Positions 1 through 64,000 of a DNA stretch of 64,000 nt are shown piece after piece. Each line of letters begins with the position of its first letter. The first letter of the stretch is position 1. A program made the translations under genes and the position numbers. Source of the DNA: Bacteroidales bacterium. GTDB taxonomy: Bacteria > Bacteroidota > Bacteroidia > Bacteroidales > UBA12077. The notes beneath the pieces are model-generated. The model did no database searches, was not told the DNA's origin, and worked only from the letters and a program-made list of their open reading frames with translations. The stretch is from assembly GCA_028282585.1 (NCBI GenBank), contig JANQHR010000052.1, forward strand, positions 32,001 to 96,000, written 5' to 3'.

Positions 1-92
1 TTTTTATCTGAAGCACAACCTGTTATTATTCCGAAGGCAATAATAACTGCTAAAAAATATAAAGCTCTACGATGTAATAATTTAATATTCAT
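1..92 (-). CDS. N-terminus of a putative lipoprotein (runs off window start)
   Basis: ATG at 92 on the minus strand reads MNIKLLHRRALYFLAVIIAFGIITGCASDK: basic n-region, hydrophobic stretch, lipobox ITGC. Confidence 0.7.
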   Translation of the reverse strand, partial: MNIKLLHRRALYFLAVIIAFGIITGCASDK

Positions 93-360
93 AATTAGCT
101 GTCTATTAATTGTTACCAGTATATCACAATTTGTAGTAAAATTAACACTTTTTTTTAAAAAACAAAATTTCGATTTCACGCTAATACCTGAAACTACAAG
201 ATTTTGTACGATTAACTTTCCTATTTTGTTTTAAAAAACCGAGTATTTTTCAGAACTAATATAGAAAATAATAATTTTAATAACCAATAATTAAGCAGAA
301 TTATTCTAATTTTGTTTCGGTTAATTATGCACTGGAAATAAGTATAAATCATTTTAAATA

Positions 361-873
361 ATGAATAATAAGGAAGTTATAAAGCATCTAAAATCAGGAA
401 ATCAATCGCTGATTTTAGAAACTTTAAGGTATATCGAAACAGAAGGAAATAAAGAAATATTAGCCGAAGTTATAAATCTTTTGCAACAAACTACCGATAC
501 TATAATTCGGGATGAGATCGTAAAAATTCTTGAAAATTTAAACAACCAGGATTGCGTAACCGTACTAACCCAATCTCTTTTAAATGCTGATTATAAAGAT
601 ATTATATCTCTACTTGTTTCCGCTTGTTGGAAAAACGGACTGGATTACAGCGAATCGGTTGAAGTATTTACGGATATATTTATTAAGTCTGATTTTCAGC
701 TTGCATTTGATGCTTTTACCGTTATTGATAATTTGGAAGAAATTGACAGCATTATTGCAGAAGCTTGTATTTTTAGGTTAAAGAATGCAATTGAGGATAT
801 TCAGGATGATAAAAAGCCTTTATATTTTGAGCTTTTAAAAATAATTGAAGAAAAAAAAGAAAATCCCGCTTAA
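361..873 (+). CDS. HEAT-repeat-like hypothetical protein
   Basis: 170-aa all-helical ORF with LxxLLxxxDxxIRxxIxxIL pattern. Confidence 0.65.
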   Translation: MNNKEVIKHLKSGNQSLILETLRYIETEGNKEILAEVINLLQQTTDTIIRDEIVKILENLNNQDCVTVLTQSLLNADYKDIISLLVSACWKNGLDYSESVEVFTDIFIKSDFQLAFDAFTVIDNLEEIDSIIAEACIFRLKNAIEDIQDDKKPLYFELLKIIEEKKENPA

Positions 874-883
874 GCGGGATTTT
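860..883. terminator. Bidirectional intrinsic terminator between convergent genes
   Basis: Perfect palindrome aaaatcccgcttaagcgggatttt with A/T tails. Confidence 0.8.
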
Positions 884-885
884 TA

Positions 886-1854
886 TTATTGGACACTGGA
901 GAAATATTTCATGAATTGCGATCTCTCGTAAACTAAAGGATCATCTATTTTTGAATAACTCATTTTTCCTTTAAACTCATAGATATTTTCAAATCCTTGT
1001 TTATTCATCCATTCTTCAACTTCTTTTAATATTTTTTCAATTTGATCTATTCCATTCTTGTATAATGTTGAACAAACCTGAACAGCATTTGCACCGGCTA
1101 ATATTTGTTTAACAACCGCTTTACCGTCATGAACTCCCGTTGATGCTGCAATGTCTAAATTTGCTATTTTAGAAGAAATTATTCCAACCCAACGAAGCGA
1201 ATTTCTTATATCTGCTGGCGAACTAAAAACTTCGGCTGATGTGAATTTTAAATTATCTATGTCAATATCGGAAGCATAAAATCTATTAAATAAAACTACT
1301 CCAGGAACATTTAATTTTTGTATAAAACCCACAAGGTTTGAAAAGTGCGAGCCTAATTTGAATGCATAAGGAATCTTGATTGTACTTTTTAATTTTGCTG
1401 CCAAATCAAAATAGATATTTTCATATTGCTCAGCGCTTGCATTTCTATCATTTGGTAATACAAAAACATTAATTTCTATAGCATCCGCACCAGCTTCTTC
1501 AATACTCTTTGCAAATCCTACCCACTCTTTTGCTGAAACACAATTTATACTTGCTATAATAGGAATTTTAACCTCGCTTTTAGCTTGCTTAATTAATTCA
1601 AGGTATTCCTGAATCGTATTTTGCTTTACATAATGATTAACATAGTCCCACGCCTCAGGTGAATCTGATCCGTTTGCTATATTTCCGGCCTCATATCTAA
1701 TTTGTTCTTCGAAAATTGATTTCAGTACTATTGCACCAGCGCCTTTTTCTTCAATTTTCTTAATTTTTTCGACAGAACTTGTTAAACCTGAACTAGCTAC
1801 AATCAGAGGATTTTTAAGCTTTATCCCCAAATAAGTAGTTTCTAATTGACTCAT
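886..1854 (-). CDS. Dihydroorotate dehydrogenase-like FMN protein
   Basis: LKNPLIVASS, GAGAIVLKS, PIIASIN, GADAIEIN, ASTGVH...GANAVQV motifs. Confidence 0.85.
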   Translation of the reverse strand: MSQLETTYLGIKLKNPLIVASSGLTSSVEKIKKIEEKGAGAIVLKSIFEEQIRYEAGNIANGSDSPEAWDYVNHYVKQNTIQEYLELIKQAKSEVKIPIIASINCVSAKEWVGFAKSIEEAGADAIEINVFVLPNDRNASAEQYENIYFDLAAKLKSTIKIPYAFKLGSHFSNLVGFIQKLNVPGVVLFNRFYASDIDIDNLKFTSAEVFSSPADIRNSLRWVGIISSKIANLDIAASTGVHDGKAVVKQILAGANAVQVCSTLYKNGIDQIEKILKEVEEWMNKQGFENIYEFKGKMSYSKIDDPLVYERSQFMKYFSSVQ

Positions 1855-1882
1855 AATGTTTATATATTTAATTGTTTATTTT

Positions 1883-2554
1883 TTAATAATTACGTGCTCC
1901 AAATAGCAAACTTCCAATCCTAACCATTGTTGCTCCTTCTTCTATTGCTATTTTATAATCTCCAGACATTCCCATAGAGATTTCCTTAAAACTTTCTTTT
2001 TTTACAAAAATTGTATTTTTTAACTCATTAAAGATATGAACTAATTCTTTAAATTCAGCACGAATAGTATCCTCATTTTCTGTAAAAGTAGCCATACCCA
2101 TTACTCCACAAATATTTACATACTCCAAACTTCTGAATTCTTCTGTATCCAGAAACTTAATTACTTCTATTAAGTCTAAACCAAACTTTGTTTCTTCCTT
2201 AGCAATATGAAATTGTAATAAACAATCTATTTTCCTATTATTCTTCTCTCCTTCCTTATTTATTACTTTCAATAGTTTAAAACTATCAACTCCATGAATT
2301 AAAGCAACAAACGGTGCTATGTATTTCACTTTATTGCTTTGCATATGGCCAATCATATGCCATTCAATGTCTTTTGGCAACTGCTCATATTTTGAAGCTA
2401 GATCCTGTACTTTATTTTCACCAAATATCTTATGACCAGATTGATATGCCTCAAGAATAGTTTCGACCGGCTTAGTTTTTGAAACTGCAATTAATTTTAC
2501 ATTTTCTGGAATTTCTGTTTTTAAGAATTGCTTTATGTTGTCGGAAACACCCAT
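1883..2554 (-). CDS. yggS: YggS family PLP homeostasis protein
   Basis: LIAVSKTKP, FGENKVQ, WHMIGHMQSNK, SMGMSGDY...GATMVRIGS. Confidence 0.95.
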   Translation of the reverse strand: MGVSDNIKQFLKTEIPENVKLIAVSKTKPVETILEAYQSGHKIFGENKVQDLASKYEQLPKDIEWHMIGHMQSNKVKYIAPFVALIHGVDSFKLLKVINKEGEKNNRKIDCLLQFHIAKEETKFGLDLIEVIKFLDTEEFRSLEYVNICGVMGMATFTENEDTIRAEFKELVHIFNELKNTIFVKKESFKEISMGMSGDYKIAIEEGATMVRIGSLLFGARNY

Positions 2555-2643
2555 TAATTAACCATATTTAACTTAATGAGCCTCAAAAGTAATAAAAAAG
2601 TAGTTGTCTTAAAAAGATAATTATCAGGTTTGTTTAATATAAA

Positions 2644-2668
2644 AAAGAGGGATAATTAATCCCTCTTT
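2644..2668 (-). terminator. Intrinsic terminator after the serC-serA-DUF1015 operon
   Basis: Stem aaagagggat/atccctcttt with A-run on the left (U-tail on minus strand). Confidence 0.7.
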
Positions 2669-2693
2669 CATATAGTTATAATCAACTGTTGAA

Positions 2694-3944
2694 TTAATCA
2701 AGTTTATGAATAACCAATCCACTTCTAAGTTTTGGTTCGAACCAAGTAGTTTTTGGTGGCATAATATTTCCAGTATCTGCAATATCAATTAATTGTTGTA
2801 ATGATGCTGGGTATAAAGCAAAAGCAACTTTCATATCGCCGCTATCTACACGTTTTTTTAGTTCACCTAAACCACGAATTCCACCAACAAAATCAATTCT
2901 CTTTGAAGTTCTTAAATCTGTAATGTTAAATAAAGGTTCAAGTACTTGTTTAGAAAGAATAGTTACATCTAATACGCCAATAGGATCTTTATCATTATAA
3001 GTTCCTTCTTTAGCTGTTAATTTATACCAGTCTCCAGCAAGATACATACTGAATTCATGCAATTTAGAAGGTTTATAAATTTCTGAGCCTATTTTTTCAA
3101 CTTCAAACGAATTAGTCAATTTTTCAACTAATTCTTCTTCAGATAAACCGTTAAGGTCCTTTACGACACGGTTGTAATCAATAATTTTTAACTGATTGTC
3201 GGGGAAATGAACGGCCATAAAGAAATTATATTCTTCATTGCCGTTATGATTAGGATTTTGCTCCTGTTTTTCAACACCGATTCTTGCAGCAGCAGCGGTT
3301 CTGTGATGTCCATCAGCAACGTATGTATAAGGAACTTTTGTTGCAAATAAGTCTTCTAATTTCTTATTCGTATCAGTATCATTTATTGCCCAAAAATGAT
3401 GTCCGAAACCATCCTCAGCAACGAAATCGTAATCTGCTTCTTGAGTTTTTACTATGTTCTCAACAATTGCATCAATCTCAGGGACAGCTTTATAAGAAAA
3501 GAACACCGGTTCGATATTCGCATTAGTATAACGAGTTAAAACCATCCTATCATCTTCTTTTTCCGGACGAGTTAACTCATGCTTTTTGATAATTCCGTTA
3601 TGATAATCTGCGCAAGCAGCAGCACCTACTATTCCATATTGAGTGCGACCATCCATCGTTTGAGCATAAATATAAAATTTTGCTTCTTCATCTTGCACTA
3701 ACCAGCCTTTTTCCTGGAATGCTTTGAAGTTCTCAACAGCTTTTTCATAAACAGTATCTGAATGAACATCTATCCCTGGCTCACAGTCAATTTCTGCTCT
3801 TGTAATATGTAATAACGAACAATCTTTGCCCTCAGCCATAATAGCAGCTTCTTCACTGTTCATTACATCGTATGGTAAAGATGCTAAATCTTTAGAAATT
3901 TCTTTTGGAGGCCTTAGGCCCTTAAATGGTTTTATTATTGCCAT
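2694..3944 (-). CDS. DUF1015 family protein (serine-operon associated)
   Basis: IKPFKGLRP, LPYDV, KKHELTR, YVADGHHR, MPPKTTWFEPKLRSGL; typical position after serC-serA. Confidence 0.9.
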   Translation of the reverse strand: MAIIKPFKGLRPPKEISKDLASLPYDVMNSEEAAIMAEGKDCSLLHITRAEIDCEPGIDVHSDTVYEKAVENFKAFQEKGWLVQDEEAKFYIYAQTMDGRTQYGIVGAAACADYHNGIIKKHELTRPEKEDDRMVLTRYTNANIEPVFFSYKAVPEIDAIVENIVKTQEADYDFVAEDGFGHHFWAINDTDTNKKLEDLFATKVPYTYVADGHHRTAAAARIGVEKQEQNPNHNGNEEYNFFMAVHFPDNQLKIIDYNRVVKDLNGLSEEELVEKLTNSFEVEKIGSEIYKPSKLHEFSMYLAGDWYKLTAKEGTYNDKDPIGVLDVTILSKQVLEPLFNITDLRTSKRIDFVGGIRGLGELKKRVDSGDMKVAFALYPASLQQLIDIADTGNIMPPKTTWFEPKLRSGLVIHKLD

Positions 3945-3953
3945 ATTTTAAAA

Positions 3954-4358
3954 GTATTTAGTTATTTGTTTTTAGTTATTTAATCCTTTTTGATATTGCT
4001 TTTGTTAATCCAGTCAACATTTTTGATATTTCAATTAAATCATTTCTCAATTGTGTATAAATTAGATCATTAATATAATCTCTTCTCTTGGCAATTTCAA
4101 TACATACTACACTTTCCTTTAGATTTGCTTTTGAAATATTTAATAAATTACTTTGGGCTGTCACAAGCTCTTTCCGCAATATTTAACACAACCGAAGTTG
4201 TTGACCTTAATTAACTGACTCGCTAAACTAAATTTCTCAATTTCTGGTAATTTTTCAGTTATCCTATAAATTTCATCGATTAAAACCAGAGATTTTTGAT
4301 ATGCCTCTAATTTTTTGAAATTAAATCCACTTGTTACTAACTACTAATAACCAGAAAC
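3954..4358. repeat. Inverted 7-bp tandem-repeat arms flanking the four-helix pseudogene
   Basis: 3954-3981 gtattta gttattt gttttta gttattt; 4331-4358 ttgttac taactac taataac cagaaac (reverse-complement motif). Confidence 0.65.
3976..4333 (-). pseudogene. Frameshifted four-helix-bundle (23S rRNA IVP-like) gene
   Basis: Three frames give GFNFKKLEAYQKSLVLIDEIYRITEKLPEIEKFSLASQL / LRSTTSVVLNIAE...stop / NISKANLKESVVCIEIAKRRDYI...EISKMLTGL; no in-frame ATG start. Confidence 0.8.
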
Positions 4359-5278
4359 TAATTTACTTTGAAAGTTTCATTTCCGTTTTCAATAAAATCA
4401 ACTATTTGATTAGCTGCTGCAACACCTGCATTTATATTAGCTTCTGCAGTTTGCGCTCCCATTTTCTTAGGAGTAAAGAAAAACCTTCCTTCATATTTCC
4501 CGGTGATTTCATCTTTACAATCAGGAGCTATATCAGAAACATACCTGAAGTCTTCCCTTTCTGAGAAAACCTTTAATAGTTCTTCTTCATTAATAACTTC
4601 TTTTCTTGCAGTATTAATTAAAGTGGCTCCTTTAGGCATTTTACTTATCAGATCAAACCCAACTGATTTTTTAGTTTTTTCATTTGAAGGAATATTTAAA
4701 GATAGATACTGGCAATTTGAATATAGTTCTTCAACTGAACTTACCGGAGTAACTCCATCTTTTTTAATATGTTCATCATTTACAAATGGATCAAAGGCAA
4801 ACACTTCCATTCCAAAGCCTTTTGCAATCTCTCCTACATATCTTCCAACATTTCCATATGCATGAATACCTATCTTTTTACCACGCAATTCAGTTCCTGC
4901 TTTTCCATTATAGTTTCCACGGGCGATCATAACAGCCATCCCAATTGCTAACTCCGCAACTGCATTTGAATTTTGTCCCGGAGTGTTCATAGCTACAATA
5001 TTAGCTTTAGTACAGGCATTCAAATCAAGATTATCATAACCAGCACCAGCTCTTACAACAATTTTTAGGTTTTTCGCTGCATCAATAACTTCTTTAGTTA
5101 CTTTGTCAGAACGAACAATTAAAGCATCAACATCTTCAACGGCTTTTAGGAAATCAGCGTTATCCGTATATTTTTCCAATAAGACCAATTCGTAATTCGC
5201 TTTATCTAAAACTTCCTTAATTTGAGCTACTGCTGCCGATGCAAAGGGTTTTTCGGTTGCAACAAGAACTTTTTTCAT
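4358..5278 (-). CDS. serA: D-3-phosphoglycerate dehydrogenase
   Basis: VRAGAGYDN, NTPGQNSNAVAE, LINTAR, GAQTAEA; adjacent to serC. Confidence 0.9.
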   Translation of the reverse strand: MKKVLVATEKPFASAAVAQIKEVLDKANYELVLLEKYTDNADFLKAVEDVDALIVRSDKVTKEVIDAAKNLKIVVRAGAGYDNLDLNACTKANIVAMNTPGQNSNAVAELAIGMAVMIARGNYNGKAGTELRGKKIGIHAYGNVGRYVGEIAKGFGMEVFAFDPFVNDEHIKKDGVTPVSSVEELYSNCQYLSLNIPSNEKTKKSVGFDLISKMPKGATLINTARKEVINEEELLKVFSEREDFRYVSDIAPDCKDEITGKYEGRFFFTPKKMGAQTAEANINAGVAAANQIVDFIENGNETFKVN

Positions 5279-5352
5279 TTTGTAATAATTTTAGGTTTTA
5301 TAAAAAAGACCCAAAGCTAAATACCTTGAGTCTAATATATTAAAATTTGTTA

Positions 5353-6423
5353 TTAAGCATTTTGAGCTTCAAAATCCTTCATTGCTTGAACCAATGCCTG
5401 AACGTCTTCCATTGTAGAAGCATTGTACGTAGAAGCACGGAAACCTCCAACAGAACGGTGACCTTTAATCCCAACACAATTTCTTTCAGCAGCAAATGCT
5501 ATAAAGTCAGCTTCCTTACCTTTATACTGCTCTTCAAAAATAAAAACTATGTTCATTCTTGAACGATCTTCTTTTGCAACAGGACAGGTAAACATTTTAC
5601 TTTCATCGATTGCACCATATAATAAATCCGCTCTATCTTTTGCCAATTTCTCCATAGCTTCAACTCCACCCATTGATTTTACCCACTTCAATGTTTCTCT
5701 TACTGCAAAAATATTGAATACAGGAGGCGTATTAAACATGGAACCTTTATCAACGTGAGTACTATACTTTAACATAGTAGGAACTGGACGTTCAGCGACC
5801 TTATCCAATAATTCATTTTTAATTATAACAAAAGTTACTCCGGCAGGCCCTAAGTTTTTTTGAGCACCACCATAGATCAAATCATATTTTGCTACGTTAA
5901 CAGGACGACTTAAGAAATCAGATGACATATCAGCAATTAAAGGAGCTTTTACATCTAAATCTTCAAATATCTCAGTACCGGCAATTGTATTATTTGTTGT
6001 AATATGAACGTAATCTACATCATCAGGAATATTAAATCCTTTTGGATAATATGTAAAGTTTTTATCTTCTGATGATACAACCTCAACTTCTCCAAATAAT
6101 TTAGCTTCTTTAATCGCTTTAGTAGACCATGTACCGGTGTTAACATAAAGTGCTTTTGATTTCATGAAATTATATGGTATCATAGCAAATTGTAAACTTG
6201 CTCCGCCACCTAAAAAAAGAACAGAATATCCTTCCGGAATACTTAACACTTCCTTCATTAACTCAACTGTTTCATCCATTACCGCCTGAAATTCTTTACT
6301 TCTGTGCGAAATTTCAATTAATGATTGACCGATTCCGTTTAATTCTAAAACTGCTTCAGCTGAATTTTTTAAAAGTGGATCTGATAATTTACATGGACCA
6401 GCATTAAATATGTGCTTCCTCAT
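5353..6423 (-). CDS. serC: Phosphoserine aminotransferase
   Basis: [51 protein letters not shown]. Confidence 0.97.
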
Positions 6424-6578
6424 AATGTATTGTTTTTTAATTTATTAACTATAATTAATTTGAGACTGCAAGATGCAAATAAATTTTAATATAAAGTGAT
6501 AAAATTTTATGATGTTCAACATTTTTCTTTAAAGAAAAACGGATCATAAAATTAAGAATAAACCATTGAATAAAAAAC

Positions 6579-7307
6579 TCAATTTGAAGCTATTTTCTTA
6601 AGATCAACTATATAACCTTCTTTGAGTATTGGCAAAGCTTCTGAAAGGTCAAACCGGAAACAGTAAGCTACAATTTCTTTAAATCCAAACCGGATCAATC
6701 TTTTATATTGAAAAAGTTTTTTAATGTATTCCTCCAAATTTTTATTTGCTTCTTTCCATAAATCCAAAGCGGATTGAACCTGATCGGAATTAAATGAGAA
6801 TTTTCTGGAGCTTATTAATTTCTCAGAAAGAGCACCTGCAAAAAGAAAATCTTCTGCACAATAATCTTGCATCCAACCTGAACAGAGAATTAAAACATTT
6901 GTTTTCCGATTAACTAAATAGTTAACAACAGTGCTTAAATTTAGAAACGAGGCTATTATTACTTGATCGGCACTTTTGACTAAATTAATGGTATTTGTAC
7001 CATTTGTTGTACTATATACCAAAGTTTTATCCTTTATTTTATCTGAAGTAAACTCAAATGGAGAATTTCCAAAATCGGCAAAATTAACTTTTTTACCATT
7101 TCTTTCGGCAGCAACTAAAAATCCTTGTTTCTTATAACTCTCAGCTTCCTCAAGTGACTTTACAGGAATTAGTTTTGCTAATCCATTTTCAAATAAAGTA
7201 GTTATTATTGTAGTAGCACGAAGTATATCAACAATAACTATAATTTTATTATCTAGTCTATAATTATCAATAAGTTTTGGAGCTAAGCAGATTTCTACGT
7301 TATTCAT
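6579..7307 (-). CDS. comB: 2-phosphosulfolactate phosphatase family protein
   Basis: VDILRATT, AAERNG, GNSPFE, STTNGT, ED..FAG motifs. Confidence 0.88.
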   Translation of the reverse strand: MNNVEICLAPKLIDNYRLDNKIIVIVDILRATTIITTLFENGLAKLIPVKSLEEAESYKKQGFLVAAERNGKKVNFADFGNSPFEFTSDKIKDKTLVYSTTNGTNTINLVKSADQVIIASFLNLSTVVNYLVNRKTNVLILCSGWMQDYCAEDFLFAGALSEKLISSRKFSFNSDQVQSALDLWKEANKNLEEYIKKLFQYKRLIRFGFKEIVAYCFRFDLSEALPILKEGYIVDLKKIASN

Positions 7308-7313
7308 AAAGTA

Positions 7314-7988
7314 TCAATATTCAACTTCCTGAGGAACTTCGTTTGCAGCATTAACAAATATTCTAATATCATTTAATCCGATATGTCCCTTATAAATTCC
7401 TTTTTCCTTATTTATTTTATTAATTCTCTTATGTAAATTAACAGGATCAGCCTCAGATGCCTTTTCAACAGTATCAAATCCTAAATCATATAACATCCTG
7501 GCAAAATTTACACCTACCCATTTAATTCTTGATAGATCTGTTAACTTGGTTAGCTCCAATATTTCTTCTTCGCTTATGCCAGTTTCTTCTGAAAGCTCCT
7601 TTCTATTAATTTTTGTGATAATTCTATCGTATAACTTTTGTGTATTTTTAATTCCAATCTCCTCTAATTTTGATACTGTTTCTTCTGAAATATCCGGAAA
7701 CTCATTTATTTTATTTGGTTTAGGTAAAATACTATTTAACTCTCTTAGCAATATTTTTAAGTAATCAACTGATAAACAATCAACTTTTGAAAACTCCTCG
7801 AGCTTTTCTTTTTTCTTAAGAGTTTGGATTAACTCCTTTACGTTAGTGAGACCCATATTCTTAAAATGATCTAATCTTTCGTCCAGTTTTTCCTTAAGAA
7901 TCATTCGACTGGGTGGTAAATATCCTGAGTCCAATTTCTCTTTATACTGATCAATTGTAATTGACTCTAAATCTATGTAATATCCCAT
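7314..7988 (-). CDS. DUF4332-like helix-hairpin-helix protein
   Basis: DLSRIKWVGVNFARMLYDLGFDTV HhH-like motif; ATG 7988 preferred over the ORF-track start 8012. Confidence 0.7.
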   Translation of the reverse strand: MGYYIDLESITIDQYKEKLDSGYLPPSRMILKEKLDERLDHFKNMGLTNVKELIQTLKKKEKLEEFSKVDCLSVDYLKILLRELNSILPKPNKINEFPDISEETVSKLEEIGIKNTQKLYDRIITKINRKELSEETGISEEEILELTKLTDLSRIKWVGVNFARMLYDLGFDTVEKASEADPVNLHKRINKINKEKGIYKGHIGLNDIRIFVNAANEVPQEVEY

Positions 7989-8027
7989 AACCTGAATTTT
8001 AAAATTACTCAAGCAAATCTACAAAAA

Positions 8028-8049
8028 AACCCTACAGATTTGTAGGGTT
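8028..8049 (-). terminator. Intrinsic terminator after gcvT
   Basis: aaccctaca-gatt-tgtagggtt stem with A-run to the left. Confidence 0.65.
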
Positions 8050-8066
8050 ATATGTGTTTTAATCAA

Positions 8067-9173
8067 TTATTTGCTCTCATGAAAAGGAGGACGAGCAACA
8101 ACAGCTTTAAGTTTTTTGTTACGAACTTCAATAAATATTTCGGTTCCTGCTTTCCAGAATCCTTTATTTAAATAAGCCATTCCAACGCCTTTTTTAATCA
8201 TTGGCGACATGGTGCCCGAAGTTACTTCACCAATCTCATTTCCGTCAGCATCAACGACTTTATAATGCTGTCGTGGAATTCCACGATCTTCCATGATAAA
8301 TCCTTTTAATCGTGGAGAAACACCTTCTTCCTTTTGTTTTTCCCACTTTTCTCGATCGATAAAATCATTTCCCTCAACAAATTTGGTTATCCAACCTAAT
8401 CCCGCCTGAATTGATGAAGTATTATCATCAATATCATTTCCATACAAACAAAATCCGGATTCTAACCTTAAAGTATCACGAGCTCCTAATCCAATTGGTT
8501 TAATTCCAAACTCCTCTCCTGCTTCAAAAACAGCTTTCCACAACTTTTCAGCATCTTCATTTGCAACATATATCTCGCAACCACCAGAACCTGTATAGCC
8601 AGTTGTTGAAAAAATTACCTCCTTAATTCCTGCAAATTCGCACTTTTGGAAAGTATAATATTCCATGTCAACAACATTAGCAGACGTTAATTTTTGCATT
8701 GCTTTTAATGTTAAAGGCCCTTGAATTGCCAACTGAGCAATTTCATCAGATGCATTATAAACTTCTTTACCAATCTCCATTCTCATTTCTTGAGCATTTT
8801 TTGTTACCCATGTCCAATCTTTATCAATATTAGCAGCATTAACAACTAGCAAGTACGTTTCGTCATCAATTTTATAAACCAATAAATCATCTACAATACC
8901 TCCTTTTCCATTAGGAAAACAAGAGTATTGAACTTTTCCATTATATAAATCAGTAACATTGTTCGAGGTGATTTTCTGGACTAAATCAAAAGCTTTAGGG
9001 CCTTTAACCCAAAACTCACCCATATGTGAAACATCAAATACTCCAAGTTTCTCACGAACAGTTACATGTTCGTCATTAATTCCAGAATATTCTATTGGCA
9101 TATTATAACCGGCAAATGGAAGCATTTTTGCTCCCAATTCAATATGAAATTGTGTAAAAGCAGTATTTTTCAT
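8067..9173 (-). CDS. gcvT: Glycine cleavage system aminomethyltransferase T
   Basis: [46 protein letters not shown]. Confidence 0.97.
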
Positions 9174-9314
9174 TATACATTATTTTGAGTTTATTTTATC
9201 GTGGTACAAAGCTATAAAATTTTAGTCATAATTATTATGTTTTTAGTACATAACAAAAGAGATAAAAAAAGGATGATCATAAGACCATCCTCTAAACTAA
9301 TTGTTCATATTTTA

Positions 9315-11417
9315 TTACTTACTTAAAACCTTGAATTCAACTCTTCTGTTCTGTGCCCGGCCTTCTTCAGTATTGTTATCTGCAACAGGCTGATTGAAAG
9401 AGTAACCTTTATATTCTAATCTACCAGCACCAACTCCTTGTTCTATTAAATAATCAACCACACTCTTAGCTCTTGACTCCGATAATTTCTGGTTTGCACG
9501 ATAAGAACCAACATTATCTGTATGACCAGAAATTTCCAGTCGAATTGTCGGATTCTCTTTTAGTAATTTCGCGACACGTTCCAGCTCAGCAGTTGACTCT
9601 TCCTTTATTGTTGCTTTATTGGTTTCGAAAAATATATTGTTCAAAATCATCTTTGCACCAACATCTATCTTATCTAGTTGGAAATTAGCTGTTACTTTGC
9701 TATCAACTACTTGTTTTTGCGATAATGCAGCAATTTCAACAAAAAATAAATAATCTTTTGCAGTTACTTCAATTCCATAATCTTTCTTTTTAGGAATCTT
9801 TATCTGGTAATTACCGGCAGTATCCGTTAGTCCAGTTGCAATTACCTGGCTTTGCTCTAAGTCAATAACTTCTATTTTTGCAAAGTTAATTCCTTCTGCT
9901 GTTTTAGAATCGGTTACTGTACCTGCCATAAACAATGCAGTATCAACTTTAAATTCTGAAGGTTTTTTGTAAAATAAATCTTCGATTGGTTTATGATTCC
10001 ATGCAAGGAATATATCTTCGGTTTTAAGTTTTAACTCTTTTTCTTCACCTAAGAAAATTACTTTATACAGATCTTTTCCACCAAAACCATTATCCCTAAC
10101 CGATGAATAGTAAGCTTGCTTATTGCTTTCCTCCATTTTAAAGAAAATATCATCGTTTGGAGTATTAATAGGATAACCAAGATTTTCGGGATTGGACCAC
10201 ATTCCATTTTCATTTCTTTCTATAACAAATACATCAAATCCTCCCATTGAGTTATGGCCTTGAGAACTGAAATATAATTTATCTTCTTTTGGATGCCAAT
10301 ACACGCCTTCCTCATCATAAATGGTATTTACAGCTGCACCCATATTCATTGGTTCTGTCCATTTACTTTTTTCATCCAGCTTACTATAGAAAATATCCAT
10401 CCCCCCAATTGTTCCTGGCCTGTTCGAAACAAAGAATAATTCGCTTCCATCATTATTAAACGCAATAGTGGTTTCCTTGTATTTTGATAAAATTTTATTC
10501 GATATTCCTTTAGGAGATTTCCAGTTACCATTTTTTAATTCACTTACTAAAATATCACCTCCGTTCTCATCGCCATTGTATAAGTATATTTTAGTTCCAT
10601 CCGAAGAAATTGTTAAAACTGACTCATTTCCCTTTGAATCTAATTTATTCTCCAATAATTTAGGTTTCCTCCACAATTCACCTGCTTGCTCTGATGTAAA
10701 TACATTTTCTAAAAATTTGTTATCACCTTCGTATCTTCTATCTTTTCCTTCTGTCTCCCGTCTTGAAGTAAAATACATGATATCCTCTTTTGGATGAAGA
10801 ACAGGATTATAATCATCATATTCAGAATTAACTCTTTCACTTAAGTTATTAATTATGACCCTAACAGGATTATTTACCAACTCTTGTCCATACTTACATT
10901 GTTTAATATAATTATCGACTCCAATATCAAATTTCTCAAGCTCCTTTACCGAGAAAGAACTATAATAAGCCTTATATTGTTCTATTGCGTTTTCAAAATC
11001 CAGATTAAAATGATAAGCTCTAGCCAGCATATAGTGTATATCCCTGGCAATATTATTATCTTTTAAATATGCTTTTTCAAGATATTCAGCAGCATAATAA
11101 AATTTATCAGAAGCCAAATAACAAACTCCAATTTTGTAATTCAGGCTTGCACAATCAGAATTATACTTATAGGCCTTCAGGTAATGTTCCAAAGCTTGAG
11201 GAAAGGTTCCAAGCCCCTCGCTATATAACTTTTCACCTTTTTTAACATGTTTCCATGCTTCATTAAATCCCACTTCTTTAATTTCAATTTGAAAATCGGA
11301 TTTTTTAATTTTAATGTCTTCCTGTGCACTTAAAGTTGCAGTAAATGCTGAAAAAATAAATAACGATAATATGGTTGTTTTAATAATTTTCATTTCAAAT
11401 GATTTTAAGTTATTCAC
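9315..11417 (-). CDS. TPR + PD40 beta-propeller + OmpA-like peptidoglycan-binding protein (PorE-like architecture)
   Basis: Signal peptide, TPRs, repeated YFTS/FFVS..GG.D PD40 motifs, C-terminal EISGHTDNVG...LSESRA...NRRVEF. Confidence 0.9.
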   Translation of the reverse strand: MNNLKSFEMKIIKTTILSLFIFSAFTATLSAQEDIKIKKSDFQIEIKEVGFNEAWKHVKKGEKLYSEGLGTFPQALEHYLKAYKYNSDCASLNYKIGVCYLASDKFYYAAEYLEKAYLKDNNIARDIHYMLARAYHFNLDFENAIEQYKAYYSSFSVKELEKFDIGVDNYIKQCKYGQELVNNPVRVIINNLSERVNSEYDDYNPVLHPKEDIMYFTSRRETEGKDRRYEGDNKFLENVFTSEQAGELWRKPKLLENKLDSKGNESVLTISSDGTKIYLYNGDENGGDILVSELKNGNWKSPKGISNKILSKYKETTIAFNNDGSELFFVSNRPGTIGGMDIFYSKLDEKSKWTEPMNMGAAVNTIYDEEGVYWHPKEDKLYFSSQGHNSMGGFDVFVIERNENGMWSNPENLGYPINTPNDDIFFKMEESNKQAYYSSVRDNGFGGKDLYKVIFLGEEKELKLKTEDIFLAWNHKPIEDLFYKKPSEFKVDTALFMAGTVTDSKTAEGINFAKIEVIDLEQSQVIATGLTDTAGNYQIKIPKKKDYGIEVTAKDYLFFVEIAALSQKQVVDSKVTANFQLDKIDVGAKMILNNIFFETNKATIKEESTAELERVAKLLKENPTIRLEISGHTDNVGSYRANQKLSESRAKSVVDYLIEQGVGAGRLEYKGYSFNQPVADNNTEEGRAQNRRVEFKVLSK

Positions 11418-12456
11418 ATTCTGTTATATATTTTTCAGCTTCTTCTATCCCGAGTTCTCTGGCCATTTTCCAATCTGCACAAGCTGCTGGAAATTTTCCT
11501 AAAAACTCTCTGGCGTATCCCCTGTTCATATATGCTTCTGCATACTCAGGGTCTATTCCAATGGCCTTATCCAGATCCTGTTCAGCTCCCAGATAATTTT
11601 CCATTTTTATTTTTGTAATTCCAGAGTTGTTATATGCTGGTGCATATTCTTTATTCAATTCAATTGCTTTTTGAAAATCACGCAAAGCAGCATCATAATT
11701 ACTCATCTGATAATATGCATTTCCTCGATTATTAAACGCTAAATAATATTCCGGATCTTTTTTTACTGCTTTTGTAAAATCGTCTATCGCACCTTGAAAA
11801 TCGCCTGTTTTGATTTTACAACTAGCTCTGTTATCATATGCAACAACTATAGTTGAATCATAAGCCAAGGCTTGCTTATAATCATGAATAGCTCCATGAT
11901 GGTCGCCTAACATTCTCTTTGCGCTTGCTCTTTCGTTATAGGCATATGCAAAATCATAATTTTTATCGATTGCGAGAGTAAAATCAATCAAAGCACTGTT
12001 ATAGTCTAATAATTCAAAATTCATTAATCCCCGGTAATAATATGCTTCTGACTCCGTAAATCCTTTTTGTATGGAATGTGTAAAATCAGTTAAGGCATTT
12101 TGATAATCCTTCATCAGAAGTTTCATATATCCTCTAACATAAAAAGCTTCACCCAAATTCTGATTTAATTCAATCGCTTTTGCCACATCGTTCATTGCCA
12201 AATCAAATTCTTGATTTAAGATTTTAATCTTAGCCCTTTCAAGGTAAGGATTTGCAAATTCAGGATAAATAAATAAAGCTTCATCAAACTTTAAATGTGC
12301 CTTAGTGTAGTCGCCTTCCTTGGCAAATCGAACACCTTCATTAAAAAGCAATTTTGCGTTTTTTTGAAGTTCCTTTAACTCCTCTTCAATAGAATTTTGT
12401 GAAAAAGAACTAAAAACAAGCAAAATAGCAAATAAGGTAACGGATAATTTCTTCAT
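11410..12456 (-). CDS. Secreted tetratricopeptide repeat protein
   Basis: Signal peptide followed by multiple AYxxRG...AxxDFxxAI TPR units. Confidence 0.9.
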   Translation of the reverse strand: MKKLSVTLFAILLVFSSFSQNSIEEELKELQKNAKLLFNEGVRFAKEGDYTKAHLKFDEALFIYPEFANPYLERAKIKILNQEFDLAMNDVAKAIELNQNLGEAFYVRGYMKLLMKDYQNALTDFTHSIQKGFTESEAYYYRGLMNFELLDYNSALIDFTLAIDKNYDFAYAYNERASAKRMLGDHHGAIHDYKQALAYDSTIVVAYDNRASCKIKTGDFQGAIDDFTKAVKKDPEYYLAFNNRGNAYYQMSNYDAALRDFQKAIELNKEYAPAYNNSGITKIKMENYLGAEQDLDKAIGIDPEYAEAYMNRGYAREFLGKFPAACADWKMARELGIEEAEKYITECE

Positions 12457-12637
12457 TCTTTTATAAATTGATTTTCGGTATACTCTGCTTATACTCCAAA
12501 TTGACTTAAATTGTTTAATTATAAGAAAAGTATTGTAAAAATAAAAATTTATACAGGGTTAACTAAAAACTATATCGCTTAATTTTCAATTTTCATAAAA
12601 GTTTATTTTATTGCATTAAATTAGGATTTGTTTAAAT

Positions 12638-12991
12638 ATGGAATCAAAAAAATTAGTCGACTTAACATACCTATACGAAATAAGCGATGGAAGTGATAAT
12701 TTAATTAATGACTTATTTGAAATGTTTTTTAAACAAATTCCGGAATATCAAGATTTACTTATCGGTTTTTATGAGAAAAGGGATTTCTACAACTTAGGTA
12801 GAATAGCGCACAAAGCAAAATCTGCAATCCTAATGCTAGGACTAAAAGACCTTGCTAATGAGCTAAAAAAATTAGAAGAAAATGCAAAAGAGGGGAAAAA
12901 TTTTAATGAATATCAGGAAATAATTGCTAAATTTGTAAGAGATAGTAATATTGCACTAGAAGAACTAAAGGAAATAAAGAATAATAAATAA
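12638..12991 (+). CDS. Hpt domain protein
   Basis: DLTYL N-terminus, AHKAKS phosphoacceptor motif. Confidence 0.85.
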   Translation: MESKKLVDLTYLYEISDGSDNLINDLFEMFFKQIPEYQDLLIGFYEKRDFYNLGRIAHKAKSAILMLGLKDLANELKKLEENAKEGKNFNEYQEIIAKFVRDSNIALEELKEIKNNK

Positions 12992-13017
12992 ATATATTAA
13001 CTTTAAAACCGGAATAT

Positions 13018-13356
13018 ATGTTAATACACGAATCGAACAACGGAATTGAGATATTAAAGTTTGATAATGTAAGTAAATTAAATATCTTAATTGCTCAGTC
13101 TTTAAAAGAAGAGGTTGCTCAATATTTAACAAAGGCAAATACAAAACTTGTTCTTGACCTAGCGGGTATTGAATATGTTGACAGTTCTGGTTTTGGCGCT
13201 TTGTTATCCATTTTAAGAAATGCAAAAAATAACGATAGTCAGTTTAAAATTTGCAGTATTTCTCCCGACGTTATGGAATTAGTTAAATTACTTCAATTGC
13301 ATAATGTATTTGATATTTGTGATAATGTGGAAAAGTGCATGAAATCATTTGAATAA
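13018..13356 (+). CDS. STAS domain anti-sigma-factor antagonist
   Basis: LVLDLAGIEYVDSSGFGAL motif. Confidence 0.9.
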   Translation: MLIHESNNGIEILKFDNVSKLNILIAQSLKEEVAQYLTKANTKLVLDLAGIEYVDSSGFGALLSILRNAKNNDSQFKICSISPDVMELVKLLQLHNVFDICDNVEKCMKSFE

Positions 13357-13361
13357 AATAT

Positions 13362-13385
13362 AAAACCGGCATTTGCCGGTTTTTT
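13362..13385 (+). terminator. Intrinsic terminator
   Basis: aaaaccggca-tt-tgccggtttttt. Confidence 0.8.
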
Positions 13386-13518
13386 GTTTATATACTCTTG
13401 TCCTTTTTAATTCTCTTTTTATCTTTCATTTAAATCTGGTTATTTTTGATTCTTAGGCTATTTTAAACGTTGTCTTAGCTAAAAATTAAGTAGCTTTAAA
13501 CGATTAAATGACTCCAAT

Positions 13519-14316
13519 ATGAACTACTTTCAACTAAAAATGGAAATTACAAATGAAGCTGATGGTATATATACTTTGCTAATTTCTGATAAATGTTCTG
13601 AAAGTAGAATAAAATTCTCACCTAAAACAAAAGACATTCAATACCTTGATAATTTGAAACTTACACAATTTATTAAATTAAGAGAGTTCCAACTAAGAAA
13701 ACTCTTACATAACAAAAAGCATGATTCGTTTTTCATTGGATTTAAGTTGAAATTTGTTTTACACGATGGTTTACCTGATACTAATTATTATGATAAAACT
13801 AAAATTACTATACTAAATAATCTGGGAAATAAATTTATTGTAAAGAAAACAGATAAAAAAACTCAAAACATTCCAGAACTATACACAGACGGATCATTTA
13901 ATCATCAGACTAAACTAGGTGGATATGCAATTTTAATAAAGTCAGTTGAAAATAAATATCATTTAAACCAGGTAAAAATAAAAAATAAGGATAATAACTT
14001 AGTTGAACTTTTAGCAGTAATCGAAGGCTTAAAATATTTAATAGATGAAATTAAAGTAAGGGTTATTACTGATAGTCAATACGTAATAAAAGGTATTACT
14101 GAATGGCTGCCTTTATGGAAAATAAATGATTTTTATACAGCCAATGGAACAAAAGCAAAAAATATAAGTGAATGGAAAGAAATAGATCAACTGATACAAA
14201 GTAAATATTTGGAATTTGAATGGGTAAAATCACATTCTGACCATTTTGAAAACACAATTTGTGATATGAAAGCCAAATCAACACATAAAACTAAAACAGA
14301 TGAAAAAAATCAATAA
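13519..14316 (+). CDS. rnhA: Ribonuclease HI with ~120-aa N-terminal extension
   Basis: YTDGS, NNLVELLAV, TDSQYV..GITEW, FEWVKSHS..N..CD RNase HI motifs. Confidence 0.8.
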   Translation: MNYFQLKMEITNEADGIYTLLISDKCSESRIKFSPKTKDIQYLDNLKLTQFIKLREFQLRKLLHNKKHDSFFIGFKLKFVLHDGLPDTNYYDKTKITILNNLGNKFIVKKTDKKTQNIPELYTDGSFNHQTKLGGYAILIKSVENKYHLNQVKIKNKDNNLVELLAVIEGLKYLIDEIKVRVITDSQYVIKGITEWLPLWKINDFYTANGTKAKNISEWKEIDQLIQSKYLEFEWVKSHSDHFENTICDMKAKSTHKTKTDEKNQ

Positions 14317-14869
14317 AAAACCAACTCCTTTAATCTACCCTGTTCCTGCAGCCATGGTAAGCTGTGGGTCAAATCCTGAAGAATATAATATAATAACTAT
14401 CGCTTGGACCGGAACCGTAAATTCAATTCCGCCAATGTGTTACGTTTCCATAAGAAAAGACAGATATTCGCATTCAATAATTGAAAAAAATCGGGAATTC
14501 GTAATAAATTACTCTACCAAGAATCTGGTAAGAGCAGCTGATTTTTGTGGAAGAATGTCAGGAAGAGATTTTGATAAATTCAAGGAAATGAATCTAACGC
14601 CTAAAAAAGGTGAGATTGTATCAGTTCCAATTATTGAAGAATCTCCCGTTAATATAGAATGTAAAGTTACAGAAATTAAAGAATTGGGATCACATGACAT
14701 GTTTTTGGCAGAAGTTGTAAATATTCAGGTTTCAGAAGATTACATTGATAGTTCAAATGGCACAGTGAGTATGCGACATAAAGAATTAATGGCCTATTCG
14801 CACGGTAAATATGTTCAATTAGGCGAGATTTTAGAACAGGCTGGATTCTCAATTAAAAAGAATAAATAA
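14300..14869 (+). CDS. Flavin reductase family protein
   Basis: YPVPAAMV, NIITIAWTG, SGRDFDKF, PVNIECKV, GSHDMFLAEV. Confidence 0.9.
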   Translation: MKKINKKPTPLIYPVPAAMVSCGSNPEEYNIITIAWTGTVNSIPPMCYVSIRKDRYSHSIIEKNREFVINYSTKNLVRAADFCGRMSGRDFDKFKEMNLTPKKGEIVSVPIIEESPVNIECKVTEIKELGSHDMFLAEVVNIQVSEDYIDSSNGTVSMRHKELMAYSHGKYVQLGEILEQAGFSIKKNK

Positions 14870-14913
14870 ATCTGCTATTTTTGTTATACTTTTAAAAACC
14901 GGACTTTAATTTA

Positions 14914-17268
14914 ATGAGACAAAAGATATTTTTATTTGTTTCTTTATTCATTATTCATACAATTTCTGTGTATACTCAGGAAAATATGAATCAAACACTT
15001 CGAGGTATTGTTGTTGATCAAGAAACCCAAATACCTCTCTCAGGAGTCAATATTGTATTAACTGAATCAGATCCACAACAGGGAACAATAAGTAATGAAA
15101 ACGGTTATTTCCGTTTTGAAAATGTTAATATTGGAAGACACACTATACAGGCTAGTTACATTGGCTACAAAACTCAAATTATAGATAACCTAACAGTTAG
15201 TTCTGCAAAAGAAAAAATTGTTAAAATTGAATTGGAAGAATCTGTAACGAAACTTGATGAGGTAGTTATAAAAGCTTCGATACAAAAAGACAAGCCAATG
15301 AATAAAATGGCCATTACTAGCGCCCGCTCTTTTACAATTGATGAAACGAACCGATATCCGGGCAGTTACGGTGATCCAGCTAGAATGGCCGCTAATTATG
15401 CAGGAGTAATGTCTGTGCGTGATAACAGAAATGATATCATTATTCGTGGAAATTCGTCCACAGGTTTGTTATGGAGGTTAGATGGAGTTGAAATTCCTAA
15501 TCCAAACCATTTTGCAGCTTCAGGTACAACCGGCGGACCAATTACAATTCTGAATAATAACCTATTAACCAATTCCGATTTTATGACCGGGGCATTTCCT
15601 GCCGAATATGGAAACGCACTGGCCGGTGTTTTCGATTTAAAAATGCGAAACGGCAATAATGAAAAACGGGAACATTGGATGGAATTTGGTTATAATGGTT
15701 TGGAATTTGGAACTGAAGGACCTATTTCGAAAAAATCAAACTCTTCTTATTTAATTACCTATAGATACTCTTTAGTTGATATTATTGATCTTTTAGGTGC
15801 CGAAGTTGAAACAACCAAATACCAGGATTTAACATTTAAGTTGAACTTTCCAATGAAAAAAGGTCGTTTGAGCTTTATTGGAATGGGAGGAACCAGCTAT
15901 ATTGAAATGTTTGATTCAAACGATGCGCAAGAAGACTGGTCATTTGAAAGTTGGGGAGAAGATTTAAGTAATGGATCAAATATAGGGTCTCTTGCACTTT
16001 CTTATGTTCATTTTTTTGGAACAAAAACAAGATTGCAAAACGCTTTATCTTTGTATGGATCTGAAGTTACAACTCAAATTGATACTTTTTATAATGATCC
16101 AAACTTGATTGGAAACTGGGCAGGTGAGGAATCTTCCGAAGTAAAGGCAAGTTTTACATCGAGCCTAAATACCAAAATTAACAACAAAAATACTTTTAAT
16201 TCTGGTATAAAATTCGACCGATACTTTGTTAATTTTGCAGATAGTAGCATTGATAATGGATTGTTTATTGTTAATACCGAAGTTAAAAATGAACAATTTA
16301 ATCTATATCAGGCTTATGCTCAATTCAAACACAAATTTACAAATTACATTGATTTATATGCCGGTGTTAACTTTCAGTACCTGGATTTAAACAATTCATA
16401 TTCGATTGAGCCAAGGCTTGGTTTCAATTGGGTAATTAATCCCCGAAACTCCTTTAAATTGGGTTATGGTTTACATAGCCAAACACAACTAAGGGTAATT
16501 TATTTCACCCAAACCCAATTACCTGATGGTTCTTATACTTATTCGAACAAAAACCTTGATTTTACGAAAAGCCATCAATTTGTAATGGGTTATGACCATT
16601 CCTTCAGTGATAATCTAAGGCTTAAACTTGAAACATATTTGCAATATTTGTATGATGTGCCAGTAAAAGAAAGCCAGCCGGAATACTCAGTTTTAAACTT
16701 TGGGGCAGAATATTTTATTGAACGTGTAGATAGTTTAGTCAATGAGGGAACAGGAAAGAATTATGGAATAGAGTTAACCTTAGAGCGATTTCTAAATAAT
16801 AATTTTTACTTTTTAATTACAGGATCACTATATGAATCAACTTACAAAGGTTATGATGGTGTAAGAAGAAATACAGCATTTAATGGTAACTTTGCCATCA
16901 ATGTTTTAGGAGGCTATGAAATTCCGTTAAAAAGATATAATGCGTTTATAATTGGATTAAGAACAACTTATGCAGGCGGAAGGCCGTATGTTCCATATGA
17001 TGTGCAAGAAACTGTTGTTCAAAAGAAAGAAGTTCTTGATTGGGATAATGCATATGAAATTCAACAAGATGATTACTTCAGAATTAATTTACGATTAGGT
17101 ATTAAGCGAAATAAGCCAAAATTTAATGTTGAAATATCAATGGATTTGCAGTACAGGACAAACTATACAAGTGTTTATGAACATCGAATTGATCCATTGA
17201 CAGGTGAAGTATACCATAACTATGAAATGGCATTATACCCCATGGCGAATTATAGAATTCAATTTTAA
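14914..17268 (+). CDS. TonB-dependent outer membrane receptor (carboxypeptidase-like N-domain)
   Basis: Signal peptide, plug motifs DPARM..IIIRGNS..DGVEIPNPNH, AFPAEYGNAL, C-terminal Phe. Confidence 0.9.
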   Translation: MRQKIFLFVSLFIIHTISVYTQENMNQTLRGIVVDQETQIPLSGVNIVLTESDPQQGTISNENGYFRFENVNIGRHTIQASYIGYKTQIIDNLTVSSAKEKIVKIELEESVTKLDEVVIKASIQKDKPMNKMAITSARSFTIDETNRYPGSYGDPARMAANYAGVMSVRDNRNDIIIRGNSSTGLLWRLDGVEIPNPNHFAASGTTGGPITILNNNLLTNSDFMTGAFPAEYGNALAGVFDLKMRNGNNEKREHWMEFGYNGLEFGTEGPISKKSNSSYLITYRYSLVDIIDLLGAEVETTKYQDLTFKLNFPMKKGRLSFIGMGGTSYIEMFDSNDAQEDWSFESWGEDLSNGSNIGSLALSYVHFFGTKTRLQNALSLYGSEVTTQIDTFYNDPNLIGNWAGEESSEVKASFTSSLNTKINNKNTFNSGIKFDRYFVNFADSSIDNGLFIVNTEVKNEQFNLYQAYAQFKHKFTNYIDLYAGVNFQYLDLNNSYSIEPRLGFNWVINPRNSFKLGYGLHSQTQLRVIYFTQTQLPDGSYTYSNKNLDFTKSHQFVMGYDHSFSDNLRLKLETYLQYLYDVPVKESQPEYSVLNFGAEYFIERVDSLVNEGTGKNYGIELTLERFLNNNFYFLITGSLYESTYKGYDGVRRNTAFNGNFAINVLGGYEIPLKRYNAFIIGLRTTYAGGRPYVPYDVQETVVQKKEVLDWDNAYEIQQDDYFRINLRLGIKRNKPKFNVEISMDLQYRTNYTSVYEHRIDPLTGEVYHNYEMALYPMANYRIQF

Positions 17269-17316
17269 CAAAAAAAGGATTGTTTTGTTATCTTCGCAGG
17301 TATCCAAACATAGATA

Positions 17317-18657
17317 ATGAAAATACTTTTAATAAATACTCCCCGGTCACCACATAATAAGATACTGGAATCTGCTCCGACAGAAGCAAAAAAGTTTATT
17401 CATAAAAAATTAATAGGGCCACCTCTTGGATTGATGACTGTTGCTGAAGCTGTTAAGGACTACGATGTTGTGTTTTTTGAAACCAAGGGGGAGTATGATT
17501 TATACCCGGATACAACTCCTCTGCTTGACCAACTAGTTTTAGATTTGCTAAATAAACATAAACCGGATATGGTTGGAACAACCACCATTGCTTCGGAATT
17601 TTATTATGCTATTGATATCTTTAAAACCGTTAAAACTTTTGATCCTGAAATTTTAACAGTTGCCGGGGGATTACATACAAGTTTATCACCAAATGATTTT
17701 ACAGATCCTTGCGTTGATTTAATACTCCCAGGACAATCGGCTCATATTTTTAGAGAAGTTGTTGAAGCAAAGGAAAAAAACGAAGGTTTTGAAAATATAC
17801 CAGGAATCATCATAAATAAGAACGGGAAGTTGCATAAAACTAAAACCAGAACACATCATTTCAATTCAGCAAAAAATGATTTTTTAATGCCAGACAGAAA
17901 ATTAGTTGAACCATGGAGGAATAGCTATTTTGTGGGCAATGCCCCCCACCCTTCCACCTATTTATTTACCTCACTGGGATGCCCTTATAAATGTACATTT
18001 TGTTCTATATGGTGCCAGTATCAAGGTAAATATTTACAACGTGATGTAGAAAGTATTATTGCTGAATTAAAAGAAATCGACTATGAAATAGTTCGATTTG
18101 CAGATGCAAATACGATCGTTGATGAAAATTTGATTGATCATCTTTTCGACCGCATTGAACAAGAAGGAATTAAGAAAACATACATTATGGATATCAGAAC
18201 TGATACAGCAGTAAATAATCCTAAACTTATTGAAAAACTGGCTAAAAATGGGTTAAAAGTTGTAATCTGTGGGTTTGAATCATTCCGTGAGGAAGAATTG
18301 AAAAAATACAATAAAAGTTCTGAGGCTAAACTTATACACCAGGCCATAGATATCTTTCATCAAAACGATATTATGTTGCGGGGGAACTATGTTATTCCAA
18401 ACGATTATAACGAATCGGATTTTGAAGCTTTATCTGAATATACCAACTCCCACAGAGTTACCTACGCAGGTTACACAATACTTACCCCTATGCCTGGAAC
18501 TCCTTTCTACAATGAAATTAAAGGCCAGATAATTGATTTCGACCTTTCAAAATACAATTTTTTTAATAGTGTATTAAAAACTAAACTGCCTTTAGAAAAA
18601 TTTTATGAAAATGTGGGTAAACTTTGGTTAATCAAAAAAGGGACTGACGTAATTTAG
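17317..18657 (+). CDS. B12-binding radical SAM protein
   Basis: PPLGL, GGLH.S B12-domain motifs; CPYKCTFC; GFES; LTPMPGT. Confidence 0.9.
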   Translation: MKILLINTPRSPHNKILESAPTEAKKFIHKKLIGPPLGLMTVAEAVKDYDVVFFETKGEYDLYPDTTPLLDQLVLDLLNKHKPDMVGTTTIASEFYYAIDIFKTVKTFDPEILTVAGGLHTSLSPNDFTDPCVDLILPGQSAHIFREVVEAKEKNEGFENIPGIIINKNGKLHKTKTRTHHFNSAKNDFLMPDRKLVEPWRNSYFVGNAPHPSTYLFTSLGCPYKCTFCSIWCQYQGKYLQRDVESIIAELKEIDYEIVRFADANTIVDENLIDHLFDRIEQEGIKKTYIMDIRTDTAVNNPKLIEKLAKNGLKVVICGFESFREEELKKYNKSSEAKLIHQAIDIFHQNDIMLRGNYVIPNDYNESDFEALSEYTNSHRVTYAGYTILTPMPGTPFYNEIKGQIIDFDLSKYNFFNSVLKTKLPLEKFYENVGKLWLIKKGTDVI

Positions 18658-18783
18658 AAAACCTATTGATAGGTAAATTGAAGTCATTATTAACTCTTTA
18701 TTAGATCAATTTCATTAAAATTTAATCTATAATCTTTATTTTTTTAGTAAATTAGCTAATCACTAAAAATCTGGAGGTTTATT

Positions 18784-19161
18784 ATGAAACAAAAATTCAC
18801 AATTACAGGAATTATAACGATTTTTACTATTTTACTTTTCTCTACGGGTGCCTTTGCAAACAAAACTTCAGTTACCATTGTTGCTCCTGAAAAAGCGGAA
18901 AAAGGTAGTGAAATTACTGTAAAAATAGAAGTTAAACACATGGGTAACACTAAAGGGCATCACACTGATTGGGTATGGTTAAAAGTTAATGGTGAAGAAG
19001 TTAAAAGATGGGAGTATTCAAAAGCCGACTTGCCTGAAAGCCAAAATTTTACTTTAGAATACAAAGTTAAAGCAGATTCAAATCTTGAAATTATAGCAGA
19101 AGGAAACTGTAACAAACACGGTTCTAAAGGCACTGACAAAGTTACTGTTAAAGTTGATTAA
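18784..19161 (+). CDS. Secreted desulfoferrodoxin/superoxide-reductase-like metal-binding protein
   Basis: Signal peptide; H...HH.DW and C-terminal CNKHG resemble SOR-type iron ligands. Confidence 0.6.
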   Translation: MKQKFTITGIITIFTILLFSTGAFANKTSVTIVAPEKAEKGSEITVKIEVKHMGNTKGHHTDWVWLKVNGEEVKRWEYSKADLPESQNFTLEYKVKADSNLEIIAEGNCNKHGSKGTDKVTVKVD

Positions 19162-19172
19162 AATAACAAACC

Positions 19173-19355
19173 ATGTTTGGGATTGATATTATTCTATGGC
19201 TTGGAGTAATAAATTTATTCCTTGTGTTATTCCAGTTGTTAAGTGGATTAAGAGTATTGAAAGTAAAATATAAAACCCATAAAAGAATGGGAATTTTACT
19301 TTTCTTTACTGCTTTTATTCATGGGATTTATGCTATTGTAAGTTACTATATTTAA
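19173..19355 (+). CDS. Small two-TM membrane protein with His residues
   Basis: 60 aa, two hydrophobic segments, H..MG and H motifs; co-oriented with neighbours. Confidence 0.6.
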   Translation: MFGIDIILWLGVINLFLVLFQLLSGLRVLKVKYKTHKRMGILLFFTAFIHGIYAIVSYYI

Positions 19356-19384
19356 TTTATAACCAACTATTTAAATATTAAATT

Positions 19385-19996
19385 ATGAAAATTTTAAAAA
19401 CTGTTTTTGTTGCTCTTATTATTTTTGGGGCAATTACTGTTCAAGCACAAAAAATTAAAGTTACGCAGGGAAGTTTAGACTTTTTAAAAGGGCAAACTGC
19501 AGTATTACTTGAGTACGACTATAGCAATATGGCTGTTGGTAAATTTGATAAGGAAGAAGATTATATTGCTAAAAAAGTAGCTGAATATAATGAAAAAGAA
19601 GCCGGAAAAGGAGACATTTGGAAACAAAGTTGGTTTAGTGACCGGGAAGAAAGGTTTCATCCTATGTTTGAGAAACTTTTAACTGAATATACTAAGGGTA
19701 CCGGATGTAAATTTTCTCAAAATTCTACGGCTGATTATAAGTTAATTTTGCGAACAACTTTTACCGAACCTGGTTGGAACATTGGAGTTTCCAGAAGAGA
19801 TGCTATGATTAATGTTGAAATTCAGTTTGTAGAAACTGCAAATCCGGAAAGCGTTTTAGCTGTAATGACTATGGATAAAATCCCTGGTCGTGGTGCAATG
19901 GGTAATGATTATGATACTGGTTACAGAATTTCTGAAGCATATGCTAAATGCGGAAAATCGTTAGGTGATTACCTAAGCAAAAAAGTTTTTAAATAG
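19385..19996 (+). CDS. Secreted hypothetical protein
   Basis: 203-aa ORF with signal peptide ending VQA-Q. Confidence 0.7.
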   Translation: MKILKTVFVALIIFGAITVQAQKIKVTQGSLDFLKGQTAVLLEYDYSNMAVGKFDKEEDYIAKKVAEYNEKEAGKGDIWKQSWFSDREERFHPMFEKLLTEYTKGTGCKFSQNSTADYKLILRTTFTEPGWNIGVSRRDAMINVEIQFVETANPESVLAVMTMDKIPGRGAMGNDYDTGYRISEAYAKCGKSLGDYLSKKVFK

Positions 19997-20016
19997 AAAG
20001 GTTGAATATTTTTAAG

Positions 20017-20045
20017 AGTAAGGAATCTTAATAAGATTCCTTACT
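20017..20045. terminator. Hairpin between convergent genes (bidirectional terminator)
   Basis: agtaaggaatctta-a-taagattccttact 14-bp stem. Confidence 0.7.
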
Positions 20046-20046
20046 T

Positions 20047-20940
20047 TTATATTTTATACGCTGATCTTAACTTGTAATCTCCCTTTATAAACCTGGAAAT
20101 TTTCTTCAAGTCTTTTCCTGCACCACATTCATACATATCATTTACACCTAATTCAACTAATTTCTGCATGGTTTTATGCCAGCTTATCTTTTCAGTTAAA
20201 TTAAAAACCAGCTCTTGTTTAATATCTTCTGCGGAAAATATTAAACGTTGATTATAAGTTGAAACTATAGGAACTTGTGGGTCATCAAATTCCAGTTTAT
20301 TTAAAACGGTTTTAAAAGGAATAGCAAACCTTGAAAGGTATTTGGAATGGTAAGGTGTATCTACTGTCAATTCTGCTGCTGTTAAGGCACCTTCCTCCTT
20401 TGACTTTTCCAATAAGATATTGATTTCCTTTTTCAAACCTGCAACAACCAAAGAATGCTCATTATTAACATTGATAATTTCAACTGATAAAGAGCTGGTT
20501 TGTATTAGTTCCTGCACATCTAAATAAGGCAAGCCAATAATAGCTCCCATTCCATATAATCCTGTTTTTGTTAGCTCATATAATAAATGATAGGCATCAA
20601 AAATTAATTTAGCTCCGGTTTCAAATTTTATGGATTTTGAAGAATAAAGAGATGCGTAAACACCCATGCTATATCCGGCCACAAAATCAGGAATAATACT
20701 TTTTTGCTTTAATACATCATAGTAAGTACAACTAAATGTATAAGCTAATAATTGAGAAGTTAATTCTTCTCGAAACAAATCATTTTTATAAGTAAAATCA
20801 GGAAAGTCAATATTGATAGTTTCCGAAATTATTTTTAAGTATTTCGTAGGGTTTAAACCATTATTTCTTAGAAAATCAATTTCTTTTCCTGTAAACTCCG
20901 TTATAAAAGCTGGAAAAATAAATGCCGTTTTGTTTTCCAT
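20047..20940 (-). CDS. FabD-like ACP acyltransferase (divergent)
   Basis: GYSMG nucleophile motif, N...VVAG, PYHS, W...M..L, E.G.G..L. Confidence 0.8.
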   Translation of the reverse strand: MENKTAFIFPAFITEFTGKEIDFLRNNGLNPTKYLKIISETINIDFPDFTYKNDLFREELTSQLLAYTFSCTYYDVLKQKSIIPDFVAGYSMGVYASLYSSKSIKFETGAKLIFDAYHLLYELTKTGLYGMGAIIGLPYLDVQELIQTSSLSVEIINVNNEHSLVVAGLKKEINILLEKSKEEGALTAAELTVDTPYHSKYLSRFAIPFKTVLNKLEFDDPQVPIVSTYNQRLIFSAEDIKQELVFNLTEKISWHKTMQKLVELGVNDMYECGAGKDLKKISRFIKGDYKLRSAYKI

Positions 20941-20943
20941 CTT

Positions 20944-21315
20944 TTACGTTTTTACTAAAACTACCTTAAAAACTGCGTATACATCATTTGATTGTAAACT
21001 TGCAACTATTTTGTTAATTCCAAATTCAGACAAAATATTTTTAACAAGTTCAGATTTAATAATCTTGAAATTTCTTTTATCAGTGAATATAACCTCTATA
21101 TCCTTATAATCAACATCATTACTACTTAAAGCTTTATAAAAAGCTTCTTTAAAACAAAAGCCTTTTAAAAAGGCCTCCTTTCCGAAATATGAATAATTTT
21201 CAATTTCTTTTGCAGTAAAGATATCATATAATAAATCTGATAACTTTCCTTTTTCAAAGTAGTGCTTACTAAAACGATCTACTTCCTCTATATCAATACC
21301 ACAACCGTGAATCAT
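20944..21315 (-). CDS. acpS: AcpS-type 4'-phosphopantetheinyl transferase
   Basis: GCGIDIEE..RF, IFT..E, FCFKEAFYKA. Confidence 0.85.
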   Translation of the reverse strand: MIHGCGIDIEEVDRFSKHYFEKGKLSDLLYDIFTAKEIENYSYFGKEAFLKGFCFKEAFYKALSSNDVDYKDIEVIFTDKRNFKIIKSELVKNILSEFGINKIVASLQSNDVYAVFKVVLVKT

Positions 21316-21329
21316 CAGAACAGTGTACT

Positions 21330-21632
21330 CTAAAGATCTAAGATATTGTTTTCGTGTTCAATAATAAGCATTTGCATATCTATTAACTCGCCGATAGTTT
21401 TTACAGGGTTTTTCACTGCATATTTACCAATAGTCTTCAATTCGATATTTAAGCTATATTTCTTTTTAAATATTTCTATTAACTCAAGAAACATCAATGA
21501 ATCTCCATCCAAGTCGCCAATAATATTCGATTTCTCTGATATCTCACTTACCTCAACTTCACATTCCTCAGCAAAAAATTCCAACACGATCTCTTTTACT
21601 TCACTCCTGGTACTTTCTGTAATTTGGGCCAT
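21330..21632 (-). CDS. Acyl carrier protein
   Basis: Acidic 100 aa, DLDGDSL phosphopantetheine site. Confidence 0.85.
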   Translation of the reverse strand: MAQITESTRSEVKEIVLEFFAEECEVEVSEISEKSNIIGDLDGDSLMFLELIEIFKKKYSLNIELKTIGKYAVKNPVKTIGELIDMQMLIIEHENNILDL

Positions 21633-21640
21633 ATATATTG

Positions 21641-22018
21641 TTATTCTGTTATTAACTTATTAACTTCTTCTTTTGTAAGTTCTTGCCATTGTGGATTATC
21701 AAATTTTCCTTCGGTTATATCAAAACGTACCCTGAAAAAAGATTCGTGGTTAAAAGATAATTTGGTCTTTTTATCGGGTGTATGTTCGATATAAATTAAT
21801 TGGTTGTAATTAACCTCATATTTATCGCAAATCTGCTTTGCCAATTTTGTATTCCACTCTGTAATTGATGTTCCCGGGTTTTCTTCAAATAAATCCGTTG
21901 CAATTACAATGGTTTGGTTTGTTTTTTTTACGATTTTTAGCCCACAAATTGAAGGCACATCCCACAATCCTTTAAAATGATAAATTTGGTCTTGATAATT
22001 ATCTACTTTAGGTTTCAT
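21641..22018 (-). CDS. Hypothetical protein
   Basis: Operonic ORF with NPGTSIT and IEH motifs; ATG 22018 preferred. Confidence 0.6.
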   Translation of the reverse strand: MKPKVDNYQDQIYHFKGLWDVPSICGLKIVKKTNQTIVIATDLFEENPGTSITEWNTKLAKQICDKYEVNYNQLIYIEHTPDKKTKLSFNHESFFRVRFDITEGKFDNPQWQELTKEEVNKLITE

Positions 22019-22031
22019 TTTAAAACAATTA

Positions 22032-23306
22032 TTAAGCAATTTTATGTTTTACATTCTTACCAAAACTGGTTTTAGACAAATCTTGCCTTCTCTTTCTAAA
22101 TGTACCATCTTCTACCTCTCTTGAAACCACTTTCTTAAGTAATTTAAACATTTTCTCTTCTTGAGTTTCATCTTTGTAGAAGGTATCCCACGCATATTGG
22201 TATAACTCCTGTAACCTTTCGGCACTCATATGCTTAGGATGGTATACCACCTGCCCGGCATTGTAATCGTTCCAGTTTTTGTTGAAAATACGGTTCTGCT
22301 TTACAAGGTCATTATATGCCTTTGTATGAGGGAATGGTGCTAAAACAGTAAACTCCGCTAAATCTAAATCAATCTCTAACAAGAAATCAATTAATCGTTT
22401 AATATCATCTTCTGTTTGGTTATCAAGCCCTAACAAAATAGTTCCCTCCACTCCGATTCCATAATCATGATATTGCTTCACCCGGTTTTTTATATAATCG
22501 GATGTATCAAATACAGCTTGGTAAACATACCATGCACCAGCCTGGGCAGCTAAATCTAACACCTCTGGTTTATCTTCGATGGTATGACTACACCATTTTT
22601 TCTTCAACGGAATCATAGCTTTAAATAAGTCTTTTTCCCACTGCGTATCTTGCGCAAGTGAATTATCTACGATAAATAACCTATTGTTATCTATTGTTTC
22701 TAATTCTTCTATTGCTTTATCAATTGGCCTGGGCCTAAATTGTCGTCCACCTAAATATGAAACTGCACAAGGATAGCAGCTATACTTACAACCACGAGAT
22801 GCGTGGAATAAATCTACCATTTGAACGCCTTTATGATAGTATAGGTCTCTGTTATATAATTCACGTCTTGCCGGCCCTACGATTTCAATTGGAGGTAAAT
22901 CATTCATATGGTTATATACCTTTTTCAACTCACCATTCTTAAAATCTTTAAAAACTTGATCCATATGCCCTTCGGCCTCGCCTAAGAAAACGGAGTCGGC
23001 GTGTTCCATGGTTTCTTCTGCGTGCAACATAGAAGCAATGCCTCCAAAAATAACTTTTTTGCCGCGTTTTCTATACTCATCGGCTATTGCCCACCCACGT
23101 TTTATTTGAGTAGTTAACAACATAGAAATACCAACGAAGTCAACATCATCATCAAAACGCATTTCTTCTAAATTCTCGTCAATAAATTCTACCTCAAAAT
23201 CCTCTGGTATAGTTGCTGCAAAAACAATTGCCCCATGAGGCGGCAAGTTAAAAGTTGTTTGCCCCTCAAGCTTTCTCCATTTTGGAAATACTAATTGAAA
23301 TTTCAT
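22032..23306 (-). CDS. B12-binding radical SAM protein
   Basis: DEN, VIFGG, GEAE; ASRGCKYSCYPC; PFPHT. Confidence 0.9.
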   Translation of the reverse strand: MKFQLVFPKWRKLEGQTTFNLPPHGAIVFAATIPEDFEVEFIDENLEEMRFDDDVDFVGISMLLTTQIKRGWAIADEYRKRGKKVIFGGIASMLHAEETMEHADSVFLGEAEGHMDQVFKDFKNGELKKVYNHMNDLPPIEIVGPARRELYNRDLYYHKGVQMVDLFHASRGCKYSCYPCAVSYLGGRQFRPRPIDKAIEELETIDNNRLFIVDNSLAQDTQWEKDLFKAMIPLKKKWCSHTIEDKPEVLDLAAQAGAWYVYQAVFDTSDYIKNRVKQYHDYGIGVEGTILLGLDNQTEDDIKRLIDFLLEIDLDLAEFTVLAPFPHTKAYNDLVKQNRIFNKNWNDYNAGQVVYHPKHMSAERLQELYQYAWDTFYKDETQEEKMFKLLKKVVSREVEDGTFRKRRQDLSKTSFGKNVKHKIA

Positions 23307-23361
23307 ATGCTATTTTTGGTTTTCTGCTTGTTTTATCGGATAAAAGTATCAAAAAAATATA

Positions 23362-24450
23362 CTATTCCAAACTATAATTTTTCTGCTCCATCCACCCCTT
23401 TAGGATATTGTTGATTTCCAGCCTATCTGCTTCCGGAATTGTGTATTTATTTTTTTGGTAATTCATTACCGAAATAAGGAATTCTTTTATTTGTTTCTCA
23501 AATTGTTCAGAAAATTCAACATTAAAGTGTTTATATAATTGCTTTAATTCCTTTAAAGGATCCTTTTCCAAATCCTCGAACTTTAATTCATAATACCTAT
23601 CATTTGGTAAAACTTTAGAATCATCCTCTAATTTGTTTACCATCAAATTAAGCACCTCGCTTACATCTTTAGTTGTTGGTTTTACCCACTTGTTATTCAT
23701 AGCATTTTGCGTGCCAACAATATCCCACATTCGCACAGTTGATGGCACAACTTTATAAGGATGCCTTATAATATGGATATACCGGGCTTTTGGAAAAATT
23801 TCATTTAAAACTTCTAACCTTAACGAATGAAAAGGATTTTTGATTAATATGGTTTTATTATTGCCAAGTGTTAACTTTTTATAAAAATAGATAAGTGCCT
23901 CTTTCCATTCTTTTAATTTTTCACCATACGGTAAAAATCCAGGAAAATCATTTAAAAAATATGTTTTCTTTTTAGGAAAAATAACTCTTTCCAATGGAGA
24001 ATAACCGGAAATCCTAAATAAGGCATACTCATCCTCAAGGGGCTCATCCATGCTTAACTTAACCTGGTCCATAGGCCTTGTTCCTTTTAAAGCTCTTCCC
24101 ATAATAGGTTCATAAGATTTTCTGGATGTTAAAAAGCTATCAGGAATTGACCCCTGAAAAACATTGGATGTAACCAAGTTTGAGTCAAGAGCTAAAAGTT
24201 GGTGTAAAAAAGTACTTCCTGTTCGCCAATGGCCTACTATAATAATTGGGTCTTCAGCTAATATGTGTGTCTCTATTTTATCTTTATAGATTGATATTTC
24301 TTTTCGGTGAAAAATAGAAGCCCAAATACCATTCTGAAAAAGAAATAAAAATCTTACCAAATACTTTGGACGTATAGCTATTCCATTTTTCAGAAGTAAT
24401 TTTATGAACCTGGAGAGCCTCATCCCCGCTATCAGGTAAGCACTTTTCAT
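23362..24450 (-). CDS. PAPS-dependent sulfotransferase family protein
   Basis: 5'-PSB-like PIIIVGHWRTGSTFL, LIKNP, 3'-PB-like HIIRHPY.VV.S, FEDL..DP. Confidence 0.85.
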   Translation of the reverse strand: MKSAYLIAGMRLSRFIKLLLKNGIAIRPKYLVRFLFLFQNGIWASIFHRKEISIYKDKIETHILAEDPIIIVGHWRTGSTFLHQLLALDSNLVTSNVFQGSIPDSFLTSRKSYEPIMGRALKGTRPMDQVKLSMDEPLEDEYALFRISGYSPLERVIFPKKKTYFLNDFPGFLPYGEKLKEWKEALIYFYKKLTLGNNKTILIKNPFHSLRLEVLNEIFPKARYIHIIRHPYKVVPSTVRMWDIVGTQNAMNNKWVKPTTKDVSEVLNLMVNKLEDDSKVLPNDRYYELKFEDLEKDPLKELKQLYKHFNVEFSEQFEKQIKEFLISVMNYQKNKYTIPEADRLEINNILKGWMEQKNYSLE

Positions 24451-24489
24451 CTGCTAATTTGGTTCGGAATTTAAATTCAAGAATTTCAA

Positions 24490-24765
24490 TTATTCTGATT
24501 TACTTTTAATAAAATCTGCAATAGAATTTACATTCTTCAAAACTTCGCGAGCAAGGTTTTGGTCATCAATGCGTACCTTAAAATCGCGTTGCACTGCCAT
24601 AACAAGCTCTATTGCATCAATTGAGTCTAATCCTAAAGTATTTTCTCCTCCGAAAAGTGGTAAATCATCCTCAATGTCCTCTGGCGTAACGTCTTGCATA
24701 TTTAAAGTCTCAACGATCATTTTTTTAATATCCGCCTTCAAATCAGTACCAATATTTTCTCCCAT
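24490..24765 (-). CDS. Acyl carrier protein (aryl-polyene type)
   Basis: PLFG..LGLDSIDAIEL. Confidence 0.9.
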   Translation of the reverse strand: MGENIGTDLKADIKKMIVETLNMQDVTPEDIEDDLPLFGGENTLGLDSIDAIELVMAVQRDFKVRIDDQNLAREVLKNVNSIADFIKSKSE

Positions 24766-24777
24766 TCTTATCTTTTA

Positions 24778-25791
24778 TTAAATATTATTTACTACTAATT
24801 TAAGTTCTTTATAAAACGCTTCTTCAGCATCTGCTCTTTCATTAATCATCTGGCCAAGTTCTTGAAGTTTTTCAGGGCCTAAGTCCCTATTCTTTCCTAT
24901 CTTGGCTGCAAAGTAAGAAATATTTCTCCAACCATCTCCAATTTCCATCATCTTTTTTGACATATCCTCTAATCCTTTACTTTGAAGTATTTCGGAAGCT
25001 TGCCTGAGGAAAGTTGCATATAAAAATCTAAATCCACCTCCACCGGTTCCTTGGTCCTCAAGAAATACATTAATTTTCATTATTTCATGCGAAAGATGGT
25101 CAATATCTCTGGTTAATTTAGGCCAGCCTTGCAATTTTTTTGCAAAAGTTCTAATACCCCGTACTCCGATAAACGGTGGTTGTATCCCGATCATATTATT
25201 AATGGTATTCTTTAATGCAATCGGAATTAGCTTATAGTAATCAACGCTTTCCGGAACAGACTCAATGTAATATCTAAATCCTTTTGGTGCTAAATAACCA
25301 CCTGCAAATCTTGCTTTTCTGAGATTATCTTTATGAATTTTTGCTAATTTAGGAAAGTAACTATCACTAACTAAATATTCATCATCTTCTTTTCCTACAA
25401 TTGTTATAAAATGTATATTAGCATGAACCCTTTCCCATTGTGGAATATAATCCATATAGTAAAAATCAACCTGGCATGCCACTGGAATATTCTTTGAAAT
25501 CAGTTGATCTAACTCTTGTTCTGCCTCATCCTGACTTTTGAAACGCTTTATATTGAATTTAATATCAGTTCGTTTTGCAATCTTTTTTCTAAGCTTACCT
25601 GGTTTTGTTCTTAAAATAAACATCGGAAAATTTAAGTTGGGAGTATGGTTTAAATATCCAAAATACAATCCGCTTCCAAGTCCAAACATCATTGGTTCTG
25701 TAACTTCCAGACCTTTATGTTTTAATAATGCTGTTAAGGTACCGGACTCGCAATGAGCCGCCATATTGTGGTTAAAAGAATCTATAATCAT
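24778..25791 (-). CDS. BtrH-like (papain-fold N-domain + DUF4872-like) protein, copy 1
   Basis: HCESG, E.M.FGLGSG, H..I.G, SD, GTGGGGFRFLYA.FL. Confidence 0.85.
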   Translation of the reverse strand: MIIDSFNHNMAAHCESGTLTALLKHKGLEVTEPMMFGLGSGLYFGYLNHTPNLNFPMFILRTKPGKLRKKIAKRTDIKFNIKRFKSQDEAEQELDQLISKNIPVACQVDFYYMDYIPQWERVHANIHFITIVGKEDDEYLVSDSYFPKLAKIHKDNLRKARFAGGYLAPKGFRYYIESVPESVDYYKLIPIALKNTINNMIGIQPPFIGVRGIRTFAKKLQGWPKLTRDIDHLSHEIMKINVFLEDQGTGGGGFRFLYATFLRQASEILQSKGLEDMSKKMMEIGDGWRNISYFAAKIGKNRDLGPEKLQELGQMINERADAEEAFYKELKLVVNNI

Positions 25792-26288
25792 TTTTTATTT
25801 AATTCAATTTTTGTAATTACAACAAATGGATTTTCTGTTCTGGTTTGTTTTAAAACAATAGGTTGCTTTGATTGATCCGTTCCAACTTTATTCTCATTAC
25901 CTTCAATTACGATTGTTTGCAGTAAATTAGAAACAGGAATATCAAATGCATAAGCATACTTTTTCAAATCAGATAATTTAGCTTTTTTAAAACCATCCAC
26001 TTTTTGATGTTGTTTCACCTTTCTAACCGAAACCTTTGTCCTCCTTGATAATTCTACATCACTAAAATCATGAATAGTTTTATAAAAATATATTGGTGTT
26101 ATTTCATTTTTCTTTAACTTTTCAAGCAATGAGTTTCTAAGCTTTACTGTTTTTTCCCAGAAATCGTCAAGATAATTCTTGGATATATAAGAACCAGTTT
26201 GGATTGGTCCATATGAGCCATCTTCTTTTTCAACATACATAATCAACTGTTGTGGCTCAAAATCAATATAAGCATCTTTTTCTTTCAT
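25788..26288 (-). CDS. Small XRE/HTH-like protein paired with BtrH-like gene
   Basis: SPI/TPI.FY, LS......VK.H....F...L..YA..F; paralogous to 33580-33981. Confidence 0.65.
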   Translation of the reverse strand: MKEKDAYIDFEPQQLIMYVEKEDGSYGPIQTGSYISKNYLDDFWEKTVKLRNSLLEKLKKNEITPIYFYKTIHDFSDVELSRRTKVSVRKVKQHQKVDGFKKAKLSDLKKYAYAFDIPVSNLLQTIVIEGNENKVGTDQSKQPIVLKQTRTENPFVVITKIELNKK

Positions 26289-26345
26289 TATAGTTTGTTT
26301 TGAAGGAAATTAGGCACACTAAAATAGTTCAAATAAAGCAATCGC

Positions 26346-26353
26346 CAAAATTA
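26346..26353 (-). promoter_or_regulatory. Bacteroidota -7 promoter element for the leftward tailoring operon
   Basis: TAATTTTG (TAnnTTTG consensus) on minus strand ~60 bp upstream of ATG 26288. Confidence 0.5.
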
Positions 26354-26526
26354 AATAAATTAAACAAATTATAAATTTGATTGTTAATGAAAATATATGG
26401 GCCTTTCAAAAAATTGTGCAAAGTTTTCAACTTTTTACACAATTAAATTTCATGTAATTTTTAGACTATTTGATAAAAATATTCGCTAAAACAAATGGTA
26501 TTCTAAGGAATATTAAAACTATTTAT

Positions 26527-26534
26527 TAAATTTG
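26527..26534 (+). promoter_or_regulatory. Bacteroidota -7 promoter element for the main biosynthetic operon
   Basis: TAAATTTG ~70 bp upstream of ATG 26606. Confidence 0.55.
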
Positions 26535-26605
26535 CATTCTTATAAAAACGGCATAAGAACTAATAGGTTTATTTAAACCACTTTAACGCAAACCAAAGGA
26601 TAGAA

Positions 26606-28147
26606 ATGATTATTATAGGGGGTAAAAATCTTAATCTTGCTGATTTTTACAAAATTCTTTTCGAAGGGGAAAAGATAGATTTGGATGAAGCATCTTTAGA
26701 TAAAGTACAAAAGAATTTTGAATTTCTTGACGAATTTTCTAAAAATAAAGTCATTTACGGTATAAACACTTGTTTTGGGCCAATGGCACAATACAAGATT
26801 AGCGACGAGGACCAAAAAGCATTACAATATAACCTTATTCGCAGCCATGCTGCAGGCTCAGGAGACCCGATTCCTGATATTTACGTAAAAGCTCTGATGA
26901 TTGCCAGGTTAAATACTTTTATGCGTGGTTATTCTGGAGTTCACAAAGAGGTTGTTTTACTTTTAAAAGAATTTATTAATAAAAATATTTACCCAAAAAT
27001 ATTTGAGCACGGTGGCGTTGGAGCTAGTGGCGATTTAGTTCAACTTTCTCATTTAGCTTTAAACTTAATAGGTGAAGGAGAAATTCGCTTTAAAGGAAAG
27101 TTCTACCCGGCAAATGAAGTATTTAAAAAAACCGGTTTAACTCCATTAAAAGTTCATTTAAGAGAAGGTTTAGCATTAATAAATGGTACTTCCTGCATGG
27201 CTGGAATTGGAATAATCAACCTGATTCATGCAAATAACCTTCTAAATTGGGCTGTTGTATCCTCAAGCATAACAAATGAGGTTGTAGAATCTTATGACGA
27301 CCATTTTTCAAAAGAACTAAATGAAGTTAAATTGCATGAAGGGCAAAACCTGATTGCAGCAGAAATGCGTAAAATTGTTGAAACAAGTAAGTTAATAAAA
27401 AAACGTGCCGAACACCTGTATGATAATCATGTTGACGTTGGGGTTATAAAAGATAAAGTGCAGGAGTATTACTCTTTAAGGTGCGTGCCTCAGGTTTTAG
27501 GGCCAATTTATGAAACACTAAAAAATGTAGAAAAGGTTTTAATTAAAGAAGTTAATTCTGTAAACGACAACCCAATAATCGATAATACAAACGTAGATGT
27601 ACTGCATGGTGGCAATTTCCATGGAGATTATGTTTCCCTCGAAATGGATAAACTGAAAATTGTTACAACAAAAATGTCTATGTTAATTGAGAGGCAATTA
27701 AACTACCTGTTTAATCACAAGTTAAATGAGAAGTTTCCTCCGTTTGCTAACCTTGGAGTATTAGGTTTAAACCTTGGCATGCAAGCTGCTCAATTTACGG
27801 CAACTTCAACAACTGCAGAAAATCAAACCTTGTCAAACCCAATGTATGTTCATAGTATTCCAAACAATGGAGATAACCAGGATATTGTAAGTATGGGTAC
27901 TAATGCTGCATTAATGGCTAAAAGAATCGTTGAAAATACTTTTGAGGTTTTAGCTATTAAGTGCATGAGCTTATTGCAAGTTGTTGACTACATGAACTTT
28001 AAAGATAAACTTTCTAGCACATCAAAAGGTTTATATGAGGATTTAAGAAAGATGGTTCCAACAATTGTCGAAGACGAACCTCTTTACCCATATATTGAAA
28101 GTATTAAACAATATTTAATTAATAACAGGCCAAACCGCATAAATTAA
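26606..28147 (+). CDS. MIO-dependent aromatic amino acid ammonia-lyase (flexirubin-cluster tyrosine ammonia-lyase type)
   Basis: GVGASGDL MIO motif, NLIRSH, QEYYSLRC, NDNP, GGNFHG, NQDIVSMG; closely resembles Flavobacterium TAL as recalled. Confidence 0.9.
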   Translation: MIIIGGKNLNLADFYKILFEGEKIDLDEASLDKVQKNFEFLDEFSKNKVIYGINTCFGPMAQYKISDEDQKALQYNLIRSHAAGSGDPIPDIYVKALMIARLNTFMRGYSGVHKEVVLLLKEFINKNIYPKIFEHGGVGASGDLVQLSHLALNLIGEGEIRFKGKFYPANEVFKKTGLTPLKVHLREGLALINGTSCMAGIGIINLIHANNLLNWAVVSSSITNEVVESYDDHFSKELNEVKLHEGQNLIAAEMRKIVETSKLIKKRAEHLYDNHVDVGVIKDKVQEYYSLRCVPQVLGPIYETLKNVEKVLIKEVNSVNDNPIIDNTNVDVLHGGNFHGDYVSLEMDKLKIVTTKMSMLIERQLNYLFNHKLNEKFPPFANLGVLGLNLGMQAAQFTATSTTAENQTLSNPMYVHSIPNNGDNQDIVSMGTNAALMAKRIVENTFEVLAIKCMSLLQVVDYMNFKDKLSSTSKGLYEDLRKMVPTIVEDEPLYPYIESIKQYLINNRPNRIN

Positions 28148-28152
28148 TCTCT

Positions 28153-28881
28153 ATGAAATTTGCATTAGTAACAGGAGGATCAAGAGGAATTGGTAAAGCA
28201 ATTTGTATGGAAATTGCAAAATTAGGGTACCATGTTTTGATTAATTACAGAAATAATACTGAAGAAGCAGAAAATACCTTAAATCAAATTCAAGAGAATG
28301 GCGGTTCCGGTGAGTTAATGAAATTTGATGTTTCTAAACCCGATGAAATTAGGGCTTCAATTGATAAATGGAAAGAAAAAAATCCCGATACAGTAATTGA
28401 AGTTTTAATAAATAACGCTGGAATTAGAAAAGATGCATTAATTATGTGGATGAAAGATGAAGACTGGAAGGGTGTTTTAAATACAAACCTTGATAGTTTT
28501 TATTATATTACAAAACATTTAGTTCAGGATATGATCGTTCATAAATATGGAAGAATTGTTAACATCGTTTCATTATCTGGAATTAAAGGTTTACCAGGGC
28601 AAACAAACTACTCTGCAGCTAAAGGAGGTGTTATTGCTGCAAGTAAAGCATTGGCTCAGGAAGTTGCTAAGAAAAACGTTACGGTAAATTGTGTTGCTCC
28701 TGGATTTATAAAAACAGATATGACCGCAGAACTCGAAGAAAAGGATTTAAAACGTATGATCCCGATGAATAGGTTTGGCAGCGCGGAAGAGGTAGCACAA
28801 GTTGTTTCTTTTCTTGCATCGCCTCAGGCATCCTATGTAACGGGCGAAGTTATATCAGTTAATGGAGGACTTTATACATAA
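28153..28881 (+). CDS. fabG: 3-oxoacyl-ACP reductase
   Basis: TGGSRGIG, NNAGI, NYSAAK, VAPGFI.TDM. Confidence 0.93.
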   Translation: MKFALVTGGSRGIGKAICMEIAKLGYHVLINYRNNTEEAENTLNQIQENGGSGELMKFDVSKPDEIRASIDKWKEKNPDTVIEVLINNAGIRKDALIMWMKDEDWKGVLNTNLDSFYYITKHLVQDMIVHKYGRIVNIVSLSGIKGLPGQTNYSAAKGGVIAASKALAQEVAKKNVTVNCVAPGFIKTDMTAELEEKDLKRMIPMNRFGSAEEVAQVVSFLASPQASYVTGEVISVNGGLYT

Positions 28882-28905
28882 AAAATAATACTGTAATTCA
28901 GGCCT

Positions 28906-30129
28906 ATGAATAGAGTGGTAATAACAGGAATGGGAATTTATTCCACTATTGGTAAAAACATTGATGAAGTAAAAAAATCTCTTTACGAAGGCAAATCCGG
29001 CATTGGTTTCGAACAAATTCGAAAAGAACTTGGATTTCGTTCAGCTTTAACAGGAATTCTTGAACGCCCAAATTTAAAAGGGCAATTAAAAAGGCGGCAG
29101 CGTGTTGGAATGGCTGAGGAAGGAGAATATGCATATGTAGCAACGGTTGAAGCCTTAAATCAAGCAGGTATCGATGATGATTTCTTAGATTCCAGAGATG
29201 TTGGTATTTTATACGGTAATGATAGTTCTGCAAGGTCAGTTGTTGATTCATATGACTTATTGAAAGAAAAGAAAGATACAGCTTTATTGGGTTCAGGTGC
29301 AATCTTTCAATCAATGAACTCTACTATAACAATGAGTTTATCAACTATATTCAGGTTACGCGGTATTAATTTAACGGTGAGCGCAGCGTGCGCCAGTGGC
29401 TCTCATTCTGTTGGAATGGGTTTCTATTTTATCCGAAGCGGTTTACAAGATATTATTATTTGCGGGGGAGGCCAAGAAATCAATTACCACTCCATGGGGA
29501 GTTTTGACGGGTTAGCAGCATTTTCAACCCGGGAAAATGAACCGCAAAAAGCAAGCCGCCCATTTGACCGAGACCGAGATGGTTTAGTTCCTAGTGGTGG
29601 TGCTGCAACCTTAGTTCTTGAAAGTTATGAATCGGCTGTAAAAAGAGGTGTCCCTATCCTGGCAGAAATTGTTGGATACGGTTTCTCTTCAAATGGAGAC
29701 CATATTTCGGTGCCAAATGTTGAAGGTCCTGCAAAATCACTGGAAAAAGCATTAAAAGATGCAAACTTAAAAGCAAGCGAAATAGATTATATTAATGCTC
29801 ATGCAACTGCAACTCCGGTAGGAGATTTAAATGAAGCACAAGCAATAAGCAAAATATTCGGAGAAAAAACCCCTTATGTTAGTTCAACAAAAGCAATGAC
29901 AGGGCATGAAATGTGGATGGGTGGAGCAAGTGAAATTATTTACTCCATGTTAATGATGCAAAACTCATATGTTGCACCGAATATTAACTTTGATAATCCA
30001 GATGAATATTCAGCTAAGTTAAATATCGCTGCAGAAACTATTAAAAATCATAATATTGATATATTTTTGTCCAATTCGTTTGGATTTGGAGGTACAAACT
30101 CGTCTTTAATTGTAAAAAAAATTAAGTAA
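28906..30129 (+). CDS. Beta-ketoacyl-ACP synthase (FabB/F-type)
   Basis: SAACASG, INAHAT, KAMTGH, SNSFGFGG. Confidence 0.93.
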   Translation: MNRVVITGMGIYSTIGKNIDEVKKSLYEGKSGIGFEQIRKELGFRSALTGILERPNLKGQLKRRQRVGMAEEGEYAYVATVEALNQAGIDDDFLDSRDVGILYGNDSSARSVVDSYDLLKEKKDTALLGSGAIFQSMNSTITMSLSTIFRLRGINLTVSAACASGSHSVGMGFYFIRSGLQDIIICGGGQEINYHSMGSFDGLAAFSTRENEPQKASRPFDRDRDGLVPSGGAATLVLESYESAVKRGVPILAEIVGYGFSSNGDHISVPNVEGPAKSLEKALKDANLKASEIDYINAHATATPVGDLNEAQAISKIFGEKTPYVSSTKAMTGHEMWMGGASEIIYSMLMMQNSYVAPNINFDNPDEYSAKLNIAAETIKNHNIDIFLSNSFGFGGTNSSLIVKKIK

Positions 30130-30153
30130 TTTATTAACTGGGAGAAATCGAAA

Positions 30154-30402
30154 ATGGAGAATCAGGAGATAATTAGCAAGGTAAATGATTTTTTAATTGA
30201 TGAATTCGAGCTTGAAGAAGATCAGTTAATTCCCTCGGCTAGTTTAAAAGAAACATTAGAAATCGACAGCCTTGATTATGTTGATTTAGTTGTTATCATA
30301 GAAAAAAACTTTGGATTTAAAGTTAAAGGAGAAGATTTCGCTTCAATAAAATCTCTTCAGGATTTTTATGATTACATCATAAGCCGGGCCCAGGCTAACT
30401 AA
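30154..30402 (+). CDS. Acyl carrier protein
   Basis: LEIDSLDYVDL. Confidence 0.92.
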   Translation: MENQEIISKVNDFLIDEFELEEDQLIPSASLKETLEIDSLDYVDLVVIIEKNFGFKVKGEDFASIKSLQDFYDYIISRAQAN

Positions 30403-30431
30403 CCCATTATAAAACGAACCGGAGGTGTTGA

Positions 30432-31328
30432 ATGCCATCATGGAAAGGACAATCTCGTGGAAATGTACTTGGATACAAAATCTTTGTACAAACCCTTAAA
30501 CACCTCGGCTTAACTTTTGCCTACTCAATACTTGTATTTGTTGCTTTTTATTACTTTTTGTTTTCTCGTAAAAGTTCAATTCATACGTACCATTACTTTC
30601 GCCATGTCCTTAAATATCCTTGGCTAAAATCAAAATGGAGTATTTACAAAAACTATTTTGTATTTGGGCAGGTCCTTTTAGACAAAGTAGCTATTTTGGG
30701 CGGGTTAAAAGGAAAGTTCTCTTACAATTTTGATGGTGAGCACTATTTACGTGAAATGGCTGAGAATAAAACCGGTGGTATTATTGTAAATGCACATATC
30801 GGTAATTTCGAAATTGCCGGGCAACTTTTGGAAAGGCTTGAAACTAAAATTAATGTTTTAATGTTGGATGCTGAACACCAGAAGATTAAAAATTACTTAT
30901 CAGATGTTTTAGTCAATAAAAATGTAGGAATCATACCCATTCAAAATGATAACTCGCATATAATTCCAATCAGCGAAGCATTAATTAATAAGGAACTTAT
31001 TGCTATGGCAGGCGACCGGTACATTGAAGAAAGCAAATTACACACGGTTGATTTTATGGGTAAAAAAGCAAAGTTTCCAACAGGCCCTTTTTATTTGGCG
31101 GCCAGATTTGGTGTCCCAATTACGTTTGCTTTTGCAATGAAGGAAAGAAATACTCATTACCACTTTTTTGCTTCAAAGCCAGAATTTGTAAAAAGATATA
31201 GGGATCCTAAAGAGCAAGAAAAGGAATTGCATAAATTCATTGAGAAGTATTCCAAAGAGTTTGAACGAATTTTAAGAATGTACCCAATGCAGTGGTTTAA
31301 TTACTACCAGTTTTGGGAGAAAAAGTAA
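30432..31328 (+). CDS. LpxL/LpxP-like lipid acyltransferase
   Basis: AHIGNFE, GDR, FMG..A.FP.GP, YP.QWFNY. Confidence 0.88.
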   Translation: MPSWKGQSRGNVLGYKIFVQTLKHLGLTFAYSILVFVAFYYFLFSRKSSIHTYHYFRHVLKYPWLKSKWSIYKNYFVFGQVLLDKVAILGGLKGKFSYNFDGEHYLREMAENKTGGIIVNAHIGNFEIAGQLLERLETKINVLMLDAEHQKIKNYLSDVLVNKNVGIIPIQNDNSHIIPISEALINKELIAMAGDRYIEESKLHTVDFMGKKAKFPTGPFYLAARFGVPITFAFAMKERNTHYHFFASKPEFVKRYRDPKEQEKELHKFIEKYSKEFERILRMYPMQWFNYYQFWEKK

Positions 31329-31330
31329 TT

Positions 31331-32689
31331 ATGAAAGAAAATAAAATATTATTCGTATCAGCTAACCAACATAAGGTTCCCTATCCTGTTTATCCCATTG
31401 GGCTCTCCTATATCACTACCTATTTGCAGGAAAGGTTGCCTGATTATCAATTTAAAATGGTTGACCTTAATTTTAGTACCATTGATGAATTAGAATCTAT
31501 AACTAAAGATTATAATCCTAAATACATTGGTGTTTCCTTCAGAAATATTGATGATGTTAACTCATATAACAGAGAAGAATTTGTAAGTCATTACAAAAAC
31601 GTCTTAGATCACCTCAGAACTGTTTCAAATGCTAAAATAATAGTTGGCGGTTCTGGTTTTTCAATTTTTCCGGAATTAATGTTTAATAGGTTAAATCCGG
31701 ACTTTGGCGTATATGGAGAAGGTGAACAAACTATTTTAAACCTTATTAATATACTTGATAAGAACGAGGATTATACTGGTTTAAGTAGGTTGGTATACAA
31801 GAAAAACGGGCAATGCGTTTTCAACAAAAACGAGAGTTATTTTAATAATCTGGATTTAGATTTTGACGAAAATTTGATTGACTTTTATTGGGATAAAAGC
31901 GGGATGCTTAATGTTCAAACCAAACGGGGATGCCCATACAATTGTATTTATTGTACCTACCCGTTAATTGAAGGTAAAAAAGTACGTACTCTTAATACGG
32001 ACAAAATTATTGAAACCCTAAAGAAACTTTATTACCAAAAAGGCATTGACTATGTTTTTTTTACAGATTCAGTTTTTAACATCAATAATACATACAATTA
32101 CGAACTAGCAGAAAAAATTATAGCAAGTGGAATAAAAATACAATGGGGTGGTTATTTCACATTTAAAAACCTGGATGAAAATTTATTAAAAACCTTAAAG
32201 AAATCAGGATTAGAGCATGTGGAATTCGGAACTGAAGCAATTTCGGAGAAATGCCTTAAAACCTACGGCAAAAACTTTACGGTTAGAGATGTTCTAGAGA
32301 AATCCGCATTATGCAACAAGTTGGAAATTCCTTTCGCACACTTCTTAATAACAGGAGGTTATGGAGAAACAGATTCAACAGTTGATGAAACCTTTGAAAA
32401 TTCAAAATTAATCGATAATTCTGTGTTCTTCACTTTTGTTGGCATGAGGATTTATCCTGGCACTAAACTACAGAAATATGCTATACAGGAAGGCGTTATT
32501 GATGAAAAGGATTCCTTATTAGAACCTAAATATTACCTTTCCAAAGATGTAAATTACGATACACTAAAAGAAAGGTCATATAAAACAAGGAAACGTTGGG
32601 TATTTCCAGATGAAGATACCGCAACAATTAGCAATAAATTAAGAAAAAGAGGTAAAAAAGGGCCATTATGGGAATATATGATCATATAA
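31331..32689 (+). CDS. Lipid-biosynthesis-type B12-binding radical SAM protein
   Basis: PYPVYPIGL, SFRNIDD, GGSGFS, GEGE, QTKRGCPYNCIYC, RIYPGT. Confidence 0.9.
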   Translation: MKENKILFVSANQHKVPYPVYPIGLSYITTYLQERLPDYQFKMVDLNFSTIDELESITKDYNPKYIGVSFRNIDDVNSYNREEFVSHYKNVLDHLRTVSNAKIIVGGSGFSIFPELMFNRLNPDFGVYGEGEQTILNLINILDKNEDYTGLSRLVYKKNGQCVFNKNESYFNNLDLDFDENLIDFYWDKSGMLNVQTKRGCPYNCIYCTYPLIEGKKVRTLNTDKIIETLKKLYYQKGIDYVFFTDSVFNINNTYNYELAEKIIASGIKIQWGGYFTFKNLDENLLKTLKKSGLEHVEFGTEAISEKCLKTYGKNFTVRDVLEKSALCNKLEIPFAHFLITGGYGETDSTVDETFENSKLIDNSVFFTFVGMRIYPGTKLQKYAIQEGVIDEKDSLLEPKYYLSKDVNYDTLKERSYKTRKRWVFPDEDTATISNKLRKRGKKGPLWEYMII

Positions 32690-33105
32690 TTGCAACAGGA
32701 GAAGACATTTTGCAGTTCATTCCTCAAAGAGCTCCAATGGTAATGGTTGAAAAACTCCATAAGGCAGAAAACGGCCAAACCATTGGAAGTTTTGAAATAA
32801 AAGAAGAAAATATTTTCTGTAAAGATGGTTCTTTGCAAGAGCCCGGGTTAATTGAAAATATAGCACAAACTGCTGCCGTAGGTGTGGGGTTCGAGTATAG
32901 AAATGAAGACAAAGAAGTGCCAACCGGTTATATTGGAGCAGTGCAAAAGCTTACCATACATAAATTGCCGGAAGTAGGCAAAAACATTATTACAGAAATA
33001 AATGTTGAACATAAAGTATTTAATACAACCCTAATTAATGGTAAAATCACATGCAATGATGAGTTAATTGCAGATTGTACTATGAAAATTTTTCTGGATG
33101 AATAG
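32668..33105 (+). CDS. FabA/Z-like hotdog dehydratase
   Basis: IPQRAPMVMV, GLIENIAQTAA, GYIGAV. Confidence 0.85.
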   Translation: MGIYDHIIATGEDILQFIPQRAPMVMVEKLHKAENGQTIGSFEIKEENIFCKDGSLQEPGLIENIAQTAAVGVGFEYRNEDKEVPTGYIGAVQKLTIHKLPEVGKNIITEINVEHKVFNTTLINGKITCNDELIADCTMKIFLDE

Positions 33106-33106
33106 A

Positions 33107-33567
33107 AAATGATTAAATGCATAAATGATTAAATAAAGAATCACATGAATAAAATGACAGAAAAGGAAATATTTATAGAGAATTTAAAGAAACGAACCAA
33201 AAAATTTGCTGTTGATGTTATTTTATTTTGTAATTCACTTAAGGTGTGCAAAGCTTCTGACGTTATAACTTATCAACTTGTAAAATCTGCAACATCAACT
33301 GGGGCTAATTATCGTGCAGCATGCAGAGCTAGGTCAAAAAAGGAATTTTTTAGCAAAATTTGCATTGTTGTTGAAGAGGCTGATGAATCTGAATATTGGT
33401 TAGAACTTATAAATGATACTAATTTATCGAATGATAAAAATGAATTATTAAGGCTTTATAATGAAGCAAATGAAATTACAAAGATAATGACAAAGGCGAA
33501 AAACACATCTTACGTAAGTAAAACTTAATACATTTGATAATTTTAGCATTTACTCATTTAAGCATTG
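33107..33567. repeat. Inverted 8-bp tandem-repeat arms around four-helix gene
   Basis: 33107-33138 aaatgatt aaatgcat aaatgatt aaataaag; 33528-33567 atacattt gataattt tagcattt actcattt aagcattg. Confidence 0.8.
33145..33528 (+). CDS. Four-helix-bundle protein (23S rRNA IVP/bAvd-like)
   Basis: LKKRTKKFA, QLVKSATSTGANYRAACRARS..EF..K..IV.EEADES.YWLEL. Confidence 0.92.
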   Translation: MNKMTEKEIFIENLKKRTKKFAVDVILFCNSLKVCKASDVITYQLVKSATSTGANYRAACRARSKKEFFSKICIVVEEADESEYWLELINDTNLSNDKNELLRLYNEANEITKIMTKAKNTSYVSKT

Positions 33568-33579
33568 AAACTAAAAACC

Positions 33580-33981
33580 ATGGAAAAAGATAAAGTACCA
33601 CAAGATGAAGGGATAACGGGGGGAATAACCCGAGAAGTTCAATATGCTGTTGATAAAGACGGCAAATATGTAAAAACCTTCAGTAAAGGTTGGGAACCTA
33701 AAAATATAGTCAACGAACTTGCATGGGAAGATATACAAGAATTGGTTGATGAAGCTGATGAAAAAATAAAAGCAGGCAAAGCAAGCCCAATTATGCATTA
33801 CATGGCTAAAAACCAAATGAATGTTACGTTGCTTGCCGACTATGTAGAATTATCCAAATGGAAGGTTAAGAAACACCTGAAACCAAAAGGATTCAAGAAC
33901 CTAAAGCCAGAACAATTAGAAAATTATGCGAAAGTATTCAATATTAGCGTAGGTGAGTTAGCTAACTTTAAGCCTGAATAA
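33580..33981 (+). CDS. Small XRE/HTH-like protein paired with BtrH-like gene
   Basis: VPQD, YAVDKDGKY, SKGWEP, SPI..YM, KVKKHLKP..F..L...L..YA.VF; ATG 33580 preferred. Confidence 0.7.
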   Translation: MEKDKVPQDEGITGGITREVQYAVDKDGKYVKTFSKGWEPKNIVNELAWEDIQELVDEADEKIKAGKASPIMHYMAKNQMNVTLLADYVELSKWKVKKHLKPKGFKNLKPEQLENYAKVFNISVGELANFKPE

Positions 33982-34123
33982 TTAAATGAACCATCCAAGT
34001 ACCATTCTTTTTATAGAATTAAATAAATCACATGGATGTTACTTCGGGCTGGAAACAAGGTTTGTTGTATTCAATAATTCAGTAAATAAAAGAGATATCA
34101 ATCAAATTAATATAAAAAAGTAG

Positions 34124-35137
34124 ATGAAACTTGATTTCGAACATATACCTGCAGGGCACTGCGAAAATGGAGTAATTTCAAGCCTGTTAAAATATCATGG
34201 ATTAAACTTAAGCGAAGCCATGATTTTTGGAATTGGCAGTGGTTTCTTTTTTGCATACATGCCATTTGTAAAAGTAAATGGAATTCCATTAGCTTCATTC
34301 CGCCCTGTGCCTGGAATGATATTTTCACGCGCTGCCAAACGGCTAGGAATTAAAATGAAAAAACAATCTTTTAGGAAACAACCTAAAAGAGCGATGGATG
34401 AACTGGATAAGGTTCTTGAAAAGAAATTACCGGTTGGAGTTCAAACCGGAGTATACCACCTAACTTACTTCCCTCCCGCTTACCGATTTCATTTTAATGC
34501 GCACAACTTAACCGTTTTTGGCAAAGAAAATGGAGTATACCATATAAGTGACCCTGTTATGGAATACGCTACTACGTTAACTTCTGAAGAGCTTAAAAAA
34601 GCAAGGTATGCTAAAGGCCCATTAAGCCCTAATGGTAAAATGTATTACCCAATTGATATTCCTGAAAATATCGAATTAAAACCTGCAATTATCAAAGGTA
34701 TTAAACAAACTTGCGATTGGATGTTGACTATCCCGGTTCCATTATTTGGTGTAAAAGGAATTAGGTACCTATCTAAACGAGTTCGTAAATGGCCGGATAA
34801 ATTAGGAGCAAGAAAAGCAGCTTCATATTTAGCGCAATTGGTTAGAATGCTTGAAGAAATTGGTACCGGAGGTGCTGGGTTCCGTTTTATTTACGCTGCA
34901 TTCTTACAAGAAGTATCAGAAGTAATGGAAGACCAACGATATTTTGAACTTTCCAAGAAAATGACAGCAATTGGTGATATGTGGAGAAATTTCTCTTCAT
35001 TGGCTGCGCAAACTTGTAAAGGGCGTTCTTCAGACCCGGACGGTTATAATACAGTGGCAAATCTTATGTTAGAGATTGCTGATGATGAAGAAAGGTTTTT
35101 TACTGAATTAAAACAACTAGTCAATGCAGGAAAATAA
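34124..35137 (+). CDS. BtrH-like protein, copy 2
   Basis: HCENG, FGIGSG, FHFNAHNL, ISDP, EEIGTGGAGFRFIYAAFL. Confidence 0.88.
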   Translation: MKLDFEHIPAGHCENGVISSLLKYHGLNLSEAMIFGIGSGFFFAYMPFVKVNGIPLASFRPVPGMIFSRAAKRLGIKMKKQSFRKQPKRAMDELDKVLEKKLPVGVQTGVYHLTYFPPAYRFHFNAHNLTVFGKENGVYHISDPVMEYATTLTSEELKKARYAKGPLSPNGKMYYPIDIPENIELKPAIIKGIKQTCDWMLTIPVPLFGVKGIRYLSKRVRKWPDKLGARKAASYLAQLVRMLEEIGTGGAGFRFIYAAFLQEVSEVMEDQRYFELSKKMTAIGDMWRNFSSLAAQTCKGRSSDPDGYNTVANLMLEIADDEERFFTELKQLVNAGK

Positions 35138-35882
35138 TCATATCATTGAATTAAAATACCTGACTAAATATTACAAAGGTTCAAGTGTTCCTGCTATTGA
35201 TAACATAAACCTTAACATTGATAAAGGGGAAATATATGGCTTACTTGGCCCTAATGGAGCAGGTAAAACAACTACGATTTCAATTCTCTGTGGGCTATTT
35301 GGTGCAACATCCGGAAATGTTTTTATCGATGGAATGGAATACCAGCATTCCAGAGAAAAAATTAAAAGCATTATTGGGATAGTACCACAAGAAATAGCGC
35401 TTTATCCATCATTAACTGCCAAGGAAAACCTTACATTTTTTGGCCATATGTATGGCCTAAAAGGCAAAGAATTGAAAAATAGAATCAATGAATGCCTTGA
35501 ATTATTTGGCTTAGAGAAAAATGCAAACAGAAGAATTAAAACCTTTTCGGGCGGAATGAAAAGAAGAATAAACCTCATAGCAGGTATTCTTCATAAACCC
35601 AAGATTATATATTTAGACGAACCTACAGTTGGTGTTGACGTGCAATCACGTAATGTGATTTTAGAACATTTGCGTGCTATCAATAAAGAAGGAACAACCA
35701 TTATATACACATCTCATTATATGGAGGAAGCAGAAAATTTCTGTTCTCGTGTAGCTATCATAGATAAGGGAAATATTCTTACCGAAGGTAAACCTAAAGA
35801 ACTAATTGATGGCAAAGAAGAATATACAGATTTAGAAAATATTTTCTTACATATAACAGGAAGAGCATTACGCGACGAATAA
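35124..35882 (+). CDS. ABC transporter ATP-binding protein
   Basis: GPNGAGKT, FSGGMKRR, LDEPT, SH. Confidence 0.95.
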   Translation: MQENNHIIELKYLTKYYKGSSVPAIDNINLNIDKGEIYGLLGPNGAGKTTTISILCGLFGATSGNVFIDGMEYQHSREKIKSIIGIVPQEIALYPSLTAKENLTFFGHMYGLKGKELKNRINECLELFGLEKNANRRIKTFSGGMKRRINLIAGILHKPKIIYLDEPTVGVDVQSRNVILEHLRAINKEGTTIIYTSHYMEEAENFCSRVAIIDKGNILTEGKPKELIDGKEEYTDLENIFLHITGRALRDE

Positions 35883-35949
35883 TTTGCAAAAGTAAATTAG
35901 ATGAATTCTTTATACGATTATAAAATATAAACGGAATAGCTTAAATAAA

Positions 35950-36067
35950 CAAGGGTAGATGGAACATTGGATTATTGGAAATATCAATTTAAAAAATAAT
36001 CATTTAAATTGTTTATATCCATTTTTCCATCAATCCCTGTCTGCCGACAGGCAGGCAAAATTCCAAT
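35950..36067. repeat. Gene-less pair of inverted 8-bp tandem-repeat arms
   Basis: 35958-35981 gatggaac attggatt attggaaa; 36016-36067 tatccatt tttccatc aatc[20 bp]caaa attccaat; inner caatttaaa/tttaaattg stem. Confidence 0.7.
36036..36055. repeat. 20-bp REP-like imperfect palindrome
   Basis: cctgtctgccgacaggcagg; GC-rich island in AT-rich spacer, resembles short palindromes common in Bacteroidota intergenic DNA. Confidence 0.7.
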
Positions 36068-36136
36068 TTTAAATGGTATAAGGTTAAATAATAAATGAAA
36101 CTTTTATAATAGAGTTAAAATACAAATCATCAGAAA

Positions 36137-37420
36137 ATGATACGATTAATATCATCCATATATAAAGAGTTTTTAGTTCTTATTAGAGATCGAGCAGGAT
36201 TGGCAATTTTATTTATTATGCCTTTAGTTCTTATACTCATAATGACTTTAATTCAAGATGCAACTTTCAGGACGGTAAAAGAAGTTGACATCTCAATGAT
36301 TCTAGTAAATAATGATAGGGATAGTTTAGGCGAAGCTATTAGCCAAGGATTATACGATTCAGAGTTTTTTACTATAGTCGAAGAAATTGATGGAGAAAAA
36401 ATCACCGATTCTTTAGCAAAAGAATTAGTTGCAAGAGGCGATTATAAAATTGGAATTATTATTCCGGAAAGAGCAACAGATGCTATTCGAGGCAATGTTA
36501 ATGCTTTAATCAATAAATCTTTCAAATCATTTAATGTTCCGGGAGTAAAGAAAAGAACCAGGAAAAGTACAATTGATATTACTATTTATATTGACCCTGC
36601 AACAAGCCAGTCTTTTAAAAATATGGTAATGAGTTCCTTAAAGGAGTTTACTTCACAGCTAGAGATTGAAATGTTTTTTAAGAACTTTTCGGAAGCCATG
36701 GCTCAAATGATGCCAGGCCAAAAACCTATAAAATTTGAAAGCTTTGAAACCATAAAGTACCAGGAAGTTTATGCTTCAACAACAAAGGATGAAATGCTTC
36801 CAAATTCGGTTCAACATAATGTACCTGCATGGACTATGTTCGCAATGTTCTTTATTGTACTGCCACTAGCTGGAAACATTATTAAAGAACGGGATGATGG
36901 AAGTGCTTTCCGTTTAAAAACAATGCCAGGGTCTTTTGTTACAGTTATGTTTAGTAAGATTTTTGTATTTCTAGGTGTAGCATTTTTACAGTTTATTTTA
37001 ATGCTAATGGTTGGTGTTTACATCATGCCACTAATGGGATTGCCACAGTTGGAAATTGGCCCTCATAAAATTGCATTAGGTGTTATGGCAATTGCTTCCG
37101 GGTTAGCCGCAACAGGTTACGGAGTTGCTATTGGAACTATCGCAACTACCCATGAACAAGCAGCCACTTTTGGTGCTGTTTCAATTATCATTTTTGCAGC
37201 TTTAGGCGGCATTTGGGTTCCGGTATATGTAATGCCTCATACAATAAGAATTATCAGCCAGTTCTCTCCTCTTCATTGGGGGTTAAATGGCTTTTATGAT
37301 ATATTCCTTCGTGGCGGTGATATTTCTGTAGTAATCGCTGAAACTGCAAAATTGTTGCTGTTTTTTGTAATCATGCTATTAATAGCAGTTGCTTATAATA
37401 AGTACACAAAAACCAAATAA
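36137..37420 (+). CDS. ABC-2 type exporter permease
   Basis: KEF..L.RD...L..LFIMP, QHNVP.WTMFAMFF, ER..G...RL, LGGIWVP, SPL.W. Confidence 0.92.
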   Translation: MIRLISSIYKEFLVLIRDRAGLAILFIMPLVLILIMTLIQDATFRTVKEVDISMILVNNDRDSLGEAISQGLYDSEFFTIVEEIDGEKITDSLAKELVARGDYKIGIIIPERATDAIRGNVNALINKSFKSFNVPGVKKRTRKSTIDITIYIDPATSQSFKNMVMSSLKEFTSQLEIEMFFKNFSEAMAQMMPGQKPIKFESFETIKYQEVYASTTKDEMLPNSVQHNVPAWTMFAMFFIVLPLAGNIIKERDDGSAFRLKTMPGSFVTVMFSKIFVFLGVAFLQFILMLMVGVYIMPLMGLPQLEIGPHKIALGVMAIASGLAATGYGVAIGTIATTHEQAATFGAVSIIIFAALGGIWVPVYVMPHTIRIISQFSPLHWGLNGFYDIFLRGGDISVVIAETAKLLLFFVIMLLIAVAYNKYTKTK

Positions 37421-37426
37421 ATCCCA

Positions 37427-37902
37427 GGTTCATAGTTTAAAGTACAAAGTTTAAAAGTTTTATATTTAATGGCAGCATTTACAAAATTTGAAGATATTGA
37501 AGCTTGGAGAAAAGCTCGTGAATTATGCAAGCTTATCTTTGAAATAACTGAAAAAGACAAGTTTTCCAGAGATTTTTCTTTAAAAGACCAAATTAGAAGA
37601 TCTTCTGGTAGTGTAATGGACAATATTGCTGAAGGCTTTGAAAGAGGTGGAAGAAAAGAATTTATACAATTTCTTTTTATTTCAAAATCATCTTGTGCTG
37701 AAACAAAATCACAGTTATATCGGGCACTTGATTATAAATATATTGACAAAAATGAATTGAATAAATGGTATGAGAAAGCTTGCGAATGCACAAAACTCAT
37801 TGTTGGATTAATCAATTATCTCAAATCATCTAGTGTTAAAGGCCTAAAGTATTTATAAAATCACTTTGAAAACTTTGAACTGTAAACTTTGAACTAAGAA
37901 CT
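37427..37902. repeat. Inverted 7-bp tandem-repeat arms around four-helix gene
   Basis: 37427-37462 ggttcat agtttaa agtacaa agtttaa a agtttta; 37868-37902 gaaaact ttgaact gtaaact ttgaact aagaact. Confidence 0.82.
37469..37858 (+). CDS. Four-helix-bundle protein (23S rRNA IVP/bAvd-like)
   Basis: FEDIEAWRKAREL, LKDQIRRSSGSVMDNIAEGFER...KEFIQFL.ISK.SCAE..SQLY.A.D. Confidence 0.93.
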   Translation: MAAFTKFEDIEAWRKARELCKLIFEITEKDKFSRDFSLKDQIRRSSGSVMDNIAEGFERGGRKEFIQFLFISKSSCAETKSQLYRALDYKYIDKNELNKWYEKACECTKLIVGLINYLKSSSVKGLKYL

Positions 37903-37990
37903 ATTAAAACATTGTTAATAATTTAAAACATAATATGCTAACTTTTAATCCATAGAGCTTAATTTAGCAGTTTGTTAAAAAAATAGAAAA

Positions 37991-38419
37991 TTGGAAAAGA
38001 AACCACTAATACATAGAACTGAAATCGTTGTAAGGTTTAGTGAAGTAGATTCGATGGGAATCGTATGGCATGGTAATTATGCCAAATACTTTGAAGATGG
38101 CCGTGAAGCATTTGGGAAGGCTTTGGGCTTAAGTTACCTGGATGTTTATGCAAACAAGCACCTCACTCCTCTTGTTAAACTTGATTTTGAGTACAAAACT
38201 CCTCTTGAATATGGAGATTCAGCAATTATAGAAACAAGGTATATTGACCATGATGCTGCTAAAATTCATTTTGAATATACCATATACAACAAAAAAAATA
38301 ACAAGGTTGCTGCAACCGGAGAAAGCATTCAGGTGTTTTTAAATCTAGAAAGAGAATTGGTTTTAATTGCTCCTGATTTTTTCCTTGAATGGAAAAGAAA
38401 AATGGGACTCCTTGAATAA
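37991..38419 (+). CDS. YbgC/4HBT-like acyl-CoA thioesterase
   Basis: VRFSEVDSMGIVWHGNY..YFE.GR. Confidence 0.92.
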   Translation: MEKKPLIHRTEIVVRFSEVDSMGIVWHGNYAKYFEDGREAFGKALGLSYLDVYANKHLTPLVKLDFEYKTPLEYGDSAIIETRYIDHDAAKIHFEYTIYNKKNNKVAATGESIQVFLNLERELVLIAPDFFLEWKRKMGLLE

Positions 38420-38866
38420 TGAACATCGATTAACGAATATAGAATTAAGAAATGGCAAAGACATTGACAAAATATGATTTAGAAGAAAGACTGATTAATT
38501 TTTCAGTATTGATAATTGATATAGTTAATGAAATGCCAAATACAAAAGCAGCAAATCATCTTTCGGGACAACTTGTTCGTTCTGGTACTTCGCCCGCTCT
38601 TAATTATGGTGAAGCGCAAAGTGCAGAATCAAGAAAGGATTTCATTCATAAGATGAAGGTTATTCTTAAAGAATTAAGAGAAACATTTGTGTGTTTGAAG
38701 ATAATTCATCGATGTAAATTGTTTAAAACAGAAGAAAAAATTATAATAGCTAAAGAAGAAAATAATGAGCTTATTTCAATATTTGTAAAAAGCATCGAAA
38801 CAGCAAAAAACAATTTAAATTCCAATAAATCTTAAATCGTTAATCTGTGTTCGATGTTCGATATTC
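38414..38866. repeat. Inverted 7-bp tandem-repeat arms around four-helix gene
   Basis: 38414-38455 gaataat gaacatc gattaac gaatata gaattaa gaaatgg; 38825-38866 ataaatc ttaaatc gttaatc tgtgttc gatgttc gatattc. Confidence 0.88.
38452..38835 (+). CDS. Four-helix-bundle protein (23S rRNA IVP/bAvd-like)
   Basis: DLEERLINF, QLVRSGTSPALNYGEAQSAESRKDFIHK..V.LKELRET..L. Confidence 0.93.
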   Translation: MAKTLTKYDLEERLINFSVLIIDIVNEMPNTKAANHLSGQLVRSGTSPALNYGEAQSAESRKDFIHKMKVILKELRETFVCLKIIHRCKLFKTEEKIIIAKEENNELISIFVKSIETAKNNLNSNKS

Positions 38867-38903
38867 AAATAAGAATTGAATATGATTTAAGAAGATTAAT
38901 AAA

Positions 38904-40064
38904 ATGAATAAAATTTACACAATAGCAGACAACATAATATCATCTTTGGGCTTTACAAGCAAAGAAAACTTTGAGAACCTTAAGCAAGGCATATCTGGAA
39001 TCAAACAAACATCAGACCCTAAAATTACACAGGTTCCAATGCAATGTTCTTTAGTTAATACAGAGAAATTAAATTCGGAATTTGAAAAAATTGGAAAACC
39101 TGAAGGATATACACGCCTGGAGAAACTAATGATATTATCTATCGCAGATTGCTTAAAACAATCAGGTGTAGATTCTACAAGTGAAGACACTTTGTTTATT
39201 TTTTCATCGGTTAAAGGAAATATCGATTTAATTGAGGATGAAAACCATCCTTTTGAAGAAGACAGAATAAACCTGTGGGCAATATCTGATGCAATTTGTA
39301 ATTTCTTCAAGGCGAAAAATGAAGCAATTTTTGTATCGAATGCATGCATTTCAGGTGCCACAGCTATCATAACGGCAGCCCAATATTTATCCGCTAAAAA
39401 ATATAAAAATGCCATTGTTTGCGGTGGTGATATTATTTCTGAATTTACACCTTCTGGTTTTCAATCGTTCAAAGCAGTGAGCGAAGAGCCTTGTAAACCT
39501 TTTGATGCAAACAGGAATGGTATCACTTTAGGCGAAGGTGCTGGTACAATTATTTTAACTGCTGATAAAGATTTAGTTAAAGAAGAAAATCCAATAGTTT
39601 TCAGAGGTGGGGCAAATACAAATGATGCAAACCATATTTCAGGGCCATCGAGAACTGGAGATGGATTATATTATGCAATCAGAAATGCACTAAACCAAGC
39701 AAATAAAACCAATACTGAAATCGACTACATTTCGGGGCATGGAACGGCAACTCCATACAACGATGAAATGGAATCGAAAGCCATTTCATGGGCCGGGCTT
39801 AAACATGTTCCCGTTAATAGCCTGAAAGGCTACTGGGGGCACACTTTAGGAGCTGCAGGAATCATTGAAAGTATTGCTGGAATTCATTCTATAAAGGAAA
39901 ACTGTTTAATAAGAACGAATGGATTTTCTGAACATGGTGTTAGTGAAGCAATTAATGTAATCAATGAATTTAAGGAAACTGAAGTAAAGAATTTCTTAAA
40001 AACAGCTTCTGGTTTTGGTGGTAGTAATGCCGCAGTTTATTTTTCTGAATTAAATGCTGATTAA
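38904..40064 (+). CDS. Beta-ketoacyl synthase family protein
   Basis: SNACISG, PFD..R.G..LGEGA, SGHGTAT..ND, GHTLGAAG, SGFGG. Confidence 0.9.
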   Translation: MNKIYTIADNIISSLGFTSKENFENLKQGISGIKQTSDPKITQVPMQCSLVNTEKLNSEFEKIGKPEGYTRLEKLMILSIADCLKQSGVDSTSEDTLFIFSSVKGNIDLIEDENHPFEEDRINLWAISDAICNFFKAKNEAIFVSNACISGATAIITAAQYLSAKKYKNAIVCGGDIISEFTPSGFQSFKAVSEEPCKPFDANRNGITLGEGAGTIILTADKDLVKEENPIVFRGGANTNDANHISGPSRTGDGLYYAIRNALNQANKTNTEIDYISGHGTATPYNDEMESKAISWAGLKHVPVNSLKGYWGHTLGAAGIIESIAGIHSIKENCLIRTNGFSEHGVSEAINVINEFKETEVKNFLKTASGFGGSNAAVYFSELNAD

Positions 40065-40099
40065 TTAGAAAATTGAAAATAGAAAATTATTAGAACATT

Positions 40100-40534
40100 A
40101 TGTCTTATATTAGAATTTGGTTACATTGTGTTTGGGGAACTAAAAAGCGAATTCCTTTTCTAACAAAAGACAATAAATGGGATATTATAAACCATATTAA
40201 AGATAATGCAAAGGCAAAAGGCATTTACATAAATTTTATTAATGGAAACAAAGAGCATATTCATTGTATAATTTCGCTTAAGGCTGATGAAGCCTTATCT
40301 AAAACTATTCAATTAATTAAGGGAGAATCTTCATTTTGGATAAATAAAAACAGTTTATCAAAAGGTAAATTTGAATGGGCGGATGAATACTTTGCTGTTT
40401 CAATTAGTGAATCTCAAGTGCCTAAAGTAAGGGATTACATAAAGAATCAAGAAGAGCATCATAGCAATAAAACATGGAAAGAAGAATATGAAGAATTTAT
40501 ACAAAAGTATAATTTCGAAAAGATTAAGGGCTAA
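40100..40534 (+). mobile_element. tnpA: IS200/IS605-family (Y1 HUH, RAYT-like) transposase
   Basis: H.VWGTK.R, EHIH (HUH), IKGESS, FEW...YF..S, YIKNQ catalytic Tyr. Confidence 0.9.
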
Positions 40535-40620
40535 AGCCCTCGTTATTTTGAGGATTTATAACCCCAGCCTTAAGGCTGGGGTTAAAGAAAATACCCTTGA
40601 ATGGACTTTAGTCCCTTAAT
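40523..40620. repeat. Composite palindromic REP-like module at the transposase 3' end
   Basis: Outer inverted repeats attaagggctaaagcc / ggactttagtcccttaat enclosing perfect 26-bp palindrome taaccccagccttaaggctggggtta (40559-40584). Confidence 0.88.
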
Positions 40621-40639
40621 TTACTTAATTACCACGTTT

Positions 40640-41269
40640 ATGGAAAACATCATATCAAAATATTGCATTATACAACCGCATAAGGTTATAGTTGATGGAA
40701 AATCAGAATTAATCGATCCTGAGAAAAGCGAATTCGGAGCATTCATGAAATCCATCTATAAACATTACGATATAAAGTATCCAAAGTATTTTAAAATGGA
40801 TAACCTATGCAAGATTGCTTTTATTGCATCCGAAATTGTATTGAAAGGAAATGAACATATCAAGGAATTGGACCCTACCAAAGTAGGTGTGATTTTACAA
40901 AACTCGCATTCATCCATAGATACAGATACTAAATACAACGATACTATTAAGGATAAATCAAACTACTTTCCAAGCCCGGCAGTATTTGTTTATACCTTGC
41001 CCAACGTAATGATTGGCGAAATTTGTATTCGAAATAAGTTTCAAGGTGAAAATACCTGTTTTATAGCCAAACAATTCAACCCCGAATTTGTAACTGAATA
41101 TGTAGGCGAACTGTTAGGTTCTGGCAAGTTAGATGCTTGTATTGCCGGGTGGGCAGATTACATGGATGGAGAATACAGTTCGATGTTGTTTTTAGTTGAA
41201 AAAAATAAGGAAAATAAAAAAGATAGTATTAGTTTTAACCCCCAAATCATAAATGGATTAATTAAGTAA
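40640..41269 (+). CDS. Truncated ketosynthase-like / chain-length-factor-like protein
   Basis: YPKYFKMD.L.K, FPSPAVFVYTLPNVMIGEI.I, GEN; no catalytic Cys; ATG 40640 preferred because 40601 lies in the palindrome. Confidence 0.8.
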   Translation: MENIISKYCIIQPHKVIVDGKSELIDPEKSEFGAFMKSIYKHYDIKYPKYFKMDNLCKIAFIASEIVLKGNEHIKELDPTKVGVILQNSHSSIDTDTKYNDTIKDKSNYFPSPAVFVYTLPNVMIGEICIRNKFQGENTCFIAKQFNPEFVTEYVGELLGSGKLDACIAGWADYMDGEYSSMLFLVEKNKENKKDSISFNPQIINGLIK

Positions 41270-41275
41270 ATAGAA

Positions 41276-41530
41276 ATGGAAGAGTTAATTTTAAAGATTA
41301 AAGAACAAGTAATAGAGGTATTGAATTTAGAAGATATTGAGCCAGCAGATATTGATACAGATGCACCATTATTTGGTGATGGTTTAGGGCTTGATTCAAT
41401 TGATGCATTAGAATTGATCGTATTATTAGAAAAACAATATGGAATAAAAATCGAAGACCCAAAAGACGGAAAAAAGATTTTTTATTCAATTAGGACAATT
41501 GCTGAATACATCGAAGAAAAAAAGAAATAA
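41276..41530 (+). CDS. Acyl carrier protein (aryl-polyene type)
   Basis: APLFGDGLGLDSIDALEL. Confidence 0.93.
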   Translation: MEELILKIKEQVIEVLNLEDIEPADIDTDAPLFGDGLGLDSIDALELIVLLEKQYGIKIEDPKDGKKIFYSIRTIAEYIEEKKK

Positions 41531-41551
41531 TATTTGATAAAGGATTTGTAG

Positions 41552-42751
41552 ATGTCAAAGAGGGTATTTGTAACAGGCATAGGAATTATATCAGGAATCG
41601 GAAATAATGTAGAAGAAACACTTCAATCTCTTAAAGAGAAAAAATCCGGAGTAGAAGATATCAAGTATCTTCAAACCAACCACAAAGGTGTCATTCCTGT
41701 TTCGGAAGTAAAGTTATCTGAAGAAGAATTGATTAAAAGAGCCGGATTGCCTCAAGGTGAACCTTATACTCGATCGACTCTAATTGGTATAATTGCTGCT
41801 GACGAAGCAGTTAAAAATGCTCAGATTAATGATATCAAAGAATGTAAAACCGGATTGATATCCGGAACTACTGTTGGTGGAATGGACAAAAGCGAGCTTT
41901 ATTACAGAGACCTTTTAGAAACTACAAACCATATCGAATATATCGAAACCCACGATTGTGGTGATAGTACTGAGCGAATTGCTGATTACATTGGGATTAA
42001 GGATTTTGTTTCAACTACAAGTACTGCGTGTTCATCCGCTGCTAATTCAATGATATTAGGAGCCAGAATGATCAAAAACGGTTTACTAGACCGTTGTGTT
42101 GCAGGTGGAATCGAATCATTAACCAAATACCACATGAATGGCTTTAACACATTAATGATTCTTGACCGTGAACCGTGTAAACCTTTTGATGAAAACAGAA
42201 AAGGTTTAAACCTTGGTGAAGGAGCTGCCTTTCTGGTGTTAGAATCTGAAGAGATGGTTCAAAAATCTGGTAAAAAAGTGCTTGCTGAATTAACGGGTTA
42301 TGGAAACTCATGTGAAGCTTTCCATCAAACAGCTTCTACTCCTGAAGGTAAAGGTGCATATGCAGCCATGAAAGAAGCTTTGGAAAGAAGCGGGTTAAAG
42401 CCGGAAGATATTGATTATGTGAATGCTCATGGTACAGGAACAGATAACAATGACCTTTCAGAAGGAAGAGCTATTGAAAACATTTTTGGTAAGAATATTC
42501 CTAAGGTAAGTTCAACTAAATCGTATACCGGGCACACAACAAGTGCTGCAGGTGGTGTTGAAGCAGTTATATCAGTTCTTACCTTACAGCACAACATGAT
42601 TTTCCCGAACCTGAATTTTAAAGAGCAAATGAAAGAACTTAAATTCAAACCTGTAACTGAAGTTATAGAAAATGTTAAGGTCGACCATGTACTATCCAAT
42701 TCTTTTGGTTTCGGAGGTAATAATTCAGCGTTAATTTTCTCAAGATATTAG
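41552..42751 (+). CDS. Beta-ketoacyl-ACP synthase (aryl-polyene KS type)
   Basis: STACSSAAN, GLNLGEGAA, NAHGTGT.NND.SE, KSYTGHT, SNSFGFGGNN. Confidence 0.93.
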   Translation: MSKRVFVTGIGIISGIGNNVEETLQSLKEKKSGVEDIKYLQTNHKGVIPVSEVKLSEEELIKRAGLPQGEPYTRSTLIGIIAADEAVKNAQINDIKECKTGLISGTTVGGMDKSELYYRDLLETTNHIEYIETHDCGDSTERIADYIGIKDFVSTTSTACSSAANSMILGARMIKNGLLDRCVAGGIESLTKYHMNGFNTLMILDREPCKPFDENRKGLNLGEGAAFLVLESEEMVQKSGKKVLAELTGYGNSCEAFHQTASTPEGKGAYAAMKEALERSGLKPEDIDYVNAHGTGTDNNDLSEGRAIENIFGKNIPKVSSTKSYTGHTTSAAGGVEAVISVLTLQHNMIFPNLNFKEQMKELKFKPVTEVIENVKVDHVLSNSFGFGGNNSALIFSRY

Positions 42752-42752
42752 T

Positions 42753-43817
42753 ATGGAAGTTTACATAAAAGGCATCGGTAATATATCTCCTCAAAATACT
42801 ACAGATAGCAAAGTATTTTTAGATGAAGTTGTGAATCACGAATCTGATTTTCTTTCTTGTATTGAACCCAATTATAAAGAATTTATTAATCCCATTCAGC
42901 TTCGCCGAATGAGTAAACTGATAAAAATGGGGATCAGTGCTTCAAAAATTTGTTTGCAGGATGCTGGTGTTGAAGAACCAGGTGCAATTATTACCGGAAC
43001 AGGACTGGGGTTGGTTGGTGATACTGAAAAATTCCTGAACCAGGTTTTAGACCATAATGAGGAACTTCTTGCCCCCACTGCTTTTATTCAATCAACGCAC
43101 AATACAATTAGCGGGCAGGTTGCAATTGCCTTAAAATGCTTTAAATACAACAATACATACTCGCACCGCGGTTTTTCCTTTGAAAGTGCGCTTTTAGATG
43201 GAATGCTGTTGGTTGAAAATAAGGATGCTGGCCATGTTTTGGTTGGCGGTTTCGATGAAATCACTGGTGAACACTATAAAATCATCAAAAAAACAAAGTG
43301 GGTAAAAGATGAAACTATAAAAAGCCTTGAACTAATTGATCATAAAACGCAAGGAACCATTGTTGGCGAAAGTGTTGCTTTCTTTACGTTAACTGGTAAG
43401 AAAGATGAAAACACGTACGCAAAAATTCAAGATATTAAGACCATATATAAACCTGAAAACAACCATGAAATTGAAACTAAAATCGATGAATTCTTAGCTA
43501 AAAATAAGCTAAAAAAGCAAGATATTGATTTGGTGGTTTTAGGTTTAAATGGAAACGTTGACACTGATGATGTTTACCTTCATCTAGCAGATAACTATTT
43601 CAATACAAATTATGCTTATTTCAAGCACCTTTCCGGTGATTACCACACGGTTGGTTCATTTGCATTATGGTTTGCTGCAAATTCAATTAAACATCAGAAT
43701 GTACCAGAAGTAGCTCGTTTCAGAAAAGAAAACTTTACTGAAAAACCAATAAAAAACGTATTGGTATACAATCATTTTAGAAAAGTTGACCATTCAATAT
43801 TTTTATTAACTCAATGA
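42753..43817 (+). CDS. Ketosynthase chain-length factor
   Basis: LRRMS, GTGLG, PTAFIQSTHNT, SFE.ALLD; lacks catalytic Cys; adjacent to KS. Confidence 0.85.
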   Translation: MEVYIKGIGNISPQNTTDSKVFLDEVVNHESDFLSCIEPNYKEFINPIQLRRMSKLIKMGISASKICLQDAGVEEPGAIITGTGLGLVGDTEKFLNQVLDHNEELLAPTAFIQSTHNTISGQVAIALKCFKYNNTYSHRGFSFESALLDGMLLVENKDAGHVLVGGFDEITGEHYKIIKKTKWVKDETIKSLELIDHKTQGTIVGESVAFFTLTGKKDENTYAKIQDIKTIYKPENNHEIETKIDEFLAKNKLKKQDIDLVVLGLNGNVDTDDVYLHLADNYFNTNYAYFKHLSGDYHTVGSFALWFAANSIKHQNVPEVARFRKENFTEKPIKNVLVYNHFRKVDHSIFLLTQ

Positions 43818-44575
43818 TCAAACCAAGAACTACATTCGTTCTTTACATCATTGTTTTAATCCTGGTTTATCTCTTTCTTCCATGGAAAGGGATATTTTTT
43901 ACTCTATTAACAGTCTTATTTTTAGCTCATTTAGTTTATTGCTCGGTAAATATTTGCTCTCAAGCTTACATTAAAACCTTTTGCAAACGCGATACACAAG
44001 AAAAAAAGATAGCCATCACTTTTGATGATGGGCCGGATTCAGAAATTACTCCGAAGGTTTTAGAGATATTAGACGAGTTCGCTGTAAAAGCTACTTTCTT
44101 TTGTATCGGAAATCAAATCGAACGCAATAGAGATATCTTAAAAGCGTTAGATTCAAAAGGGCATTTAATTGGTAATCATAGCTATTCGCACGAGTTTTGG
44201 TTCGATTTATACCCGGCAAATAAGATGCAAGAAGATATTAAAAAAACAAATGGACTGATTTTTGAAACAATTGGTAAAAAAACGAAGCTGTTCCGCCCTC
44301 CTTATGGTGTTACAAACCCTTCTTTAAAGAAAGCTATTAAGGATTTAGGTTTTAATACTATTGGATGGAGCATACGTTCTTTAGATACTGTAAGCAAAAC
44401 TGAAAAAACTATTCAACGAATTAAGAAAAAATTATCACCGGGAGATATGATATTATTTCATGATAACAGAGAACAAATAATTCTAATCTTAAAAGAGTTT
44501 ATAGATTATACCAAATCCGAAGGATATGAGATTGTTCCTCTCGACGAATTATTAAATATACAAGCTTATGAATAA
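43814..44575 (+). CDS. Polysaccharide deacetylase family protein
   Basis: TFDDGP, ATFF, GNHSYSH, FRPPYG, ILFHD. Confidence 0.92.
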   Translation: MIKPRTTFVLYIIVLILVYLFLPWKGIFFTLLTVLFLAHLVYCSVNICSQAYIKTFCKRDTQEKKIAITFDDGPDSEITPKVLEILDEFAVKATFFCIGNQIERNRDILKALDSKGHLIGNHSYSHEFWFDLYPANKMQEDIKKTNGLIFETIGKKTKLFRPPYGVTNPSLKKAIKDLGFNTIGWSIRSLDTVSKTEKTIQRIKKKLSPGDMILFHDNREQIILILKEFIDYTKSEGYEIVPLDELLNIQAYE

Positions 44576-45206
44576 GATATTAAGTACTATAATCAGCCTC
44601 TTTTTATTTATTACCATTTTAAATGCTCAGGAAAATGGATTTTCTAAGGTTAAGGATATGGAAAAAACGAAGTCGGATTTATCAAAATTAACAGAAAACA
44701 CTTCAGCCATAAAGAGTCAATTTGTACAGGAAAAACATCTAAGTTTTTTAACTGAGAATATAAGGTCAAAAGGTGAATTTTACTTCAAAAGCCCTAATTC
44801 GCTTCGTTGGGAATATTCAGAGCCATTCGAATATATTATCGTATTCAATGATAAAAATATTATGATTAAAGATGGTGCTAAAATCAGCACATATGATACT
44901 GAATCAAACAAAATGTTTAGCGAAATCAATAATATGATGATTGGTACTATTCAGGGCAATTTATTTACAGATAACGAACGGTTTGATGTAGAATATTTTG
45001 AAAATGCTTCTCAATATTTGCTTGAACTGGATCCCAAATTACCTGAAATGAAAAGTATGCTGAAAACAATCAAAATATTCATTGATAAATCAGATATTTC
45101 AGTGGCTAAAATTAAAATGATTGAAAGTTCAGATGATTATACCAGTATTGAATTCATAAACAGAAAACTGAACCAGGAAATAAAAGAATCCATCTTTAAA
45201 CTATAA
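44568..45206 (+). CDS. LolA-like lipoprotein/lipid carrier
   Basis: Signal peptide, F.QEK.L, S.G.FYFK.P..LRWEY..P. Confidence 0.88.
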   Translation: MNKILSTIISLFLFITILNAQENGFSKVKDMEKTKSDLSKLTENTSAIKSQFVQEKHLSFLTENIRSKGEFYFKSPNSLRWEYSEPFEYIIVFNDKNIMIKDGAKISTYDTESNKMFSEINNMMIGTIQGNLFTDNERFDVEYFENASQYLLELDPKLPEMKSMLKTIKIFIDKSDISVAKIKMIESSDDYTSIEFINRKLNQEIKESIFKL

Positions 45207-45224
45207 CTATTTTACTTTTTAATA

Positions 45225-45914
45225 ATGAATATTGAACACCGAACACCGAATCTAGAAATAAAACAAATCTTTCGTATTTCGTCATTCATAATTCGATATT
45301 CGGTATTTCTAATTATTGTATTTCTATCAAGTTGTGCCAATCCCCATAAAAATCTGCCAAGTACTGAATTAAGAGTATCAGAAATTAAAAATATCCCTTA
45401 TGCCCTTCCTTATACCGATAAAGCAATCATATACAAAACAGATATCAGCTTTTATAAAAATGATATTAGTGGATTATTGATCATTAAAAGAACAGACGAA
45501 AATGTATATCGTATTGCTTTAACCACCCAATTCGGCTTAAAGATATTTGATTTTGAATTGAACCATGGAGAACTCAAGGTAAAGTATTGTGTTGAATATT
45601 TAAATAAAAAAGTAATCCTAAACACATTTGAAACAGATTTCAACCTGCTTTTATTGCAAAACAAATTTGATAGCATACAAAGAATACAAAACCAGAAACA
45701 AAATCAAACTATCTGGCAATTAAAATCGGGCAAATTAAACTACAACTATATAGAGGATGTAAATTCGCAAAATGTTGTACGCATTAGCTTTAAGAAGAGA
45801 AATTCTGAAAAAATTTCAGTAGGTTTGTATGCGTACCGAGGTGATATTCCAGGAGAAATAAAGTTGGAGCATCACAACATAAAACTAAAAATGGATTTAA
45901 AATTGATTCAATAA
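45225..45914 (+). CDS. Hypothetical lipoprotein
   Basis: Lipobox LSSC at residues 34-37; SGLLIIK, FGLKIFDF. Confidence 0.75.
   Translation: MNIEHRTPNLEIKQIFRISSFIIRYSVFLIIVFLSSCANPHKNLPSTELRVSEIKNIPYALPYTDKAIIYKTDISFYKNDISGLLIIKRTDENVYRIALTTQFGLKIFDFELNHGELKVKYCVEYLNKKVILNTFETDFNLLLLQNKFDSIQRIQNQKQNQTIWQLKSGKLNYNYIEDVNSQNVVRISFKKRNSEKISVGLYAYRGDIPGEIKLEHHNIKLKMDLKLIQ
45227..45308. repeat. Gene-less pair of inverted 7-bp tandem-repeat arms inside the 5' end of the lipoprotein CDS
   Basis: 45227-45261 gaatatt gaacacc gaacacc gaatcta gaaataa; 45267-45308 atctttc gtatttc gtcattc ataattc gatattc ggtattt. Confidence 0.82.
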
Positions 45915-46288
45915 TGCTTTTAAAAGATTTTTATACCCTTGCTGAATTAGATAAAAGTGATCAAGAAAACTTCAAAGCCATCATCGATCTAAATAAGGAT
46001 CATGAAGTATACAAGGGCCATTTTCCAGGCAATCCTGTTGTTCCGGGCGTTTGCTTAACGCAATTGATAAAGGAAATCATGGAGACTGCTGAAAACAAAG
46101 AATTGAACCTTGTTTATGCCGATAATATCAAATTTATGTCAGTTGTAAATCCTGAGGTAAACAGCAGGCTTCAGATCGACTTGAAAGTAAAATACGATGA
46201 CGAACAAAACCTAATTAAGGTAAATAGTGTTACTCATTTTAACGATCAGGTTTTTTACAAATTTAAAGGTAACTTTAGGGCAAAGTAA
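45914..46288 (+). CDS. FabZ-like 3-hydroxyacyl-ACP dehydratase
   Basis: H.VY.GHFPGNPVVPGVC, IKF...VNP. Confidence 0.9.
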   Translation: MLLKDFYTLAELDKSDQENFKAIIDLNKDHEVYKGHFPGNPVVPGVCLTQLIKEIMETAENKELNLVYADNIKFMSVVNPEVNSRLQIDLKVKYDDEQNLIKVNSVTHFNDQVFYKFKGNFRAK

Positions 46289-46300
46289 AATTTTTGGGGA

Positions 46301-47509
46301 ATGGATTTGGAAAAGTACCGCGAGATATTTAGGGAGAAAAAGTGCTGTGTAATTATACCCACTTATAATAATGATCAAACCATTGAAAAAGTTGTTTCTG
46401 ATGTGTTGAAATATACCAATCAGGTTATTGTTGTTAACGATGGATCAACAGACCAAACAGGCGATATTTTAAGCAAGATCAGTGAAGTTGATGTTGCAAG
46501 TTATCCTAAAAACAAAGGAAAAGGGTACGCTTTAAAAACCGGCTTTAAATATGCATGGAAAAGTGGTTATGAATATGCAATCACCATTGATTCCGACGGG
46601 CAACATTTTGCTTCGGATTTGCCAAAATTTGTAGAAGCCATTAATGAAAATCCAAATTCCATTATAATTGGAAATAGAAATATGGAACAGGATGGTATTC
46701 CTGGGAAAAGTAGTTTTGGAAACCGCTTTTCCAATTTCTGGTTTAAGTTCGAAACTGGAATTTCAATGCCTGATACCCAATCAGGATACAGGCTTTATCC
46801 TTTAAAGCCATTGAGTAAAATGCGCTTGTTCACCAATAAATACGAATTAGAAATAGAAGTTATCGTAAGAGCAGCCTGGAGAGGTGTTGACGTAACTCAT
46901 CTTCCAATTCAAATTTATTATGCCCCGAAAGAAACAAGAGTTTCTCATTTTAAACCTTTCATAGATTTTACAAGAATAAGTATTTTGAATACGATTTTGG
47001 TTATTTATGCATTGCTAGTTGCTAAGCCCTTTGCTTTTGTTAAGAAATTAAATAAAAAGAATATCCAGGAATTCTTTAGAGATCAAATATTACAAAATAA
47101 GGAACCAAATATCAAGATTACATTTGCCATTATGCTTGGTTTGTTTATGGGTGTTGCACCAGTGTGGGGATACCAGATGCTGATTGCTTTTGCTTTAGCG
47201 CATATTCTAAAATTGAATAAAGTGATTGTATTAGTTGCTTCTAATATCAGCATCCCTCCTATGATTCCGATTGTACTTTTTGCCAGTTTTAAAACAGGAG
47301 GATTTTTTGTTGAAGCCAATAAGCTTAACCTGCGCTTTGATTCAAGTATTAGTCTGGATTTAATTAAGGACAACCTAACTCAATATGTTGTTGGTAGTCT
47401 AGTATTTGGAATTTTACTAGCTTTAACCTTTGGTATTGTTACTTATATTTTACTTCTTATCTTTCGGAAAAAACCGGTATTACAAAAAGAGTATGTTAAA
47501 TTAGATTAA
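46301..47509 (+). CDS. GT2 glycosyltransferase fused to DUF2062-like membrane domain
   Basis: IIPTYNN, VNDGSTD, NKGKG, IDSDGQH, DTQSGYRLYP; hydrophobic C-terminus. Confidence 0.9.
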   Translation: MDLEKYREIFREKKCCVIIPTYNNDQTIEKVVSDVLKYTNQVIVVNDGSTDQTGDILSKISEVDVASYPKNKGKGYALKTGFKYAWKSGYEYAITIDSDGQHFASDLPKFVEAINENPNSIIIGNRNMEQDGIPGKSSFGNRFSNFWFKFETGISMPDTQSGYRLYPLKPLSKMRLFTNKYELEIEVIVRAAWRGVDVTHLPIQIYYAPKETRVSHFKPFIDFTRISILNTILVIYALLVAKPFAFVKKLNKKNIQEFFRDQILQNKEPNIKITFAIMLGLFMGVAPVWGYQMLIAFALAHILKLNKVIVLVASNISIPPMIPIVLFASFKTGGFFVEANKLNLRFDSSISLDLIKDNLTQYVVGSLVFGILLALTFGIVTYILLLIFRKKPVLQKEYVKLD

Positions 47510-47940
47510 GTACTTAAAGTGATCTAAAGTTTATAAGTGTCTAAAGTTATATGAATAATAAAGAGTTTAGCCAAAAATTAGAAACCAGAACCAAAGAATT
47601 TGCTAAAAGCATTATTAAACTCTCGGCAAGTCTCGAAAAATCATCAGAAAATAATGTAATTAAAAATCAAGTTACAAAATCAGGAACAAGTATTGGTGCA
47701 AATTATAGAGAAGCAAACCGGTCAAGAAGTCGAGCTGATTTTACGAATAAAATTAAAATTTGTGAAAGCGAAGCAAATGAAACCGTATACTGGTTAGAAA
47801 TTATATCAGAAATGAATCTAGTAAAACTCGAAATAATCAGGCCAATTTTGATGGAAGCAAGAGAAATACTTGCTATTTTTACAACTATTAGCAAAAATGT
47901 TAAACTTAAGGCATTTTAGGCACTTTTAATTTTAGGCAAT
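47506..47940. repeat. Inverted ~9-bp tandem-repeat arms around four-helix gene
   Basis: 47506-47548 ttaagtact taaagtgatc taaagttt ataagtgtc taaagtt; 47903-47940 aacttaagg cattttagg cactttta attttagg caat. Confidence 0.75.
47551..47919 (+). CDS. Four-helix-bundle protein (23S rRNA IVP/bAvd-like)
   Basis: LETRTKEFA, QVTKSGTSIGANYREANRSRSRADF..K..I...EA.ET.YWLE. Confidence 0.93.
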   Translation: MNNKEFSQKLETRTKEFAKSIIKLSASLEKSSENNVIKNQVTKSGTSIGANYREANRSRSRADFTNKIKICESEANETVYWLEIISEMNLVKLEIIRPILMEAREILAIFTTISKNVKLKAF

Positions 47941-47945
47941 TCAAC

Positions 47946-50900
47946 ATGTCAAGTATATTTTATTCCATTTATAATCTATTCCGAAAATTTAGAGTTTCAT
48001 TCATCTTTCTAATCCTATTTATATTTGGCGTTTCAGCCTATTTGGTTACCAAAATCAATTTCGAGGAAGATATTACCCGGATGCTTCCTTCTGATAAAAA
48101 TATCCAAAGAATTAGCGAAGTCTCACAGAATATCAATTTTATGGATAGGATCATAATTAACCTTTCCTTATCAGATACTTCAATATCAGATCCAAACAAA
48201 CTAATTGAATGTGCCGATATCCTTAATGAAGAACTCAAAAAACACCAACCGGAACTAATAAAAAATATGGATTACCAGGTTTCCGAACAGGTAATGAACG
48301 AGGTTTATGATGTTTTTTTTAATAACCTGCCTATCTTTTTAGAAGAAAGAGATTATCAAAAGATCGATAGTTTACTGGATAAATCCTCCATCGAAAATTC
48401 AATTAAGAATAACTTTAAAACACTGATATCTCCGGCAAGTATGGTTCTGAAACAATATGTAATGAAGGATCCACTTCATTTAACACCCATTGTTTTAAAA
48501 CGATTAAATAGTTTCCAGGTTGGAGATAACTATGAAATATACAATAGCCGGATTTTCACTAAAGATAAAAAGAACCTTAGCTTATTTTTAACTTCCGCAT
48601 ATCCATCTGGAGAAACCAAAAAAAATGGTAAGTTAATTTCGATTATAGATCAAAACATCGATAGCCTGGCACTACAATTTAACCAGGAAATTAGTATACA
48701 GTATTATGGTGCAGCTGCAGTGGCCGTTGGAAATGCCAATCGTATAAAAAGCGATATTCAGCTTACTGTTACTATAGCTCTCATAATTTTATTAATTTTT
48801 ATGAGCCTGTTTTTCAGAAAGAAAAGCATATTCCTGATTTTATTCCTTCCTGCTGTTTTTGGTGGTAGTTTATCATTAGCTATTCTCTTCCTGATTAAAG
48901 GCAAAATATCGGCTATTTCACTTGGAATAGGATCTGTTTTACTAGGTATTACTGTAGATTATTCCTTACACCTTTTTACGCACTACCGAAGTATTGGCGA
49001 TGTAAAAAAAGTATTGAAAGATATCTCCACCCCCGTTTTAATGAGTACGCTAACAACAGCCTCAGCTTTTTTATGTTTACTTTTCGTTAGTTCCAAAGCA
49101 CTGCAGGATCTGGGTTTATTTGCAGCCATTAGCGTAGTGGTAGCTGCATTATTTTCTTTGATTGTTCTACCTCACTTCTTGCGAAGAAAAGATTATGAAA
49201 AAGTACACCAAAGGGAACAAAAATCTTTAATTGAGAAAATTACTTCTTACCCTTACGAGAAAAACAAGTACTTAATTCTTGTAATAGTTGCATTTACCAT
49301 TGTTTCTTTTTTCTTTTCAAGAAAAACATCATTCGATGGAGATATGGATAAAATGAGTTACCTATCGCCTGAATTGAAAGAAGCCGAAGACAATCTTAAT
49401 AAAATAGCCAATGTAACCTTAAAATCGGTTTACCTGATAAGTACCGGTGAAAATTTACAAGACGCTTTAGCCAATAACGAAAGAGCAATTCCAAAGCTGG
49501 AAAATTTAAAGAATAAGGGAATTGTTAACCAGTACACCAATATAAGTGCTGTTTTAATTTCAGATTCATTGCAAAAAGAAAGAATAAAAAGGTGGAACAT
49601 ATTTTGGACCAAAGAAAAAACTGAAAAATTAAAGCAGAATCTCCAAAAGTCAGGCGAAAAATTCAAGTTCCGGCCCAATGCTTTTTCTTCTTTTTATCAA
49701 TTATTAGATAAGGAATTCAATGCTGTTCAGCAAGAAGATTTAAAAGGATTACGGGAATTATTTGTTGATGATTTTATCACTGAAAAGGAAAATATAACCA
49801 CGGTTATAAGCATTCTAAAAGCAGATGAGTTGGATAAACCAACTATCTACGAAACTTTTTCTGAAAATAATGACCTGGTAGTTTTCGATAAAAAGTACAT
49901 GGCCGATAACCTGGTTCGCATATTGAAGGGTGATTTCAACTTACTTGTTAAGGTATCATTAGGAATCGTATTTTTAATCCTGCTATTATCATTTGGCAGA
50001 ATAGAATTAGCATTGTTAACTTTTATTCCAATGTCAGTTTCTTGGATATGGACTCTTGGTATAATGGGAATTCTAGGCATTAAATTCACCATCTTCAACA
50101 TTATTATTTCTACATTCATTTTCGGGTTAGGAATTGATTATTCCATTTTCATTATGCGGGGATTATTACAAGAATACAAATATGGAATTAAAAACTTGGA
50201 TTCATACAAAACATCTATCTTCCTTTCCGGAGTTACCACCATTACAGGAATTGGTGTTTTAATTTTTGCACAGCACCCTGCTTTAAAATCCATGGCTGTT
50301 TTATCCATTATTGGTATACTTTCTGTGATTATTATATCCTATACGTTGGAACCTGCACTGTTTAACTTATTTCTCTTAAATCGAAAGAAAAAAGGTAAAA
50401 TAGCCTATACTTTTCAAGAGTTTTTAAGCTCTCTTTTAGCATGGTCTATATTTATCATTGGTTCGATATATACAACGTTTGTAGGCTTTATTTTATTCAG
50501 GGTATTACAAATTAAAAATAAGAAAGTACAGCTGTTTTTTAATTACTCCATGGTTTTTTCATCTTCTGCGCTCTTTTATGGAATGCTTAATATTCAAAAG
50601 AGAATTCTTAATCCAAATAAAGAAGATTTTAAAAAGCCATGTGTGATTATATGTAACCATCAATCGTATATCGACCTTATTTACAATATGTCTATTAATC
50701 CAAAAATTATTATTCTAACAAACGATTGGGTTCAAAAAAATAAGATATATGGCAGGTTGGTTCAGATGGCTGATTTTTATCCTGTTTCGGAAGGTTACGA
50801 GGCTATTCTTCCTAAATTAAGGGCTAAAGTTGAAAGCGGTTTTTCCATATTGGTTTACCCTGAAGGTACCAGGTCTGTAAATTTTAAAATGAAAAGGTTC

Positions 50901-51815
50901 CATAAAGGAGCTTTCTATATCGCTGAAAAATTAAACCTTGATATTCTTCCAATTGTACTGCATGGAACCGGTTTTTGCATGACTAAAGGAGATGATTTAT
51001 TACTAAAAAATGGAACCGTAACAGCTAAATACCTTGATAGGATAAGCCCTGATAATAAAGAATATGGCGAAAACTATTCGAAACGTGCAAAAGGCATTGG
51101 CAAGTACTTTAGGGAAGAATATAATAAGCTACGCTTTGAACTCGAGGATACTAAATACTATAAAAACCAACTAATAAAAAATTACATTTTTAAAGGCCCC
51201 GTATTAGAATGGTACTTGCGTATTAAATTAAGAATGGAAAAGAACTACGAATTATTTAATTCTTTAATTCCACGTGCCGCTAAAATATACGATATTGGTT
51301 GCGGTTATGGTTACCTTTCTTATATGTTGCATTTTGTATCGGAAGAACGAAAGATAACAGGTGTAGATTATGATAATGAAAAGATTCAAGTGGCAAAAAA
51401 TTGTAATTCTAAAAACGAATACATTCATTTTGATTGTGCGGATATAACACAATATAATTTTGAACCTGCAGATGTTTTTATTTTAAGTGATGTATTGCAT
51501 TACTTTCCTAAAGAAGGGCAGGAAATAGTTGTTGCCAACTGCATTCAAAACCTGAATGATGGCGGAATGGTAATTATACGCGATGCAAATACAAATTTAA
51601 AGGGGCGGCATAAAGGAACTAAATTTTCGGAGTTTCTTTCAACAAAAATTATTGGGTTTAATAAAACAAAAGATGAGTCAAAACAGTTATACTTTCTTTC
51701 ATCAGATGATATTTTAGGTATGTTCAGCAAGCATAATATGGAAGTAGAAATTGTCGACCAAACTAAATTAACGTCGAATGTAGTTTATATAATTAGAAAG
51801 AACCAAACTAATTAA
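47946..51815 (+). CDS. Trifunctional MMPL/RND exporter - PlsC-like acyltransferase - class I SAM methyltransferase
   Basis: GITVDYSLH and GLGIDYSIF TM motifs; NHQS.ID and YPEGTRS; DIGCGYG. Confidence 0.92.
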   Translation: MSSIFYSIYNLFRKFRVSFIFLILFIFGVSAYLVTKINFEEDITRMLPSDKNIQRISEVSQNINFMDRIIINLSLSDTSISDPNKLIECADILNEELKKHQPELIKNMDYQVSEQVMNEVYDVFFNNLPIFLEERDYQKIDSLLDKSSIENSIKNNFKTLISPASMVLKQYVMKDPLHLTPIVLKRLNSFQVGDNYEIYNSRIFTKDKKNLSLFLTSAYPSGETKKNGKLISIIDQNIDSLALQFNQEISIQYYGAAAVAVGNANRIKSDIQLTVTIALIILLIFMSLFFRKKSIFLILFLPAVFGGSLSLAILFLIKGKISAISLGIGSVLLGITVDYSLHLFTHYRSIGDVKKVLKDISTPVLMSTLTTASAFLCLLFVSSKALQDLGLFAAISVVVAALFSLIVLPHFLRRKDYEKVHQREQKSLIEKITSYPYEKNKYLILVIVAFTIVSFFFSRKTSFDGDMDKMSYLSPELKEAEDNLNKIANVTLKSVYLISTGENLQDALANNERAIPKLENLKNKGIVNQYTNISAVLISDSLQKERIKRWNIFWTKEKTEKLKQNLQKSGEKFKFRPNAFSSFYQLLDKEFNAVQQEDLKGLRELFVDDFITEKENITTVISILKADELDKPTIYETFSENNDLVVFDKKYMADNLVRILKGDFNLLVKVSLGIVFLILLLSFGRIELALLTFIPMSVSWIWTLGIMGILGIKFTIFNIIISTFIFGLGIDYSIFIMRGLLQEYKYGIKNLDSYKTSIFLSGVTTITGIGVLIFAQHPALKSMAVLSIIGILSVIIISYTLEPALFNLFLLNRKKKGKIAYTFQEFLSSLLAWSIFIIGSIYTTFVGFILFRVLQIKNKKVQLFFNYSMVFSSSALFYGMLNIQKRILNPNKEDFKKPCVIICNHQSYIDLIYNMSINPKIIILTNDWVQKNKIYGRLVQMADFYPVSEGYEAILPKLRAKVESGFSILVYPEGTRSVNFKMKRFHKGAFYIAEKLNLDILPIVLHGTGFCMTKGDDLLLKNGTVTAKYLDRISPDNKEYGENYSKRAKGIGKYFREEYNKLRFELEDTKYYKNQLIKNYIFKGPVLEWYLRIKLRMEKNYELFNSLIPRAAKIYDIGCGYGYLSYMLHFVSEERKITGVDYDNEKIQVAKNCNSKNEYIHFDCADITQYNFEPADVFILSDVLHYFPKEGQEIVVANCIQNLNDGGMVIIRDANTNLKGRHKGTKFSEFLSTKIIGFNKTKDESKQLYFLSSDDILGMFSKHNMEVEIVDQTKLTSNVVYIIRKNQTN

Positions 51816-51816
51816 T

Positions 51817-53307
51817 ATGCCAAAATACGATGTTGTTATTATAGGAAGCGGTTTAGGAGGGCTTTTTTGCGGCAATATACTTAGCAAGGAAGGGTTGAAT
51901 GTTTGTGTATTGGAGAAACAGAAACATTTGGGTGGAAATTTGCAAACTTTTAAGCGTGATGGAAAGATATTCGATACTGGAGTACATTACGTTGGGGGAT
52001 TGGGGAAAGGGCAAAATTTACATCAATATTTCAAGTATGCAGGCATTGTTGATGATTTAAACCTGAAAAGGCTTGATATGGATGCCTTTGATAAAATCAA
52101 CTTTCAGGGGAAAACATATTCATATGCGCAGGGGTACAGCAATTTTATTGAAACATTAGCACAAGATTTTCCGAAAGAAGAAGAAGCATTAAAAAACTAT
52201 GAAGCCCAGGTTAAAAGAATATGCAATGAATTTCCTTTGTACAATGTCCGCCCAAATCTTGGCCAGGATAATGAACATGTTTATTATGAAAGAAATGTTG
52301 GGGATTTCTTAAAAGCTATTACACCAAACGAAAAATTGCAAAATGTATTAGCAGGAAATAATTTATTGTACGCAGGTATACCTAATAAAACTCCTGTTGC
52401 TATTCATGCTTTAATTACCAATTCATTAATTGAAGGTGCTTACCGTTTTAAAGATGGCAGCCAACAAGTAGCTAATTTGCTTGTTGAATCCATACAAAGA
52501 AATGGTGGTACATTGCTCACGGACAGTGAAGTTGTAAAATTAAATTTTGAAAACAAAAAGATTGAATCTGCAGAATTAAAAAATGGAGAATTAATTGAAG
52601 CCAACAGCTTTATTTCCGCCATACACCCTACTCTTACTCTTGCTATGACGGATAGTAAATTACTTAGAAGGCCATACAGAACGAGAATAAACGAAATAGA
52701 AGAAACAATATCCGTATTTGCTATTTATATTTCATTTAAACCGGAAAGTTTTCCATACTTAAATTATAATTATTACCACTTTAATGAAGATTCAGTTTGG
52801 AGTATCCCGAATTATAACCCCAAAAAATGGCCTCAAGAATACCTTTTCTTAACATTGCCATCCAGCAAATCAAAGAAATATGCGCAAACAGCAACTGCGA
52901 TGACATATATGAAATACGATGAAGTAGGGCATTGGAGAAACTCAAGTATTGGCAACAGAGGGGATGATTATGAAAGTTTTAAAAAGTATAAAGCTGAATT
53001 ATTGATTGATCAGATAGGCAAACAGTATCCAGGCTTTAAATCGAGTATTTCAAATTATTACACTTCTACCCCTCTTTCAATGGAAGCGTATACAGGCACC
53101 CGAAACGGTTCAATATATGGTATATTGCATGACAGTAATGAACCGTTAAAATCACGAATTGCCCCGAAAACTAAAATTCCCAATTTATTTTTAAGTGGGC
53201 AGAATATTAATATTCATGGAGTATTAGGAGTAACCGTCAGTGCAGTGCTAACCTGCACAGAATTAGTAGGAATGAAATATTTATTAGATAAGATTCAAAA
53301 TGCATAG
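51817..53307 (+). CDS. Phytoene desaturase-family FAD oxidoreductase
   Basis: DVVIIGSGLGG, LEK...GG, FDTGVHY, STPL, GSIYG, NLFLSGQ. Confidence 0.88.
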   Translation: MPKYDVVIIGSGLGGLFCGNILSKEGLNVCVLEKQKHLGGNLQTFKRDGKIFDTGVHYVGGLGKGQNLHQYFKYAGIVDDLNLKRLDMDAFDKINFQGKTYSYAQGYSNFIETLAQDFPKEEEALKNYEAQVKRICNEFPLYNVRPNLGQDNEHVYYERNVGDFLKAITPNEKLQNVLAGNNLLYAGIPNKTPVAIHALITNSLIEGAYRFKDGSQQVANLLVESIQRNGGTLLTDSEVVKLNFENKKIESAELKNGELIEANSFISAIHPTLTLAMTDSKLLRRPYRTRINEIEETISVFAIYISFKPESFPYLNYNYYHFNEDSVWSIPNYNPKKWPQEYLFLTLPSSKSKKYAQTATAMTYMKYDEVGHWRNSSIGNRGDDYESFKKYKAELLIDQIGKQYPGFKSSISNYYTSTPLSMEAYTGTRNGSIYGILHDSNEPLKSRIAPKTKIPNLFLSGQNINIHGVLGVTVSAVLTCTELVGMKYLLDKIQNA

Positions 53308-54988
53308 GTTCAAGGAAATACTTAAAAAGTTCGGAAAGGTGGCCGTGTGGTTAACCGCTATAATTACGATACTTATTATTTTATTCAAAATCACAACAAG
53401 AATAAACCCGCCCGAGGTAAGTAATACTAAAATAGAGAATTTGCAAGTAAGAACTATGGATTCTAATTTCAGGGAAATGAAGGGAAACTGGCTGCAAAAA
53501 AATAATCTGGGCCTTTGGGAAATGTATATAAAGGGCGAAGCTTATCAACGAGGAATTATTAATGGTAAACTGTCTGAAGATTTGATTTATAAACAGGAAA
53601 AAGCTTTTGTAAATCAAATTAAGGAAATGATTCCATCTGAATCATACCTGAAATTCTTAAAAAGTTTTATCGCCTTTTTCAACAGAAACATTGATAAACA
53701 TATTATTGAAGAATATCAAAAAGAAATTTATGGAATCTCTCAATCTGCCTCAGAAAAATTTGATTTTATCGGGCCTAATTACCACCGAATTTTAAATTAC
53801 CATGCTGCTCACGACATTGGGCATGCTTTGCAAAATATGAACCTGGTAGCTTGCACAGCTTTTTCTGGGTGGGGTTCGAAGTCTGCAGATAGTTCATTAA
53901 TTATAGGGCGCAACTTTGATTTTTACGTGGGTGATGAATTTGCCGAAGATAAAATCATTATGTTCTGCGAGCCCCGGAAAGGGTACCCATTTATGATTGT
54001 TACCTGGGGAGGAATGATAGGCGCAACATCCGGAATGAACAATCAAGGATTAACCGTAACATTAAATGCCGCTAAATCAGATATTCCTTTTAGCGCCGCA
54101 ACGCCGGTATCATTAGTAGCGCGTGAAATTCTTCAGTATGCATCAACCATTGAGCAAGCATACGAAATTGCTAAAAAAAGAAAAATGTTTGTTGCCGAGT
54201 CCATTATGGTAGGTTCTGCGAAAGATGGAAAAACTGCCACCATAGAAAAATCACCGGATCACCTTGCTTTGTATAAAACAGAAAAGGATTACATGATTTG
54301 CAGTAATCATTTCCAAAGTGTTGAAATGCAAAAGGAAGAATTTGCACATGCAAATTTATATGATTATGCCACAACATATCGCCTGGAAAGAGTAGAAGAA
54401 TTGCTGGCCAAAAATCCAAAATTAGATGTAAACAACGTTGCTGAAATATTACGCAACCAAAAAGGGCTTAATGGCAAAAATATTGGAATGGGAAATGAAA
54501 AATCTGTAAATCAGCTCATTGCTCACCATTCAATTATTTTTAAGCCCGAAGAGCTGAAAGTTTGGGTTTCCTCCTCTCCTTTCCAGTTGGGCGAATACGC
54601 CTGTTATGATTTAAATAAGGTTTTCGGAAAAGTTGAACATATCACAAAACCTACAATAATTTATGAAGAAGGCCAGAGTATTCCTGCCGATGCATTTTTA
54701 CATTCAAAAGATTATAAGAACTTCATCCGTTTTAAAGAAATCAGAACACAAATTCAAGCAGCAATAAAATCAGGCGTTAAAATTGTTGAAGATGATTACC
54801 TTTTCAATGAAATCATTGGATTGAACCCGGAGTTCTTTGAAACCTATGTGTATATTGGAAATTATTTTAAACATTTTAATAAACCGGAGAAGTCAATATT
54901 AGCTTATCAAAAAGCATTAACAAAAGAAATTCCTAATATTTACCAGAGAGAAAATATAGTAGAGAAAATAAACCAATTAAAAAAATAG
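53300..54988 (+). CDS. C45 family autoproteolytic acyltransferase/hydrolase
   Basis: HDIGHA, ACTAF (Ntn Cys), GRNFDF, SGMN..GLTVTLN, SNHF. Confidence 0.88.
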   Translation: MHRFKEILKKFGKVAVWLTAIITILIILFKITTRINPPEVSNTKIENLQVRTMDSNFREMKGNWLQKNNLGLWEMYIKGEAYQRGIINGKLSEDLIYKQEKAFVNQIKEMIPSESYLKFLKSFIAFFNRNIDKHIIEEYQKEIYGISQSASEKFDFIGPNYHRILNYHAAHDIGHALQNMNLVACTAFSGWGSKSADSSLIIGRNFDFYVGDEFAEDKIIMFCEPRKGYPFMIVTWGGMIGATSGMNNQGLTVTLNAAKSDIPFSAATPVSLVAREILQYASTIEQAYEIAKKRKMFVAESIMVGSAKDGKTATIEKSPDHLALYKTEKDYMICSNHFQSVEMQKEEFAHANLYDYATTYRLERVEELLAKNPKLDVNNVAEILRNQKGLNGKNIGMGNEKSVNQLIAHHSIIFKPEELKVWVSSSPFQLGEYACYDLNKVFGKVEHITKPTIIYEEGQSIPADAFLHSKDYKNFIRFKEIRTQIQAAIKSGVKIVEDDYLFNEIIGLNPEFFETYVYIGNYFKHFNKPEKSILAYQKALTKEIPNIYQRENIVEKINQLKK

Positions 54989-55017
54989 CATAAGCCCATC
55001 ACTTTAAAAACGTTTAC

Positions 55018-56679
55018 ATGCCCGAACCAAAATCAACCCAAGTTTATGATATAGCCATTATTGGCGGAGGCGTAAGCGGATTAACCGCAGGAGCTATTGC
55101 CGCCAAATTTGGGTTAAAATGTTGTATTCTCGAAAAACAACCCCATTTAGGCGGTTATATTGCAGGATTTGATAAGGAAGGGTTTAAAATTGATACCGCC
55201 ATTCATTGGTTAAATCAATGCAGCAAAAATGAAATGGCCGGTAGGATTTTCAGTTTAATTGGCAATGATTCGCCAGAATTAAAACCACTGGATAAAATAC
55301 ACCGGTTTAAAGGAGATTCTTACGATTATGTTTTAAGCAATAAGCCTGATGAATTGAAGGAAAAATTAATCGAGGATTTTCCGCACGAAAAGAAAGGCAT
55401 TCAGAAATTCTTTCGGGTAGCAAAAGGAATGGGTAAAGGGACCCTTGCATATGCCAAGCTGTTTAGAACTGATGAAAGTATGGCTTTTTTTGAAAGTATG
55501 TATTTCAAAATTAAGTTGCTCAGGTTTTATTTTCCTTTAATTAAATACATTTTTTATAGTGGTGATGGTGTTACGAAAGGATTAAATAAATTTTTTAAGG
55601 ATAAAAACCTGCATAAGCTATATAGCTCCGAAAAGGATTTATTATCTTGTTTGTTTCCAATAGCATGGGCTTATAACAATGGTTACCAAATACCAAAAAA
55701 AGGTGGAGCAAGGGTTTTTATACAATGGTTAAAACATGTTAATGAATTTTATAAAAATGATATCATTACAAATTCAGAGGTAAAGCGCCTACATATTCAA
55801 AATAACAATTGCGAACGTATAGAATACACACAGGCTGGCGAAACTATTTTTATAAAAAGTAAACATGTCATTTCAACCAATGACATCGAAACGCTCTATA
55901 CTAAACAATTGTCAAAAAATGTAGTTAGCAATAAATTTAAAGAACGGTTAAACCATGCAGTTTTGTATAGTTCGGCATTCACAGTAAATATTGCGCTAAA
56001 CTGTACAGCAGAATCATTGGGCATTGGCGAGGAATTAATAAGCATTGCCAAAGAAGGTATCCAACGAAAAGAACATGACGGAGGCAATCCATTAATAAGC
56101 GATATAAGTGTTTTAGCCCCATCTGCAAGAGATAAAACACTGGTGCCTGGAGGTAAGGGGTTAATTACCCTATATATGGCTGCATATATGGGTTATAAAA
56201 ATAATTGGAGTACTGAAAAAGGCGAGAATGGTAATTTTATCCGCGGTGAGAGATATAACCAACTAAAAAATGAAGTGGCAGAAATATTAATTAAACGAGT
56301 AGAGAAAGAGCTTGGTATTGGATTAAAGAAACACATTCAATTCTACGATGTATCCACTCCAATTACTTACTACCGGTATACGGGAAATAAAGACGGAACC
56401 ATGATGGGAGCCCGCCATGGAAAGGCAAACATGCAGGCAAAAATAGCACACCACCAAACAAAAGTTAAAAATTTAATTATTGGCGGGCAATGGGCTGATT
56501 TGGGAGGCGGGGTTCCTATTGCCGTAAAATCCGCAACAAATGCAGTTTTACTTACACTAAAAAAAGAAAATAAACAATCCTTTAAACTCTTAGCAAATTA
56601 TATGGATGGAGAAATTTCTGTTGAGCAATTAAATTCATATGAGCCTGTAAAACCGTATGACAATTCCTGGAAAGCCTAA
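55018..56679 (+). CDS. Second phytoene desaturase-family FAD oxidoreductase
   Basis: DIAIIGGGVSG, LEK...GG, STPITY.RYTGN..G..MG, GGGVP. Confidence 0.85.
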   Translation: MPEPKSTQVYDIAIIGGGVSGLTAGAIAAKFGLKCCILEKQPHLGGYIAGFDKEGFKIDTAIHWLNQCSKNEMAGRIFSLIGNDSPELKPLDKIHRFKGDSYDYVLSNKPDELKEKLIEDFPHEKKGIQKFFRVAKGMGKGTLAYAKLFRTDESMAFFESMYFKIKLLRFYFPLIKYIFYSGDGVTKGLNKFFKDKNLHKLYSSEKDLLSCLFPIAWAYNNGYQIPKKGGARVFIQWLKHVNEFYKNDIITNSEVKRLHIQNNNCERIEYTQAGETIFIKSKHVISTNDIETLYTKQLSKNVVSNKFKERLNHAVLYSSAFTVNIALNCTAESLGIGEELISIAKEGIQRKEHDGGNPLISDISVLAPSARDKTLVPGGKGLITLYMAAYMGYKNNWSTEKGENGNFIRGERYNQLKNEVAEILIKRVEKELGIGLKKHIQFYDVSTPITYYRYTGNKDGTMMGARHGKANMQAKIAHHQTKVKNLIIGGQWADLGGGVPIAVKSATNAVLLTLKKENKQSFKLLANYMDGEISVEQLNSYEPVKPYDNSWKA

Positions 56680-57386
56680 TTAGTTCGGCATTTTAAGCAA
56701 AGGTTTTTTCTTGTGAGTTTTAACTTCCATTCTTCCACTTCTTCATTCTCAAATTGCCCAATGTACTTAACATGGTGGTTTAAATTATTTAATGGCCTAT
56801 ATTGCTGTAAATAATAATTTCCCATTAAACCCTTTGATATTTCCTTTATCGTTTCAAGTGAATGGTACGGTTTTACCAAAGTTGTCCTAAATTCAAATTT
56901 AAGCCCCGTCTTTTTAATTAAATTTATCGATTCTTTAACCCTGTCCAATTCCATCACATTAAATTGTTCTCCAACAATAGCTTTATAATTATTTATTTCT
57001 AAAGCTGACTTTACATCCATGGCAATATAGTTAATCAACTTTTTGTCAATCAAATATTTCACCATTTCAGGGTTGGTTCCATTGGTATCTAACTTTACCA
57101 ATAAATTAAGCTCTTTTATCTTTTTGATAAAGTTTGGCAAATTCCTATGAATAGTCGGTTCTCCACCAGTAATTACTACTGCATCCAGCAAGAGTTTATT
57201 TTTTGACAGGTAATCGAAAATATCAGGTTCTTCAATTAATCGGTTTTCCTTTATTCGTTCAGGTAAAACCAAATCAGGGTTATGGCAATAAAAGCACCTG
57301 AAATTACAACCCGAAGTAAAAACCACAGATGCTATATTGCCGGGAAAATCAATAAAACTTTGTTTAAGAAAACCTCCTATTTTCAT
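56676..57386 (-). CDS. nrdG: Anaerobic ribonucleotide reductase activating enzyme (radical SAM)
   Basis: S.IDFPG, GCNFRCFYCHN, ITGGEPT, KLDTNG, EFRTT; downstream of nrdD. Confidence 0.92.
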   Translation of the reverse strand: MKIGGFLKQSFIDFPGNIASVVFTSGCNFRCFYCHNPDLVLPERIKENRLIEEPDIFDYLSKNKLLLDAVVITGGEPTIHRNLPNFIKKIKELNLLVKLDTNGTNPEMVKYLIDKKLINYIAMDVKSALEINNYKAIVGEQFNVMELDRVKESINLIKKTGLKFEFRTTLVKPYHSLETIKEISKGLMGNYYLQQYRPLNNLNHHVKYIGQFENEEVEEWKLKLTRKNLCLKCRTN

Positions 57387-57847
57387 GTAAGTTCTTCAAT
57401 TTCTATTCGAACAATCCTGTACCCTTTTAAAGATTCATTAGCTGCATAAACAATCCCGATAAAAACTGAGATCATACCTATCAGGAAAAAAACAAGGCTT
57501 AAAAATTCTACTTCATTGGACCTCGTATATAAATTAATCCCAATACACAAAGATGCGATGATAAAACATGCTACTGCAAAAGAATACGCGAATACAGCAT
57601 TTCGTACCATTCTTACACGTTCATTCAGGCGGTCAATCTGAATTCTTATGATATTTTCTCTTCGAATGTCATCATCAATTTTCTTATCTAAATGAAGAAG
57701 TTTTCTCTTCTCATCATTTAATAAACGAATCCTGTTTACTACAATTGAATATTTATTATTCATCCCAAGAATTAATAAACCGCAGGCTGATATCATCAAC
57801 CCCGGAGCCAGCATGGCTTGTATGATTTTAACTATTGAATAATCCAT
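57383..57847 (-). CDS. DUF2721-like membrane protein
   Basis: IQAMLAP..MISACGLL.L..NNKY...VNRIR.L; three TM segments. Confidence 0.75.
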   Translation of the reverse strand: MDYSIVKIIQAMLAPGLMISACGLLILGMNNKYSIVVNRIRLLNDEKRKLLHLDKKIDDDIRRENIIRIQIDRLNERVRMVRNAVFAYSFAVACFIIASLCIGINLYTRSNEVEFLSLVFFLIGMISVFIGIVYAANESLKGYRIVRIEIEELT

Positions 57848-57857
57848 GATAGTAAAT

Positions 57858-60035
57858 TTAATTAAACAACTGTTTTTCTTCTACTTTATGTTCTATCTCA
57901 ATTTCTTCAACCTTGGGCTTCCCATCAAATAATTTACGGTCTTTAAATTCAGCTGCTTTTCCGTCATTCCATTGTTTAACAGGGCGTAAATAACCAACAA
58001 TCCGAGAGTATACCGTACATTCCTGTTCTTTCCCTTTTTCCATGCATTTTGGGCAGGTTTTGTACTCACCGTATAAATATCCATGCTCGGGGCAAATACT
58101 AAACGTAGGCGAAAGTGTGATGTAAGGAAGCTTAAAATTATGTGTTATCTTTTTAATGATTTGTTTTACAGATGATGTTGACAATTGCTTTTCACCTAAA
58201 AAGGTATGGAAAACCGTACCTCCTGTGTATTTAGTTTGAAGGCCATCCTGTAAACGCAATGCTTCGAATAAGTCATCTGTAAAATTAACAGGCAACTGTG
58301 TTGAATTGGTATAATAGGGCTCTGCCCCTTTTTTTACAGCCTGTTCATTGGCTACCATAATATCAGGGTATTGCATTTTATCAATTCTTGCCAAGCGGTA
58401 TGTAGTTCCCTCAGCAGGTGTTGCTTCCAGGTTATAAATATGCCCTGTTTCTACCTGAAATTCTTCTAATTTCTTTCGCATAAACAACATCACTTTTTCT
58501 CCAAAGGCATGGCCCTCATTTTCTCCAATCCCTGCACCGATAAAATTGATACAACATTCGTTCATTCCAACAATTCCTATGGTAGAAAAATGGTTATCCC
58601 AGTACCTTTTATTCTTTTTATATAAATTTCTTAAATAGAACTTCGAATAAGGGTATAAGCCATTTTCAGTATATCTTTCAATAAGCTTTCGTTTAATTTC
58701 CAGGCTATTTTTTGCCAGTTCCATTAACCTTGTTAACCGTTGAAAGAATTCTTCCTCACCACTGGATTCATATCCCAGTTTAGGTAAGTTCAGTGTTACA
58801 ACACCAATTGACCCCGTTAGCGGGTTTGCCCCAAATAAACCTCCTCCCCGGTTTTTCAACTCACGTTTATCTAACCTTAACCTACAACACATACTCCTTA
58901 CGTCATCAGGGCTCATATCAGAATTTACAAAATTTGAAAAATATGGGATGCCATATTTCGAAGCCATTTCCCATATCGGTTCGTATTGTGGGTTGTCCCA
59001 GTCAAAATCCTTTGTAATGTTGTAAGTTGGTATCGGAAAAGAAAACACACTGCCGTTTGCATCTCCTTCGAGCATAACCTCTGCCAGTGCCTGGTTAAAT
59101 ACATCCATCTCCTCCTGGAATTCACCATATGTTTTTTCTTGAATTTCCCCACCGATAATTACCGGTTGGCTTTTTAAATTACCGGGGACTTTTAAATCAA
59201 TTGTAACATTGGTAAAAGGAGTTTGAAAACCAACGCGTGTAGGAACATTTATATTAAAAAAGAACTCTTGCAAACATTGTTTAACTTGCTGATAAGTTAA
59301 CTTATCATACCGAATGAACGGAGCCAGGTATGTATCGAAGCTTGAAAAAGCCTGTGCACCGGCAGCTTCTCCTTGCATGGTATAAAAGAAGTTAACAATT
59401 TGCCCTAAGGCCGTTCTTAAATGCTTTGGGGGTAAACTTTGTGTTTTTCCTTCAACACCTTTAAACCCGGTTAAAAGTAAATCTTCTAAATCCCACCCCA
59501 CGCAATAAACACTTAAAAATCCAAGGTCATGAATATGCAAGTTGCCTTTCTTATGTGCTTCTGCAATTTCGTTTGGATAAATCTGGTTCAACCAATATTG
59601 AGAACTTAGAATCGTAGAAACATGCTGGTTTAGGCCTTGCAGAGAGTAAGTTGAATTTGCACTTTCTTTAATCCTCCAATCATTTAACGAAATGTAATTT
59701 TCTATGATATCAATGTTAGAAAATATCTCCTTTGTTTCGCGAATATTTTGATGCTGGTACCTATAAATAATATAGGCTTTAGCGGCTTCAAAGCCACGAT
59801 TTTCAAACAGTACTTTTTCAACTAAATCCTGGACTATTTCAACGGTTGGAGTATTGTTTGAATTAAAGTTAATCTTCTCAACCACTTGCCCTGTTAACTT
59901 GTTTGCTAAATCACGGTTTGGTTTGCCCACCGCCCTCAATGCCCTGAAAATCGCAAAAGAAATTTTATCCTGGTCGAAAGGTGCAATTCTTCCATCACGT
60001 TTAATAATTGATTTTTTTTCTAAAGTTGCATTCAT
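57858..60035 (-). CDS. nrdD: Class III (anaerobic) ribonucleoside-triphosphate reductase with ATP cone
   Basis: IKRDG..FD..KI ATP cone, IHDL, SMCCRL, EATPAE, CPEHG..CPKC, VYSRIVGYLRP glycyl-radical motif. Confidence 0.95.
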   Translation of the reverse strand: MNATLEKKSIIKRDGRIAPFDQDKISFAIFRALRAVGKPNRDLANKLTGQVVEKINFNSNNTPTVEIVQDLVEKVLFENRGFEAAKAYIIYRYQHQNIRETKEIFSNIDIIENYISLNDWRIKESANSTYSLQGLNQHVSTILSSQYWLNQIYPNEIAEAHKKGNLHIHDLGFLSVYCVGWDLEDLLLTGFKGVEGKTQSLPPKHLRTALGQIVNFFYTMQGEAAGAQAFSSFDTYLAPFIRYDKLTYQQVKQCLQEFFFNINVPTRVGFQTPFTNVTIDLKVPGNLKSQPVIIGGEIQEKTYGEFQEEMDVFNQALAEVMLEGDANGSVFSFPIPTYNITKDFDWDNPQYEPIWEMASKYGIPYFSNFVNSDMSPDDVRSMCCRLRLDKRELKNRGGGLFGANPLTGSIGVVTLNLPKLGYESSGEEEFFQRLTRLMELAKNSLEIKRKLIERYTENGLYPYSKFYLRNLYKKNKRYWDNHFSTIGIVGMNECCINFIGAGIGENEGHAFGEKVMLFMRKKLEEFQVETGHIYNLEATPAEGTTYRLARIDKMQYPDIMVANEQAVKKGAEPYYTNSTQLPVNFTDDLFEALRLQDGLQTKYTGGTVFHTFLGEKQLSTSSVKQIIKKITHNFKLPYITLSPTFSICPEHGYLYGEYKTCPKCMEKGKEQECTVYSRIVGYLRPVKQWNDGKAAEFKDRKLFDGKPKVEEIEIEHKVEEKQLFN

Positions 60036-60079
60036 TTTAAAAAAATTTAAGCGTTAATAATACAACTTCGGATATCAGT

Positions 60080-60107
60080 AAAGGAAGGAAAGTAATTACC
60101 TGCCTTT
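60080..60107 (-). promoter_or_regulatory. Riboswitch expression-platform hairpin
   Basis: Minus-strand aaaggcagg...ccttccttt stem; its ggcaggt can alternatively pair with the aptamer's acctgcc. Confidence 0.6.
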
Positions 60108-60135
60108 GCTTTTCACCCGAAAGCTACAGTTTAAT

Positions 60136-60372
60136 ATTGGCAGGTCTTCTGGCTTGTTCCGTGCTTTTTACCTTCTCACACTTTTTAACTAGTGTAATGG
60201 TATTTGTAAAAACATTTTGGGATCCCGGTGAATAATTCTTATTACCGGGATTCTATTTTAGTAATCTTTTTCTTTCATAATTTGAAAAAGCTAACTAAAA
60301 TTAGAACTTACAGCTGCGGGGACAGCTCCTGATTTAAACAGGATTCCCTCTTAATTCGCATTTGAAACCAAT
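60136..60372 (-). ncRNA. Cobalamin riboswitch upstream of nrdD
   Basis: Minus strand: ggt...aagagggaatcctg..aaatcaggagctgtcccgcagctgtaa... and B12-box aagccagaagacctgcc. Confidence 0.92.
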
Positions 60373-60607
60373 ACGGGAACAATTTTAAACAGAATTAACG
60401 TAGGCTTAAAATTGAGTTTTGAACAATTACACCGAATATGGGAATTAATAACCTATTAATTCAAGCATTTCGAATTGTTAATAACATTTGCAGATTTAGA
60501 TCGCTGTCAAATGAAATATGGCTGATTTAGCAATTTATACATCAAAATTTCATTTTAAAGAACCAAAATTTATCTTAATTTTGTCCACCTTACAAAACAA
60601 GAAAATC

Positions 60608-61483
60608 ATGAAATTATCTAATATTCTAAAGCTTTTTGTTGCAATAATACTATTGCATTCATGCGCTGTTTCAAAATTAACACAGGAAGGAAATACAGCT
60701 TACGAAGCAAGTAATTACGAAGAAGCCCTTTCAAAATACAGCCAAATAATTGAGAGTGCCGAAAATTCAGGCAAAAAAGCTAAAGCCCCTGTGTATGTAA
60801 ATGCAGGAATCTCAGCATTGGAACTGGAGCAAATAGATAAAGCAAGAAAATACCTTGAATCTGCTAAAGAATTACAATTCGCATCTCCCGGATTGTATGC
60901 AGCGCTTGCAAAAGTATATAAATCTATTGATAACCTATCTAAAGAAATAACAGCACTAGAGGCATACCATAAAAATTTTCCACAGGGAAAAGAAATTAAT
61001 GAAATAAATGCCCGCTTGGTTGAAACATATGTAGAAAGTGAAAATTGGGATTATGCGGTAGATTTATGGCCTACAGTTGAAGCACAAGCTCAATCGGATG
61101 TTCGTATGCTAGCAAACTATTTAACCGTACACAAAAATTTGAAAAATAATGAAACCTCCGAGCAATTAGCCAAGCAAATTGAAAAATTGGATAAAAACAA
61201 CATTACCTTGCTTGAATACAAAGCAGAGAAATATTTTTGGCTGGCCGAAAACCTTTACGTAAGTGAAATGAAAGCATATAAAAAGAAAAAGACCAGAAGC
61301 CAGTATAACAAATTGCTAAAAGCATTGGACAGGGTATGGCCTAATTTTAAAATTTCCCGGGACTTGTACCTGAAATTGTATAAAATAGACCCAAAACCAG
61401 AATATGCCAAATTTTTAGCACAAATTTATACCCGTTACGACGATAAGCAAAAGGCCGCTTACTACGAAAAAAGGTCGAAATAA
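60608..61483 (+). CDS. TPR-like lipoprotein
   Basis: ATG 60608 gives MKLSNILKLFVAIILLHSC lipobox, preceded by TAATTTTG at 60576-60583; helical repeats. Confidence 0.75.
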   Translation: MKLSNILKLFVAIILLHSCAVSKLTQEGNTAYEASNYEEALSKYSQIIESAENSGKKAKAPVYVNAGISALELEQIDKARKYLESAKELQFASPGLYAALAKVYKSIDNLSKEITALEAYHKNFPQGKEINEINARLVETYVESENWDYAVDLWPTVEAQAQSDVRMLANYLTVHKNLKNNETSEQLAKQIEKLDKNNITLLEYKAEKYFWLAENLYVSEMKAYKKKKTRSQYNKLLKALDRVWPNFKISRDLYLKLYKIDPKPEYAKFLAQIYTRYDDKQKAAYYEKRSK

Positions 61484-61574
61484 AGCAAAATATGGTTACG
61501 GGGGTTAAAATTAGCTCCCGTTTTTTATTCTTTTAAGTTTAAGATGTTAAATTTGAGGTTCCTAAAATTTACTG

Positions 61575-62885
61575 ATGATGAAGAATTTTCCGGAAGATAT
61601 TGACCAGCGTTCCAAAGAAGAAATAAAAAAGTACCAGGAAGCGCAGTTGCAAGAACTACTTCAATATGTAAATAAGAACTCAAAATTTTATTCAGGGCAA
61701 TTTAAAGAGTTTAACATTGATGTAAACCAAATTAAATCGCTAGAGGCGCTTCAAAAACTTCCTTTTACTACAAAAGATGACCTGTACGAACAAAACGATG
61801 ATTTTATTTGTGTTGATAAACAAAAGATTGTTGATTACATCACAACTTCAGGAACATTGGGCGACCCTGTTACATTTGCTATGACAGATGCCGATTTGGA
61901 AAGGTTAGCTTACAACGAATACATATCATTTAAATGCTCCAATGGAACAAAAGACGATATTTACCAGTTAATGGTAACACTTGACAGGAGGTTTATGGCA
62001 GGCCTTGCCTATTTTTTAGGAATTAAAAGGCTGGGTGCAGGAATGGTCCGCGTTGGAAACGGAATGATTGAATTGCAGTGGGACACCATCCGCAGAATAA
62101 AACCGAATGCTTTGGTCGCTGTGCCTTCGTTTATCCTTAAGCTCATTGAATATGCCGAAGCCAACGGAATTGACTATAGAAACTCAAGTATTAAAAAAGC
62201 AATATGTATTGGCGAAGCCTTAAGAAATCCTGATTTTACCTTAAATACCTTGGGCCAACGAATAAAAGATAAATGGGATATTAAATTATATTCAACCTAT
62301 GCATCCACTGAAATGGGAGCTGCTTTTGCCGAATGCGAAAATGGAATTGGAGGTCACCATAGGCCTGAATTACTTATTACTGAATTTGTGGATGAATACA
62401 ATAACCCGGTTCAAGATGGGCAGCCGGGTGAACTAGTAATTACAACTCTGGGAGTTGAAGGCATGCCTTTGATACGGTTTAAAACGGGCGACATTGTTGA
62501 ATATCATGCTGAACCATGCAAATGCGGGCGCAATTCGGTGCGGTTAGGGCCTGTTATTGGCCGTAAAAACGAAATGATCAAGTACAAAGGAACTACCCTC
62601 TACCCTCCAGCTTTATACGATATTCTGAATAATATGAAGGGAATTGAAAATTATATCATCGAAGTATCAACCAATCAGATTGGTACAGACGAAATTTTAA
62701 TTCGTATTGCAACCAATGGTAACAAACCTGATAATTTTGAAAAACTCATAAAAGACCATTTCAGGGCAAAGCTAAGGGTTGCCCCAACCATTCAATTCGA
62801 ATCTAAAGAATCAATAAACAAGGTAAAGTTCCCTGAATTAAAGCGTAAACCGGTTGTTTTTATTGATAAGAGGAAGAAGAAGTAA
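61575..62885 (+). CDS. Phenylacetate-CoA ligase family aryl-CoA/ACP ligase
   Basis: LPFTTK.DL, TTSGTLG.P, YASTE, GELVITTL...MPLIRFKTGD, GR..EMIK.KG. Confidence 0.9.
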   Translation: MMKNFPEDIDQRSKEEIKKYQEAQLQELLQYVNKNSKFYSGQFKEFNIDVNQIKSLEALQKLPFTTKDDLYEQNDDFICVDKQKIVDYITTSGTLGDPVTFAMTDADLERLAYNEYISFKCSNGTKDDIYQLMVTLDRRFMAGLAYFLGIKRLGAGMVRVGNGMIELQWDTIRRIKPNALVAVPSFILKLIEYAEANGIDYRNSSIKKAICIGEALRNPDFTLNTLGQRIKDKWDIKLYSTYASTEMGAAFAECENGIGGHHRPELLITEFVDEYNNPVQDGQPGELVITTLGVEGMPLIRFKTGDIVEYHAEPCKCGRNSVRLGPVIGRKNEMIKYKGTTLYPPALYDILNNMKGIENYIIEVSTNQIGTDEILIRIATNGNKPDNFEKLIKDHFRAKLRVAPTIQFESKESINKVKFPELKRKPVVFIDKRKKK

Positions 62886-63220
62886 AATTTTATATAGTAA
62901 AAGATTATAAATCAAAACCTACTGGTATTTCACTTGCAGTTTTTTATTATAAGACTATTATCTTATTATTCACTTTTATAAGGTTTTAATTTTATTTTTA
63001 TTTAAAAAGAATGATCAGCTAATTAACATTTATGAAATAATCCTTCCTTTCCTATTTTTTCTTACAAAACATTACCTCTGTTTTCATTGTTATAATATGT
63101 CATTTTAGTCAAACCAATATATGTAAGATACATGTAAAAGTATATTTGGGACATGTATATATATTTCTATTGACAACCAATAAATAAATTAATACCTTGT
63201 GGGCAACTCTAGTTTATTCT

Positions 63221-63640
63221 ATGAAAACCGAGTATCAAATAATTAATGAGGAAAAACTTTTATTACTAAAGTTTATTGGAGCCTGGTCTTTGGACGATTA
63301 TAAAAAATCACTGGAAAAATTTCTTCAAATGGAAAATCTTGAATCAATAAATAAAATATTGTCAGATTTTAGAGAAGTATCTTCTGAACAGGCGATAGGG
63401 CAAGTAAAAGAATTAGTCGAAATAAGAGAAAAAATCATCAAAAAGAAGTATACTCATGTACGTATTGTGAACAATCCATTAATAACCGGGCTTGCACATC
63501 TTTACCGTGAGGAGTTAAATAAAAAAGGGTATTTGGATAATTATTGTTCCACTATAGAACGTGCTATCACTATATTAAATCTGAATATTGAAACTAAGAA
63601 AGTGGAAAATTTACTTAATAATCTGGAAAATAATATATAA
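63221..63640 (+). CDS. Hypothetical protein (SpoIIAA/STAS-like fold possible)
   Basis: 140-aa ORF, IL.DFR motif; ATG 63221 preferred. Confidence 0.55.
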   Translation: MKTEYQIINEEKLLLLKFIGAWSLDDYKKSLEKFLQMENLESINKILSDFREVSSEQAIGQVKELVEIREKIIKKKYTHVRIVNNPLITGLAHLYREELNKKGYLDNYCSTIERAITILNLNIETKKVENLLNNLENNI

Positions 63641-63763
63641 TCCCTCTCTTAAGATTGCAGATTATCAGTAAAAATGAACAAACAACAAAATATTGAGTTT
63701 AAATAGAAATTATAAGAACCAAAAAGTAATTATAACTTATGTTGGGTGGAAAAATAAACTGAT

Positions 63764-64000
63764 ATGAAAAATAATCAAAATTGGCCGAATTTGGAATTTT
63801 CCCGATTGAAAGATACTTTGGAAACATTGCACCAGTGGATCCAGATTGTTGGTAAAATCAGACTGAAGACGATGCCATGGCAAAACCATTCTTGGCATAC
63901 AACTCTTTATATTACAACCAACGGATTTTCAACGCATAGCATTCCTTATCAAGGACGTGCCTTTCAGATTGATTTTGATTTCAAGATACACAAACTTTTT
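63764..64000 (+). CDS. DUF5996-like protein, N-terminal part (runs off window end)
   Basis: MKNNQNWPNL...TLHQWIQIVGKIRL...PWQNHSWHTTLY...FQIDFDF open to window edge. Confidence 0.7.
   Translation, partial: MKNNQNWPNLEFSRLKDTLETLHQWIQIVGKIRLKTMPWQNHSWHTTLYITTNGFSTHSIPYQGRAFQIDFDFKIHKLF

Follow-up and report, generated by a model that had tools for sequence, protein, structure and literature searches.

Five small genes of the IVP family (PF05635/TIGR02436), one of them broken, lie between genes of operons in the window, a stretch of 64,000 nucleotides from a Bacteroidales genome (G000) of 32% G+C, and each is flanked on one side by short tandem repeats and on the other by their reverse complement. 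Is this bracketing more than the weak complementarity expected of AT-rich DNA? Or, if it is real, are the arms the ends of a mobile element, parts of the operon transcript, or hairpins in which the genes are only passengers? A first-pass annotation made from the sequence alone had described the genes, their orientation and their inverted arms, and PF05635 matches, a check of orientation, sequence reading and RNAduplex predictions bear it out (Table 1).

All five genes have the same orientation as both neighbours. Of the two pieces of the broken gene, 4209-4316 corresponds to PF05635 model positions 1-36 and 3976-4179 to positions 58-106, the latter with 33.3 bits, narrowly missing the cut-off of 33.8. 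IVP37469 has PDB relatives with five chains in the crystal (2GSC, 2RLD). The repeat unit, put at 7-9 bp by the annotation, is mostly 7 nt long and sometimes 8-9. Two further arm pairs enclose no gene, as had been claimed, and both are predicted to fold as hairpins. The first is directly followed by a separate GC-rich hairpin (36038-36058); the second covers the first ~28 codons of an ORF (45225-45914) whose conserved part begins at about residue 27 in relatives.

Table 1. IVP cassettes and gene-less hairpins of the window, with the basis of each assignment
Feature	Position	Strand	Basis and remarks
Broken cassette, 3' arm	3945..3975	-	Complement-type units; reverse complement of the units at 4334-4357
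Broken PF05635 gene, two frames (3976-4179, 4209-4316)	3976..4333	-	Pfam pieces
Broken cassette, 5' arm	4334..4357	-	TTAGTNN-type units on minus strand; sequence reading
IVP33145 5' arm	33107..33134	+	TRF period 8, AAATGATT-type units; duplex
IVP33145 gene, 127 aa	33145..33528	+	PF05635 E 6.3e-14, TIGR02436 E 2.4e-23
IVP33145 3' arm	33531..33569	+	TRF period 8; duplex -20.1 kcal/mol
Gene-less hairpin, TGGANNN-type arms, within 254-nt intergenic insert	35953..36037	+	Fold
IVP37469 5' arm	37427..37463	+	NNNAGTT units; duplex -28.1 kcal/mol
IVP37469 gene, 129 aa	37469..37858	+	PF05635 E 3.9e-34
IVP37469 3' arm	37862..37907	+	TRF period 7 (37871-37907); duplex
IVP38452 5' arm	38411..38437	+	Overlaps upstream thioesterase stop codon; duplex -25.8 kcal/mol
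IVP38452 gene, 127 aa	38452..38835	+	PF05635 E 6.7e-12
IVP38452 3' arm	38836..38868	+	Sequence reading; duplex
Gene-less hairpin, arms like those of IVP38452	45227..45308	+	Fold
IVP47551 5' arm	47508..47548	+	CTAAAGT-type units; sequence reading, duplex
IVP47551 gene, 122 aa	47551..47919	+	PF05635 E 3.9e-19
IVP47551 3' arm	47905..47945	+	Overlaps stop codon; duplex -16.9 kcal/mol

The simplest explanation would be that the arms are chance complementarity of AT-rich intergenic DNA, ordinary terminators or an attribute of DGR accessory genes. At this base composition weak complementarity is indeed common: when the 60-nt 5' flank was paired with the 3' flank by RNAduplex, 3468 other crude ORFs of the same genome gave quantiles of -18.9 (5%) and -22.9 kcal/mol (1%). 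Thirteen IVP ORFs nevertheless differ in duplex energy from 1818 controls, which are the output of a crude ORF caller (Mann-Whitney p = 0.0015). The comparison with control genes that the annotation had proposed was also run across phyla, with 81 IVP cassettes at 76 loci and 98 neighbour genes as controls, and the cassettes exceed the controls in both flank complementarity and periodicity. The median Smith-Waterman score of the 5' flank against the reverse-complemented 3' flank is 25 for cassettes and 14 for controls; 57/81 cassettes score higher than the 95th percentile of the controls (p = 5e-17; p-values here overstate, the orthologs in the set being non-independent) and 24/81 do not. A tandem period of 7 fits best in 50/81 cassettes on the 5' side and 52/81 on the 3' side, with a flat distribution in controls. 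In minimum free energy folds of whole cassette transcripts, long-range pairs between the flanks have a median of 21, with at least 10 pairs in 78/109, compared with a median of 3 and at least 10 pairs in 16 of 100 control small ORFs. The pattern is also seen in GC-rich phyla, for example at Gemmataceae and Pyrinomonadaceae loci, and chance complementarity is rejected by the RNAduplex, Smith-Waterman/period and folding controls alike. Ordinary terminators are rejected as well, with none of 18 terminator-like sites in 32500-48500 coinciding with an arm, as are DGR accessory genes, no reverse transcriptase having been found in G000; Rfam has no family at the arms. This group of explanations can be set aside as extremely improbable. 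The bracketing of IVP genes by inverted arrays is confirmed as real and far beyond chance, and the layout is general across many bacterial phyla.

Arms have a median length of 26 nt, the 5' arm ending 24 nt before the ATG and the 3' arm starting 9 nt past the stop codon. The AG core of the units exceeded a phase-permutation null in 200/200 trials, and G outnumbers C within the 5' arm in 50/57 cassettes; an inverted repeat is identical on both strands, so this G-first handedness carries no information on gene orientation. Both neighbours are co-oriented with the gene in 101/104 evaluable cassettes, with gaps of ~52 nt. Among the 24 cassettes that do not exceed the control threshold are deviating layouts, namely a single array in a Flavobacterium group of 7 and the order A-A'-gene-A' at two loci (L062, L071).

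The annotation had also suggested gain and loss of the cassettes, and comparison of orthologous operons, run as it had proposed, shows that they are not fixed: at four window junctions, relatives in the genus are filled, hold a gene-less hairpin or a remnant, or are bare (0-22 nt). The IVP33145 junction is bare (0-16 nt) in 13/24 genus loci, carries a frameshifted ortholog at the same place in G045, and has spacers of 37-121 nt, mostly holding array remnants, at 9 further loci. Junction 35882->36137 measures 9-13 nt in 18/21 genus genomes; its gene-less form is an insert of ~250 nt, more than a simple arm pair, and inserts of that length also occur in G002 and G024. Orthologs of IVP37469 (77-78% identity) are present only in G024 and G016 among 20 genus loci with both flanking genes. 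IVP38452 is present in G000 alone among 19 genus loci holding the junction, and is a recent insertion. At the IVP47551 junction, 17/24 loci with both flanking genes have a bare spacer of 5-21 nt, G045 and G017 have gene-less hairpins, G110 has another ORF (132 aa), and G015 has a cassette with a GxxExxY gene (TIGR04256), so that one junction has received two cargo families. Cassettes are thus gained and lost between related species. Residence can also be long, since in 44/70 cases (5.7 expected) the best protein match comes from the same genomic context, and IVP identity follows flanking-gene identity (rho 0.58, 0.60, 0.20 and 0.22).

The arms move with the gene. Paralogs of IVP38452 share 67-76% identity and have homologous arms, which indicates that gene and arms were copied as one unit; the same arm family flanks the paralogs C91:68001 and C4:12165 and forms a gene-less hairpin at C131:2220-2304. 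At orthologous sites, arms are wholly different between taxa and each pair is still ~82% complementary. The three IVP37469 orthologs have different arms with duplexes of -28, -28 and -39 kcal/mol, the own-pair arm score in an 18-locus context group is 31.5 against 15.2 for cross-pairs, and own-pair exceeds cross-pair in 48/69 overall (Wilcoxon p = 6.5e-7). The life history of a cassette thus comprises insertion, copying as a unit, a long stay and sporadic loss, and its arms are under a constraint to keep pairing through full sequence turnover, with a predicted transcript stem of ~21 bp.

At which level does this constraint act? Selection for pairing in the sense RNA alone would be expected to leave an excess of G.U-compatible mismatches on the sense strand, and none was seen in a first count (16 vs 22) or in a second (76 vs 78, beside 167 transversions). 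This speaks against a purely RNA-level reading, and concerted evolution of the arms in DNA fits equally well or better. The inverted arrays could be transposon-like ends or cruciform sites for insertion, excision or repair of DNA, their complementarity kept by template switching or hairpin-templated correction and by slippage, with RNA pairing as a by-product. The turnover with pairing kept, the copying of gene and arms together and the repeated occupation of the same junctions by different cassettes all agree with this, as does the concentration of period-7 arrays in intergenic DNA (45 vs 11 coding, intergenic DNA making up only 13% of the genome); work cited in the available portions of PMC4679880 and PMC4692102 ascribes heptamer excess to polymerase slippage. 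However, no target-site duplication, recombinase, transposase or integrase was identified for the cassettes and no reverse transcriptase in G000, and the near-absolute co-orientation and the tight packing point to reliance on read-through transcription. The placement of arms within ~10-25 nt of start and stop codons also speaks against a DNA-level element. We consider this DNA-level account unlikely.

Hairpins of this kind are not confined to IVP genes. The two top-scoring neighbour "controls" proved to be GxxExxY cassettes, whose arms are analogous and built of 8-10-nt units with a CRCARAG-type core, where IVP units have period 7 and an AG core. The annotation had seen no paired arms at the other gene junctions it read, in agreement with the controls, but such arms do occur at GxxExxY genes and in gene-less hairpins elsewhere in the genome. 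Filled heptamer hairpins are far outnumbered by gene-less ones. Among 80 loci with CCCCAGT arrays, 31 have an inverted partner and only 1 has an IVP ORF, and G000 itself holds many gene-less hairpins, with arm families shared with a resident IVP subfamily.

Might the hairpin then have come first? STRR-like heptamer hairpins would be independent and widespread, and IVP and GxxExxY genes would land or survive best in their loops, as intervening sequences (IVSs) do in rRNA helix loops. The numbers just given suit such a view, as do the matching handedness of the CCCCAGT-array hairpins (25 G-first vs 5 C-first), the hairpins that relatives of filled alleles carry at the same junction, and the gene-free heptamer inverted pairs described, in the available portions of the reports, in Xanthomonas (PMC4692102) and the cyanobacterial hupS-hupL interval (PMC2670836). 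Against it, homologous arms surround paralogous genes at different loci, the unit type follows the cargo family, and the gene-less hairpins at the IVP37469 site occur in species nested among carriers of an old ortholog, for which loss is a better fit than an ancestral hairpin. We regard passenger genes in pre-existing hairpins as quite unlikely; the empty pairs are plausibly post-deletion or non-autonomous forms, as the annotation had proposed.

In another proposal, the ring-shaped cargo protein would bind the G-rich 5' array, (N5AG)n, at multiple sites, which would resemble those of TRAP and HutP. Binding would compete with stem formation and autoregulate the cassette, and cognate gene-less hairpins elsewhere would come under its control in trans. 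Across phyla the units conserve the AG core and vary freely at their remaining positions, each arm has 3-6 units for a protein that crystallises as five chains and is described as a homopentameric toroid in the available part of PMC4990558, and G-first handedness means that the AG array is transcribed ahead of its partner; the cargo-specific units and the arm families shared by hairpins and resident subfamily also fit. Yet arm and protein similarity are uncorrelated overall (rho 0.009, 7084 cross-context pairs), an enrichment in the top tail being confounded by orthology; the window arms of IVP33145 and IVP38452 have no clear AG core; and the Coxiella S23p protein is probably not made in vivo, according to the same portion of PMC4990558. 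A binding-site role for the arrays appears a slim prospect.

Our best reading, which we give about an even chance, is that these are IVS-type stem-loop gene cassettes residing in operon junctions and their transcripts. Each would consist of a small gene without a promoter, here one of the IVP family of pentamer-forming four-helix bundles, with an array of short tandem units on either side, the two arrays being inverted relative to each other; in IVP cassettes the units are AG-core heptamers and the G-rich array is 5' on either strand. It enters between co-directional genes, spreads to further junctions with its arms, and can persist for long, with sporadic loss or decay leaving a gene-less hairpin, array remnants or a bare junction. 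In the read-through transcript the inserted ORF would be looped out by pairing of the arms, so that the host operon may tolerate the insert. The predicted stem would have the size of a double-stranded RNase III substrate, like that of the 23S rRNA IVSs of the same family, and G000 encodes RNase III; the cassette's own mRNA may also be released or controlled. As the unit type differs from one cargo family to the other, the cargo protein may recognise its own repeats. The annotation's view of IVS-like operon cassettes is partly upheld. The anatomy, an ORF looped within a stem of roughly 20-28 bp that terminal inverted repeats form, matches the Coxiella IVS as described in the available part of PMC4990558, and the operon setting (the 101/104 count above), the varying alleles and the joint copying of arms and gene agree with it, while the missing G.U excess speaks against a purely RNA-level reading.

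Small intergenic inverted-repeat elements that fold in transcripts include Correia elements, REP/BIME and MITEs, and Correia hairpins are RNase III substrates. The ends of these elements are conserved in sequence and have no tandem-unit arms, and MITEs are gene-free. An integron cassette is likewise a promoterless ORF, its site defined by structure rather than sequence, but both attC halves lie at one end and an integrase is required; no integrase is linked to the IVP cassettes.

The Avd protein of DGRs has a homologous four-helix-bundle fold and pentameric assembly, and no family is found near DGR reverse transcriptases more often than PF05635, according to the available part of PMC10053308. 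The IVP cassettes differ in being single genes within unrelated operons, without template or variable repeats and in a genome with no reverse transcriptase found.

Known relatives in gene content are the 23S rRNA IVSs of Coxiella, Leptospira and others. In the portion of PMC4990558 available, these carry an ORF of the same family (PF05635, "S23p") in the loop of a terminal-inverted-repeat stem of ~20-28 bp, which in Coxiella is 28 bp long and cut by RNase III; they are co-transcribed with the host RNA, sporadic, and obscure in origin and mobility. The cassettes differ in lying between protein-coding genes rather than in an rRNA helix and probably also in their arms of ~7-nt tandem units, and RNase III cleavage, established for IVSs, is proposed for them by analogy. 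In the one complete genome of the genus, the 23S genes measure 2866 nt and lack an IVS.

The heptamer hairpins themselves are already in the literature, without explanation: cyanobacterial STRR, Xanthomonas GGGAATC pairs, Geobacter heptanucleotide paired sites and Beggiatoaceae TAACTGA. In the available portions of the reports (PMC2670836, PMC4692102, PMC2700814, PMC4679880) they are intergenic 7-nt tandems, often in convergent inverted pairs with the potential to fold into hairpins where genes are co-transcribed; their length differs among relatives, and they are stated to have no known function. Those portions describe no enclosed gene and mention neither PF05635 nor GxxExxY. No report linking heptamer hairpins to either family was found in the literature. 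The first-pass annotation had overlooked the published hairpins (STRR, the Xanthomonas pairs), along with the span across phyla and the sharing with GxxExxY genes. What sets the cassette arrays apart from the repeats as published is that they enclose genes of one particular family and move together with them, and this recurrent layout may tie together three hitherto unexplained features of bacterial genomes.

The source genome (G000) is a 4.89-Mb draft of 173 contigs, with 31.9% G+C and an estimated completeness of 98%. It contains 20 matches to PF05635, the four-helix-bundle family referred to here as IVP, of which 16 are above the cut-off and several have internal stops. Four intact IVP genes and one broken copy are present in the window. 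The intact genes match the family profile significantly over their full length and all exceed the curated cut-offs of both Pfam (PF05635) and NCBIfam (TIGR02436). Every window IVP gene sits between co-oriented ORFs, and direct reading of the flanks reveals degenerate short tandem units 5' of the gene and their reverse complements 3' of it, an arrangement of a small gene between two arms that we call a cassette. The duplex energies of the four pairs of flanks are given in the table; among 3468 other crude ORFs of G000 the 5% and 1% quantiles were -18.9 and -22.9 kcal/mol. The 13 IVP ORFs recovered by our own ORF caller in G000 likewise differ in flank duplex energy from 1818 controls (Mann-Whitney p = 0.0015). 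The first-pass annotation had described co-oriented IVP genes bracketed by inverted short-unit arms, and this is confirmed by Pfam, NCBIfam, the reading of the flanks and the comparison of RNAduplex energies with controls. The two arm pairs that it reported without an enclosed gene also exist, and both fold into hairpins.

Features of the window and of related loci (window coordinates unless a genome or contig is named; energies are RNAduplex values for 60-nt flanks)
Feature	Position	Strand	Junction	Energy (kcal/mol)	Remarks
Gene run	30-52 kb	+			includes FabA-like and ApeI-like dehydratases
Broken IVP gene	3976-4333	-			two frames; PF05635 match in two pieces
IVP33145	start 33145		33105-33565	-20.1	intact
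IVP37469	start 37469		37420-37991	-28.1	intact
IVP38452	start 38452		38419-38904	-25.8	intact
IVP47551	start 47551		47509-47946	-16.9	intact
Gene-less hairpin	35953-36037		35882-36137
Gene-less hairpin	45227-45308		45206-45225
Lipoprotein-like ORF	45225-45914
GC-rich palindrome	36038-36058; G000 C4 ~12545-12575				beside heptamer arms
Cobalamin riboswitch RF00174	60122-60387	-			73.3 bits; upstream of minus-strand gene 57858-60035
IVP gene cluster	G046:C122:41491-51294				four genes within 10 kb
IVP gene cluster	G020:C3:86184-90118				three genes within 4 kb
GxxExxY matches	G076:C1:1297252; G080:C9:91044; G092:C22:338277				inside 883-aa open frames; may be fusions

Several known identities can be set aside. 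Intergenic inverted repeats might be intrinsic terminators, which have a short GC-rich stem with a T run behind it; 18 sites in 32500-48500 look like terminators, and no arm coincides with any of them. Nor are the arms a known RNA family: no Rfam match was found at them, the sole hit being the cobalamin riboswitch. Avd binds nucleic acid and is encoded beside the reverse transcriptase of a diversity-generating retroelement (DGR) that has template and variable repeats, and IVP genes might be given a DGR Avd role; this is rejected because no reverse transcriptase (PF00078) was found in the 98% complete genome and because the neighbours of the window cassettes are lipid-biosynthesis-type genes.

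The arms would have consequences for annotation, as they overlap stop and start codons and a hairpin can be mistaken for N-terminal coding sequence. The lipoprotein-like ORF at 45225 has its only ATG upstream of the hairpin, so that the hairpin would account for some 28 codons at the annotated N-terminus; in comparison with relatives, conservation sets in near residue 27. A short GC-rich palindrome (ctgcc..gacaggcagg type) is found beside heptamer arms at the two G000 sites in the table and at loci L206 and L171. It recurs at several unrelated junctions in G000 and its relatives and looks like a separate small repeated element.

The same architecture extends far beyond this genome. All 25 genus genomes searched have PF05635 genes, 1-16 in each, and the same arm layout is present at thirty loci drawn from them. 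A pattern scan that took one genome per species provided a wider sample of 80 loci from Bacteroidota and from records titled Ignavibacteriae, Clostridia, Planctomycetota, Gemmataceae, Pyrinomonadaceae, Fibrobacteres, SAR324, Dehalococcoidia, Anaerolineaceae, Thermodesulfovibrio, Desulfosarcina and Atribacterota. When 5' flanks were compared with reverse-complemented 3' flanks, the median score was 25 for 81 IVP ORFs at 76 loci, against 14 for 98 neighbouring genes at the same loci, and 57 of the 81 exceeded the control 95th percentile (p = 5e-17). A tandem period of 7 fitted best in 50 of the 81 5' flanks and 52 of the 3' flanks, and one of 8 in a further 17 and 16; the controls were flat. The periodic, complementary flanks seen in the window are a general pattern of IVP genes. 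Minimum free energy (MFE) folds of whole cassette transcripts are closed by a stem whose long-range pairs number 21 in the median, and at least 10 in 78 of 109, whereas control ORFs of 100-150 aa folded in the same way have a median of 3, and at least 10 in 16 of 100. Chance is rejected as an explanation by these flank-score and fold controls together with the RNAduplex comparison. In 101 of the 104 cassettes that could be evaluated, the genes on both sides are co-oriented with the IVP gene; about 52 nt separate it from either neighbour. An earlier control in the genus sample, which used mismatched arm pairs, gave medians of 24 for own pairs and 18 for mismatched pairs, with 13 of 41 above the control 95th percentile; it separated poorly. 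Many genus cassettes are orthologous or belong to common arm families, and neighbour-gene controls were used instead.

IVP genes may also be clustered (table). At L058, L060, L064 and L100, loci from four different taxa, one gene is flanked on both sides by IVP cassettes, and these two junctions correspond to context groups, sets of cassettes sharing both flanking genes, of 18 and 9 loci. At L062 and L071 the order is array, loop, complementary array, IVP gene and second complementary array, which would allow two alternative pairings.

Fifty-seven cassettes with clear arms were used to describe the units. The median arm length is 26 nt; the distance from the end of the 5' arm to the start codon is 24 nt, and that from the stop codon to the 3' arm is 9 nt. 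G exceeds C in the 5' arm of 50 cassettes, C exceeds G in 5, and the two are equal in 2. Because an inverted repeat looks the same from either strand, the G-first rule describes the handedness of the hairpin and not the orientation of the gene. When heptamers are placed in register, A (0.82-0.84) and G (0.82-0.86) dominate two neighbouring positions and the remaining five are nearly free. This AG core exceeds a phase-column-permutation null in 200 of 200 trials.

Are the cassettes fixed in their operons? The first-pass annotation had suggested their gain and loss, and alignment of orthologous junctions among genus relatives indeed found filled, gene-less, remnant and bare alleles, a bare junction being a short spacer with neither gene nor hairpin. 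The IVP37469 ortholog (77-78% identity) is present in only two relatives (G024 and G016) among 20 genus loci with both flanking genes. Three species have tandem-unit gene-less hairpins at the same spot, and the remaining loci have 22-264 nt with no ORF; in all cases the spacer is conserved in its distal part. IVP38452 is found at its junction in G000 only. Its closest paralogs in G000 (67-76% identity) have homologous arms at unrelated loci, and the same arm family also occurs as gene-less hairpins on contig C131 and at window 45227; gene and arms have been copied as one unit. At the IVP33145 junction, 24 loci were examined, of which G000 has the cassette and G045 a frameshifted ortholog; spacers are 0-16 nt in 13 and 37-121 nt, mostly with array remnants, in 9.

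Junctions are also reused by different cassettes. The IVP47551 junction has a cassette of the second cargo family, GxxExxY (TIGR04256), with its own arm type in G015, and gene-less hairpins of the GxxExxY unit type in G045 and G017. Other spacers of 59-211 nt occur at three loci, and the spacer measures 5-21 nt at 17 of the 24 loci where both flanking genes are present. The ortholog of this junction in G110 (L174) contains a 132-aa ORF without a match to our own IVP or GxxExxY profiles, which may be a third cargo type. At the junction of the first gene-less hairpin, 18 of 21 genomes have 9-13 nt, and in the other three an insert of some 250 nt contains a heptamer hairpin. The junction of the second has three different palindromic inserts among relatives. 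At six of its orthologs (L166, L168, L171, L172, L173 and L187) there is an insert of about 100 nt with two C5/G5-rich hairpins, a third kind of palindromic intergenic element in the genus. At the IVP37469 junction of G020 (L019), an insert of about 170 nt with a long internal palindrome is flanked by a direct duplication of some 9-12 nt of the spacer and is MITE-like. A transposon or MITE with terminal inverted repeats would have a target-site duplication and a cognate transposase; no such duplication was apparent when filled and bare junctions were compared by eye. To our knowledge, neither the IVP nor the GxxExxY proteins are transposases.

Other cassettes have persisted. Groups of cassettes that share both flanking genes span families, the largest having 18 and 12 loci. 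The best IVP protein hit shares the genomic context of the query in 44 of 70 cases, where 5.7 would be expected, and IVP identity tracks flanking-gene identity (rho 0.58, 0.60, 0.20 and 0.22). Many cassettes have thus long resided at their junctions and evolve faster than the genes beside them. In the 18-locus group the own-pair arm score is 31.5, compared with 15.2 for 5' against 3' arms of different members and 17.4 for 5' against 5' arms. Overall, own exceeds cross score in 48 of 69 (p = 6.5e-7, with orthologs among them, so that these are not independent). Since arms that otherwise share nothing still match their own partners, complementarity is maintained while the arm sequence turns over. 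Across contexts, arm similarity is uncorrelated with protein similarity (rho 0.009, 7084 pairs); an enrichment in the top tail is confounded by unrecognised orthology and was excluded as evidence.

The GxxExxY cassettes came to light among the controls. In G000 the controls with the strongest flank pairing proved to be a pair of small genes on contig C118 that belong to this family (E 9.5e-39) and are flanked by GC-richer inverted arrays; the two top cross-phylum controls, at one Pyrinomonadaceae and one Planctomycetota locus, were also GxxExxY. The family is present in 38 of 61 genomes of the phylum. Of the 29 cassettes with flanks, 13 score at least 20 (control 95th percentile 19.15). Their best periods are mostly 8-10 and their units, of CRCARAG type, are alike across genomes, so unit type follows cargo family. 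Gene-less hairpins with GxxExxY units at L170, L182 and L167 have the complement-type arm first, the opposite handedness to filled GxxExxY cassettes.

Do the arms act in RNA or in DNA? The first-pass annotation had them pair into a stem enclosing the ORF. The stem is predicted in the MFE folds, but the mismatch spectrum holds no sense-RNA signal. G.U-compatible mismatches and opposite transitions number 16 and 22 in the genus sample and 76 and 78 in the wide sample, the latter with 167 transversions and 1472 matches; the lack of the G.U-compatible excess that selection for pairing in the sense transcript should produce speaks against a purely RNA-level constraint, or at least gives no support for one. 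Strict co-orientation and the placing of the arms relative to the start and stop codons suggest that the cassettes depend on read-through transcription, and an RNase III gene is present in G000. We infer that the stem would work in the operon transcript in the manner of rRNA intervening sequences (IVS), a reading that analogy and context support and the mismatch spectrum does not.

Heptamer-repeat hairpins are over-represented in bacterial genomes, and intergenic heptamer arrays with convergent pairs are known from several bacteria: cyanobacterial STRR hairpins between hupS and hupL (PMC2670836), inverted GGGAATC pairs, of which two Xanthomonas genomes have 70 and 75 (PMC4692102), paired heptanucleotide sites in Geobacter (PMC2700814) and TAACTGA repeats (PMC4679880). 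Their role is called unclear in PMC4692102 and PMC2670836. The cassettes share with STRR the intergenic tandem repeats with units of about 7 nt and the convergent inverted pairs able to form a hairpin. Period-7 arrays in G000 are intergenic in 45 cases and coding in 11. A genome-wide search for partners of 181 TRF arrays within 900 nt found 38 inverted and 29 direct at scores of at least 24, which is not discriminating, and served only to list candidates. STRR units reportedly go back to Mazel in 1990. Metagenome contigs scanned for three copies of the STRR unit CCCCAGT gave 80 loci. In 31 of these an inverted partner lies within 8-323 nt of the array (25 G-first, 5 C-first, 1 both), and a single locus has an IVP ORF by our own HMMs. 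Heptamer arrays therefore do not predict a gene, and gene-less hairpins are the majority form, with the same handedness.

These likenesses could be united in one pan-bacterial cassette class comprising heptamer hairpins, ORF-bearing rRNA IVS and the multi-copy "four helix bundle" and GxxExxY genes, in which the cargo recognises its own units, the arrays form a stem in transcripts and gene-less hairpins are non-autonomous or decayed forms. As a whole we hold this to be rather unlikely. Within such a class the units may be N5AG for the pentameric IVP and CRCARAG-type for the nuclease-fold GxxExxY, the inverted-array stem may let a cassette ride inside host transcripts, and gene-less hairpins are possibly still under trans control by resident cargo proteins. 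That cargo proteins bind their own units is speculative, as is the derivation of gene-less heptamer hairpins from cassettes or their service as trans-targets. A search mainly of the main texts of open-access papers found none that connects inverted tandem-repeat arms with PF05635/TIGR02436 or GxxExxY genes outside rRNA, which does not allow a firm claim of novelty. If the link between gene and arms holds, it would provide the first functional context for two very large uncharacterised families, TIGR02436 and TIGR04256, and hundreds of natural filled, empty and bare alleles, with Flavobacterium, Bacteroides and Pedobacter as cultivable hosts for work on processing, binding and mobility.

The closest known system is the rRNA IVS. 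That of Coxiella is 428 nt long; RNase III cuts its 28-bp terminal stem, and an S23p ORF lies in the loop (PMC4990558). This source calls the origin, mobility and function of IVS and of the S23p/IVP ORF unclear. IVS lie inside an rRNA gene, where they replace the loop of helix 9, 25 or 45, whereas the window cassettes are all between protein-coding ORFs. The two 23S genes of relative G008 are 2866 nt long, match the full-length model and have no IVS; no 23S match was found in G042 or G003, and none is assembled in G000. The PDB relatives 2GSC (XCC0516) and 2RLD have five chains each. Like IVS, the cassettes have terminal inverted repeats that would form an enclosing stem, as predicted by folding. 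If the link between gene and arms holds, IVS would be no more than a special case, resident in rRNA, within a far larger population of cassettes that reside in operons.

Follow-up and report, generated by a model that had tools for sequence, protein, structure and literature searches.

Probable intervening-sequence-like gene cassettes between the genes of a protein-coding operon of a Bacteroidales bacterium

The 23S rRNA intervening sequence is described in PMC4990558 as an S23p ORF enclosed by terminal inverted repeats, which form a stem of 28 bp and are cut by RNase III. The ORF-bearing intervening sequences of Coxiella burnetii and Leptospira have much in common with four cassettes (numbered 1–4 along the + strand) that lie within a pigment operon in the 64-kb stretch of Bacteroidales DNA analysed here, which we call the window: the element is ~430–570 nt long, its complementary ends form a stem enclosing a PF05635 ORF (predicted for cassettes 1–3 but not for cassette 4), and it occurs sporadically among relatives, at sites where a break in the host RNA is tolerated (PMC4990558). 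The cassettes differ in that the host is the spacer of a protein-coding operon and not helix 9, 25 or 45 of 23S rRNA, that the cassette arms consist of private tandem units of 7–8 nt with a G-first bias, and that the cassette ORFs are under purifying selection. We think it probable that the units are cassettes without promoters of their own, constructed on the plan of 23S rRNA intervening sequences and gained and lost in operon spacers.

Table 1. Cassettes, gene-less hairpins and pseudogene in the window
Feature	Positions	Strand	Description	Basis
Cassette 1 5' arm	33107..33134	+	~3.5 units of AAATGATT, period 8	Tandem Repeats Finder, direct reading
Cassette 1 gene	33145..33528	+	PF05635/TIGR02436 four-helix-bundle protein, 127 aa	profile match
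Cassette 1 3' arm	33532..33566	+	CATTT-type units, period 8, complementary to 5' arm	
Cassette 2 5' arm	37424..37463	+	AAAGTTT/AAAGTAC units, period ~7	
Cassette 2 gene	37469..37858	+	PF05635, 129 aa	profile match
Cassette 2 3' arm	37863..37903	+	AACTTTG units, period 7	
Cassette 3 5' arm	38412..38449	+	GAACATCGATTAACGAAT...	
Cassette 3 gene	38452..38835	+	PF05635, 127 aa	profile match
Cassette 3 3' arm	38836..38868	+	TGTTCGA units, period 7	
Cassette 4 5' array	47510..47549	+	CTAAAGT-type units, period 9-10	
Cassette 4 gene	47551..47919	+	PF05635, 122 aa	profile match
Cassette 4 3' arm remnant	47920..47944	+	short, degenerate; complementarity not above chance	
Gene-less hairpin	35951..36039	.	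(TGGA)-type and (TCCA)-type 8-mer arms	
Gene-less hairpin	45233..45309	.	GAACACC/TTCG-type 7-mer arms, related to cassette 3 motif	
Broken PF05635 gene	3951..4360	-	two pieces (4009-4316), plus arms	

All four ORFs belong to the 23S rRNA intervening-sequence protein family PF05635/TIGR02436, with scores of 46–117.5 bits for PF05635 (cut-off 33.8 bits) and 74.9–112.8 bits for TIGR02436 (cut-off 24 bits). The first-pass annotation had described the proteins as divergent, not recent duplicates, and as falling into two N-terminal subtypes; pairwise identities of 17–38% bear out the former, and the four proteins do split in the latter way. The nearest solved structures are 2gsc for the cassette 2 protein and 2rld for the cassette 4 protein, each deposited with five chains. 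The cassette proteins are mildly basic (pI 9.0–9.6, each chain with a net charge of +4 to +6), and a median dN/dS of 0.14 over 76 related pairs points to purifying selection. A sample of 151 Bacteroidota genomes included 114 with PF05635 proteins, mostly in multiple copies; to our knowledge no function has been assigned to the family except in diversity-generating retroelements.

Two familiar settings for this family were considered and rejected. A true 23S-located intervening sequence does not fit, since all four cassettes lie between protein-coding genes; positions 32500–48500 contain no rRNA match, and in four complete Bacteroidota genomes the 23S genes have no interruption, matching the model end to end (2866–2882 nt). 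Avd of diversity-generating retroelements resembles the cargo in several respects: it shares the Pfam family and the basic character, the cassette 2 protein gives a weak profile match to it, and the solved relatives are five-chain. Unlike Avd, the cassette genes have no template/variable repeat context and are scattered in many copies through unrelated operons. An Avd assignment was rejected because the 98.35%-complete genome yielded no RVT_1 and the neighbours are pigment-pathway genes.

Direct reading of the window confirmed the repeat units, the two gene-less hairpins and the arm-bearing pseudogene of the first-pass annotation. Tandem Repeats Finder reports arrays of period 8 at 33107–33134 and 33540–33566, and of period 7 at 37871–37895, 38848–38866 and 45234–45250. 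The 5' arm of cassette 3 begins at or within the thioesterase stop codon, the hairpin at 45233–45309 overlaps the start that was called mechanically for ORF 45225–45914, and the pseudogene retains a GTT/AGT-type 5' arm (4360–4327) and an AAC-type 3' arm (3978–3951). When each cognate arm pair was ranked against non-cognate pairs, complementarity fell at the 98.7th, 99.8th and 91.5th percentiles for cassettes 1, 2 and 3, with RNA duplex z-scores of -3.2 to -4.9 (cassette 3 = -4.9). For cassette 4 the 5' array is real, but arm complementarity is at the 54th percentile (duplex z -0.3); the annotated pairing of arms at all four genes holds for cassettes 1–3 and fails for the cassette 4 3' arm, which is at chance level. 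In cassettes 1 and 3 both the minimum-free-energy and the centroid fold are closed by the arm stem. At -2.5 and -1.8, the z-scores of these whole-cassette folds are modest, and covariation among seven orthologues is slight.

The same cassette design recurs in 29 genomes across Bacteroidota, and we surveyed 127 cassettes, 98 from the own genome and its relatives and 29 from across the phylum. In 48/98 and 16/29 of them cognate complementarity lay beyond the 95th percentile set by non-cognate pairs; in about half of the cassettes it was not above the non-cognate background. At least one periodic flank was found in 71/98 and 22/29 cassettes, versus 10/95 and 1/29 control segments of neighbouring coding DNA, an enrichment of about sevenfold. 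Arm periods of 7 or 8 are typical, 7 being the commonest, and the number of units per arm has a median of 4.4 (interquartile range 3.7–5.3, range 2.4–10.4). It is very hard to believe, given these data, that there is no element and that slippage-prone, AT-rich spacers flank small genes by chance. Low-score tandem arrays are indeed common (40 rows in 64 kb, 3186 genome-wide), and a genome-wide partner search starting from arrays rose hardly above controls. However, such a reading is contradicted by cognate arms pairing far better than non-cognate ones, by the excess of periodicity, by the lack of polarity in ordinary hairpins (see below) and by recurrence throughout the phylum.

The pigment operon was present in 37/37 genus genomes searched, and in the orthologous operons of 20 congeners the spacers that carry cassettes here are mostly ~11 nt. 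Among these 20 orthologous clusters, cassette 1 is found in the nearest relative only (broken there), cassette 2 in two, cassette 3 in one (again broken) and cassette 4 in none; the other orthologous spacers are either ~10–20 nt or hold gene-less hairpins, some of them with the cassette 2 motif. The spacer of the hairpin at 35951–36039 measures 254 nt, compared with 9–13 nt in 19/20 congeners. Metagenome contigs of relatives run uninterrupted across the sites of cassettes 2 and 4 and of this hairpin, and in one such contig cassette 1 has lost 306 nt by internal deletion. In the ABC permease–thioesterase spacer the arm lineage differs between species. Cassettes therefore come and go as whole units among close relatives, and internal deletion leaves gene-less hairpins. 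The arms fill the interval between the upstream gene's stop codon and the downstream gene's start codon: the cargo gene has the same orientation as its upstream neighbour in 57 cases and the opposite in 4 (downstream, 57 versus 3; phylum sample, 18 versus 2 upstream and 19 versus 1 downstream), the 5' arm starts a median of 2.5 nt before the end of the host stop codon, and the 3' arm ends a median of 4 nt before the host ATG.

A search for an insertion mechanism, a target duplication or a recombinase found none. A transposon or MITE was rejected because the terminal sequence differs between copies and no target-site duplication is recognisable at the four insertion sites, and an integron gene cassette was rejected on layout, there being two flanking arms per gene in place of a single downstream attC site, and cassettes standing singly between operon genes in place of an array. 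Correia elements of Neisseria and the ERIC/IRU elements of enterobacteria are small intergenic inverted-repeat insertions in operons that form RNA hairpins. The gene-less derivatives described here look alike; Correia and ERIC/IRU elements, however, have one consensus across copies, whereas here the unit is lineage-specific, each arm is a tandem array and many copies carry a gene. In filamentous cyanobacteria, STRR heptamers are tandem 7-nt intergenic units with no known function, and the cassette arms resemble them by description; none of the STRR papers listed connects these repeats with four-helix-bundle cassettes. Our literature search, for which subscription journals were mostly out of reach, found no description of such cassettes.

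Arm polarity was scored as the counts of G:C versus C:G at paired arm columns. The seven features in the window gave 2:1, 5:3, 3:2, 3:1, 3:0, 7:1 and 4:1, so all 7/7 are G-first, although some margins amount to a single pair; the call is thin for the CGAA/TTCG arms, whose GAA/TTC units carry C and G on both sides. A larger sample gave 34 G-first, 9 C-first and 5 ties, and the phylum sample 14 G-first versus 2, so that the random polarity that the first-pass annotation had named as a refuting outcome did not occur. Ordinary hairpins of the same genome show no such bias (102 G-first, 107 C-first, 56 ties). G-first (purine-first) order is therefore a real, arm-specific bias of about 4 to 1 (~80% of the survey), not a rule. 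The annotation had placed the G in the upstream arm relative to transcription. The G-first order stands, but the reference to transcription carries no information, because reverse complementation of an inverted repeat whose 5' arm bears G gives G-first order again. The bias calls either for a cause at the DNA ends that treats both strands alike or for a filter indifferent to orientation; such a filter might act on the arm transcribed last, which, if G-poor, ATG-poor and C-bearing, could pair at once. Strand symmetry, arm specificity and a ratio of about 4 to 1 are thus constraints on every model for the origin or action of the arms.

Arm mismatches were compared for G:U-compatible and A:C-type transitions, which numbered 66 and 80 (18 and 15 in the phylum sample). 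Since there is no G:U-compatible excess, there is no sign of selection for folding of the sense RNA specifically, and arm-to-arm copying at the DNA level followed by neutral decay fits equally well. The cassettes might be a DNA-level mobile element, with arms that serve as terminal inverted repeats or that were produced when a short unit was synthesised over and over at both 3' ends of a break, with a trans-acting enzyme of host or element and with the RNA hairpin as a by-product. The symmetric mismatches, the strand-symmetric, arm-specific polarity, the whole-unit presence and absence among close relatives, the changing arm lineages of the permease–thioesterase spacer and the nuclease-fold PDDEXK_3 as an alternative passenger would all suit such an element. 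We nevertheless consider it unlikely, as the arms are private to each copy, unlike ends recognised by a common transposase, near-identical copies are absent within the genome, target duplication is not recognisable, the 98%-complete genome yielded no RVT_1 reverse transcriptase, and a role at the DNA level alone would not predict that cargo and host genes are so strongly co-oriented.

The first-pass annotation had suggested that protein and motif co-evolve as a specificity code. In such a code a pentameric four-helix-bundle protein would bind the units of its own arms, one per subunit, as ssRNA or ssDNA, in the service of cassette processing, regulation or movement. The check proposed for it, mapping arm period on a protein tree, was positive: 12 changes were counted against a shuffle mean of 17.9, and 0/500 shuffles gave 12 or fewer. 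Arm period thus carries signal on the protein tree, and the median and interquartile range of units per arm, the five-chain depositions of 2gsc and 2rld, the basic proteins, the purifying selection on the genes and the weak match of cassette 2 to Avd are further points in favour. Against this, joint descent fully explains the correlation of motif and protein. Arm similarity declines along with protein identity, as expected from shared inheritance: non-cognate arms pair like cognate ones when their proteins are at least 75% identical and fall to background below 45%. Paralogous cassettes have homologous arms in common; the arms belong to the cassette, being inherited and duplicated with the gene. 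Furthermore, motifs vary inside protein clusters of at least 60% identity: the arms drift faster than the protein through gain and loss of units, yet the arm pair stays complementary. A clear arm pair is missing in about half of the genes, gene-less arms persist, and the TGGA-type 8-mer of the hairpin at 35951–36039 was seen, by eye, in none of the own-genome cassette flanks inspected. Finally, the unrelated cargo family PDDEXK_3 is found in arms of the same kind, and cassettes 2 and 4 have a common TAAAGT core despite their different protein subtypes. A co-evolved code is thus unsupported and, in our judgement, improbable; the private motifs are lineage marks and give no evidence for a recognition code.

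The annotation had also read 4–6 units per arm as the footprint of a pentamer. The median of 4.4 lies in that range, but with 2.4–10.4 units per arm a fixed five-unit reading is not indicated. Ring proteins of the TRAP type read spaced RNA repeats, and by analogy an oligomer taking one short repeat per subunit would suit arrays of 4–6 units; there is no relation of sequence or fold to TRAP, and the unit number here is variable. In a more elaborate form, which we rate as distinctly improbable, the pentameric ring of the cargo would bind about five units of its own arm in single-stranded form, its specificity drifting with the motif, and the purine-first order would mark the loading strand from either side. 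If this were true, the cassettes would constitute a class of self-recognising mobile or self-processing elements across bacterial phyla, and the PF05635 family and bacterial heptamer repeats would gain a common function.

We thus return to intervening-sequence-like cassettes in operon spacers as the probable reading. Their cargo would be expressed by read-through transcription, and the arms would close a stem in the operon transcript, drawing the host stop and start codons close to each other. By analogy with rRNA intervening sequences, this stem is a likely substrate for RNase III, and its formation may be what makes the insertion tolerable for the host. If PF05635 is indeed the cargo of such colonisers of operon spacers, these elements would represent a general class of operon-tolerated insertions and not a curiosity of rRNA, and some of the tandem heptamers and hairpins that lie unexplained between bacterial genes would stem from them.

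The stretch 33107–47940 sits within a densely packed operon that is of the flexirubin or aryl-polyene type and is kept in 37 of the 37 genus genomes searched. A profile search showed that four plus-strand ORFs in this stretch match both PF05635 (46–117.5 bits, cut-off 33.8) and TIGR02436. Each lies between inverted arms, i.e. complementary arrays of short tandem units 5' and 3' of the gene, and we call gene plus arms a cassette. Pairwise identity among the four proteins is 17–38%, and sequence comparison bore out the two N-terminal subtypes described in the first-pass annotation. The proteins are mildly basic (pI 9.0–9.6), and among solved structures they come closest to 2gsc and 2rld, both of them five-chain depositions. 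Of the 20 PF05635 matches in the same genome, 16 score above cut-off; in a control set, Bacteroides thetaiotaomicron was also positive for PF05635. Across 76 related pairs of cassette genes the median dN/dS was 0.14, and we therefore consider the proteins functional. Searches of defence-system and phage libraries gave a single weak match to PADLOC (cassette 1, E 2.4e-4) and a single weak match to Avd (cassette 2). That the proteins are Avd subunits of a diversity-generating retroelement was ruled out, since RVT_1, the reverse transcriptase, was not found in this 98%-complete genome.

Genes and hairpins discussed in the text (window coordinates unless a contig of the same genome, G000, is named; percentile, rank of the arms among non-cognate arm pairs)
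Feature	Position	Strand	Match or setting	Arm percentile	RNA duplex z
Broken PF05635 copy	4009-4316	minus	in window		
Cassette 1 gene	33145-33528	+	PF05635/TIGR02436	98.7th	-3.2
Non-tandem hairpin	33982-34123		spacer between HTH gene and BtrH-like gene		
Upstream gene-less hairpin	~35951-36039		arm pair without gene		
Cassette 2 gene	37469-37858	+	PF05635/TIGR02436	99.8th	-4.9
Cassette 3 gene	38452-38835	+	PF05635/TIGR02436	91.5th	-4.9
Y1 transposase gene	40100-40534 (flanks 40064-40600)	+	IS200-like, PF01797, E 1e-24		
ORF overlapping downstream hairpin	45225-45914	+			
Downstream gene-less hairpin	45233-45309		arm pair without gene		
Cassette 4 gene	47551-47919	+	PF05635/TIGR02436	54th	-0.3
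PDDEXK_3 gene	G000 C118:9028-9378	-	inverted arms of repeated units		
PDDEXK_3 gene	G000 C118:13856-14191	-	inverted arms of repeated units		
PDDEXK_3 gene	G000 C41:28278-28630	+	inverted arms of repeated units		

Direct reading and Tandem Repeats Finder confirmed the tandem units before each gene and their reverse complement after it, as well as the arm pairs without a gene in two further spacers. Arm complementarity was ranked against non-cognate arm pairs, and an RNA duplex z-score was computed separately. By both measures cassette 4 has a real 5' array and a mere stump of a 3' arm. For cassettes 1 and 3, minimum-free-energy and centroid predictions alike have the arm stem closing around the ORF. 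The mechanically called ATG of the ORF that overlaps the downstream hairpin, at 45225, falls within that hairpin; as relatives align only from about residue 18–37 on, the true start is probably further downstream.

Two larger samples were assembled: 98 near-full-length cassettes drawn from 20 relatives as well as this genome (genus sample), and 29 cassettes from 29 genomes across Bacteroidota (phylum sample). All cassettes sampled are from Bacteroidota, where the PF05635 family was present in 114 of 151 genomes sampled. Cognate arms exceeded the 95th percentile of non-cognate pairs in 48/98 and 16/29 cassettes, respectively, and at least one flank was periodic (p<0.05 versus shuffles) in 71/98 and 22/29, compared with 10/95 and 1/29 for control DNA inside neighbouring genes. 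Period 7 accounted for 34 of 45 significant 5' flanks, with period 8 next. A genome-wide partner search starting from Tandem Repeats Finder arrays was barely above its controls (at score 30, 15 versus 2 and 11). Two loci depart from the usual arm design: in one (L129) the 5' array is repeated in direct orientation between the gene and the inverted arm, and in the other (L150) same-orientation C-rich units flank the gene on both sides. The upstream neighbour had the same, opposite or unclear orientation in 57, 4 and 37 cases of the genus sample and 18, 2 and 9 of the phylum sample; for the downstream neighbour the numbers were 57, 3 and 38, and 19, 1 and 9. The 5' arm starts a median of 2.5 nt before the host stop codon ends, and the 3' arm ends a median of 4 nt upstream of the host ATG. 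This near-universal co-orientation, together with the tight fit of the arms against the stop and start codons of the host genes, points to what may be a life in the transcript. Public runs listed for window 36900–39100 included none holding RNA.

The first-pass annotation had also placed the conserved G upstream and the conserved C downstream, relative to transcription, in all seven elements of the window. The reference to transcription is uninformative: an inverted repeat X...X' reads X...X' on the opposite strand too, so that a G-first hairpin (G more frequent than C in the 5' arm at paired columns) stays G-first whatever the direction of transcription or cargo. The order itself did hold in 7/7 elements (G:C versus C:G 2:1, 5:3, 3:2, 3:1, 3:0, 7:1 and 4:1), by a thin margin in three; CG is present on both arms of the GAA/TTC units. 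Nor was polarity random among the 48 cassettes with significant arms: 34 were G-first, 9 C-first and 5 tied, or 26, 6 and 1 when counted per protein cluster at 60% identity. The phylum sample gave 14 G-first versus 2 among significant arms and 26 versus 3 among all 29. Consistent figures come from composition, with 20% G and 8% C in 5' arms, the mirror image in 3' arms, and a greater purine fraction in the 5' arm in 36/48. The control was a set of 265 ordinary non-tandem hairpins that a genome-wide hairpin census found in the same genome; 102 were G-first, 107 were C-first and 56 were tied, showing that the bias is specific to cassette arms. The exceptions have CAATTG/CAATGA-type units in common and are scattered over the protein tree (9 changes versus 10.3 in shuffles). 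G-first order is thus a genuine two-state, strand-symmetric bias, not a rule, and it is unexplained. Avoidance of G ahead of start codons was considered as its cause and set aside: genome-wide, G at positions -20 to -1 is 0.09–0.10 versus 0.11 for C, a mild depletion that gives weak support at best. ATG is denser in 5' than in 3' arms (2.2 versus 1.0 per 100 nt), a difference that follows from base composition, with cause and effect inseparable.

Protein and motif had been proposed to co-evolve as a specificity code. On the protein tree, arm period required 12 changes versus a shuffle mean of 17.9, and 0/500 shuffles were as low. This correlation is the pattern that joint descent gives, since relatives share labels, and the code is left unsupported. 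Non-cognate arms pair like cognate ones at protein identities of at least 75%, partly at 60–75%, and not below 45%; three paralogous cassettes of this genome have a homologous 5' arm in common; and the unit varies inside protein clusters of at least 60% identity (e.g. AAAGTTT, AGTAC-type, GAGTTCA). Moreover, the same kind of arms carries a second, unrelated cargo in relatives and in this genome, namely PDDEXK_3 genes (GxxExxY proteins; E 2.6e-41 and 8.7e-38), with units such as CGCAAAG/CTTTGCG; the spacers of two relatives' loci (L031 and L032) also hold such genes. Given this cargo and the gene-less arms, the design needs no cis-encoded four-helix protein. The companion idea that a pentamer reads 4–6 units per arm, one per subunit, also found no support, as units per arm range from 2.4 to 10.4 (median 4.4). 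Joint descent, unit changes, gene-less arms and PDDEXK_3 together remove the evidence offered for binding, and binding itself is not disproved; we regard co-evolution and reading of the arms by a pentamer as a minority possibility.

If selection on the sense transcript had kept the stem, an excess of G:U-compatible mismatches would be expected. None was found: G:U-compatible versus A:C-type transitions numbered 66 versus 80 in the genus sample and 18 versus 15 in the phylum sample. The result favours either neutral decay after one arm was copied from the other at the DNA level or constraints that act on both strands, and would be compatible with a role of the RNA. Covariation across seven orthologues of one cassette showed an invariant inner stem and few double changes, all in one sequence. 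One apparent compensatory change, a single event seen by eye, separates cassette 3 from its counterpart in the nearest relative: C to T in the 5' arm goes with G to A in the 3' arm.

We mapped 20 orthologous clusters with the window's proteins. In these, the spacers that bear cassettes in the window are mostly 9–22 nt. Cassettes 1 and 3 occurred in the nearest relative only and are broken there, cassette 2 occurred in two genomes (protein identity 76–78%), and cassette 4 in 0/20. No target-site duplications were recognised at the insertion sites, ancestral spacers being too short and too diverged to reveal them. Gene-less tandem-unit hairpins occupy the same spacers in other species; two of these hairpins bear the cassette 2 motif AAAGTT/AACTTT, and others a different motif. 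In metagenome contigs of related organisms, aligned to the window, the flanks of cassette 2, of cassette 4 and of the upstream gene-less hairpin are joined, as are those of cassette 1 in one case; one contig has a 306-nt internal deletion taking out most of the cassette 1 gene. From these contigs, gene-less hairpins plausibly arise by deletion. A genome-wide census found just 5–6 gene-less tandem-arm hairpins, too few for a polarity test in such elements; it is insensitive, having missed the downstream hairpin (contig C116, ~77233–77309) among its six.

Other elements occupy the spacers as well. The Y1 transposase gene fills one between two operon genes, with GAAAATT-type tandem units upstream and, downstream, a GC-rich palindrome (CCCCAGCC..GGCTGGGG) found again in a relative's spacer; it is shared with the nearest relative and missing from most congeners, and this genome has four Y1 transposase matches. 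Cassette arms and the DNA beside them also contain polymorphic insertions in the form of short GC-rich palindromes of type CTGCCGNCAGGCAGG (window 36038–36058; relatives' insertions at 38838 and 40572; L031 spacers). They resemble REP elements and may be related to Y1 transposases. The non-tandem hairpin, of type CATCCATGA...TCATGGATG, recurs in the same HTH/BtrH-like spacer of four relatives' loci (L031, L042, L046 and L048). In one congener (L044) a 7.4-kb insertion splits the otherwise conserved operon between a LolA-like gene and the next gene.

Of the objects described to date, 23S rRNA intervening sequences that carry an ORF come nearest. Strict rRNA intervening sequences were ruled out: four complete Bacteroidota genomes have 23S rRNA genes free of interruption, and an Rfam search of the region returned no rRNA and nothing else relevant. 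Transposons have shared ends, whereas cassette arms are private and target duplication was not recognised. Literature searches for the family names or the design, which left subscription journals largely uncovered, returned no description of such cassettes in operon spacers, and for STRR only its use as a fingerprinting tool. Altogether, the repeat-armed cassettes are a real observation, with the caveats stated. We regard them, with moderate confidence in their nature as elements, as intervening-sequence-shaped elements riding in operon transcripts, and, with lower confidence, we suggest that they may undergo an RNA-processing step.
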